Below are positions 1 through 64,000 of a stretch of 64,000 nt of DNA, piece by piece (position 1 is the stretch's first letter; every line of letters starts with the position of its first letter). The notes below the pieces were generated by a model, which had not been told where the DNA came from, searched no databases, and saw nothing but the letters and a program-made list of their open reading frames with translations. The position numbers and the translations under genes are program-made. Source of the stretch: Saccostrea cucullata (lineage: Eukaryota); contig NW_026933001.1 in NCBI RefSeq assembly GCF_032062105.1, positions 1-64,000 on the forward strand. The letters run 5' to 3'.

Positions 1-6795
<6,795 letters not shown>

Positions 6796-7021
6796 AGTGG
6801 AGAGCTGCAGGACTTGGCTCTTTTCTCTGTTCTTTTGTCTACAATGCTCAATCTTGCTTCCAAGTCTTAATAGTTTCACATCACATGCAGTAAATGGGAA
6901 ATGTTTTTATTACACTGTATATTATTTGTGTGTCATAAAGTTGCTGTGAGAGATTTTGATTTAAAGCCCTTTTTTGGCCAGTTCATTCTACTTTTTCATT
7001 GTCAGGCTCATGAATACATAT

Positions 7022-7230
7022 TACTGTGAGGTCACTAATTTTCGTGGAGGTTTCATTTTCATTGTTTTCAAGGTATGGAGAGACCCTCAAGTATATGACC
7101 ACCACGAAATGTAAAATTTAATATGCATTATTACTCACCACTTCTCTACCACGAAATTGTATCCCCACATATTCATATTTTTCTCAAACCTCGAAAATGT
7201 GTTCCCACGAAAATATGTGATTTTACAGTA
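7022..7230. mobile_element. MITE with TACTGT...ACAGTA termini, in the probable UCKL1 3' UTR
   Basis: tactgtgaggtcactaattttcgtgg ... ccacgaaaatatgtgattttacagta form imperfect TIRs; ccacgaaa motif repeated internally. Confidence 0.65.
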
Positions 7231-8633
7231 TTTCTTCAATTTTTCTCACTGCACTTTTTATGCTAGTATTCCATAAACAAGCTTGTAAAGAAGTGTATGT
7301 CTTAATATTGATCAAAAGAAGCTGTGCCTTGTGTTTTACTCTGATCATTATGTAGGAGAACGAATGTGTAAGAATGTGAAGATATGATTTGCTTTATATA
7401 CATGTGCATGTACTACATGTATTTGATAATTGAAATATTTGATATTCAAAGAATACACTGGTCATACATGTATATGTTTAAAATTACTTAGAAATATCAA
7501 AAGTATTGTATTTTACTGACTGTGAAGTATATTTTATTTGATTAATGATCAAACAACTCTTGTGTTCCACTTTTTTGATCAAGTTCCTTTGTGTCTACCT
7601 CAGACTGATTTTATTTTAATTTGGTTGTTTTAATGTTCAATCACGTGTAAATTTACCATAAAATCTATACTTTCAACCATCTTTTTGAGAAGTTTTTCCA
7701 TCAAAAAAGTCTCCTTTTATTTATTGCGAATGGGGATGTTCTCATTGACATAATATTAACTTTATCATACGAATAACTCCTCAGAGCAATAGTAAATACT
7801 TAAAAACAATGTGTATTATTTACTATAGCTTATATACATGTGTAGTAGACAAAGAAGAGAATGACTGGAGTTTAAAGTTGTGCACTTCTTTATATTTGCA
7901 ACAATTCCAGCATTTATTTATAAATTTGCTTTGTAATGCCGTCCTTTAATTATTTTTTATTTACAAAAAATATGTGTCAAAACAACAAAAATCTAATCAT
8001 TGCCAATGTCGGTTTTTGAAATGATTGAGGGTATATATATGTGTGAAAATTAGTGGCATTTGATCTTATTTCCAGTCTGTGTTCTTTCTGCCGTAAATGT
8101 AAGCAAACTGCCAGATATTGTACCATGTTTTATTATAAATTTTTGGGGAAAATAGACACTGGAGTTTAATACTTGTAGATAGGTCTGCTTTATTATGTTG
8201 TACAGCTGTTGTTTATTTTCACAGATGTTTCCCAAGTTTTATTGGATTAAATACAAATGTGGTCTTTATATTTTACAGCATGGGCTTTAAGAGAGATTTA
8301 AGACAAGAAACACAATTATGTAGTCAGGGTTTTGATAGAAATGTAACGTCATAATGTTGTCTCAGTACATACCTTTATGGATGTGCCTTAACAATTGAAT
8401 TCTGTGTATGGATTATTTATGAACTTGATGTGGATTAATTTGTACAAATGTTTATGTGTGCTCTGTTTTAAGAGAAGACCTATGTTATGTTGTTAATGAT
8501 CATATGTTGCAGGTGAAAGATAAATCTGCTTTTTTCTCAGAATAGTTGATTGAATGTTGAACTTGTTCTGGGACCATGATATTGTACAAATATTTTGCCA
8601 TTCGTGCAAAATTGATACATGTATATGCCAAAA

Positions 8634-8639
8634 AATAAA
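8634..8639 (+). promoter_or_regulatory. Candidate polyadenylation signal of UCKL1
   Basis: AATAAA ending a ~1.85-kb AU/GU-rich stretch after the UCKL1 stop, just before the next transposon. Confidence 0.45.
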
Positions 8640-8705
8640 AAATAATGAAGATTAAATTCTGATAGTTGTTATTACTTTCTGTGAAAGAATTTGAGTGGCC
8701 TTTTT

Positions 8706-8720
8706 AGGTCACCTGAGCCA

Positions 8721-8756
<36 letters not shown>

Positions 8757-8806
8757 TTTGTCTGTCGTTGTCATTGTCGTAACCTTTTCACATTTTCATC
8801 TTCTCC

Positions 8807-8846
<40 letters not shown>

Positions 8847-9918
8847 AGTATCCTTGGTTGAAAGGGATTCAAGTTTGTTCAAATGAAGGACCAATACCTC
8901 TTCCAAGGGGAGATGATTATGAATTAATGAAAAATTAATGGTATCTTAAAAATCTCAAGAACCATCGGGCCAGGAAAGATGAAACTCATGTGGAAGCATC
9001 CTTAGGTAGTATAGATTCAAGTTTCTTCAAATCATGACCCTCGGGTGTAGGGCAGGGCCACAATGGCTGATCAAAGTTATACATAGGAATATAGGAAAAA
9101 TCTTTTTAAAAAATCTTCTCCAGAACCATTGGGCCAGGAAAGATGAAACATGTGGAAGCATCCTCAGGTAGTGTAGATTCAGGTTGGGGAGGGGCCAGGG
9201 AAAGGAACAACAAAAAAATTTTGATGAGCAAAAGGGGTGGGAATAGAGTAATTGGTTAAACTGACAACAAGAGTGAGGGGGGTCAACCAGCCTTTCAATG
9301 AACGTTCTAAATGGTTAAAAATATTTAATTTGAAAAAAAGTGGGGAGAGGACAGCCCCCTCCCCTACGTGCCTGTTCAGCAGGTACTTTATGACAATCTT
9401 TTTTTAAAAAAGGAAAACAAAGAAAAATGATTATAAATTAAGCAATATCTGACTAATCCGTTAAAACTATTTTCAGGCACGTAGCAACGGGAAGGGGGGG
9501 GGCTTAATTATACTATAGGAAAAGTTCAGTTGGTTGCCCCCCCCCCAACTTTTTATGTTGAGGAAAATGTAGTGTAAAAAATTGGTACTGAAAGAAGTTG
9601 GTATTGGAAAAAAGTTGGCCTCTACCCACCCACCCCCACCCCACCCTCCACGAAATACGATTTTCGAGTTTGGGCAACTTTTTTTTCTTTTTCTTTTTTT
9701 TTTTTTTGCTTGTCTTTAAAAAAGAAAACTGACTTTTTCAGGTGAGAAAAAAAAATTTATCTCAGGTTGCCCCCCCCCCTTTGAAAATTGATGCTACGTG
9801 GCTAAATTTATATATTTATCTTTTGCTCAAAAACAGCAAAACACTAAAAGACTAAATCTGCTCATGAAGAACACCGAGGCTACATTGATTCAGGTGAGCG
9901 CTGTCGCCCATGACCCCC
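8706..9918 (+). mobile_element. Second pearl/HINE element (same family as 2121-3441) with nested MITE
   Basis: AGGTCACCTGAGCCAAAGGCTCAAGTGAGCTTTTCTGATCAAAATTTGTCC is near-identical to the sequence at 2122; same 167-bp units; end TCAGGTGAGCGCTGTCGCCCATG. Nested insert caggcacgtagca...tgctacgtggc at ~9474-9803. Confidence 0.8.
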
Positions 9919-10281
9919 TAAAATTCTGTATTACAATCGAGTTCGACATTCAACTAAATATTAACCCCACCCCTCAAATTCTTAGATCCAGTTGGAAATG
10001 TAATAGATTATAAAATTCTTTGAAAATTGCAACGTATTTTAAGTGTTTTTAGCCTTCAACGACGTGAAAGTATTTTTTAAGAGTGTTATTTATTTTTCTT
10101 GGGTAAATTTTAAAATCTAATTCGTTTTACGGATCTGCGGATAAGTATCGAAAACGAGGCCTTCCTTAGCATTCCACAAACAAATCCAAATCGGCTTAGA
10201 GAAGGTTGACACTTGTCCTGATAAAAGACAAAGCTATTTTAACTAGAAGTTGAGAAGGTTGAGGAATTTGAAACTGCAAAC

Positions 10282-13200
10282 ATGCAGTTGAAACATTTGA
10301 AAAATTTGCTACCACCACAGGTACGTTTTGTTGAAAATTTTAGACCAAAGATCAACAAAATATTTATCTTGTTTCATGCGTACAGTATAAAAAGCAAGAG
10401 ACCATAAATCATCCGTTGAACGACTATTTTTGAGAATTTATGGAAGAATTCAAAAGATATACTTTCATCAGAAAACAGACTTGTTTTGATTTGGAATAAA
10501 CTTAGTTTTATTGTGTTAATTATGTCTTTGTGCCAATAAAGTATTTGTGTTCAGTTTTGGGCAAATGAAAATGGTTCTAAATGTTGCCTATCTGGTTAGT
10601 TATAGTATAGGCCTAAACATCAAGATACAGGTATTCCTTATAGTATAAAAACTGAGATTAATCCATAGATGAACACATGGCCATTAGGTCTACAAAAACT
10701 GCGGTCCTACTAAACAGAGTATGATAGAGTACTTTAGAGTACGCTAGTAAAATTTTATAATGTAAAGCAATTAAACTGCTTTTTATATGTTTATCTATAT
10801 TACATTAACATAATAAATATAAATTTACCGGTAAATGAAATTTGTATGTTTTCCTTATTTTAGAAGTTATTTTAATTTTTTATTTCAGGTTTAGTTTTAT
10901 CGTTTTATCAAGGTCCCGATTTAATTTAACTTGATATGCAAAAATGTTTCATTGTTAATGTGAGAAATATTAAATTTTAAGTAATGCAATTAATTTAACT
11001 TTTGAGAAATAAAATTTAGTTGAAATTAATAAGTCTGAAATAACATAGTAATCGAGATCAGGGTGTTAATAACACTGTTAAATGCATTGAATTATGAATG
11101 TTGCTTTCTTGTCAAAATATCGCTTAAAAAACAAATATTTGAGACAAATATTGCAATATTATATTAAAATACTGTTTAATCAAGTTGTATGTATATACAT
11201 TGAAAATAAACAGTCCAGTTGTATTAAATTACACAATTTTTCTAGCGTATACTCTGAAGTACTCTATCATACTCTAGCGTACTCTACTTAGTAGTACCCC
11301 AAAAACTGTCCTTGAAAAGTTTTGGAAAGTATAGGAATTATGCCAATACTCAGAAATATTAGATAAGAGACTTTCAAAGAGATCACATTTGTCAGATTTC
11401 TGATACTGTTTACTTTCAAAATTGACATTTCATGTTGGAACAATTACAGAGAAAATTATTTACATTTGAGAAGTAAATATGTACAGCTAAAAGGAAATAT
11501 ATGCAAAGTGAAACAATAAATATTGTAAGTGTTAAAAACTAATAATGACTGAATTTTAAATCATGACCCCGGGGGTAGGGTGGGACCACATTAGAAAATT
11601 CAAGTTTTACATTGAAACATACTGGAAAAATCTTTAAGAGTCTTGTAAAAAACACTATCGAGACATAAAAGATAAAACTTAATATCTGAAAGCATCCTTG
11701 GGTAGTGTAGATTCTAAGTTATATCACGTCATCAGGGATAGAGTGGGGTCACAATAGAGAATGATAAGAGTTTTTACATTGAAAAATAGAGGAAAAATAT
11801 TTGAAAATTTTCTCCAACAAGAACCTCTCTGCCAGAAAAATTGAAATTTATGTGGAAACTTCCTGAGGTAGTGTAGCCTCTAAATTATTCAAATCATTGC
11901 CCCTTGTGGTAGATCATGTACATGTGGTCACAATGAGTATTGCAGGGGGAGGGGGGGGGATTAGGTGAAGAACAGCATGAGTAGAATTAATCAGGTGAGT
12001 GTTGTGGCCCATTGGCCTCTTGCTTATATTATTTTAAGCTGCAAATCTGTGATAAAATTAACATACTCCGTTTTGTACATTGTCATGCTTAATAGGTTTG
12101 CAGGGCTTATGTCAAAATTTCTATTGATTCTAAGGATGGGGCAGCAAAGATATGTTGCATTGCTTGGGCTCCGAACAACCAAAAGATGGCAGTTTGTACA
12201 TCAGACCGTGTGATCTTATTGTTTGATGAACAAGGGGAAAAAAGAGATAAATTTTCCACAAAACCAGCAGATGCCAAGGTAAGATTGTCAGTTGAGTATG
12301 AAAATCTCATTTCATAGTGTAAATTCAAATGTCTGAATCATTGCCCTGTGAACTTCATGAAGATTGCATTGAGATTCAATTTTAATAAGAAGGTTAATTA
12401 AAAAGGAAAACATAATGAAGCTATGAAATAAATTGCATTTTGAAAAATGGATGATCTATAAAGGCCTTTTTTTAATATAATATGATATAATTTAAAAAAA
12501 AACCTTGAACTTAACCCTCTTTTGTTATTGTCATTTAAGTATGGTAAAAGAAGCTACACAGTGAAAGGACTAGCTTTCTCTGGAGACTCTTCTAAAATTG
12601 CTGTTGGACAAACTGACAACATTATCTATGTGTATAAAATTGGAGAGGATTGGTAAGGATAGTGTGCTTTCTTTTTCCGTAAAATTAGTATAACCCTAGT
12701 AGAATAAAAAAAAAAATAATAATGCTTTAATAAATTGCATATGCTCCAATCTGATTAAAATTAGATGTTAGATCTGCTCGCATACTCTTTACACTAATAT
12801 CGAACAACATCCCATAGAGGGTCACATCAGAAGTCAAATTCTATGATTGACCAATCAAATCATTGCCTGCAAAATCATCGTAAATTTGTTTCAGCGAATA
12901 AGTCTAGAGTTGTTATAAATTTTACCTCTGACATGACCCTCTATGGGATGTTGTTAGATGTTAGTGTAACATCTAATTTTAATTAGATTGCATATGCCCT
13001 GACTTATAAATGTATATGTAAATATCAAAATTATTAAAGTACAGGAGTATTGAAATATGATGCAATGTTTTTCACTCATGAAAAATTTTATCATATGCAT
13101 TTTAACATTCTCCACTTTTCGTGGCCAGGGGAGAGAAGAAGGTAATCTGTAACAAGTTTGTACAACAGAGTGCTGTAACCTGTCTTATCTGGCCCCCGGA

Positions 13201-16200
13201 TCAACCCATTGTGTTTGGACTGGCAGATGGCAAGGTAAAATTTACTCTATATTTGTTACATCACAAACCAAAATATGTACATAAATTTCTACCTGTTCTA
13301 CCTTGTTTTAACAATTATTGATTTGTTAATATTTATTGACTTGTATGAACTAACAACTATTTTTAGGTTAGAGCTGCCAACACAAAGACAAACAAATCTT
13401 CTACTATTTATGGTACTGAGTCCTATGTGGTTTCACTAGCTTCAAAGTAAGTCAGACTCATTTTAAGAAATCTTCCCAGCTTTTATAGTACACATTTTTG
13501 GTTTCCATTTTTTGTTATAACTACCGGTATATAGAAAAATACTATTACTGATTCAAGTTCAGACAACCTCACAAACTAGTTGCTTTTCCAGCCATTTACC
13601 TGTGATTTATCTGTGACCAATTAAAATTTTAAAATTGCATTGAACCATTGTCCCCATATAACTTTTTACTTATAAATGGAATAAATCTTTTTCAGTCCCT
13701 CTGGCAAGGGATTTTTGTCTGGCCATGCTGATGGTGCCATTGTGAGGTATTTCTTTGACGATGAAGGCTCTGGAGATTCCCAGGTAGAGTTCAAAATAAA
13801 TAATGTTTTTTTTTTTTTTCAAGTCCTTCAGATCTGTTTTTTGTACATGTTAACTTTAATAGGTCACTTGAGTCACTCAGGTGACCTATCCAGTCAGTGA
13901 TTCATTTTGATGTGCGTTCTGTGTAAATTAACACATGAATTTTGCTCAGGATGCATTATCTTAATAAATGTGCATCCCTATGGACACATTAAATTAATAA
14001 AATGAAAGGTATTAAATAATTTTGGTACATGTATATAGTATGCTTCAAAATTTGGCCAATTGTATCATATCCACATGCTTAGCAATATGCATGAGCAATT
14101 TTAACAGGTACAAAGTTGCCAACAACCGGTCAGATTTCACACATCACTGTTAAATGGCAATTAACAATGAAACAATTATCAGAAAAGGAAAGTCAAATTT
14201 TGTCTGCTGTGGAACATTTCTGAAGTGTATACTACTCTACACATTTGTATTTTACCTGTAACTCAGGTGACCTATTGCTATCCGTTTTGGTCCGTTGTTG
14301 TGCGGTGTGCATCATGTGTTAACATTTGAACATTTTCATCTTCTTCTCTGCAACCGCTTAACCAATTTCAACCAATATTGGCATAAAACATTTGTGGGTG
14401 AAGGGGAACAAATATTGTGAATTTCATGATCCCTGGGGCCTGAGGGATGGGGCCATAACCACTTAATTTAATGCAATCTTTAAAAATCTTCATCTTTACT
14501 CTTGGACATCAAGCATTCAAGCTGTTGACATGGTTGTAATCAGCATTGAGTCCTCTACTAAAATTTTGAAATTCATGACTCCAGGGTTGGGGTTCTAGAG
14601 CTGGGTCGGGGCTAAATAGATGATATAGTGAAAATGCATTACCGGGGGTATTTATTTGAAAAGCTTCTCTACTCCTGAATGTTAAATAAACTAACCAAGT
14701 ACATAATTCTGTTGAATAAGGCTGCATCTTCCAAAATTGTGAATTTCATGGCCCCATGCAGGGTTGGGGGTAGTGTTGTTAGAGCAAGGCTTGATTGATT
14801 TTATAGTGAAAATGCATTATTTCTTTTAAAGTCTTCTTCTCTTGTCCTTGATATCAAACAAACTAACGAAGTACATAATTCTGTTGAATAAGGCTGCATC
14901 TTCCAAAATTGTGAATTTCATGGCCCCAGGGTCAGGGGTAGTGTTGTTAGGGCAAGGCTTGATTGATTTTATAGTGAAAATGCATTATTTTTTTTAAAGT
15001 CTTCTTCTCTTCTCCTTGATATCAAACAAACTAACCAAGTACATAGTTATGATGAGCAAGAATGCTTCTCCCAAAATTGTGAATTTTAGGGCCCTGGCTG
15101 ATTGAGGGTTTTGGAGTTGGGGTGGGGCTCTTTTGATTATAAAGTGAAAATACAGTAATACTTTAAAAATTTTCTTCTCTGCTCCTGGGTATTAAACCAA
15201 TGAACTATGTACATAGTTACGATGAGGAAGGATGCCTCTTCCAAATTTTTGAATTTTAGGGCCCCTGGGTCAGAGGATCTGGTGTTAGGGAGGGTTTCTA
15301 ATGATTATAAATGTATATACATGTATAGTGAAAATGCATGAAGTCTTTGAAAATCTTTGAAAATCTTTTCCTTTGCTCCTGGGTATTATGCCAATGATCT
15401 AAGTACAGATTTATGATGAAGAAATGTTTCTCTTACATAATGGTTAATTTCAGGGTCCCTGTGTCAGGGGCACTGGGGGGGGGGGGGGGAGTGTTACATG
15501 GTCTGAAAATGAATTAATGCTTTGAAATCTGCTCTTTGGTATTAATCAACCACTTATGAAGAAATAAAATTTTGAAATATGTGGCCCCAGGGTCAGTGGT
15601 GCACAACTGTTTATAAAAAGAATGCATTTCCTCTTCGTTACTCTGATCTTCCTCTGGGTATTAAGTAACTAAAGTAAGCATGCTAAGTGTATAATTATGA
15701 TAAGCAATGGTGTCTCTTTGAAAATTGTAAATGCCATGGCCTCTGGTTTAAAACATGAACCAAATTCAATGGTTAGAAAGTTGTTGCATGATGCTCAGGT
15801 GACCTAGAAGGCCCATGGGTCTCTTGTTTAAAATGGCATATGTGTTGTAATGATAACTTTTGAAAGTTAAAACTATCAGTTTAAACATGGAAACTTGGAC
15901 AATTTGGGAAAGTTGAAAAAGGTGACATATATAATATATCATATATCTAATGCCAAAAATTTCTAGTTGTCAACTCTTATCCTTTTTAAAGGTCCCTATT
16001 TAATATTAGGAGATCATCATCAAATTTTCTGTTCATTTTATTTGCAAAATCTTTAACTTTCAGCCTTTCATAATGTAAACTATGTATGTGCATAACAATA
16101 TTATAATTTAGTAAACAACCTGCATGCAAACACATCTTTAAGCAGCTTTATTTCTGAACCTGAATAGTTATGTCATTTCTGTTTTTTCAGGGTAAGATAA

Positions 16201-19200
16201 GCACACACCCGTGTCCTCCATATGCATTGGCCTTTTCCCAGAATTCCATAGTAGCTGCTGGATGTGACAAGAGAATCATTGCGTACGGACGTGAAGGTCG
16301 GAGTTTCCAGCACTTTGATTACAGTCGGGAGGAAGATGAACATGAGTTTACATGCGCTGTGTCCAGCCCAAGTGGACAGTCAATAGTTATTGGAAGTTTT
16401 GACAAGTAAGAAAAAAACAGTCAGAACTGCAAACATTTAAACAAGAACATGTATGAATATGCATATTTAACAAATATGTTTTGAGTAGAGTGTATATGTT
16501 AATTGGTCAGGAAACCTAACAATGTTAAATGCTATCAGAACTTCAAAACTTGTACACGGCAAAATCCTTCACTAAGAATTGAATATTGTTTTATCACCTG
16601 TTACTGCTGTTGGCATTGTTGTGATAAATAGTTGATTCATTATCTGTCGTTTCTATGTACAGGTTAAGGGTTCTGAATTGGAGCCCAAGGAGACAGATGT
16701 GGGATGAACCAAAGCTAAAGGAGATCCGTAATCTGTATACCATTACTGCTCTGGCATGGAAGAAAGACGGCTCCAGGGTTACTTGTGTAAGTACTTTATA
16801 CTGGATGGTTTTACTGGGTGTTAGTACTATATACAGGATGGTTCATGAAATTTTGTCTCATAGCAGTGTTTTCTCTGTCCAAAGTTTTTATACAGTTCAT
16901 AGTGAATTTGTAAAGCCATACTTGCTGTAAATTCTTAGGTATATTTGATTAACGATTTTAATTTGAAAATAGGGCACCTTGTGTGGGGGAGTTGAAATTT
17001 TTGATTGCTGTCTGAAGAGAACCATTTACAAGAACAAGTTTGAAATGACCCATGTTGGACTCAGTCAGGTAAGAGTAAGAGTTATTTCCCTTTGAATATT
17101 TTTCCATATTATAAGTGTTCTAAAAGTACTATGCTTTCTTTGAAGTATAGTTATATTTTATTGAATTGGAATGTATGGTTTCTTTCAAAGGTGATTGTGA
17201 AGAATTTGTCGAGTGGTCAGAGAGTGGTGCTTAAGTCTCACTATGGGTACGAGATTGATGAGGTCCGTATCATGGGGAAGGATCGGTACCTAGTGGCTCA
17301 CACCTCAGACACCATCTTACTGGGAGACCTGGAGCAAAACAAGCTCAGTGAGGTATACTGAAACTGAGGCTTGATTTAATTCTCTTTTGCTCTACTGTGT
17401 TTATAATTACCCCCTCACAATGAAGTTAAAGGGGCTAGAGTAGCGTGCTTGTGTTTATCTGGGTAATGTCTGAATTCTTGAATATTGGATGTGATCATTT
17501 ATATTGAGATTGATGTGCTCTTTTGTGAGGGTTTGCTCCACTTTTTTGTGCTTCTATTTTTTAAAGAACCATTTGAAATAATATGAGTTTATTCTAGGTC
17601 TTAAGAGAAACATAAATAAAAAGATTCATAAAAATGTTTTTCTAGGAAGAAGCAGAAATTTTGTTCATTATTTTTATATTTGTTATTATCAGATTCCATG
17701 GCAAGGCTCAGGAGGAAATGAGAAATATTACTTTGACAATGAAAATGTAAGTATATTGTTGATTTTATTACCCCCTTTTCCTATAACTTTGTTAAAACAA
17801 CCTGCGGGCATTATAGACTTTGATCATGTGACCAACTTCATGTCATACCCCAAAGAAACTCTAAAAATGATATTTTATTTCTTAATTATATGTTTTTAAG
17901 CAGGGGTGTGCAATTACAAAAATAAGTAACTAGCCTGTCGGGCTAGTGGCAGTAACAAAGTTACTAGCCCGAGGTTGCCAGTCACTAGCCCATTAACTAC
18001 TGAAAACAATATATGTATAAGATTAAAATAACATAAAGGTAAAAAAAATTACTTGAAAGAAATAAAACAAAAAATAGTTTGCGCTTTGTAATTGTCAGGT
18101 ACTTCTCCCTATTTTATCGACTACAATTATCACTTAGATGACTGGCAATAGCAACACAAAATACATATAGTTTAAAACGATTCAAAGATTATGATTGTAC
18201 AAAAAAGTTAACTTGTACATCAATTCAGTCGAGGTAAATATGCGATTACTTTCATTTTAGATTTACTAGCCCGACGGGCTAACGCAATATAGATTTACGA
18301 TAGCCCGACCTCAAATATTGGTAGCCCCGGGCGTCGGGCGATGGTAATTGCACACCCCTGTTAAGTGAGCTATGTTTGCTCCTTACATAAAAAGACGCAC
18401 ATTTTGTATTGTGATTAATTTCCAATATGGTTTTATTTATGATAAAAGAAGTGAGAGTAACATTGCTTATATGCAAAAATCAGAAAACATTTATAATTGA
18501 AGGTTTGCATGATCTTCAATGCGGGGGAGCTGGCCCTCATAGAGTACGGAGCTAACGAGGTTCTGGGGTGCGTGAGGACGGAGTTTATGAACCCCCACCT
18601 GATCAGCGTCAGGCTGAACGAGAGGAAACAGAGGGGCGTGGAGGATAACAAGAAGATTGCCTACTTACTGGACCTCAAGACCATCGCTATCAGTAATTAC
18701 ATGTTAAACTAAAACTAGCCAATCAAGTCTGTAGAATCATCACTGTTCATGGGACCAATATTTGGGGTTTTCAAAAGACATCCTTAGTCAGAAAATTTAC
18801 ACTCTTATGAACAATAAATTTAATCATCCACAAAATTACATCCATAAAAAGCTATATAATTTTGAATGCTAACAAAAATTTACCCCTCAAAATTAAGATG
18901 ATTGTGCAATATTTCATGTTCTCAGATTTTTATTCCTCTGCTAAAAAACGTGAAAATATACAAAAAAGAAGAAAAATAATTGAAGCAAATCTGTTGGTTT
19001 CATTCTGGATTTTGAAAGGCGACTGTACAGCTCACATGTTTATATTTCATCCTTATTCTACCTACAGTGGACTTGGTGACAGGAATGACCCTTGGCCAGG
19101 TGAACCATGAGTCCAAGATTGACTGGTTAGAGGTAAGAGTAGAAGAATAGGTGAAATTTAATTAGATGAATGTAAAAGGTGTTGCTTAATATTATTGATT

Positions 19201-22200
19201 ATCATGCAATTACAATACCACTTGAAAATACTGCAGTTTTCAATCTGTTGAATTTTATTTTTATTTCAGTTGAATGAAACTGGTAGAAAGATCTTATTTA
19301 GAGACAAGAGAATGAGGGTTTGCATTAGATTCAGAATATTTTTTAAAAAATTAAAGATTAATATTTGTTTAATCTGTTTTTCAATGAAATACTTACCCGT
19401 TTTAAAATTATTTGTTTAATGTTATATTCCTATGTGTATTTGCAGTTGAACCTGTATGACATTGAGTCACAACAAAGGACAACTATACTGAATTACTGTT
19501 CATATGTACAGGTGAGTAGTCTTACATTTTTGTATTTCAAATGTTTGCAAATACATACAAAAATATTTGAAAATAAATACTGTACGTCCATATTTTTGTA
19601 TTATAATGAAATCTCCCTTTCTGGTTTGTTAACAGTGGGTACCAGGAAGTGATGTGGTCGTGGCCCAGAACCGAGGAAACCTGTGTATCTGGTACAATAT
19701 TGACGCTCCAGAGAGAGTCACCATGTTTTCTATTAAGGTGAAAAATCAATTAAAAAGATGATAATTTTGCAATCTTAGGTAAAATTTACACCTTACACAG
19801 CATCAGATAAGTAAAAAAAAATGAGAGTTGGAATATTTGTTTTGAATTCTATTATTGTTTTTACAGGGAGACATAGTGGACCTTGAGAAGGCTGATGGTA
19901 AGACGGAGGTGGTGGTACAGGAGGGGGTACAGACCATCTCCTACACACTGGACGAGGGGCTGATAGAGTTCGGCACCGCTATTGATGACGGGGACTATGA
20001 GAGGTGAAGAATATGATTATACAGATAAAAACCATTTCTTGATTGTTCAAGATGTATTATTTTATGCATAAATTCAGTGGCTTATGGAAATATAACATGT
20101 AAGAAACATGATGATTGATTCCATGCCTTTGTTTCTTTGGACAGAGCTGTGTCATTTTTGGAGACCCTTGAGATGTCACCAGAGACTGAGGCCATGTGGA
20201 AAACTCTGAGCAAACTGGCCATGGAGGACAGAAGACTTCATATAGCAGAAAGGTATTTACCTACATGTGTATAGTTTCATACTTCATCATGAAGAATGAT
20301 AATATATAATAATTTTCTTTTCAACATATTTTAAATGTTTTCAGATGCTTTTCTGCTCTGGGGGACATTGCTAAAGCCCGGTACATGAAGGAGACCTTTA
20401 GACTTGCCGAGGAAATATCCAGGACAAAGGTAAGTGTACAATAAAGAGGTGTAATGAATTGAAAATATTTGTCACTGTCAGCATCTAGATAGAGAGAAAC
20501 ATTTGTGTGTTGATGTTTGTAGGGTGGCGATGGATTCAACCATTACAGAGTTAGGGCAAGACTGGCTATAATGGACAAGAGATTTAAAGAAGCAGAGAGC
20601 ATATTTCTTGAACAGGTATGAAAATGCAGCCAGATAGCCTGTATTATTCTGGTAACATGTGTGCAAACAAGTATAAAGTGAAGATGCAATATACAACTTT
20701 ATAACGTAATTATATTCTTTTTTTGTATTTTGCAGAATCATGTGGATGAAGCTATGGAAATGTACCAAGAGATGCACATGTGGGATGAAGCCATTGAAGT
20801 TGCTGAAGCCAAGGTCAGTTTACAAATCAAGTTTTATGAATTGAACTGATTTTGTTGTAGAGAAACTTTATTTGAAACGTTGTTAACAGTTAAAATGTGC
20901 TTTTAATATACATGTAATTATAAATACAGATGCATCCAGAGTTAGACAATCTACAGAGGAGTTATTATCAGTGGCTGATCAACACAGGACAGGAGGAAGC
21001 CGCCGGAGAGGTCAGGGGTCAAATATCTTATTGTGAACAGTGTATATAAAAGTCAAATCACTCTTTGTAGAAATGTTGTGATGTGTGAAGATTATATGTA
21101 TAAAAAATGGCTGTAGAATATTACAAGTTGAAATATGAAGAAAGGAATTACCTACACAGTTAACTTGATTGTCTTGTTTTACGTACAGCTTAAAGAAAGA
21201 GAAGAAGACTACCTGGCAGCCATTAACCTGTACATGAAGGCTGGTCTGCCTGCCAGGGCTGCAAGGCTAGCCACAAGTAGAGAAGTAAGGGGAAATGTTA
21301 CAGTGTATTCTGTTTCTATTAGTCAAGATGTACAATTGTGTTTTATGTTGAATTTTCCATTTGACATAAATTTCTTCATATGTTCCCTTTTTTTGCAGGA
21401 GCTAATGTCAAATTCAGAGTTGATTTCAAGAATTGCTTCAGCTTTGATCAAAGGAGAGCTATATGAAAGGGTAGGTATTTTGTGAAAAGTATAAAATGAT
21501 TTTAAAAAATTTGAAACATTCATGTATATAAATCCTTTTCAGACATTCAAAGAAAACAAGAATCCTTGAAATCACTAACTTCAGCACATATGGATAATTT
21601 GTTAGTTGAAAGTTAATGAACACACTAATTAAATTATAATCCGGATGAAGTGGTAGGTTGTCATTATAGCTATGGATTTGATGATACTTTTGTGACCATC
21701 AAGCTCACTGGGTTTTTGTTTTATTTTGTTATAATAGGCTGGTGACATGTATGAAAAAATCAAGGACACAGCCAGGGCCATGGAGTGCTTCAAGAAGGGA
21801 CATGCTTTCCGCAGAGGTAGAAATTTGATAATGTTTTATGCATTTTAACATATTTTAGAAAAATTGCATTTAAAACTTTATCTTGTATATTTATTATATT
21901 GATTCAACTTACAGCTGTGGATTTGGCTCGCTATGCTTTCCCAGCAGAAGTTGTTAAGCTGGAGGAACAATGGGGAGACTATTTGTCTTCTCAGAAACAG
22001 CTAGACGCTGCCATCAACCACTACATAGAGGCCGGGTAAGCTAAATAGTTCCAATAATCCAAAAGATCAAAGTACTGTATGTACTCAGAGGACATTTATG
22101 TTATATTAAATATGATGTGTGTGCAAGGTATTGATTTTTGTCAGTCATTAAAGAGATCAAGATTTTTTTACTGTAGCTGAAAGTGTTTTGTGTACCTGAT

Positions 22201-25200
22201 TTTTAAAATGCACATGTACATGTTATCAAAATCACTACAATGAATCAATTATTAAATAAAAACTGGTATGTTTCTCTCAGGGCCACAACTAAAGCTGTAG
22301 AAGCTGCCATTCAGTCTCGACAATGGCTGAAGGCTGTCCAGATTCTGGAGATACAGGACTCTTCCATGTCTGCCAAATACTACAAACAGATTGCAGATCA
22401 CTACGCTTCCATTGGCGAATATGAGGTGTGTGTGTTTCATTTTGTATGTTTGATGCTTTCTTAGTGTGTGTGTAAAACTTTTGACTTTTAATGAAAAAAT
22501 TGATTGATGCTTAAAAAAATGTCCAGTTTTGGTTAATAAGCATGGAAATTATTTATTTATAAAAAGTTTAAATCTTTCATAAGATTATGTATAATTATGT
22601 GTATTTGTTTTATGTATGATGACATGATGCCAAATAAATACTACTACTACTACTACTACTGTGTTGTAAAACAGTTTTAATGCATAAAATTAACCAATGC
22701 TATAAAAATTGTCCAGTTTTGGTTAATAAGCATGGAAAGCAGTTAACAGTTGAAATTCAAAGGAAGAAAGTATAAAAATTTAAAGATTTGTGTTTTTATC
22801 CGCAGAAAGCAGAACAATACTACGTGGAGGCTGGCTGTACTAGGGAAGCTGTGGACATGTACAACAATGCTGGAAAATGGGAAATGGCACACAAGGTAAA
22901 GGGCTTGTATTAAATAGGTCTTCATAAAAAGGGCAAGCACTTCTTTAAAAGCCAGCTGATGTGATTCTTTTGAATTTTATTTTTCCAGCAGTATTAGCAG
23001 TGGGTAATTTAAATCTACCTGGTATATATTTTTTAATTTTTATTAATATAGTTGGCCTCCACCTACATGAAATCAGATGATGTATCCACTCTGTATATTT
23101 CACAAGCACGTCAACTGGAAAGTCAGGCCAAGTTCAAAGAGGCTGAAAGGTTAGATTTATATATATATAAAAAGATCCTAAGGCACTGAGATGGAAAATT
23201 TACGGATACAGCTGTGCATATGCACAATCATACTGTTGTTTAAAGTTAATATTCTGGAGTTATAAACATTGAAAGATGGAGATTTTATCATGATATAAAC
23301 AATATATTGTGTATTTAGCAAGTTACACATAATGAATATAGAAGCATTAATTGACTATCTGTAATACTGACTGTCCTGATTTCAGGTTGTATGTAGCAGT
23401 TCAGGAGCCAGACCTGGCCATCACTATGTATAAGAAACATAAGATGTACGGGGACATGATTAGGCTGGTGAAGGTCCATCACCCAGACCTTGTACAGGAC
23501 ACACACCTACACCTCGCCAGGGTAAGGACCAATTTTCTATTTCTCTAATTTGCAAAAGTATGAATTTACGATGTTTTGGTTTGTATCTGCTACCTAAAAT
23601 GGTTTTATCCTCAATATGTACATTCATAATAAATTTCCATAAATATACACAAATTAAAACTGGTATGACTGTAATTAACAGGAGTTGGAATCAGAGGGAA
23701 ATCTACGACAGGCTGAGCACCACTTTCTGGAGGCTGGAGATTGGAAGGCTGCCGTCAACATGTACAGATCACAGGATATGTGGGAGGAGGCACATAGGGT
23801 GAGGGGACTCATTTATATATACTGTAGAAAGGGTAGTTTTGGCCCAGTGTTATTTATACCAAAAATTTTGTTATGTTTGAAATTTGCTCAGGCGCAATTG
23901 TGTGTAGCATATAATACTGTGGTCTTTGAATTCACCAATTTAAATAAGGGTAAGAACAGATTTTATCGGACAATAAAAGTTTCTATGTATACAGAGGTCA
24001 AACTTGAAGTTATGCAATAGCAACGAGTAAAAAATAGAGATTTGATACGTATCTCATATAAAAACTGGAATGTACAGCAATTCCAATTTGTATGAAATAG
24101 GTAAACCAGTTACATCTTAATTCTAAACTTGAAGATTTATCAATTTCACAGAGAAAGAAATTAAAAATGGTGTAAATGATACTTGTTTATAAATAGGTTG
24201 CTAAGAATAGTGGAGGGGCCACTGCTGCCAAACAAGTTGCCTATCTGTGGGCTAAAAGTCTGGGTGGAGATTCTGCTGTCAAACTGCTGGCTAAGTTTGG
24301 TCTTGTGGATGCTGCCATTGAGTATGCTTCAGAGAATTGGTGAGTGTACAGTGCTTCAAAAATTTACATGAAATGTTATCAGTTGTCCATAAATCTTTAA
24401 ATTACAGCTTGTCTAAATGTCTTACATTATTTTACTTAAGTTTTTTTTACAAGTTAAGAACATTTTTTGGGGTTTTTCTTCAATTAAGAAAAAGTTTTAC
24501 TTTAAATTTACAATTAATTTTACCCAAATATTTATTTTAATTTTTTAAGGTATATCTTTAAAGTTTTAATGATTTTACTAAAAATGTTCACCCCTTTAAT
24601 CTTCAAAAAGTTCTTGTGTATTCTGATGTTTAAATGTTTATCTCTGAAATATTGTATAGTCATTTGAAGTTGTTTGTTTTATTTCAGTGCCTTTGACTTT
24701 GCTTTTGAGCTGGCACGTTTGGCCAACAAGAACAAACTCCCCGAGATCCATCTGAAGCATGCCATGTACCTGGAGGATGAGGGAAGGTTCCACGAGGCTG
24801 AGGCTGAATTCATCAAGGCCGGAAAACCCAAGGAGGCCGTCCTTATGTAAGTCATTCAGAGAAGGATACCTGTTTATGCAAATTCTTCAAGTCAGATATG
24901 TTTGCTAAAAGTCAGTCCTTGTAAATATAATTTCAGTTCCTGGCTTTACAGTCTTGCACATGCACTTTTAATAAATTATGCATTTCTGTAAGGAAATGAA
25001 ATATTTCCATGTGTTCACTGTACTTTATACTGTAATTTTGACCTATCCAGGTATGTCCATAACCAGGATTGGGACTCGGCCCAGCGAGTTGCTGAGCAGA
25101 GTGACCCAGACTCAGTGGCTGATGTTCTTGTAGGACAGGCTCGATTTGCCTTTGAGGAGAAGGAGTACGCTAAGGCTGAGTCTTATCTGTTACGTGCCCA

Positions 25201-28200
25201 AAGACCGGAGCTGGCTGTCAAATATTATAAGGTACTCTATACTTTATTTCCAGCAGAAATGTTTATGTACACAGAAATGCATTTTAAAAAATGTTCAAGA
25301 TGTTTTGTAAAATCAGTTGTATGAAGTTAGATTTCAACTTTTAAAATGATTTTAAACCATGCATGGAAATTTTTTTTCTATGTACCTGTATAAGGTATAC
25401 TCTGCTAATGGACTTTGCAAAGAGCACTGACTTTTAGAGTTGACGGCTTACTTTTACACCAGGACAATATACAAAATCTCTATTGCAAAATATTTAGCTC
25501 AACATTTAATTAAGCAAAAATGAAGGGGTGAAATAAAGCAAATATAATTTGCACATTAAGAATTCAAAAACTAATACCACCTTTTACATGGTAGTGCCTC
25601 AAACACCATACCAATGACCACTATTATATAAAAAGTTTTATCGATTTTCAATTTTTTACCTCCATACATGGCACAGGTTTATATGTGGAAGTATATAGTC
25701 AACTTTTAAAGTCAGCATTCTTTGCAAAAGTCCTATAAAACAGATGTTAAGATGTCATGGTTATACATAGAATTAGCTGCAACTTGAAGGAAAATATTTC
25801 ACAACTTTACTATATAATTTTACAGGAGTCTGGCATGTGGCAAGATGCTCTGAGGGTATGCAAGGAATATATTCCCCACAAATTACAACACTTACAAGAT
25901 GAGTATGAACGAGAAATGGCTGACAAAGGAGGTCAAAGGTGAGACTATCCTCAGCAGGTTAATTTTCTAAGTTTGAAATTATAATGTATAGATGTCAGTA
26001 CATGTATTAATGGTACATTTTATATTTGTTTCAGTGGAATTGAGGCTATGGTACGACAGGCCCGGGAATGGGAATCATCAGGAGAATATGCCAGGGCAGT
26101 GGAATGCTACCTTAAAGTGACCACAAATTTGACTGATGATAGGAATGTGTTAGAGAAATGCTGGATGAAGGTAAATCAGATTTACTGAGATCAAACTTTG
26201 ATGGAGATATAAATAGATTTAAAAGGTATAATCAAAGCAGATAAGTAATGACGCCATATGTGATGTCACAACCATGACTTAAATTTCTTTTTTATGAATT
26301 TTACAGAAAAATGTACATATTTTGACAACAGGATTAATATTTTGATATAATGTGCAGAATGATAATATCAATGAAATATGTCGATATCGTTCCTGAACAA
26401 AATTGCGCTCTATAAATTTTAAAGCTAAAATTGTTGAAAATTGTTCATTTTTTCCCTCTTTCTGAAAAAGGATGTAAAATCGGACTAGTTTGTGACGTCA
26501 TATAAACAAAAATTGTGAATACACTGCTTTGACACTATAATATTTTCTGTTAATTTATATTTCTCATACAATTTATTGAATTCAGCACATTTCAGGAAGT
26601 TTTCAAAATTTGACTTTTGTGGGGGCAAATATATCAATATATTATTTAAAGAAATTAAACCAAATGTACCTCAAAAAGAGAGAAACATTTCATAAATGTC
26701 AGGTTATATTCCTGTAGAATTTTGAATTCTGCCTAAATTAATTTCTACAAAAAATTCTCAGTAAACTTTATCAGCAAGTCCAAAATCCAATTTATTGACT
26801 TTATAAAGTCTCATTATTTTTTGTGTATGTAGGCTGCAGAGCTATACCTGAATGTGGACTTGATTAAGGATGCCATTGACATGTTCATTGCTGCAGAAGA
26901 ATGGAATAAAGCTAAGAGGGTGGCCAAGGAGTTGGAACCAAGGTTTGTCTTTAATGACAGTTATGTAATCTATTTATGTGTAAGAATACTAAGTAGTGCA
27001 AATTTATTATAAGTATAGGTACATGTATGTCTGCATTCAGGAGAGTTTTATTTGAGAAAAAAATGTGCATGTACAATAAAATTTTGAAATACACAATTTT
27101 TTTCACAGATAAATGTATTTGTTTAACTCTTTAAACTGCCATTTTTTTCAGATTGGAAGCTTATGTTGATGAACGCTATAAAGACAGTCTTAAAAACCAA
27201 GGAAAGGCTGAACAGGTACATGCATTTATGTTTATTGGTATTATATTTTCTGATACAAAATTTAACCTACTGCAACTTCCCAACTGTACAACTTGCTCTC
27301 AAAAGGGATTTAATCTTTGTTCTAGCTTGCCAGTGTGGACGTTGTGGGTGCTTTGGATATGTACATTGAGAAAGGAGAATGGGAGAAATGTCTGGAAACT
27401 GCTGCACAACAGGTAGATTTGTGAATTAAAAATTTCATTATTAAATTTTTTTAGAGAGTCAAAGAGAAATATTTCTTCTAAGGATGTTTATAAAATTGTG
27501 TTCTCTTGCAATATCCTTTTGATTTATTTTATTCAGAATACAAAGGTTCTGCATAAGTATGCTGCACTGTATGCCACCCATCTAATAAAGAATAATGACA
27601 GTCGCAAAGCTCTGGAAGTGTACGCCAAGTATGGGGCACCTGCTAATGCTCAGGTATGTCTTTGACAATTATCAGTATTGTATGATCATTTTGGGTAATA
27701 TATATTTAATGAATATGTTAAATTCTGTTGAATTTTTATTGTCACATCTGTGAAGGTTTATGGCATACATATTTATGTAAGAGAAATATAAATATATGAA
27801 AGAAAAGTTGTCAAGTGGATGAACACATAAAAGAGATTAAACAATCTGACATTAAACTTGCTATTATGATCAAAATCCAAATACATGTAAGTGGAAGCTA
27901 ATCACATAGATTTGCAAAAATATTTAACTGGTTTCTTTAATTTCTATTGTAGAATTTTAACATTTACAAGAGGATATTCAGTGACCTTGTAAGCATGAGA
28001 GGATTAAACAAACCAGATGCTTACCACACCTGGGGAGAACTGAGAGATGTTTTGTTTGACTTGGTAAGAACCCAGACTTAATAAACTGGTTGCAATACTG
28101 AGTATTTCTTGAATAAAATTGTCTAATTTTAAAGCTATTGATAGAAATTTTTTCCAATTTTGTTCTTTGATCTCAAAGATATTATTTTTGCCTTTTTGCA

Positions 28201-30872
28201 AATGTGTTGTGGTTTTATTTTCATACATTTTCTATTTTTTCAGAAAAGTAGAGAACAAAATGAAAATGTTTTATGTAATATTTTATTTTGTCTAAAGATT
28301 TTGTGTCAAGATTTTTGTATAATGTGAGTGTTATTTCCTGCAGTGTGATAACATGAGTAAGGGTTCGGATGCTAACTCCCCTCAGCACGCCGAGTTTGAG
28401 TCCCTGTTGCTGATTGCTCATTACTATGCCAACCGTTCAGCATTCCAGCCACACAAATCTCTGGAGGAGTTAGCCACAAAGCTGGCTGTCAGTTTACTGC
28501 GGCACACCGACATAATCCCGGCCGACAAGGCTTTCTACGAGGCTGGAATGATGTGCAGGGTATTCATTACAAGTTATCATGTTTTGGTATTGCCCAGAAA
28601 ACTGTACATAAAACAAAATTTATTCTTATACTAATCTTCAAAATAATTGCTGCAAATTACAATTTGCATTTAAATTTGTTTGAAATTGTGACAGTGCTTA
28701 TAATTTTTTTTTGCAAAATTCACTTCTAGATAAGTATACCATATTAATCAGTTTTAAATGTTTGCCTTTGTAGAGTGTGGGTTGGGAGAATGCAGCCTTT
28801 GTTTTCTTGAATAGATACCTGGACATTTCAGAGGTAAGCAGTTTTCAAGCCCAGTAGCTGGAAGGAAATTGGCAGTCACATGTAGATATTCACATACATT
28901 TACAAGACTGTGAATAAATAATGTTTCAGTTGAATTTATGTTGTTATTTCTCTAGGCTATTGAGGAAGGATCTCTAGACATGTTAGACCACAGCGACTTC
29001 CAGGACACAGATATTCCATTTGAAATCCCACTCCCAGAAAAGCCATATCTAACAGTAAGTCTTGATTTATTTTTAGAAAGTCTGTAGATACCTAACTCAG
29101 CATACAATCTATTGGAAATGATATCTGTCTGCTTAGAAAAAATATACTTGTATATATGCAGTGTAAAAAAAATAATAATTAACTCTCCATACATAGAATT
29201 ATAAAAATGAAAGAGAAAATGATGTGAATACACATAAACCACCTAAACAGTATGGAGTTGCTCTGTCAAGTAACTATTTTAAAGCAGCATGTCAAATGTT
29301 TTCAGAGCCAGCAACATGAGGAGGTTAAGGAGTGGGTGTTAGCTGTCTCCATGGATCAGAAAGTGGAACAAGTCTTACCCAGAGACGAGCGTAACTGCTA
29401 CGAGGCATCCCTGATCGCTCCAGACACAGGAATTCGCTCTCCACCATGTGTGGTCACAGGTGAGTCCCCCTTTTGTCAAAATTTTTTCTCCATTGTTTTG
29501 TTTTCATAAGTTACATTTAGGAGAATACCTACAGTTTTTATAAATGTTTTGTAGGATTTCCATGGAAAAATCTACTGAATTTGAGAACAAATCACTACCT
29601 TATCATTAATGTTCAATTGTTAAAAAAAATCTGCACTGGCTATATGAGCAATTGTAAAATTAAGAAATCAAGTATATTTAAATTACCTCCTTTATCAATT
29701 TGTGAAGAATCATTTAAAATGTGTATTTATTTTTAAATATAATTCATTTTAAATTACATTATAAGTATAAATGTTTTGAAAGGAGAATTTTTGTCAGAAA
29801 AATTTCTGTTTTCGTTATTTGCTCAGGTTTTGGAACCATGAGATAGGATTACTTTATAAGTAATACCTCCTCCATCTATCAAATGCTTAAGGCAAAAGGA
29901 AACAATTGTGTCATTCATTGTTGAAATTTTTTATTTTTATTATTTTTTTCTCTATATATTGCAGGGTATCCAGTATTGAAAACTCCAATGGAATTCAAAC
30001 GACCAGGAAAGGTGGCTAACAAGGATGACTGGAACAAAATCATAATGGCTGCTAAGGTATTTTATCTTCTAGTGCTCTACTAGTTCGAGTCCTGTCAGCT
30101 TATACCTCTAACTAATCAAAATTTTAGGGAGAATATTGGAGACATGTGTTGATCTAGCAGTAAAAATAAACCCTTGAATCTATCGTGCATATGTAGGTGG
30201 GTGTTTAGTCTCAGGCATGCATGAGATGCTATATCTGACCCAGAGTCAGCAATGAAATATATTTCTTGCTCATTATTACAAGTAGTACATATATCCTTTA
30301 GTAAATACTTGTATTGTGACTTAGTGGATGCTTAATATTTTTCATGAGTTAATGACAGAATCCTGTTGGCTATGTTTCTGGCTATTACATGGACCTGAAC
30401 CAAATTTAAAAATTTGTGCATCAATGGGTACATGATCTAAGGCATGCATGTTACTAAACATGCTCAATGACTTGTTAAGTAGAGCATTTAGGACTCTGTT
30501 TGCTTGTTATAGTAGAGATCATACAACACTGACAAGCAAACATGATAAATATATATAAAAAAAAATTATGTATCTGATACATTCAGAATTATGCACACTT
30601 AATGCTGGTCAACTAGAACATCTTTACATGATTGAAAAATTTCATGTTTTACTTTTGTTCAGGCTGGTATGTCAGTCTCTAAGAACTATTGGCTAATATA
30701 TTTGAAAATTGAACACCTGTTACATTTTTTATGATGAAGACAATTTTATGTTGTATTAAATAATTTTTTTTTATCTTTTAAGGTTTCTCACAGCCCGGAG
30801 TTGAATGACATTCTGAAGTTTATTGGAGTCTGGTGTGGATCCACTCCCAATCCAAGTTATTCATTCCAGTAA
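10282..30872 (+). CDS. IFT172: Intraflagellar transport protein 172 (WD40 + TPR/alpha-solenoid), ~47 exons
   Basis: First exon 10282-10320 [13 protein letters not shown]. Later exons give [188 protein letters not shown], and a last exon 30783-30872 [25 protein letters not shown]. These are recognisable IFT172 segments with GT-AG boundaries. Confidence 0.97.
10702..11299. mobile_element. MITE with ~50-bp imperfect TIRs in IFT172 intron 1
   Basis: ctactaaacagagtatgatagagtactttagagtacgctag (10707-10747) is the approximate reverse complement of ctagcgtatactctgaagtactctatcatactct...acttagtag (11242-11294). Confidence 0.7.
11550..12022 (+). mobile_element. 5'-truncated, diverged pearl/HINE element
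   Basis: Degenerate 167-bp units (aaatcatgaccc..gggtagggtggg..caca; gcatcct..ggtagtgtag) and the family 3' end TCAGGTGAGTGTTGTGGCCCATTGGCCTCTTG. Confidence 0.7.
12737..12997. mobile_element. Foldback/MITE with ~80-bp inverted arms
   Basis: Left arm gcatatgc..caatctgattaaaattagatgtta..cactaatatcgaacaacatcccatagagggtcacatcaga pairs with right arm tctgacatgaccctctatgggatgttgttagatgttagtgtaacatctaattttaattagattgcatatgc. Confidence 0.8.
13861..15828 (+). mobile_element. Pearl/HINE-like element of a second family with ~175-180-bp tandem units
   Basis: Start AGGTCACTTGAGTCACTCAGGTGACCTAT. Repeated ccaaaattgtgaatttcatggcccc..ggtcagggg..atagtgaaaatgcatt..cttcttctct units across 14400-15750. End GCTCAGGTGACCTAGAAGGCCCATGGGTCTCTTGTT. 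Confidence 0.8.
17901..18360. mobile_element. hAT-like MITE with perfect 17-bp TIRs and 5-bp TSD
   Basis: CAGGGGTGTGCAATTAC ... GTAATTGCACACCCCTG, flanked on both sides by TTAAG (17896-17900, 18361-18365); subterminal TAGCCC motifs repeated. Confidence 0.85.
25408..25735. mobile_element. MITE with ~45-bp imperfect TIRs
   Basis: ggactttgcaaagagcactgacttttagagttgac vs gtcaacttttaaagtcagcattctttgcaaaagtcc. Confidence 0.7.
26227..26537. mobile_element. Small MITE-like insertion
   Basis: tataatcaaagcag ... ctgctttgacactata form short imperfect TIRs; internal gtgatgtca/gtgacgtca motifs near both ends. Confidence 0.5.
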
Positions 30873-31037
30873 ACTATTGTATCCACTCCCAAATCAAGTC
30901 ACTTTGTAGTGCTTTTTAGATCTGATATTTGTTATTGTTGATCAACTGTTCCTTTGACTGTGATGTTAAATGTGTCCGTCCTTAAGAAATAACTTTCTCT
31001 TTTCAGTGTTATCTATTATATAAAGTGTATAGAGCTG

Positions 31038-31043
31038 AATAAA
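31038..31043 (+). promoter_or_regulatory. Candidate polyadenylation signal of IFT172
   Basis: First AATAAA ~165 nt after the IFT172 stop codon. Confidence 0.45.
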
Positions 31044-32645
31044 AATGTGAAATGGAGGAGTGTCCATATATTTATCTGCAAAAGCCGTTTTCAATCTACT
31101 GTAAATTACTTTTTATTTGTGAGAACTTTATATTCACATAATTACGGGAGACAGTGTACTTGCAAATATATTATGCTCTTTATTTTTAAGTATTCCATTA
31201 AATTATATAGGGAAAAAGCCACAATTCCGGAAAATTTTGTCTTGGCAATGGAGAGTTAATGTCTACCATACGAAAGTATGTTTTTTTGTTTTTTTTTGAA
31301 AATTTAGTGATCTATAGTATGTCTTGTTAAAGGATTTGTAATGAAAAGTCAAATGCCTATCTCTTAAAAAAATCCAAAAAGGTTTGAAATTCATTAATGC
31401 GAATTTATTCATTCAAAGATATTCCTGTCCATCATACTGAAAATCAGGTTTATGTTGATTATCACACTACCGCTAGAACAAGTATCGCAAAAATCGCAAA
31501 AAAGAACCACAACCGCAAACTTACAAAACTCATGTATATTTTCTTAAATATCTAAGGCTTTATTCAGGGTTTGTTTGCTTTTCCCTAATAAATTACATTT
31601 CTTTAAAGAAATGTATACAATAAAGGACCTGGTTATATAAATTACAGTGCAATGGACACAATAAATATTATGCAAAATGGACAAGAAATCAGCTGACAGC
31701 TGCAATCATTAAAATTATAATAATTATTAGCTCTACAATCATAATGCAAAACTCTTACATGAATTTGGCCATATTTCATTGTTTCTTCTTTAATACATGA
31801 TGTGAAGAATACCTGGCCTAAGCCATTTCTACAAACACAATTTGCTTCATCGAAATTTCCTTGAAACAAAGTGGGGCTTCTTATCCCAAAAAGCATATCT
31901 ATAAATCAAGGCTGCATTCCACATTGACCCCAATGCAAAAAGGTCATTTTGCACACAAAGAACCACACATAAACCATTGCGTTACTTATCTCTTCAAAAC
32001 TTGTTGCGAGGGGATAAGAAGAACATACTAAGTGTGATCAAATCATACCAGATTTCAGTAAAACATTTTTTACAGTCCCTTGTATACAGGACTGAGATCA
32101 TAAAACATCAAAATCTGTATACTGTCCTTCAATGCCATTGGGGTCATACAGTTTAAAATAAAAAGGTATTTCAAGATGACAGTTTTGAATTAAATTCAGA
32201 ACACATCTTTCAGATGATTAAACTTTTGACTTTTAAAGGATTATTCTCTCTAAACCAGCCATTACTGGAAAAGAATTCTCAATATCATTGTAACATATGT
32301 AAAAACATTCAATAAAGTTTAGAAGTACACATATATACAAAAAAAACAACACATATTTACAAATAAAAATAGTATGCCTTGCTTTTTCATGTAAAAAACT
32401 AATCTTATGAAAAAGATAATCACAAAATAGTATACCGGTAAGCAGAATTTTTAGCGAGGATTCAATTTTGATATTAGTGAAGATTCTGAAATCAATGAAA
32501 TTGAATATCCCTATTAATAAGTCCCGTAATGGTTGCTACATCTTTCTCTTTTGACATTATAAAATCCCTAAAATTACTCCTCCGTAAGGGGTAAGTCAAT
32601 TCTGCGTCTGACTACACGGTATAATAAAGGGTGAGCATTGGTTGA

Positions 32646-35600
32646 CTATAACCGTGCCAAGCCATCAATCGTTTGATAAAGATTCTCGGAGTCCACAATA
32701 CAACCTTGTCTCGCGTAGTGTTTTAGCAGTTCTTTCCAAACACCGTCACATTTTAGCAGTTGTTGATTTCCTAAAATAGAAATTTAAAATTCTACATAAA
32801 AATTACGTAGCAATTATGGGGAAGCAATACTATATGTTCTTTCAAAAAGAAAAAGAAGATATTACCAGGGATTGTCAATTTATGTACAACTGAATATTTT
32901 AATGCCAATAGTATCAAAATTTAGACATCTCTTTCTTTTTGTCCCCCGCTTGAAAAGTGGGGGATATTAATTTGGGTTTGTCCGTCCGTCCGTCCGTCCG
33001 TCTTTCTGTCTGTCTGTAACGCTTTCGTTTCCACACGATATCTCGAGAACCCTTTGAGCTTTTGCAATGAAATTTAGCATAGCAACTCCCTATGGACTAA
33101 AGAAGACCCTATTGATTTTGAGGTCAAAACGTCAAAGGTCAAGGTCATAAATAAGCAAATTCTGTCTGTTAAAACACTTTCGTTTCCACACGATATCTCT
33201 AGAACCATTTGAGCTATCGCAATGAAATTTTACATAACAACTCCCTGTGGCCTAAAGAAGACCCCTATTGATTTTGAGGTCAAAAGGTCAAAGTTCAAGG
33301 TCGTAAATTTATACATTCTGTCTGTGTATAACACTATCATTTCCGGGCGATATTTCAAGAAGATTTTGAGCTTATGCAATGTAATTTTATACCAAAACTC
33401 CCTAGGACGTCTCTCGCCCCTCTCAAAGTGCCCCGCCCCGTTTGTTTTATTAGTATTTATAGTATTACATGTCGCTATTTTTAGCGCAGGGGCATGAGGA
33501 GAGTTATTGCGTATAAAACAGGTTCTCGGCGGACTTTATGTTCTTATTACATCTATTATAACTGTTTAATATTTTAAGGCTAAATAAATCAAACACCATG
33601 GATTGTGTAAAATTTTGAGAATACCGAACATGAAAACATGAATATATACATGTATGTGACTTCAGTTCTGCATATACTTCATAATGGACTTACAATTAGT
33701 ATGAAAAACGTCAGTCAGCATATGATTCAATGATAAATTGTATTTGCTGACAAGGTCATTGTATCGACCATAGAACTTACGAAATGATTACTTTAAACAA
33801 GCCTGCTGATATTCTTGTTTCATCAACTTGCTTATCAATAATTTACCTCGTTTTAGAAATTGTTCATACGTAGAACAGGAATGGAAATTACCATTGTTAA
33901 TTGACAATACGTCGTCGATATATCTAAAAGTCGAGTTGAAGTAAGTTTTTTCTTCCTTTCATGCATAAGATTTTGCACAAATTCTGCTTCATATGAATAT
34001 AAAAATAGGTCTGCTAATAACGGAGCGCAATTGGTACTCATGGGAATTCCATTAGATTGTTGGAATACCTGGTCTCCAAAAACCACATAGATATTGTCAA
34101 TCAGAAACTCAAGCATCTCTTTGATGTCAACTTCAGAGTACTTGTGTGTGCAATCAGAATGTGTTTTAACAAAATAATTTTGTAAATGACCAATGACCAG
34201 ATAAGTGAAATTACGAGTTCCATTTTTATTTTAAAAAGCAGCTCTCGATGATATCAAAAGGCCTGACTTTAATTTCTAGTGGGGAATAGTTGTGTTTAAA
34301 GTTGAAAAGTCATAAGTTTTTAAGCTGTTGATTGTTATTGTACCTATTATAATAAGTCCTTTCCTTGGCCTAGTAAGAGCCACGTTGATCTGATGTTGAT
34401 CAGTAATAAAGCCCAGATTCTGCATGCACCACCCCCGTGTTGGATGTTCCTCTATTCTGTAGTCTGGGAGGGACCGTACAGTGCTAAATATCACGTAATC
34501 CCATTCTCCACCTACAGAACAATAAGATTAAGCAGGTTAGATCTGGTATCGAAGACACGTGACATTCAAAAAGAAGAGGCTTGTAAAATAGATCTCCATA
34601 AAAATCTGAAATGCAAAATAGGCATAAAAAATAAAATAATTTTTTTAAATTAAGAAATAAATAAAATTTATGATTTAAATTTATAACTAGAAGTCTCTGT
34701 CGAGACTGTAGCTTTACTGGTTTGTATTTATCAAAAACCATTACACTATTTTATGTATCTTTGTGTAGTCTACTTGTGTGCCAACTTATTTTGAAATCAA
34801 ACTAAAAATGTAGAAGGAGTAGCGTTTTATAGGAATTTCACAGAAAATTCTATTTTTAGTAACCATGGTAACACCGTTCATCGAAATCAAAAACCGATGC
34901 ACTATTCTATGCATCTTAGTGTAGTCTACTTGTGTGCCAAGTTATATTGAAATCAGACCAAAACTAGAAGGAGCAGCATTTTAAAGGAATTTCACAGAAA
35001 ATTCTATTTTTAGTAACCATGGCAACACCGTTCATCGAAATTAAAAAGTGATGCACTATTCTATGTATCTTAGTGTAGTCTACTTGTGTGCCAAGTTATA
35101 TTGAAATCAGACCAAAACTGTAGAAGGGGTAGTGTTTTAAAGAAATTTCACAGATAATTCTATTTATAGTAACCATGGCAACACCGTTCACCAAAATCAA
35201 AAACCGATGCACTATTCTATGTATCTAAGTGTAGTCTACTTGTGAGCCGAGTAATACTGAAATCAGACTTAAATTGTAGGAGGAGTAGCGTTTTGAAAAA
35301 TTGTTTACAGACAGACGGACGGATGCCGGACGCATTACTATCGCATAATCTCTTCTGGTCTCTGACCAGTAGAGCTAAAAACATTGAAAAAGTAATGGCC
35401 CAAGAATAGAACCTTATGGCAGTCCCTTCTCATTTGGCAGGCACTCAAAAACCGTGATTTAGGTCTTCGTTTCCAACGGAAGACCTTCTACTGATTCATT
35501 ATTCTTTTTTTTCCTTCTACTTCCTAGACTCCAACTTTAAAGCTTCATATCTCACTCACTTCTCAATAAATTCCGCTCAAATTTTCAAAGTATATAGACG

Positions 35601-38600
35601 TTACTAAACTCTATCAGAATATGCTGTCTAACATTTCAAAAATTTACTTCCGCTTTTGAGTTATTTTCCTTTAAACGAAAATTTAAAGGCTTTCATTTTC
35701 AGACAAAGGCTGGAGATGGCAAAAGCTGGAGCAGAAAATCTACTGATTTTAGATAATAGAAGGATTGAAGTTATGCACATCGGTTTTTGTTTTTCAATTT
35801 CTCTATTCAAAGTGGCGCTTTATAGGGGTAAAAATTATTTTGCTTTTTATCTTCTAAATTAACAATATTTTGTTAAAATATATAGAACAAAATTTGTGCT
35901 GAATTACAAGATCTTTCAACTGATATCTCGGAAAAAGGACCGATCACTAAATTAAGGGATTTATAGGGGCCAAAAGTTTTACCTCAAGAAATATTGATAA
36001 TTTGTTATACATCAAAGAAGCAAAGTTATTCAAAATCTCTAGTAAAATCTTTTTAGATCATCAAAATATGTCCTTTGACATCACTTCCGACCATACCGGA
36101 AGTAGTCAGAAAATGCATATTTTTGCAGTTCTTGACACTTTTTTGGGAAATATTTGTCATTGGAAGCATAAAACTGAATGTTCTGTCCGTTGACGTCACT
36201 TCCGGTCGAACAAGAAATAGCAAAAATGGCTTACTTTTGCAATTATCAACATAATTTGGAAGATTTAAATCATTATCATTAGAGACGTCTATATTCTATT
36301 TTTTAAATTAAAGTTAGTTCCGGTCAAGCAGGACGGAAGACCTAGTCGTTGCTTTGCAACGAGCCTTGCTCTAGTTTATATAATATATGTTATAAATCAA
36401 TAGAACGCCACCATTAAACACCAGAACCACTGACCCAGGGACCATGAAATCCACTGTTGTGGAAGAGGCAGTTATGCTCAACGTTAAAATAACTATGTAC
36501 TTAGTTAATTTATTAATACCCAAAACCAGAGAAGATATGTGAAATATCATCATTCAACGTTTACGCAGTGGTTTATTTTTCCTTTAAAAAAGGTATTTTA
36601 AGAGTTTTTTATAAAACCGATTACAGATTTTCCAACCCACTGCCAACGTTCCGACCGAGAATCGGTTACAAACTGCCATCCCTATGGCATAAACCGAAAC
36701 CGCCCGCTGCCTTTTACATAATTTAATATCTTAAAGATGCAGACTATAGCCTTAGCAATGTGCATACCTTGACTGGATACCACAGTATTTGCTTCAGCAT
36801 TGTCAAAACCTTCCATCTTAAGTGCTTCGTTTATCGCATGGCGCTGTGCATTGTATTGCGTCAAAATTCTAACTGTTGGTGGTGCCAACTTTTCATTGTT
36901 TACCAGGTAAGTATAGACTTTAATCTACAACGGGAAAGAGATATTTAGTACCTTTGTTTATTCTAAAATAACTTTGTTTGCAAATCAAGGGACAAAGTCT
37001 GGCAACTAAAACAAGCACTATGAAATTTTGCCTTGATAAAAGAATTTTACCACAAGTTCTACTTCCGCCAAATTGCTACGTGACTGTTCATTTCCTTCTT
37101 CGGTGGCCACCGACAAACATTTTTCTTCTCCCTCTACATGACAAAACAGTAGAGGTATATTCCATTTCCTCCATAATGTAAGGGGTTTCTCAGTGTGCCA
37201 TGTTTTGGAACTTTCCGTATTAAGCTTGTCTTTGTAAAATTGTTTTGATGGGAATTCGCAAATTTTCGGGTTCTGAAATAGAAATAAAAAAGAGAGCTTT
37301 CAAAAGAGTAAGAGTAAAAAAAAAAGATAGACTTGTGCTTATAAATATTAATAAGATAAGAAGGTTGCCTCTATATATTAAATTTCAAAATCTTCCAAAC
37401 ATACCATGCGGTACTGGGACTTTAATTCCACTGCATTGTCAGAATGCCGTTGAAATAAAGATTTGGAAAGCCCTAATCTACAAGCCTCGGGACAAATGAT
37501 GATTGGTTGAAGTTGTTTGTGATCTCCAATAAGGACTACTTGTTCTGCTTTCGTTGCAATAATTGGAGCGATTGTTTCTGGTTCAGTGCACATTCCCGCT
37601 TCGTCAATTATCAATTGAAAGACTTTTCCTTGTGTTGCTTTAAGTAATTTCGGATTTGTTGCAACGGAAGTTGTGCAAAAAATGACGTCATAATGTTTGA
37701 GCTCTTCTTGCGTAGCCTTGCTGAGTATCTTCATATACTTAATAATTTTTTCAGGATCAACTCCTTCTGGATTTATTTGAAAGAGCTTATCTAGCTGCTT
37801 TAGTTCCCTTGCATATGGTTTACCGTCTTTTCTTATCACGTTATGGAGTGAAACATCCGCTAAGTCCGGGTCGGGTCTGTTGTCTGTTTTAGATGTCTTA
37901 TTGATATACTCTCTACCAGGTATAGGAAATACCGTGTTTTCAATAGAACTTCCGTACATTCTAACTATATTTGGACACAGTGTTTTCAACTTCAGATGTA
38001 GCTGTCCTAATTCAGAACACCGATTTTAAACAACTTAGCAGAAAAATAAACTAAAAAGTTAAATTAGAATTTATATGTTTAGGGGCGAAATATGAACAGT
38101 TTAATTATCAGAATTAGAAAATAAGCAAATACATTGATAATACATACGTGCTACTAAATCAACGGACTTGTTGGATGGCCCACAGTATATAACTTGTTTG
38201 TGGTCACCGCTGTTTTTCCGATACTCCAAATTTATGTTCACAAATAATAATAAAAGCTTTATGCCAGTCGAAGTTTTTCCTGTGCCTGTAATTATATATA
38301 AATCATTTTAGTTCATCAAAAGTTGATTTTGCAAACTTTGTTTTTGCCTTTCAGGATTCTTGGGTAATTTCTGATTGGGTTCGTGATTTCTATGAACTTA
38401 CTTCTAAATCTCAAACATAACTAAATCATATCTTATTTTTTCTCAAGAAAAGCAATAAAACTATTTTAAACTTATGTCATTCGAGGATATTGACCTGGAG
38501 GGCCTTGTATCAGTGTAAATCGTGAAGACAGAGCTTTTTTAATCGCCTCTGACTGTTTATTATTGTTTGGCTGCAAAACTTCTTCGAATCTGTTGGGATC

Positions 38601-41600
38601 TTGAAGTTTTCCTAAGTTTAGGTGTCGATCATCTGTAAAAAATCTACTAAAGTTTATAATAATAAATTTATTTAAATGTATGCTTTATTGAATTATTGAT
38701 TCGAATTAAGAAAATAAATTGCATAAATTAAACGTTAAATCGTATTGCAATTAGAATGAAATCGACAAAAATGCAGTTGCAAAAATTAGATTGCTTCTTT
38801 TGATAGACAATAACTGCAAAATGCAATGCAATGTTGGCAATTTTTGCATTTAAGTTTCAGTTCAACCAGGATAATTATTCCACATTACCATTTTTCGTTG
38901 AAGTGACTTTTTATATACAGTATTCAGTAGGGCTTCAATTTTCGAGTATTAAGTAGGTAATCCTACAAACTCGACAATTTTGAAGTGCATGTGATTTATT
39001 TAATTGTAACTTGGAGGTAACCCAAGAAAGTAGATTTACCATGTACTATTTTTTTTGTAATGTACAAAGAATTATAGGAGCGGATCAATGATAATTACCA
39101 AGTTTAGGCATCTCTTCTCTCAAAGCTATTGACTTCGCCAGATTTGTTGCCTTATCAAGCTTGTTCAAATTTAGTTCAATGCGTCTGCCAAAGAAAAGGT
39201 AGGAAGATTTTGAATATACATGTACATTGTCAAATTTACATAATTTACTTCTTTTTACATTTTCACCTATCATTACAAAGTTACCTATCTGAAACTGACA
39301 TCTGAAGAATTTCTATTGTACAAATACAGGTTGTGGCATTGATCATTGGGAGTGTTGGTTTTCTGCTTTTCTCATGCAACTGAAATTGTACTGTAACTTC
39401 GTCATTGATTATGTCCTTTTGAATAAATTTTGTCTCCCCATGGCCAACCCATATCCATCTCCTGTTCGGAGGAGAATTGAAACTATCTTCCAAAGGACAC
39501 CCATTCTGCGTCTCGCACCGAATGCATAGAAAGTTCCTTTCAAAAGGAACAAATTTTCCATCGCTCTCTGTTTTTTCCCATTGGAAATTCAAATCTCGCT
39601 GCAGGCAAAACGTTTTGTTTAATACGAAAAAGCCATATCCAATCTTAGAACTGCAAAATCGTATAGGTAAATGATTGATGACTACTGATAAAGAGTTTGA
39701 TGCATTGGTTATGGATTCCATTCGAAAAATTTCCGACCAAACTTTAACGTATTCATCTGGTGTCATCGGTCTGTTGCCTGCATGTCTAGTGGCATAAGCT
39801 GCGAAACACTCAATTGGATCAGACATGTGTTGAATGCAGCATTTCACATTCTTTGAAATTTCTAAAAGATGAATAGTTGGCACCACAATCCCTCCTTTCT
39901 GTTCAGCTCCAAGTTGAAGAGGAATAACTTGACCACGGTCGAATGATAAACTAAATTCTGTGTACTGTTGAACTATGGTATCATTATGTTTTTCAGAAAT
40001 AGCATCAAGATGTGTCTCAAGACACTCAGGGACAATGGGTAGAACCTCTCCATCATCAAAATTCTCCCCCAGTGTGTGTATACTGTCATTTATCATTGCG
40101 TTTATGAACATCTTCCATCTCCCAATGGAAACAAAATTTACTTTGCGATGTGGATTTAAGTTTACAGAACCACCATTCGAAACAGGCGTGGAAGATAAAT
40201 ATTCCCTCCAAGAATATAATCGTTGTAACCAAGATAAAGTTAGAAGATGATCTCTTTGACCATTTTCTCCAAAGAATGGTTTTGAACTTACTTTCAGCAA
40301 ACAAAATTCAATTTCATTGCATGTTTTTGATAAAGCTCGCAATCCTGGGAAACATACAACAAGAGATTTTTCAGTGGCTGAAATGGCCAATGCATGAAAC
40401 AAACGAGGTTTTTCTTGAAGTTGCCTTCCTAAATGTAATAATTGACATTGTCTTTTAAATTCTAAATTACGGCACATGTTGATTTTCCTACATAACATAT
40501 CAATTTCGTTTTGTGAGTAGGGCGAGGGTTTTTTGTCAATCTTTGCATGGACAAGTCGACCCACCATTAAATCTGCATAACGGCGTATAGGAGATGTGAA
40601 ATGAACGTACGGATTAATTCCTAAAGAAAAATGGTTACCATCATGACGACATGATCCAGAACAGTTATAAACTGCTGTCTTTTGGAAAGATATCCATGAT
40701 TCATAAGCCATGGCTTGTTTTGGATGAAATTCATCAGTGCCAATTAGTCTTTGTACATTCTTGTACCTTCCAAAGCTGAATTCCAAATTCATTTTCTTCC
40801 AGATATACTTTTGCACTGGTATTTGATGTGAAATGGTATATTCATGAATATTGTCTATTGAAAGCTGATTTGGCGGAAGGTTTTGATTTTGTAACGAAAG
40901 AACAAAATTGGCAAAAACAGGATTATTTTCTTCCCATTCTTCCATTTTCCAAGGAGATGGTTCGCTTTGAGTACGAAGAGGAATACAATCTGGAAACGAT
41001 TCGTGAAGGAATTTTGCTATGAAACTATTCGCATGTATCATGTATTCTTCTACCATAATACGTGCATCAAGTGATTTATTGTATTCATAATATGATTCGG
41101 TGAATTGTTGTTCAAATGGAATAGAAAAAATCTTTAACCCCAAGCGTTTATAGCGTATTTTCTTCGAAATGTCATGTAACATAATCAATGTGTTCTTAAA
41201 AGCATCATCGCTGCTCTCATTTTCCGTCAATAACTTCTGAACTTCTTGATACGTAAAGGAGCGCCTTGACTTTACATATGTTCGTTTGACTTCTGTTCTC
41301 TTGTCTATAATATTTCCGGACCCGTCTATGATGAAGAAGACTGACAAAGTTTTCCTTTTATGAAATGGAAGAAGACTACATAATCCTGTTGCAATAGGTT
41401 CTGGTAACATATGATACGCACGATGGTTTCCTCCTGGGTTAAATGTGGTTGATCTTTCTTGTGCCTCTAAATCAATGTCATCATCCCTTTTAACTATGCT
41501 TCCAACGTCTGCAATATGGATACCAACTTCAAAATGGGAATCTGCAATCTCCTTTATGCTCAATGCATCATCTAAGTCTTTGGATTTTTTATCATCGATA

Positions 41601-42544
41601 GTAAACACATGAAGGTTTGTCAAATCCTCTCTCTTTTCCTCTAATCTGATATCTGACTCTCTTTCTAGTTCACCCACTTTCTCTATCGTTTTTTCTTTGT
41701 AGAGGACAGATACTTTGTTTTCCAGGCAAATAAGGTTTAGAGATGTTTCTACATTATGTTTTGGGTCATAAACCTTTATTATTGCACCTATGGGATAAAC
41801 ACCTTCCCACTTTATGAAACAAACGAGAAAGGTGTATTCTTTTCGTTTTGATTGATCTATGAACTTTACTTCATCTATTATAAGTTTTTTTGTTATTTCA
41901 TTCAACTTGTATACGTTAACGCCTGGTTTTCTTGGTCCCTCAAATACCTCCTTTAATGGATAAATTTTAGGCACAGTTTTACATACGGGTATCATGAAGC
42001 GGTCGTCCATAGTGCAAACAAATACAGGGTATTCTGGAATTGATTCGTTTCTTTTTGTTATGCAAACAACTTTCCCATATATCTTATTTCTATGCTCATC
42101 GTTATGTAGAATTTCCACTACGACCTCGTCTTCATTAAAGGCTTTGCCACATTTTGATCTTCCTGATATTTCTATTTCCATTTCGCCGTCCATTGTGGTA
42201 CAGACCGCTCTGTGAGCATTAAATATTTCAATTTTACAATGCTTGTAGGTCTCTGGATACTTTGCACAGCGCTCAAAACTCTCACTGATGTCAAGCATTT
42301 TGTCATACATTTCTACTTTTGTACTGAAACAATCGTTCACAAAACCATCTGACAAGTCAAGCCCAGCACTAAACAGGGTTTCGCTGAAACCGCTATCGTC
42401 CAAGAACTCATTTCTGTAGTGTTTCAGTGATTTGTTGTAGAAATAATTGGTAGTTTCCTGGTCATAATCGACTTCCTCATCATATTCCTCCAATAAATCG
42501 TCATCGCTGAATGACTCAGATGCTGGATCTGACTCTTCTGACAT
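32646..42544 (-). CDS. HELZ2: HELZ2-like RNB (RNase II/R) exoribonuclease - UPF1-like SF1 helicase fusion, copy B (~1631 aa)
   Basis: Exons 42544-39285, 39184-39099, 38632-38495, 38285-38148, 38006-37405, 37272-37051, 36924-36768, 34511-34344, 32770-32646 splice in frame. RNB motifs FTIDDKKSKDLDDALSI, EVGIHIADV, YVHFTSPIRRYADL. Helicase motifs LIQGPPGTGKT, YCGPSNKSVD, IIDEAG, LIGDHKQLQP, QYRM, TVVSSQGGEWDYVIFSTVRS, NVALTRPRKG. In-frame TAA upstream of ATG 42544. HELZ2-like; strict orthology not established. Confidence 0.88.
32936..33545 (+). mobile_element. DINE/HINE-like element with (GTCC)n/(GTCT)n microsatellite and ~155-bp tandem units
   Basis: Start tttgtcccccgcttgaaaagtggggg (hairpin), then (gtcc)5. 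Repeated ctttcgtttccacacgatatctc.agaacc.tttgagct..gcaatgaaattt..aactccct.tgg.ctaaagaagaccc.tattgattttgaggtcaaa at ~33022 and ~33177. Confidence 0.75.
33680..34275 (-). mobile_element. Penelope-like retroelement reverse transcriptase fragment (degenerate, internally deleted)
   Basis: MLEFLIDNIYVVFGDQVFQQSNGIPMSTNCAPLLADLFLYSYEAEF, then a frameshifted FNSTFRYIDDVLSIN (RT catalytic YIDD), jumping to ..SFRKFYGRYNDLVSKY. Lies in the last intron of copy B. Confidence 0.85.
34686..35380 (-). mobile_element. DINE/HINE-like element (reverse orientation) with ~155-bp tandem units
   Basis: About 3.5 units of cactattctatgtatcttagtgtagtctacttgtgtgccaagttatattgaaatcagaccaaaac..gaaggag..gaatttcacagaaaattctatttttagtaaccatggcaacaccgttca, followed by (gaca/gacg)n and the terminus ctcttctggtctctgaccagtagagctaaaa. 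Confidence 0.8.
35459..36377 (+). mobile_element. HINE-like element with AGGTCTTC..GGAAGACCT subterminal inverted repeats
   Basis: Start ttaggtcttcgtttccaacggaagacct; end ggacggaagacctagtcgttgctttgcaacga..tctagttt (subTIR plus 3' hairpin); recurrent acttccg motifs. Confidence 0.65.
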
Positions 42545-45500
42545 TTCTGCAGATTTTGGAAACCTATCTTACTTTGTTGAAAATTGTCTCGAGAGAATAA
42601 TTTGGGTATTCTTCTCTGTAAAATAAATTTCAATTTTTGCTTAAAATATGTAAATATCATTTATTAATATATCTCTTTGGAAAAAAAGAAAGATACATTT
42701 AACTGTGTAAAAACATGATGATTTTATTCATTAACAATGTTCTTTCAAAATTTATTGTTGGTATAACTAATAGCAAATCGAATTAATTTGTGTTTAATAT
42801 TTCCAGTGCTTACTTTTTGTTAAGGAAAAATATTGATAATTACATCCTGACTCCAAAAAAAACCCCATAGCTGTAATGGTAGAAACCTTAAGGAAATAAT
42901 TCCGTAAACATAGATCGAAGAAAATTTATATAATATGCATATGCCTTTCCGAATTTTGCTATTACATAAAATAGAAATTGAAATCTCATTGTATGATTGT
43001 ATTTTTTTCTCAAAAATTAAAATTACTGATAAAACATACAAGAAAACGTTTGTAATTCAAATCGGGGTATTTTTTCAGCTTCTGTATACATTTTTTATAA
43101 TATGGGCACGTTTCCCTCTTTATAAAAAAATACCGTATATTATATCAGCTAAAATTGTTTACTACAAACACAAATTTAAGAAGTAATTCTATTTTAGAAA
43201 ATTTTTCTCCTTTTTGCAGATATTAAAATTGTATGATAATAATATCCTGTGGTGGTTTATATTTGGTAGAAAGCTGGTAAAATTACAATCTCTTGTTTTG
43301 CATCTCGAACAAAAACAAAATAACTTTGACCAGTCTTTTATTTACACTACATACACCTCTTTGATCTCTGGAGTAAAATGCTATTCACACCTAAAAACTT
43401 AAGAAGACTTTTCTAGCTGGGATATAATCATGTACATGTAGTTACATACATGTATCTAAAGTCCCTGAAGCAATACCATATAAAGCTATTGGTCAACTGG
43501 AACCAATCGTCCTCAAAAATTTTTCGACAAAATTATTGGCATATATATGGGCTAGGATATAAATGTACCATTAACACCCGAAAAAGAAACCCGTTATACG
43601 GTAATGGAAAGTGTGAACATCGTATGATATTGTTTTCAAACATTTTTATGCTTAAGTCATTCGTTATTTTCGAAACCAAAATGAATGCAAATTTTTGTTT
43701 TTTTTTCCTATGGTTTCTTGAGTGATCCCCTTTTATCCATATATATATATATATTTGAGTTAAACTGTGTTAACGTTTTGCACTTCCCCAGGGCTGTGTC
43801 ATGTTGTTAATTTTGAACGTACCTGATGGCAGTAAATAAAAATTTTTGACATACACAAGAACTTCCACTACAGTTTTGTGAGAACATACATATAGGGAAG
43901 TGGGACCCAAAGAAACAGGGGGAGGGTAATACAAATAAGTATAGATATTTCGTAAACAGGGTTTACCCTTAAAAACTCTAATATACATCGTTATCTATAC
44001 TTACCCGCCTCAACGATTCTCAGAAAAAATGTAGCAAACCTTAGGCAGAATAATATAAATTTCATCTACCTTGGCTAATTTTTTTTAAGAACAAGCAGCC
44101 TCTGCCATCTTGTCTCTCCCGTCGTGTGTCCCTTGGCATGACCCGGAAAAATCTTTGGATCATTCAGTGTATAAATAATGCCAAAGCAACCAATATGAAT
44201 GTTGACCAGTATTTCACTCATTTCTATCAAATATAGCTCTTTCAATTACTTTGCTTGTAAAAATAATTTGAATTCCGTTCCCTTCCCTGTGGCTTGGTAT
44301 AGTTTCAAAGTAGGGCGTTAGGTCCACTCATTCTCTAATAAATAGGGTAATATGTGACATTTCTCATCTTGCGAAAGCCAATAATTTTCAAGGAACAATA
44401 TATTGAATATCAATATCAACTTACCGTAATCGTAAACAAAACACTCTGGGCATTTAAGAACTGTTTTTCTGCTAACCATTTGCATTTGCAAATATTGTAA
44501 TTACAAAAGTATCGATCTCCCACGTAACGTTTAGTAGTGCAGCAGTCACGCCATGCGATTTTCAGTAAAACAGAATGGGGTATTTAAAACATATGCGACT
44601 GGTAGACAATTGTGGATTTATAATTAACTTTATCTTAAAAAAAATCTTAACTTGACCTTTATAGTAAAATCTAGCGCATGTTGAGCATAGCAAAATAAAA
44701 ACCTGTTATTTACAAGTGCATTTGTTGTGTTTGCTTTTCACTTCAAGGAAAATTCAAATTATTTATGTGTAAATACACACTCGTGTTGCTATGGAAAATT
44801 TGCTTATAACGCAGATTGTTTAATTCCTTAAAAAGAGCTAGTTTCCCAGTCACTTTGCTAAAAACCAGAGGGCGATGTTCAGAATAACCTGCTTTCAACT
44901 CTCTCAGAGTGCAGATAAAATCAATGTTTTGCGTCAATTATATGTGTTACCATAGAAAAATATTACTATTTTCTTCGTATTACGTAAACGCAAGGCCTGA
45001 TTTAAAAGTGGCTCAGATGTTTTAGTAACATTAATAGTGAAATGACTTACATACCGCATCAACCAGTGAACCACCTTGAGTTGAAAGACTCACAGACACA
45101 AAGCACGGAACTAACCAGTGCGGACATTTTAAAAAGCTTCGATCGATCCGGTCCGTCTACCTAAATAATTACCTGGTACCTAGACGGAACACTACTGAAT
45201 ATTCAAAAATGATTAAAAAAAATCTTTAAAGAACTATTTTTTAGCGCACTGTTACCTGAGAAAAAAGATTACCTGATCTTAGAAGTACGGATGCTATTGC
45301 TATGTCCTAGATGGACCTAAATTAAAATAAACGCCAAAGATCTATAATACACATTGCATGCCATATACAGCGAGTTTGTCTATAATGCCTTGGGACCTCT
45401 AGCAGATTTCATTGTTTTATATTTGGGCTTGCCTTCCTCATTGAAATGCCTCAATCAAATTGAAAAAAACCCAGCTTATATTTAAAAGATAAATTGATAC

Positions 45501-46342
45501 TGTGATAAGACAGATAACTCTTAATGACACACGTGTCTTTCATTCCTTTAGGAATTTGTTAAGTTGAAGTGCTTTTTGTCCAATTTTGTCCCGCAAACTC
45601 CCCTACAATTGATTGTATTTTACCTAGCACATACATTTCTTTTGGAAAATCATAGGAGTGAGAAAAACCATTTCATATAGGTGAGCAGAGGGTTTTAAGA
45701 ATATAAGGTATCGGTAAACACTTCAAATGCTCACGGTGGAAGTGATTTTTAATGTTATGTTAAGTATTTCAAGTTTTTCTTGTGCAAAAACTATTTTTAA
45801 AAAATACTTGAAAAGGTGTTACAGAAAAATATTTCTATGCACAGAAATCTTTCCGATTATATTCATTGACTTTTATTATAATGCATGGAAGTCGGGAGCA
45901 AATCAAAGATAGGGGAAAATTATGGAAATGGCATGATAATTTATTACAATATATTTTATTAGAATGAGAAATTGATTTGTACAGAATAGACGAAAAATCT
46001 TATATCTTGTCACAATATTTTCTGCATACAATAGAACACATACAATAAACATTTATTTAGGGAAGTTTTATTACAAATTGTCCTTATTCTTCGGGGGTAG
46101 GAGTTACTTCTTTACTTCTTAGAAAATTCCATAAGGAAAGGTTTTATTATAATTAAAAACAGTAAAATTATCTTGACATATTTTTAAAATCGTACTTTTA
46201 GTCTCTTGAGGCGTCCAGGATAAACATCTCGCTCTGATAACATTGCAACCTATCACATTCTGACATCTGAACACCAAGGTTCATTTGTTTTGTTTCATTT
46301 TCGATTATCTGAAATACGCATAATATAAATTAATTTCATAAA

Positions 46343-46418
46343 ATATTATATATTATATATATTATATATATTATATATTATATATATTATATATATTATA
46401 TATATTATATATATTATA
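46343..46418. repeat. (TATTATATA)n AT microsatellite
   Basis: Direct reading of the sequence. Confidence 0.9.
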
Positions 46419-46774
46419 AAAGAAAAACTAACTTTAATGTTACATAAATATATATTTACATTGAGTGTAATTTTCTTTATAAAATCCATCAGAAATCCAT
46501 GACATTCAAATCTCTCTATCACACACGGAACCTTGCCACCACGCGTTAGAATATACAGAGGGAACTATACGCATTTTCAATACTCTAGGAACATCAAAAT
46601 GTACATTGTTTTGACACGATTTTATAAAAATAACAACCCTGTTAAATTAACGTAAAAATACAATAAATGTGCGTTTAAAATTCATCTGTCACTTTTTTTC
46701 TCGAAATTTATTAAATCTGTTCAGATGAATTCATTTAAGTGTACTATCTGAAGTGAAGGGTATTACAAAGCAGT

Positions 46775-46912
46775 TATAGACTGGAAATCAGGAACGAAAT
46801 TGCTGAGTGGACCTGAAGTTGAAAATGTTATCCTTGTGTCCTTGGCCACCTTAGGCAGCATTTTCACCTTCAGGTCCAACAAATCATGTATTGTCCTCAT
46901 ATCCAGTCAATA
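46775..46912. repeat. Palindromic (hairpin) repeat element
   Basis: ggacctgaagttgaaaatg (46809-46827) pairs with cattttcaccttcaggtcc (46859-46877); outer gactggaaatcagga pairs imperfectly with tcctcatatccagtc. Confidence 0.7.
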
Positions 46913-48046
46913 ATAGTATACCGGTATTATTCATACTTGTTTAGAAAAAAAACCCATACTTACAGATTAACACCAGCAAAATCCACGAGAAAAGATTAAT
47001 GAAGAAATCGACTATGTTTCTTGGGAACGAGAAAACTCAGTCAAATGATACTTTTTAAGACTTTCAAAACAGGAAAGTTATGTAAGTTTCCTATACCCAT
47101 GGAGCAGCAGTCAAAGTAAAAATTGTATGATTACTCTAACTTGAATCAATCATTTTGACAACCTTGCAGAAAACGTTGAGAAAATATGTTTTTATTTAAA
47201 AAACAACAACAACAAACAAACAGAAAGTCAGATTGGTTGGCCTACTCAGTGGTTGATTATAGAACCTAGTTCAAGGAGTGTGAAACTGGCTTATAATAAA
47301 CTGTGCCAGGTGACCTAAAATGCTTAAGTTCAATCCTTTTTTTCATAAAGGGGAATAGATTAAAAAGTGAAAATTTTATAAAGATCCATAATGTGGTATT
47401 GTTTGAAGTTCTTTATCCATATATGTATGTATCCAAAGTCTAAAATTATATTAAATTTAGTTTTTTCTTGTGTTTATATTTATTTTTTCTCTTTCCGTTA
47501 TCCATACCTATGAATTTTTTGGACTAGTTATTGTTTATAAGCAGATGTCTGAATTGTATTAATTAAAAATAGACAATAATACCCAGTGAATAGAAAATTG
47601 TGGAAATTTAATACTTATATGCAGCATTTACATGTATCATTATCACAATATAAAAAATATATTAATAAAAACATTCATCAGAATGTTTAAACAGACATGA
47701 ACATTTTTACGTCAGTATGAAATTTGTATGGAATTTCTCATGCCATTTCGATAGTTTTCGTCAGTATGAAATTATATGTCAGTATGAAATTTGTAACATG
47801 GTTGTATAAAAATTATTGAAATAATACATAAGCTTAGAAAAAGTCCTTACAATAATGTGAAGTATACAAGGTAAAACTAAAACTAAAAACGTTTGTAATT
47901 TAGAAAGGCATTAAGATCATAATTAATATATAAAGTCAATATATGATTTCAATTTTCATAAGATGTATGCAATAAAAGCAAAATATTATTAATGAATAAG
48001 CTTGTTAAAACCATTTAAAATAGCACAAAATATTATTTGATTTTTA

Positions 48047-48480
48047 AAACAAGATGCGTTTGTGAAACACTATGCGCCCGACGACAACGAAGTTCCAAAA
48101 AAACATTTCTAGCAGATAGGTTACAGTCAAGGTAACAAGGTCATTGACCTTGGTGTCATTTGAAAGAACTTAATTAGTGGAGTATGCATACCAAATATAA
48201 ATTTTCTATTTCTTTTGCTTCAAAAGTTATGGCGAAAGTTCGGAAAAGCTATTTTTAGCGTATAGGTCACAGTCAAGGTCACAAAGTCATTGACCATGGT
48301 GTCATTTAAAAGAGCGTCATTAGTTCACTACGCATACCAAATAAGAAGTCTCTATCTCTCATGGTTCAAAAGTTATGACGAAGGTTAAAATTGACAACAG
48401 ACAGACAAACAGATAAACAGATAAACAGACAGGACAAAAACAATATACGCCTCGCATCTATCGATACGGGCGCATAAAAA
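48047..48480 (-). mobile_element. DINE/HINE-like element (reverse) with two ~150-bp units and (GACA)n
   Basis: Starts aaacaagatg..; two copies of acagtcaaggt.acaa.gtcattgacc.tggtgtcattt.aaaga..cataccaaata..aaaagttatg.cgaa; (gaca)n; end cgcctcg..gggcgcataaaaa. Confidence 0.7.
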
Positions 48481-48484
48481 TGAA

Positions 48485-48680
48485 CCCTGCAATGTGGTTA
48501 AAGCGTATGCTTCAGAGTCTATAGATATAAAGAGTTGATCCTAACGTCGCGGGTTCGAATCTCACGGCGGGAAGTGTCCCTCCTGATGATATCATTTAAT
48601 CAGATGTCCCTAGTTGCAGTAGGTGATGGTTCAAAAGCCATAAGAGCCGGATACACGTAAACTTTGCAGGCCCCCACTTG
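48485..48680 (+). mobile_element. tRNA-derived SINE (degenerate)
   Basis: A-box-like tgtggttaaagcg and B-box GGGTTCGAATC; downstream gtccc..gcagtaggtg shared with the SINE at 60942. Confidence 0.6.
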
Positions 48681-49206
48681 CAAGTTATGTAAATATTAAT
48701 ATTGACATTTAAATAAAGCAAAATGATGGTACAAAATATGAAAAAAATACGTTTGCTTAATTGATATATGGTTGTGTCAAAATCTTAAAATCTGGGAAAT
48801 TGGAACCATAGACAGAAAAAAATATGCCTTAAATCCATTTAACAAATTAATTGAAATGATATGGTCTTTTCAATCAAGACGCTGAAAATCCTTGAAAAAT
48901 TAACTTTCAATGGATCTTATGGCAAAGTTAGATGATAAAGGAATCAATTGATGTTGCAATGATGTGAATGCTGAAGAAAAAGTCACAGTATAATCATACA
49001 CGTGTGCTATTTGTTTCCTTGTGAATTTCTACATTCATTTTTATTCCTATTTCACTTTATTTTACTCTATGTTTTTCATCCAATCCAGTTCCCTGTTATT
49101 TTCGACACAATCCGTGTCCCCAGCTGTATTTCGGTTAATATAGATTTCCTTTCGTCTTTTCATTTGCTCAAAATATTTTTCGATCAGCTTGTCTTATAAA
49201 ATAATT

Positions 49207-52200
49207 TCAATTTCTTCTCTTTCGCTTCAGTGGAGTGAGATTTTGTTTCTCAGCATCCACAACGCAGCCCAATTGGTTGTAGTGCCTTATCAGTTCTCTC
49301 CAAACAAGTTCACATTGAAGCAGTTTCTTATTTCCTAGAATAGCCAGGAATTATATAAAGAGTATTAAAAAATGATAATTATTCAAGCAGCAAGCTTTTT
49401 CATGTGATTTTTTATATTAACCATTTTATATTTTTTAATGAAATAAATAACGGTATTTTCTTGTCAGATACATTAATGAAAGAAATTATACCAGTCAATT
49501 ATGGTTTAAAAATTTTATATCAATAGAGACGCTAAAACATAGGGTTATGATTTCTAGAGAACAATGAATTATACCTATGATAATAATGCCTTTTCTGGCT
49601 CGGGTGAGGGCAACATTAATTTGGTGTTGATCTGTAATAAAACCTAAGTTATTCTTGCACCAGCCTAGTGTAGGATATGATTCAATCCTGTAATCTGGTA
49701 GTGATCTGACAGTGCTGAAGATCACGTAGTCCCACTCACCACCTAGGAATGGAAAGGAAGAAGAATTGAAGGTGTGGCATAATGAACTTTACTCTTTGTC
49801 TCAAAATATAAAAACGTACGTACCTTGACTGGATACAACCGTATTAACTTTATAATTGATGAATCTTCTCTCTTTTAGAGCCTCTCGTATCGCAAAACAC
49901 TGTGCATTGTACTGCGACATAACTTTAATGTTATGCGTTTCTATTCCGTCATGAGACATCAGATAATTATAAACTTTAACCTATAAAAGCAAGACAAAAT
50001 GAATCATTTTCTTCTTATGTTGAAAAAGCATTAAGATTTTTTTTTAATTTCAGGTGTATTGTAATTAGACGGAAAGATGGAAATAATTTTAAATGGAATA
50101 TAGGGGCGGTTGGAGGATCGTTAAAATTGAAGAACGTACCACATGTTCTACTTCTGCCTTGTTGCTCCTTGATTGCTGATTTCCTTCTTCTGTGGACACT
50201 GCTAGGCATTCTTCTTCTCCTTCCACGTGACAAAACAAAAGAGGGGTATAAGGATTTATCCATATTTGTAAAGGTTCCTTAACTTCATATTTTTTAGAAG
50301 GTCCAGTTTTGAGTTTTCCCTTATAAAACTGTTTTGATGGAAATTCGCAAATCTTTTCATTCTAACAAATGAAATACAAACATTTATTAGCTTTTATTGC
50401 TTTTTCACATTGAACGTATGCATGTATAAATAACACAAATGTTCACAAAAAAACTCCTACCATTCTATATTGGATGTCTAAAAACACAGCATTGTCAGCA
50501 TATCGCTCAAAAAGGGATGTTGAAAGACCCAATTTAGCCGCTTCTTCACAAATAATGATTGGTTGGAGTTGTTTATGGTCACCAATGAGAACTACCTGTT
50601 CTGGTTTTGCAGCAATAATTGGAGCCATGGTTTCTGGCTCAGTGCACATCCCTGCCTCATCAATTATGAGCTGGAATATTTTATTTTTTGTAGCTTTCAG
50701 AAATTTTGGATTTGTTGCTACGGCAGTTGTGCAAAAAATAACGTCATAATGTTTAAGCTCCTCCTCCGTCGCCTCTGAGAGTAATTTTTTATATTCAATA
50801 ACCTTTTCCGGGTCAATACAGGTACCATCTGGATTTTCCCTGAACATTTTATCAAAAGCTCTTAGTCTGTCAGCGAAAGGTTTTTCTTTTTCTCTAATCA
50901 AGTTATGTAGTGATACTTCTGCGAGATCAGAATCCGGTCGATTGTCTTTGCATGATGTTTGATTAATGTAATCTCTACCGGGAATGGGGTATACAGTACT
51001 TTCCATGGAACTTCCATACATTCTTACCATTTTCGGAGAGATATCTCTTAAATGCAATCTTATCCATCCTACATCGGAAGGAAAAAAAGCACTTTTAGTG
51101 CATAAAAAGTATTTTGAGCAAGTTAAATTTGATTGAAAATTCTGATGGAGATAGAAATGATCATATTACCGTATAACGGGTATTTTCTGCGGTTGTCCAA
51201 TTTTTTGCGGAATTTTGCGGATAGGACAAATCCGCAAAAATTACAATTGCAAAATATTTTTTATATGACTTATGGTATTTTATACATGCAAGTATGATAA
51301 GTGGTGTGTCTGCAGACTCACGCATGGTCAACAATTGAATTTGTTTGCAGAGAAAATTCACAATTTTGAAAGGGTGACATCGAAACTCCTTATTTTGGAT
51401 AGCTGCAAACAAAATATGACAGCTTTTTTTTCTTTCTTATTTTCCACTTTTCAATTTTGTGTTTTGTCTTGAGACCGTGATTACTGCTTGTGTATACAAC
51501 ACGGTTTGATTGTCTTGTAAATTTCATTCAAATCAGACGTCTGACAGTATTAGTTAATTTTACAAAGAGTGACTAAAAGCTAGTAGTTTAATAGCACAAT
51601 GCCTGTTCTCATGCACGTTGCATTCATGCGCCTGAATGAATTGAAAAACGTAGTAATTGCAGTGTTCAAATAAATCTTAGAGTTTGATGATCCTATACAC
51701 CCCGTAAATAATTTTTTGCAGTAAAGTGCAACCGCAGAAATTGAAAACGCAGAAATTAATTTGCTACCTTTTAGGGGTTAAATTGCAAAAATTTCCAACC
51801 GCAGAAAATACCTGTTATACGGTATATCCATGACTTTAAATACATACGTGCTACAAGATCAACAGACTTGTTTGAAGGTCCACAGTAAACAACTTGTTTA
51901 TGATCACCACCGTTTTCTCGAATCTTTAGATTGATGTCTTTAAAAAGCATGATGAGCTTAATTCCAGTCAAGGTCTTCCCTGTGCCTATTACAATTGTAA
52001 ACAATAAACTTATTAACTTTATAAGGCGCCTCAATGAAGCATTGTTAGACTAAAATCTTACGCTTTTAAAATATCCAGTTCATGCTTACAGCTAAAAATT
52101 CAGAAGTTGTACTATATTGAAAGCTGAACACATTTCTTTAAAAAACAAATAAAGAATGGTTGGTATATAACTAACCAGGTGGACCCTGTATGAGAGTAAA

Positions 52201-55200
52201 TCGAGATGACAGAGCCTTCTTTATAGCCTCTAACTGCTTTTCATTGTTCGGTTGCAATGATGCGTGCATCACGTCGGACTTTGTTTGTTTTGCCAATCTC
52301 ACGTGGATGTCGTCTGTAAAATATCACGTGATTTTGTTATTTTCTGGTGCTAAACAAGAACTATATGATAGCAGTATTTTTTGGCAAATCACTTACCTAA
52401 AGATTGAATTCTTTCTCTTAAAGCTATTGACTTTGCAAGTTGTTCAGCATTTTCTAAACCTTTAAAGGCATCCTCAATATTCCTAAAAATAGAGAATATA
52501 TTTTTGATTCATCCGTTGATTACTTATTCATTTAAAGGTTAACTCATTTTTGTATTAATAACTTACTTGTCTGAGTCAGACATTTGAAGTATTTCAATCG
52601 TGCACGATGGACTGCTTGCATCCCTCATCGAAGGTTCTGGTTTAGGACTGTCTTTGTGCAATTTAAAGTGTACTTTAACGTCTCCGCTTGTTTTACCTCT
52701 TTGAAAAGTCTTTGTCTCTCCATGACCAACCCATATCCTTCGTTCATTTGGTGAACTTGCTATTCTTGCCTGCAAAGGTTTTCCATTTATTAACTCACAG
52801 CGAATGCAAATAAAATCTGTTTGGTATGAGACACACTTCTCAGTATCTTTTTCTAAGTGCCATCTGAAGTCTATATCCCTCTGCAGACAAAATGATTTTA
52901 AAAGTATGAACGAACCATCGTAGGTTTCAGTGGATCCATGAAAGTCAACGCGTAAATCGTTTATGATTATTGGTATGGATTTTGTAGCATTGGTAACAGA
53001 CTCCATTCGAAAAATGTTGCGCCATCTTTGAATATATTCAGATGATACCATCCTTCTGTTGCCTGCATGTCTAGTGGCATATGAAGAGAAACATTGAACG
53101 GGATCAGACATATGCTGTAGGCAGCACTTCACATTTTTTGTGTTTTCAAAGAGATGAATCACTGGCGTTAGCATTCCCTCATTTTGCTCAGCTCCCATTT
53201 GAATAGGAATGATTTGGGCAGTGCTGAAAGTCAAACTGAAATCAGTATACTGTTTTCCGATTATGCCATCTAATGTCTCAGAACTTGCATCTGAATGAGT
53301 ACCTTGACACTCAATAGCACTTGGCAATACTTCCTTTTCAAAGAAAAAATTCTCATCCAGCAAATTCATATTGTCGCTAATAAGACATTGTAACAACTGT
53401 TTCCATTTCCAAAGAGTCGGAAAAAATACTCTTTGATGTGGATTGATCTTTACTGGTCCTCTTTTAGAATTTGATGCATTTGACGAAAAACCAAGTGCTG
53501 AATATAAACGCTGCTGCCATGATAGAGTCAATATGTGCTTTTTATTTTCCTCTAAATCGGGTTTTGATTTTAGCTTTAGTAAATGATATTGAACTTCACC
53601 ACATGATTTTGTTAATTCTCTTTGACCAGGAAAACAAACTAAAAGAGATTTTTCTGATGCAGATACGACCAAGCTATGTAACATAACTGGTTGTTTTTTA
53701 AATTGTCTTCCAAGGTGAAGTAAACGACACTGCCTCTGAAATTTTCTGGTTTGGCTTCCATTGATTTTTTTGCACAGCGTTTCAACCTCTCTCTGAGAGT
53801 AGGGTGATTCATTCTGGTCAAGCAGAGCATGCACGAGACGATTTGCAATCAAATCTGCATAACGTCGAATGGGTGACGTAAAATGAACGTACGTTGTAAT
53901 TCCCAAAGAAAAATGTCTTTTCTCTTGAGATGACCCCGAACATCGATAACTTGAAGTCTCTTGAAATGACATCCATGATTCATACGCCATTGCTTGAAGT
54001 GGATGAAACTCGTCGGTGCCAATTAATCTCTCCATATTCTTAATTTTTTTCTCTTTATAACTTGACACAATTGCGTCCCATATATGTTTTTGTAATGGTA
54101 GTTGCTGCAATAAATTATCTTCAGGAATATTTTCGAAAGATAAAGTTCTATTTGTCGAAAGTTGTTGATTTTGAAGCGATAAGACGAAATCTGCAATGTC
54201 AGGGTAATTCTCTAACCATTCATTAATTTTGGAAGATGGGGGTTCGCTTTGTACTCTGAGAGGAACACAGTCTGGAAATGTTTCAATTAATGTCTGGCCT
54301 ATAGTTTGATTAACAAGAATCATACATTCTTCTACTATTATATGAGCATCAAGATTCTTGAAATAAGAGTCATCGCTGTCTTCGAATGATGATTCAAATG
54401 GAAAGGAGAATATTTTATGTTTCAAGCGTTTTAAACGAATGTTCTTGGTTATGCAATGCAAATTTTGAAGATCCTGTGTAAACTCATTGTTTTCAGTTGT
54501 TTCTGACAATAGTGTTTGAACTTTTTGATACGTAAAACGTCGTCTGGATTGAATAAAAGTGCGGTCAATCTTTTTTTCCGAGACATTTCCATTTTCATCG
54601 ACTTTGTAAAAAATTGAAATCGTTTTTCGTTTCTCTCCAGGAAGAAGACTACAGATGTCTGTTGCCAAAGGCTCTGGAAGCATATGATATGGTGGTTTGT
54701 TTTTTCCCGGATAGAAAGAATTTGACCTCTCTTGTGCCTCTCGATCAATAGGGTCATTCTTCTTTATGACACTGCCAACATCAGCAATATGAACACCGAT
54801 TTCAAATTCTGTGTCTGATATTCTTCTTATACTAAGTGCATCATCTAAGTCTTCTGAGTTGTTTCCATCAATTGTAAAAACAGACAAACTATCTGAAAAA
54901 TCTGTCCGTTTTTCTGTTTTTTTCTGATCTGGCATTTCCTCTCTTATTTTTTCTACTTCCTTAACTGTTTTCTTTTCATAGAGTACAGATACATTATTTC
55001 TCAGACAAAGCAGCCTGAGTGAGGTTTTTATGTCACATTTCCCATCATACATTCTGATGACAGCCCCGAGGGGATACAATTCATTCCAAGCAATGAAACA
55101 CACAAGGAAAATATATCCTTTTCGTTTTGATTGATCGATTGATTTAAGTCCATCAAATATCAGATCCTTTCCTCTTTTGTTATACTTATAGATCTCAACT

Positions 55201-57149
55201 TGAGATTCTCTTTCTCGCTTTGAACTCAGAATATGTATTTTGGGAACTGTTTTGCAAAGCGGCTTCATATGGTATGTTTGATAATGATCAAGGGTACACA
55301 CAAAGACAGGGTTTGTAGGCAATGCTTCATTCCGATTCGTTATTCCGATGACTTTTCCAAATATTTTATTGCAATCAATTTCAGAACTCTTAGTAGGTTG
55401 CACTGATCTGATCGGTAAATTTCTAGAATTTTTCAAAATTTCAACAACAACCTGGTCTTGATTAAAGGCTTTTCCGCATTTAGATCGTCCTGAAATTTCT
55501 ATCTCAAGATCCTCATCCAAGGAAATACAAAGTGCTCTGTGTGGTGTTAAAATTTCCAATTTACAGTGTTTGTATTTGCTAGGAAACTTTTTGCAAAGAT
55601 CAAGAGATTCCTCTTTGCTGTGCATTTCATCGTAAAATTTTCTAGTTTTGACACGCATAAAGTTATTTACACAACCTTCTGAAAGATCAAGACCATTTTT
55701 TAAAAGGTTTTCATCGATGTTTTTGTTTCGGTTTAGAGAGTCGTAAAATTTGCGCGATTCTTCAAAAAAATTATCTTGCAGCGATTCTTCATCTTGTGAT
55801 TCACTTTCCTCATCACTGGATTCAAAGTCAGTGCCAATTTCCTCTAACTTTTCATGGGGTATTGGGTCGAATTCATCTTCAGAAATTAGTCCCGGAGCAC
55901 TGATTTCTCTTGCATTTGGCCTTTTTAATTTCGAGTGTGATTTGGCTTGCGCTTTCGGAGGTTGATGATGTTGTAGAGAATTCCCTTCATCCGATATTTT
56001 TTGTCTTCTGTGTCTTCTCCTTCGAGGTCTTCCAACAGGTAAATCGAATTCTGTTACGTCTTTCCAGCTTTTAATAGGACTATTAACTTCTGCAATTGCA
56101 TTATGGACATCTCCAGCCTTGTATTTCTCGTCCCATGGGTCAAACGTCCCACTGCCTTGGTTTAGTTGGTTTAGGTTATCTCTTCGTTTTGCTGCAAAAA
56201 TTTTTATCTAGTTTATCTAGAGGAGATTTGATGAAAAATTAATATGATATGTCAATATGATTTTCATAGAGATGTCTTACGTCTGCTTCTTGATTTTTTC
56301 TTCTTTAATGTTTCGTTTGCTGGTTTTCTTTGTTCTTGAGACTAGAATGTAATGAAAAAAGAGACCCATTAGTTTTAGGATCATGTGTGTGTCACTTCAC
56401 AAGTTTTTGTTGATTCATATGTCTACCTTGTCTTGATCCCAAGAACCCTAACACATTTCAAGTTTGAACCAAAGAGTAATAAATCTGAAAAATACCAATA
56501 AGGCTCATGTCATTTTTATGAGTTTTGAAATACGATATGATGTTGATTTCCTGTTTTTCATTTTTGAGGATTTTGGTTTTAATAAATCTAAATGTTATAG
56601 TTATTTGTAAAACAATTTTAGGCATAGATACGTTTGGATTTGAATTGTAGTGGAATCACTAATTTTGATTATTTTAATTTTTCTTAACTTTTTCTTTTTT
56701 ATTTCAGATATAAATTTTAAACATTTTAATCCCTTTTGAGCAAGTTTTGTAGAAAATTTTATCCAGTTGTTTTGAGAAAGTCAAAAATTTTAAAAAGAGG
56801 TTTTTAAATCCCCCCCCCCCCATTTTCAAAAAAATCAATGTAAAACGTAATAACTTGATACTGGTTCCNNNNNNNNNNNNNNNNNNNNNNNNNNNNNNNN
56901 NNNNNNNNNNNNNNNNNNNNNNNNNNNNNNNNNNNNNNNNNNNNNNNNNNNNNNNNNNNNNNNNNNNNNNNNNNNNNNNNNNNNNNNNNNNNNNNNNNNN
57001 NNNNNNNNNNNNTCCGAAATTTCTCAAAGCAGTTTGTCATTTCCAAAATCAATTTTTAACACTTTAAAATTTTTGTCAAGTTGTTTAGATTTTTTTGTTA
57101 GATTTTTTCATTATAAAAACGTGAAAAATTTATATTATAAATTTTTTGG

Positions 57150-57209
<60 letters not shown>

Positions 57210-59011
57210 TATATATATATATATTAAACAGCACTTTATACTTGTAAAAGCTCAAATTTAATCCTACCATGGTAAAGCCATGTGTATCTTTTATCCACTC
57301 TTCATCTACTTCGCTTTCACTTTCTGGGGATTTTTGTTGATGTAATCTTGTCACCAATTTCTTTATGAATATATGACAAATTTTTTTTTACATTCTTGCA
57401 CTTCTTTTTAAATATATGAAATTATGCATTAAGCATTTAGCTTGATTTTTTAAAAATACCTCGTCATTTGCCTCCTGTGCTCTTTGAATGGCTAAATCTA
57501 TTTTCCCAACTTTTTCCAGTGCATGGGCCCAGAGAATTAAAAGTGATTTAAATTCGGGATATTGTTGGAAATCTCTCCGTACTGAAAAAGAAAAAAAATC
57601 TTAAATTTATTTCCTTTTTGAATGACAATGAATTCATAAAAAAAGAAAAAATGTGTACACCATATTCTAAAGCAAATTATTTTTCCTGCATTCGGCTTTT
57701 TTAGAATCTATTTTCTGATTAGTAGAGTCGCAGTCCTACAACACTTTTTATACCCCCCGCTTGAAAAGCGGGAGGGTATATAAATTCGTCCGTCCATTAG
57801 TAGCACGTCTGTACACACTTTATGTTTTCTCTATCCGCAACTTTTTTTTGAAATTAAATGAAACTTTCACAAATTACAACATTGTGATATTTTACTTTTT
57901 TATTCGACGCGTATTTTAGGTTTCTTAAGCAAAACATGGACATTGTCATTTTTTGTTTACTAGCGTATATAGAAGCTTCTGGATAACATTTCATAGGACA
58001 GGTTAATTTACACAACTAAAACAATATCAAGCAACACATTACTTGGGACAGTTCATTTAGTGAGCTCATTGCTCACAGTACCTCTAGTTTTTCTAGAGTT
58101 TTTTAAAATTCTTTTGAGAAATCACATTCATATAAGTCAACCTGTTCTAGAAAATAAGATACAATTTTGTTTAACTTATCTCCAGGCCTTTTTTTTTTGT
58201 TTGAAAAGATAGGCACTTTGGCTATACATTTTATCTAACCTAGCTAATCCTTTTCACGCGGTTTATTTCACTCTTGATCTTACTTACAGTTCATGCACAT
58301 TCTGCAAACTACTTCGTCCAAACCCTGTGTCAAAAAAATTTGAACTTTGAAATTTTGAAATTATTCAAACCAGTAAAAAGGACCAGAAATTTAACAATTT
58401 CTATGTATATCTGCTAAATTTTTACATAAATTTAGGCAAGAACAAAAGAAGTAAGATAAAATAAAATCCAATGCCAATTTAAAAAAAAAATGGAGATTGT
58501 AAAGTTCTAAACACAGCATGGACTTAATTTTCTTTAGATTTTTGTCTATTCAAAGATTATAATATATATAAATACAGAACTTATATAGTTAATAACTTGG
58601 GTGAAATTGCTCAACTTTTTTTCAAATGGTTTGTTTAATTTGTTAACTATTTTAATACCTTGAACCACTTTACCTCTTGAAGAAATTTCTTGCCACTAAA
58701 GACAAATACTTTAAGCAATTCTCTTCGTATAATTTCAGTGGTGCTGTGATTTCCGGCATTCAGGTCCAGCATATGGTTATATGAAGTTCTTATCTCGAGC
58801 ATACAGTGCCATACTATCGGATGTTCTGCCACGGAGTACTCATCTATGACTTCTTGTATTTCTCTAAGCAACTTGAGTTTTCTCTTTGTAAGTAAACATG
58901 AAAAACATCATTAAGATAAATATATATATTGTATGTGGCCAAATCAAAAACAAAGAAATATAGTCTAAAGCTTAGACAACTACTACCGGATATCTGAAAA
59001 TCAAATATTCT

Positions 59012-59054
<43 letters not shown>

Positions 59055-60799
59055 TCATAGGTTTATTACCAATCCCCCCTTCCTCTTAATAAACAAAACC
59101 CGGTTAACTTTCGACATTAAAATGAGGGATATTGAAATCGATTATGGTACCTTGTGGAAAGGGTAAAAAGAAGAAATCGACTTGTAAATGTAACAGTTGC
59201 CTATGGTCTTACTTAATCTTACTTTTGACCTAACTCGTAGAAACTTATACGACGTACAATTCCTATACTTCAGCCATTCCATCAACTTCTGTGTTTGAAT
59301 CACCAATAATTACGGTGTGTGAATATAAAATTTGGAGTTTTCTATACAGTATTTCTACTTTTTAAAAATATCAATGTATAACTGCATGTACTCGCAGATA
59401 CTGTAAATGCATTAATTAGTATCAGTTAAAACTAGAGGTACTGTGAGCAATGAGCTCACTAAATGATACCCCCCACCTCCCATATGAATATATTGGCAGT
59501 GTCCATGTTTTGCTCTGGAAAATCCAAAATATATGTCAGATCAAAAAGTAAAATAAGAGGTACACAATGGCAATATGTAATAAAGATTTTGAGAAAGTTT
59601 CATCAAATTTCATTCAGTGGTATGAGAGGAGTTGCGGATAAGAGATGGGTATCCAAAACGTAACAGACGGACGGACGGACAATGACGTACAGACGGACGG
59701 AATTAACGATTACTATATACCGTCCCGCTTTTCAAGCGGGGGGTATAAAAATCATACATACTGCTATAGAAATACTTGGATCATTCAAGACGCTTAACCA
59801 GACAGAAGTTGGATCCAAATTCTCGGAAGAAAGCAGCTTCACTGAAAAATGAAGTAGAGTTTTAAAAAAAGTAATCAAAGGTGTTTTTCTTTTATAATTT
59901 ATGTCATAACTGCGTATTAAAAGCGTAAAATTATGTGTTGCAAAGCTTTAACTTAAGTGGACAGTGAGACTCCCTGAGACACTATATCCGCGGTTAGATT
60001 TTAAACCATGACATTTATATGCAAGTACAACTTAATTGAATGGGTTTTGTTGTTGATAGATCTGTTTTCATCGTCTAGATATAGGTACTGTCATACTTAG
60101 ATTTTGACTGTTTCTACATTTTTTGTATAAATCCATTCAGTCATATGTAAAGCCTCTTTTTAAGCGTAAATTAAATAATTATGATCTAAAAGATGCTTAA
60201 TTTGCGACAGTATGGATTTATACAAAACTGTAAAAACAGTCAGAATCTAAGTATGACAGTACACAAATGGTATATTGAATTATGAGTAAATGCATTTTGG
60301 TTTCTGAAGATCACAACATGCATGTATTTAAAATGTTTTTTTTCTTACCTCTGTAAAAGCACTTTGTCTCTAGAAATGGATCAAAAACCTGTCCAAATTG
60401 AAATGAATTAAGAAATTTATTTTGGTATTATTCTTCTGATATACTCATTCTCGTTAATACCCAATTAAGATATTTTTCCCATACTTACAAGATTTATTAT
60501 ATCATTTGTATATGACATTTTTTTCAAATTAATTTACAAACATACTAACATATAATATGACCAATCATGATTCTAAGCATACAATAGAAATATCATTGAA
60601 GTACCTGTCCTGTATTTAAGAGATGCAAACAGTGGTTGTATATTTCATTCGCAGTGTCTTCATTCTCCACTCCGTTGTGGTAAATCTCACCAGACTCGTA
60701 CAGTTGTCGGGTAAATTCTAAAGCCTTTGCATTATCGTGTTTCTCAATACATACCAGAGCTGCCTGGAAAAAGCTTAGCCAGTTCTCGTCTGTTTCCAT
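49207..60799 (-). CDS. HELZ2: HELZ2-like RNB exoribonuclease - SF1 helicase fusion with helical/TPR-like N-terminus, copy A (~2035 aa)
   Basis: Exons 60799-60605, 60388-60349, 59841-59762, 58883-58674, 58324-58288, 57581-57460, 57360-57268, (gap; possible 56447-56427), 56341-56281, 56191-52567, 52482-52397, 52313-52176, 51985-51848, 51068-50461, 50361-50140, 49980-49824, 49742-49575, 49334-49207 chain with consistent phases. Motifs FTIDGNNSEDLDDALSI, YVHFTSPIRRYADL, QGPPGTGKT, IIDEAG, GDHKQLQP, SLFER, QYRM, NVALTRARKG. The N-terminal exons are less certain than the RNB/helicase exons. Confidence 0.85.
51167..51824. mobile_element. MITE with ~26-bp TIRs (TACCGTATAAC...)
   Basis: taccgtataacgggtattttctgcgg ... 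ccgcagaaaatacctgttatacggta (one mismatch); repeated cgcagaaa subterminal motifs. Confidence 0.85.
56869..57012. other. Assembly gap (N run)
   Basis: Run of n characters inside an intron of copy A. Confidence 1.
57153..57224. repeat. (TA)n microsatellite
   Basis: Direct reading; another (TA)n at ~59014-59050. Confidence 0.95.
57745..58090 (+). mobile_element. Short DINE/HINE-like element (copy 1 of inverted pair)
   Basis: ttttataccccccgcttgaaaagcggga..cgtccgtcc ... catttagtgagctcattgctcacagtacctctagttt. Confidence 0.75.
59428..59751 (-). mobile_element. Short DINE/HINE-like element (copy 2, opposite orientation)
   Basis: aaactagaggtactgtgagcaatgagctcactaaatg ... gacggacgg..tcccgcttttcaagcggggggtataaaa; reverse complement of both termini of 57745-58090. 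Confidence 0.8.
60085..60262. mobile_element. Foldback/MITE with ~55-bp TIRs
   Basis: gtactgtcatacttagattttgactgtttctaca..tttgtataaatccat vs atggatttatacaaaactgtaaaaacagtcagaatctaagtatgacagtac. Confidence 0.85.
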
Positions 60800-60941
60800 G
60801 ATTTTAAAATTAAGTAGTCTCTTTCAAATTAATTGGTCTTTCTGGAACGGAAACAAAAATTTTAATTGGTTAATGTCTCTAAATATTTGCAAACACATTT
60901 TAATGTTTTACAATACCTCTAGCCCTTAACATTTCGAGTTA

Positions 60942-62282
60942 CAGCCGCGTCGAGCAGTGCTTAGAGGAGCGTCTGCTTTAAGAGTCAATAAGTAAGAAGT
61001 CAATCCTTACGTCGAGGGTTCGAATCCCACTGTACATAGTACAGTGTACATGGAGACCGGTCCTTCGAACAGAGGTCCCGTGTCGCAGTAGGTGCTAGCA
61101 CGAAAAAGATTCCTCCAGGCTCTATGGCCCTAAGTGCTCAGCATTGGACAAAATTTGCAACTGTCGATCGGCAAATGGTGGCGTCTCCATATACGAGGGT
61201 TGATCCAAAAGTTCGTGGAATTTCTCTCTAAAATTATATAGTGATTTTATGAAAGCAAACAACAGGCACATTCATAATATAGAGTCATAATGCAAATATA
61301 TTGGAAAATTTTACCACTTTCCAATTACCCATAAGGTCACACGAGCTTTCTGAAAACTGATAGTTGTGAAACCCAGGGGAGACTTCGACGTTACGTCAAG
61401 TTATATTTATGTCACGTCAATATGTCCAATTTGAATAAGTAGCTCTATAAAATCCTGCCCTTTTCTCCATTTTTTTTTCAAGAAAAGCCTGGGTATCCTC
61501 TTGCACCAATTCATCTTCATTTTTCACTCGTATTTTAAAATACTACCCATCTTTCCATATGATGTTCCAGTTTCAATAGCAATGTCAAGAACAGCACGGC
61601 AGCCGACAACGTTTATTAACGCTTTTAATTTGTATAGGGTTATACGCACTTAAACAGAGCCTCCAAAAAGCGACCGCACCTTTAATCAACGTCGATCCAT
61701 GGAAGTTCTATTCTTCTTAAATTTCTTATGCCACTGGAAAACCACTACCTAAATGCATTTTCCAAAGCCTATGTCAATAATTTACGCGTTTAAGGAAGAG
61801 TGATCCTGAGATTTTTACAAAACGCATGACTTGACCGAAATTTAACGTTGTCTAAGAACTGAAAGATGAACAATAAATCATCAACTAATAAACTAAATGT
61901 TTAGTAAAATCAGTAAAACTCTCACACAAAGGTTTATAAAAGATCAATCAATCGTAATATTGACATAATTTTCGTTATATATACCACATAGGGCGGTTCA
62001 ATTCTCATTTTACGTATTAAGAATTAAAAAAGAATTAATGTCTCCCCCGCATTTCCAAACAACCGTTTCTATGGCAGCTGCCATAGAGTTACTATCAAAG
62101 ATATTTAAAATGTTTTTTTAATTTAAAATATTCATCAAGTGTCTATATTTTCATTTGTAATTAAACCAATTCCACTTAAAAATGAATAAATTATGAAGAA
62201 ATTCCACGAACATTTGGATCAACCCTCGTAAGTGAAAAATTTTCGAGAGGGACGTTAAACAACATACGGTCAATCAATCAAT
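60942..62282 (+). mobile_element. tRNA-derived SINE split by a mariner insertion
   Basis: Head with A-box-like gcagtgcttagag and B-box GGGTTCGAATCCC; core gaggtcccgtgtcgcagtaggtg..gcacg.aaaagat; body ..ggtggcgtctccata | insertion | agtgaaaaattttcgagagggacgttaaacaa with a (TCAA)n tail. Confidence 0.75.
61194..62228 (-). mobile_element. Mariner (Tc1/mariner) element, deleted/degenerate, TA TSD
   Basis: TA-cgagggttgatccaaaagttcgtggaatttc ... gaaattccacgaacatttggatcaaccctcg-TA. Minus-strand remnants FQWHKKFKKNRTS and DIAIETGTSYGKMGSIL..RIPRL resemble mariner N-terminal HTH and WVPxxL regions, interrupted by stops. Confidence 0.85.
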
Positions 62283-63409
62283 TTGAGGCGCTTATATTTT
62301 TGCATGATATAAACAATATGTAAAATAACACTGTCGAAAAATCCAACGATCCAAGTACAAGTTTTGGTTTTTAATTAAAAAAGACCAGCATCTATATTAC
62401 GTAAAAATTAAACTCTGAGAACTGAGAGCATGGTTAATATTTTATGACATATCTATCATTCATAAAGCTCGATGATTAAAAAAAATCGTTGCATATCTAA
62501 TTGTATGATCACGGAACCAATATGACAAATTGCGACAATTTTGGACACTTTGTTAAAACATTTTTCAAGACAGTTTAAAAAACTGCCTTTTCTATACAAA
62601 TTGAGCTTAGGTCCTTTTATTAAATGATAACCAGTAAATATCAAAATGAATTTGTTAAGAATCATTCTGATTCTATACACAAGAATCCTGGAGATATTGG
62701 AATTGACAACGTTAAGTAATTTTTGTAGATCATGGCACAATTTATCTGCAAAAGGGCATGCTAACTTTTTTATGTCAAATTATCCCTCTTCTGACCGTGC
62801 TGGCTATGTTCATACACACATAGAATGTCTCAAAATAGACACTTTCATGTATTCTCACCGTGTAAACTAACTCGTGCAATATATCATATGTATTTCCTTA
62901 TTGGAGATGTTAATATGCTCTCCAATATAAAACACTTATCCTCCAAAGTTAAATGGGTGACAAACTATGATAGGAAAACATATTGTATGATCACCAATGA
63001 ATAAAATCGTTTTGAATCAACTAGGGAAAAGGGAAAAACTCCATTGCAGTGAAACCACTCATGACGAATTTACGTTTATAGCGATACGATTTTCAGTTTT
63101 GTTGTTTTAAAACTATATATTTTTACATTTGTATATTCCCCTTCACTTGCAATTGTATAATGTCGTAAAATGACTTTGTTTGCAAGAAACAATTCTTAAT
63201 TCAAAAATTAACTGATGTTTTCATATATATCTTTATCTAAAAAATTACAGAGTAATGAAATTTATTCTTAATCGAAAGATTATTTTTTTAAAGAGCCACA
63301 TATCTCTAATGACTCTTAAATAAGAATTAGTACATTCGCTTTTTTCACACGAATTTACCTACTTTGTTAAAAGATTATTGAAACAAATTACAATGAAACA
63401 CATGAAGAA

Positions 63410-64000
63410 CAGTATTCAAGGTTAAAAATCCATACACAATACAAAATAGGAACAGAGCAAACACGAACCCCAAAACATCAGAGGTTTGATCAGGTTCCAT
63501 GGAGGAGTGAGCATCTCCTGGCGACCAGTCACACCTGCCGTGTGCTCCTTGTCAAGATCGGGAAATACCGGAAAAATCCGTCGTCAATTCAGTGTTTAAA
63601 TATTGGACTAACAATTAGTATGAAAAACGTCAGTCAGCATTTGACTCAATAATAAATTGAATTTGCTGACAATGTCATAATATCGACCATAGAACTTACG
63701 AAATGGTGACTTTAAACTAGACTGCTGATATTCTTGTTTCAACTTGTTTGTAAATAATTTAACACGTTTTAGAAGTTGCATTCGTAGAGCATGTTCTTGC
63801 GTATCGAATCAAGTGAGAGATATAAACTCCGTATGAAGGTGATGAAGAAGTAAGAAAAGTTGACGATTGAAAAGATAGTCATCACGTTTATCATACAGTT
63901 TGATTGTTTAAGAAGTAATGTCCGCAACTTTTCTTTGATCTCGGCAATAATCGTAGTAGAATAGATTATCACTCACACTTTTCAAAAGCTCAACAGGATA
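63410..64000 (-). mobile_element. Penelope-like retroelement 3' fragment (degenerate), runs off window
   Basis: Minus-strand remnants LYDKRD..FSIVNF..YGVYISHLIRYARTCS..FRKFYGRY; shares ttagtatgaaaaacgtcagtcagcat..cgaccatagaacttacgaaatg with 33697-33786. Confidence 0.8.

Follow-up and report, generated by a model that had tools for sequence, protein, structure and literature searches.

Gene structure and domain composition

Are genes of the oyster Saccostrea cucullata that join an RNB nuclease to one helicase truncated models, decaying copies, or a working shortened HELZ2? The window analysed is a 64,000-nt stretch (contig NW_026933001.1, positions 1 to 64,000), and it carries two such genes, A and B (Table 1), both already annotated as "HELZ2-like" in databases.

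All splice boundaries in A and B are GT-AG, the frames are open, and the spliced frames match the stored proteins. In agreement with the first-pass annotation, six exons (86, 138, 138, 222, 157, and 168 nt) are identical in length and phase in the two genes; the Walker-B exon is 608 nt in A vs. 602 nt in B. The paralogues are diverged, as it had also stated, with 57% protein identity over 1,634 columns.

Table 1. Positions of genes A and B and their parts in the window.
Feature	Position	Strand	Details
Gene B, CDS	32646..42544	(-)	9 exons, 1,631 aa; spliced product is stored protein P0013; short acidic N-terminus, OB_HELZ2, RNB, one helicase; no TPR-like domain
Gene B, giant exon	39285..42544	(-)	3,260 nt coding
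Gene B, OB_HELZ2	42044-42268	(-)	in giant exon
Gene B, RNB	40541-41632	(-)	in giant exon; four-Asp motif starts at 41599, FTSPIRRY at 40600
Gene B, helicase exons	32646..39184	(-)	86, 138, 138, 602, 222, 157, 168, 125 nt
Gene B, Pro codon directly after motif VI Arg	34366..34368	(-)	NVALTRPRK; in the sequence and in P0013
Gene A, CDS	49207..60799	(-)	17 exons, 2,035 aa; spliced product is stored protein P0001; TPR-like domain, basic/acidic linker, OB_HELZ2, RNB, linker, one Upf1-like helicase (Pfam)
Gene A, exons 1-7	57268..60799	(-)	all-helical TPR-like domain of ~240 aa; alignment with other mollusc short forms
Gene A, giant exon	52567..56191	(-)	3,625 nt
Gene A, OB_HELZ2	55326-55622	(-)	in giant exon
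Gene A, RNB	53817-54908	(-)	in giant exon; four-Asp motif starts at 54872, FTSPIRRY at 53882
Gene A, helicase exons	49207..52482	(-)	86, 138, 138, 608, 222, 157, 168, 128 nt
Gene A, helicase motifs		(-)	Walker A split between 52176 and 51985; Walker B 50661; motif VI 49617

Each protein has one OB_HELZ2 (PF25049; E 1e-19 in A and 5e-22 in B), one RNB (PF00773; E 3e-77 and 2e-70), one AAA_11, and one AAA_12 domain, a single Walker A/B set, and no Pfam zinc finger; a custom zinc-finger HMM also gave no match in either. The RNB catalytic sites of the two genes are IDGNNSEDLDDA and IDDKKSKDLDDA, and both genes have all four catalytic aspartates as well as the arginine of SPIRRY, along with HFTSPIRRYAD, IIDEAG, and GPPGTGKT, the last interrupted by an intron. 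The structure model of the last 1,025 aa of the gene A giant exon matches Dis3L2/Rrp44 (E 2e-40); overall, the nuclease fold model matches Dis3L2, Rrp44, and RNase R, with Dis3L2 aligned over 887 columns (TM 0.71 by target; of the cold-shock, RNB, and S1 folds, S1 is not separately delimited). The best solved match of the helicase is UPF1 (E 6e-50); motifs I, Ia, II, III, V, and VI are all present in gene A, and motif Q was also noted. The proposed layout, an RNB and a single SF1 helicase with neither zinc fingers nor a first helicase, therefore stands for both proteins; with the OB domain, it reads OB-RNB-single Upf1-like helicase.

It is extremely improbable that these models are ordinary full-length HELZ2 genes cut short by annotation or assembly, even though the assembly is fragmented and many database rows are single-exon ORFs. 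The upstream neighbours of A and B are 6.4 and 6.7 kb off, and tblastn with 11 queries, among them zinc-finger and helicase-1 segments from four full-length HELZ2 proteins, gave a best E of 0.18 in the two gaps between the genes and these neighbours. Upstream zinc-finger and helicase-1 exons, which the first-pass annotation had named beforehand as speaking against its reading, are thus absent there. Moreover, none of the 44 short rows with a helicase after the RNB has helicase 1 or zinc fingers, and the 2,109-aa short protein P0017 fits within a 6,825-nt contig.

N-termini and the helicase of gene B

The N-terminus had been described as variable; that of gene A is a conserved helical domain. 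Its residues 1-239 are modelled by AlphaFold as 12 helices with pLDDT 90.7. Structure comparison ranks TPR domains highest (Z 13.2, rmsd 4.3, 156 aligned), with Z at the background level of helical repeats. Foldseek found no match at E 0.001, a PDB sequence search nothing below E 0.29, and Pfam no TPR signature in gene A itself; TPR_2 is found in three of the 12 aligned members of this domain type (best E 0.005), and a Lottia member has TPR_12 (E 2e-7). An ESM Atlas search had a top score of 0.88, a lead only. Compared with the TPR-like N-terminal regions that occur in two full-length HELZ2 (Antedon, P0174), the domain gave an hhalign probability <1%, so it may be either inherited or newly gained. 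We did not adopt Hsp90 binding, an idea from co-chaperone TPR matches, as identity is 7-11% and Z lies within the helical-repeat background.

In gene B, an in-frame stop lies upstream of the initial Met, and its closest relative, P0241, begins at the same Met. A guessed 5' UTR exon near 45,100 was rejected, having zero RNA depth; depth is also near zero in two bins upstream of the gene. The earlier claim that both genes are catalytically intact holds for the four RNB aspartates, but the helicase of gene B is uncertain: the position after the motif VI Arg is Ala in 90 of 93 collected motifs and Pro in two, and gene B has Pro with the Arg kept. Together with the missing TPR-like domain and a frameshift within the RNB exon of another copy in the same array, this could mean that gene B is decaying, which would shrink the finding to one working gene and array turnover. 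We consider this unlikely, as gene B has an open 1,631-aa frame and canonical splice sites, P0241 shares its start and retains four Asp, the proline recurs in a Patiria HELZ2, and A and B differ by pN 0.25 vs. a saturated pS of 0.73.

The array and the gene census

A and B had been called a tandem pair. They are indeed paralogues on the same contig, but the array there holds six copies, and the genome has 11 HELZ2-type loci, identical from two genome searches, of which ten are one-helicase genes and one is full-length; since the assembly is fragmented into 23,869 contigs, a locus may be missed. One weak HELZ-type candidate lies on contig C10686. Further RNB loci on three contigs have no OB_HELZ2 match; we left them out of the count as probable genes of the DIS3 type.

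All six array copies retain the four RNB aspartates. Four of the ten short genes, on two other contigs, are RNB-dead by Asp loss and keep the helicase motifs, one with DDAG. The array copies are under purifying selection: dN/dS between copies C and D is 0.24 (0.12 for the helicase alone), and at the domain level there is no positive selection, every domain having dN/dS ≤0.44. The A-B ratio (0.12) is unreliable because synonymous sites are saturated.

Phylogeny and the full-length paralogue

Trees were quick LG+G4 reconstructions with SH-aLRT support alone; the RNB-core tree was rooted with RNase R as the outgroup, and DIS3-type rows were left out. In the latter, A and B fall inside a 165-row HELZ2 group, and the short form is a 71-row clade with support 100. 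In the helicase tree, the A/B helicase falls with helicase 2 of HELZ2 and away from each of the 12 helicase-1 rows; the mollusc short rows, 17 of 17, make up a single clade (SH-aLRT 100). By these trees, A and B descend from the HELZ2 family, as had been proposed, and the one-helicase form is a single clade spanning bivalves and gastropods, contrary to the suggestion that it is specific to a bivalve lineage. Among the 109 rows assigned to the short clade, 85 have four Asp and 14 have two or fewer.

The only S. cucullata HELZ2 locus with zinc fingers and two helicases has the RNB site SISPGDSEEIGQA, in which all four aspartates are missing, and its helicase-2 Walker B is degenerate (IDNCS). Of the 17 rows in its clade, 15 have an incomplete four-Asp set, compared with 14 of 88 other long-form rows. 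Just two of these 17 rows carry names. Another member, P0321, also has an altered Walker B (IDSAE), and the basal cluster P0132/P0169 keeps four Asp. A full-length oyster HELZ2 with an RNB site predicted to be dead beside short paralogues bearing the active site is, to judge by the sequences, a new observation. As six of the ten one-helicase copies keep the aspartates and the sole full-length gene lost them, molluscs appear to have divided HELZ2 parts among paralogues, with nuclease activity apparently left to the short copies. This partition is clearer than the A-B subfunctionalisation suggested initially.

The HELZ2 duplication would predate the bivalve/gastropod split. One copy may have dropped the zinc fingers and helicase 1 and then expanded, and the other may have retained them while its RNB and helicase 2 decayed, so that the short copies would be the sole HELZ2 nucleases in S. 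cucullata. It is possible, though we propose it only tentatively, that this decay is complementary: the zinc-finger/helicase-1 gene, with pseudo-enzyme RNB and helicase 2, would be an RNA sensor or remodeller, the expanded TPR-like-RNB-helicase-2 family the degrader, and nuclease-dead short copies regulators or decoys, rebuilding in trans the one-chain antiviral machine of vertebrates.

Molluscs supply natural half-proteins that bear on what each helicase and the zinc fingers contribute to HELZ2: a 1,631-aa enzyme with RNB and helicase 2, and a full-length paralogue in which the other half is preserved. The former is much below the size of human HELZ2, whose production in bacteria and baculovirus failed.

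Expression and possible function

The gene A transcript is spliced: at least 7 of 16 introns are seen as exact joints in RNA runs, and a 2,085-nt RNA contig links the RNB exon with helicase exons. We suggest that A and B are shortened HELZ2 with a four-Asp RNB and the second helicase only, and that the product is probably a cytoplasmic enzyme, induced by virus, which opens structured RNA and digests it from the 3' end. The Upf1-like motor would bind the 5' overhang of a paired strand and strip the strand using ATP, as measured for human HELZ2, and the OB folds would feed the single-stranded 3' end to the RNB channel. The TPR-like domain of gene A likely brings in partners, replacing the lost zinc fingers; gene B would manage without such a domain, or its motor would be weaker. 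Duplex RNA decay by human HELZ2 requires ATP and active helicases; helicase 2 is the stronger ATPase, and knocking out either helicase lowers ATPase activity more than additively (PMC10516660), so a one-motor protein may unwind weakly.

The short forms could instead be active nucleases for host RNA turnover or surveillance of transposon RNA. The RNA runs that show gene A expression have no stated challenge, and purifying selection in all domains would fit such a role. Repeated expansion, nuclease-dead copies, and N-terminal turnover, typical traits of immune families, do not. Restriction of LINE-1 by human HELZ2 depends most on helicase 2 (bioRxiv 2022.03.26.485892), and the hub genes of bacteriocytes in a deep-sea mussel include a helz2 (PMC13401447). 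In the Pacific oyster, by contrast, OsHV-1-resistant animals show early up-regulation of nine HELZ2-like rows (PMC6182001 supplement; likeness by name, architecture not given), and at least four are "sustained" after poly(I:C) in a priming table (PMC7064767 supplement; likeness by name). Overall, we regard a purely host role as rather unlikely. The earlier suggestion of an immune role gains indirect support from these rows, whose link to A and B is by name; the Pacific oyster IDs concerned are CGI_10027441-45, CGI_10000144, CGI_10017536, CGI_10004469, and CGI_10020563.

Alternatively, the helicase may be the working part, remodelling or stripping viral ribonucleoproteins, with the RNB mostly an RNA clamp. 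The four short genes that keep helicase motifs without the RNB aspartates agree with this, as do the rows with at most two Asp. In addition, human RNB mutants, including a triple mutant that still restrains LINE-1, hardly alter this restriction (bioRxiv 2022.03.26.485892), so nuclease motifs need not flag the main function. Still, retention of four Asp in most short rows, across bivalves and gastropods, and in the whole array makes this quite improbable, and unwinding coupled to degradation remains the reading that we prefer. For shellfish immunity, the array is a candidate effector locus in work on OsHV-1 resistance.

Comparison with known systems

Databases already hold mollusc "HELZ2-like" proteins, among them A and B (P0001 and P0013; 100% match for A); the Pacific oyster rows are listed as antiviral-response genes (PMC6182001 and PMC7064767 supplements). 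The label hides architecture, and "HELZ2-like" rows in virus-challenge data cover at least three kinds of proteins: active short, dead short, and dead-nuclease long. A concern raised at the outset was that this architecture might be common in invertebrates; it is common in molluscs, but we found no published description of the clade with one helicase, of the TPR-like domain in it, or of the full-length paralogue with its dead nuclease.

Vertebrate HELZ2, including the human protein (also called PRIC285 or PDIP1), shares with A and B a homologous and collinear series of OB_HELZ2, RNB, giant linker, and helicase 2, with ~25-26% identity in the RNB region. Unlike it, A and B have no zinc fingers or helicase 1, and the N-terminus is TPR-like (A) or very short (B); the oyster genome carries ten short copies, and its full-length gene is nuclease-dead. 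The second Asp of human HELZ2 is Asn (PMC10516660), whereas A and B keep all four.

DIS3L2, Rrp44, and RNase R share the nuclease module fold and active-site motifs with A and B but have no fused SF1 helicase, and OB_HELZ2 and the tree put A and B with HELZ2. UPF1, MOV10, and ZNFX1 have motifs Q, I, Ia, II, III, V, and VI in common with A and B, UPF1 being the top solved match, but to our knowledge they lack an RNB domain. Finally, in the yeast mitochondrial degradosome Dss1-Suv3, an RNB nuclease is fed by one helicase, as proposed here, and Dss1 is among the fold matches; however, Dss1-Suv3 consists of two separate chains with an SF2 helicase, whereas A and B have one chain with an SF1 motor.

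Two short HELZ2-like genes within a six-copy array

Six-frame scans show that the minus strand of the window carries two RNB-helicase genes, A and B, and GT-AG splicing yields proteins identical to the stored ones (P0001 and P0013, respectively). As the first-pass annotation had it, the two are same-strand paralogues sharing exon lengths (86, 138, 138, 222, 157, and 168 nt) and phases; copy C, another member of the array, has the same pattern. The A and B proteins are 57% identical. The earlier reading of the layout as RNB plus a single helicase is borne out by Pfam, which finds in each protein one OB_HELZ2, one RNB, and one AAA_11/AAA_12 helicase domain set. Both retain the four catalytic RNB aspartates, HFTSPIRRYAD, GPPGTGKT, and IIDEAG. 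The description of both copies as catalytically intact thus stands for the RNB aspartates and Walker motifs, but is uncertain for motif VI of gene B, where proline directly follows the arginine; this position is alanine in 90 of the 93 collected motifs and proline in one other. The single masked stretch lies inside a gene A intron and does not affect the gene model.

Genome searches yielded 21 matches for the RNB query and 11 for OB_HELZ2, the latter comprising six loci on the window's contig, three on C2073, and one each on C12647 and C12842. Hence the duplication reported as a tandem pair is real, but the array on this contig has six copies, five on the minus strand and one on the plus strand. 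The frameshifted sixth copy is either a pseudogene or an assembly error. The four aspartates are retained in all six array copies. Each of the genes on C2073 (three) and C12647 (one) combines a single helicase with a dead RNB site; relatives of these genes with dead RNB sites group as a clade in the RNB-core tree. Between copies C and D of the array, dN/dS is 0.24 overall, 0.37 in the N-terminal domain, and 0.12–0.23 in the catalytic parts.

A plus-strand gene matching IFT172 is transcribed toward the 3' end of gene B. The fragment in the last intron of gene B (GIPMSTNCAPLLADLFL), which we take to be reverse-transcriptase-like, had no Pfam match; neither had the longest of the intronless ORFs beyond the array, which are probably mobile elements. 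The exons on C10686 possibly belong to a MOV10- or HELZ-type gene.

HELZ2-like genes and neighboring features (positions without a contig name refer to the window; C, contigs of this genome, G000; L, loci)
Feature	Position	Strand	Details
Gene A	60799-49207	-	17 exons, 2,035 aa
Gene B	42544-32646	-	9 exons, 1,631 aa
Sixth array copy	C15138 ~106800-116500 (L026-L027)	+	Inverted; RNB-exon frameshift near 109040
Dead-RNB short HELZ2 genes	C2073 7000-83000 (three), C12647 ~18000-38200 (one)		TPR-like exons and helicase motifs present
Full-length zinc-finger/two-helicase HELZ2	C12842 ~277000-291200 (L038-L039)		Dead RNB, degenerate helicase 2
Multi-exon gene	~16600-29500	+	Exon 24992-25321 matches IFT172, E 2e-15
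Degenerate RT-like fragment	33856-34230	-	Last intron of gene B; similar sequence also near 63700-63900
Long intronless ORFs	C15138 159600-162700 and 189200-190100		266, 479, 297 aa
Exons related to HELZ2 helicase 1	C10686 15900-18200		32-58% identity

Upstream sequence, transcripts, and the N-terminal domain

The reported lack of zinc fingers and a first helicase persisted when the gaps upstream of both genes were searched. Neither the 6,662 nt between the gene A stop and the gene B start nor the 6,368 nt between the copy C stop and the gene A start gave a match below E 0.18 with 11 queries, among them the zinc-finger and helicase-1 regions of four full-length HELZ2 proteins. The closest relative of B begins at the same methionine. 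For gene A only, four RNA runs with close but not identical sequence (two consisting of raw oligo-dT reads, a third labeled RNA, and a fourth presumed to be RNA) support at least seven of the 16 introns by exact joints, counted in a listing of 15 with 178 further joints unlisted, and a single 2,085-nt RNA contig runs from the RNB exon into the helicase exons.

Residues 1-239 of gene A are alignable across oysters, scallops, a mussel, a unionid, and abalones. This domain is predicted to be TPR-like: the model (pLDDT 90.7) has 12 helices, and its best structural matches are TPR domains (Z 13.2, rmsd 4.3, 156 aligned), with scores that helical repeats commonly reach. The domain is absent from B and several other copies. 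The N-terminus turns over among short forms: those from Sinanodonta (P0124), Lottia (P0243), and Argopecten (P0123) show an additional canonical TPR array at the front, an extended helical region, or long repeats of low complexity. The full-length or nearly full-length P0127 (Antedon), P0174, and P0299 (Saccoglossus) have, as judged by eye, a TPR-looking helical start; P0299 also has a DEAD-type P-loop match immediately after RNB.

A mollusc-wide short-form clade

Of 236 RNB-core rows, 165 were placed on the tree, near-redundant and short ones being left out; the trees are quick LG+G4 with SH-aLRT branch support only. The short forms (OB-RNB-single helicase) make up a single clade of 71 rows (SH-aLRT 100). 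The helicase tree concurs, with 17 of 17 short rows together (SH-aLRT 100) and their motor grouping with helicase 2. The first-pass view of a family specific to a bivalve lineage was far too narrow, as the clade spans bivalves (Saccostrea, Crassostrea, Magallana, Ostrea, Pinctada, Mytilus, Pecten, Argopecten, Tegillarca, Sinanodonta, Potamilus, Mya, Mercenaria) and gastropods (Haliotis, Lottia, Patella, Batillaria, Nucella); every named member is a mollusc, many rows carrying no taxon name. The four aspartates are present in 85 of 109 short-assigned rows. Helicase 1 and zinc fingers are missing from all 44 short rows in which a helicase follows RNB, and the helical N-terminal domain is present in 18 of these rows.

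A weakly supported neighbor group of 19 rows (P0052, P0054, P0201, and 16 more) lacks helicase 1 and carries a single zinc-finger module immediately N-terminal to OB-RNB, and a Saccoglossus protein retains helicase 1 only as a degenerate remnant; therefore, helicase 1 was likely lost more than once.

Decay of the full-length gene

C12842 is the only locus with matches to the zinc fingers and helicase 1 of HELZ2 from echinoderms, gastropods, and fish. Its helicase 1 retains GPFGTGKT and DEAA, the RNB site reads SISPGDSEEIGQA and HFVNPISRY, and the helicase 2 motifs are IDNCS and GDGQQV. Judging by these residues, the protein is predicted to be nuclease-dead. By its remaining active parts it presumably resembles vertebrate HELZ. 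In the RNB-core tree it falls into a nine-row clade with Batillaria (SH-aLRT 100). When thinned rows are added to this full-length clade according to their best BLAST hit, the four-aspartate set is missing from 15 of its 17 rows, the remaining two forming one unnamed basal cluster; the set is kept in 74 of 88 other rows, deuterostome long forms among them. The Batillaria model stops before the helicase-2 Walker B, which is degenerate also in its sister, P0321.

Genes A and B are real and already annotated by name. No description of a one-helicase clade or a dead full-length paralogue was found in the open-licence PMC and bioRxiv literature; what this literature leaves undescribed is the TPR-like-RNB-helicase-2 subfamily seen across molluscs, together with the complementary decay of full-length HELZ2. 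No information on architecture came from PMC13401447, PMC7848083, or PMC13118829, and PMC10516660 mentions HELZ2 only as present in some corals and molluscs, although its supplementary alignments may include mollusc sequences.

Indirect immune link and possible mechanism

The link of A and B to immunity is indirect, through published data on genes identified as HELZ2-like by name. Nine HELZ2-like Pacific oyster rows, five with consecutive IDs, are classed as antiviral (PMC6182001); at 12 h, nine of nine are up in the resistant family and three of nine in the susceptible one (supplementary file 6). Supplementary file 5 of PMC7064767 has eight HELZ2-like mentions, at least four rows being "sustained" after poly(I:C), and in a single-nucleus preprint Helz2 is upregulated 24 h into OsHV-1 infection (10.64898/2026.05.15.723513). 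Ten of the eleven loci here belong to the short type, which makes it likely that the same holds for most induced rows.

In structural comparisons the modeled nuclease (pLDDT 81.8) resembles Dis3L2, Rrp44, and RNase R, and UPF1 is the best match of the helicase. Human HELZ2 cannot pass a duplex unless ATP is present, its helicases are active, and the paired strand has a 5' overhang; of its two helicases, which together act more than additively, helicase 2 has the higher ATPase activity (PMC10516660). RNB mutants of human HELZ2 still restrict LINE-1 (10.1101/2022.03.26.485892), which disfavors a nuclease-centered role. By analogy, the short proteins would pass duplexes as human HELZ2 does, with one motor; we moderately favor this reading together with an antiviral role.
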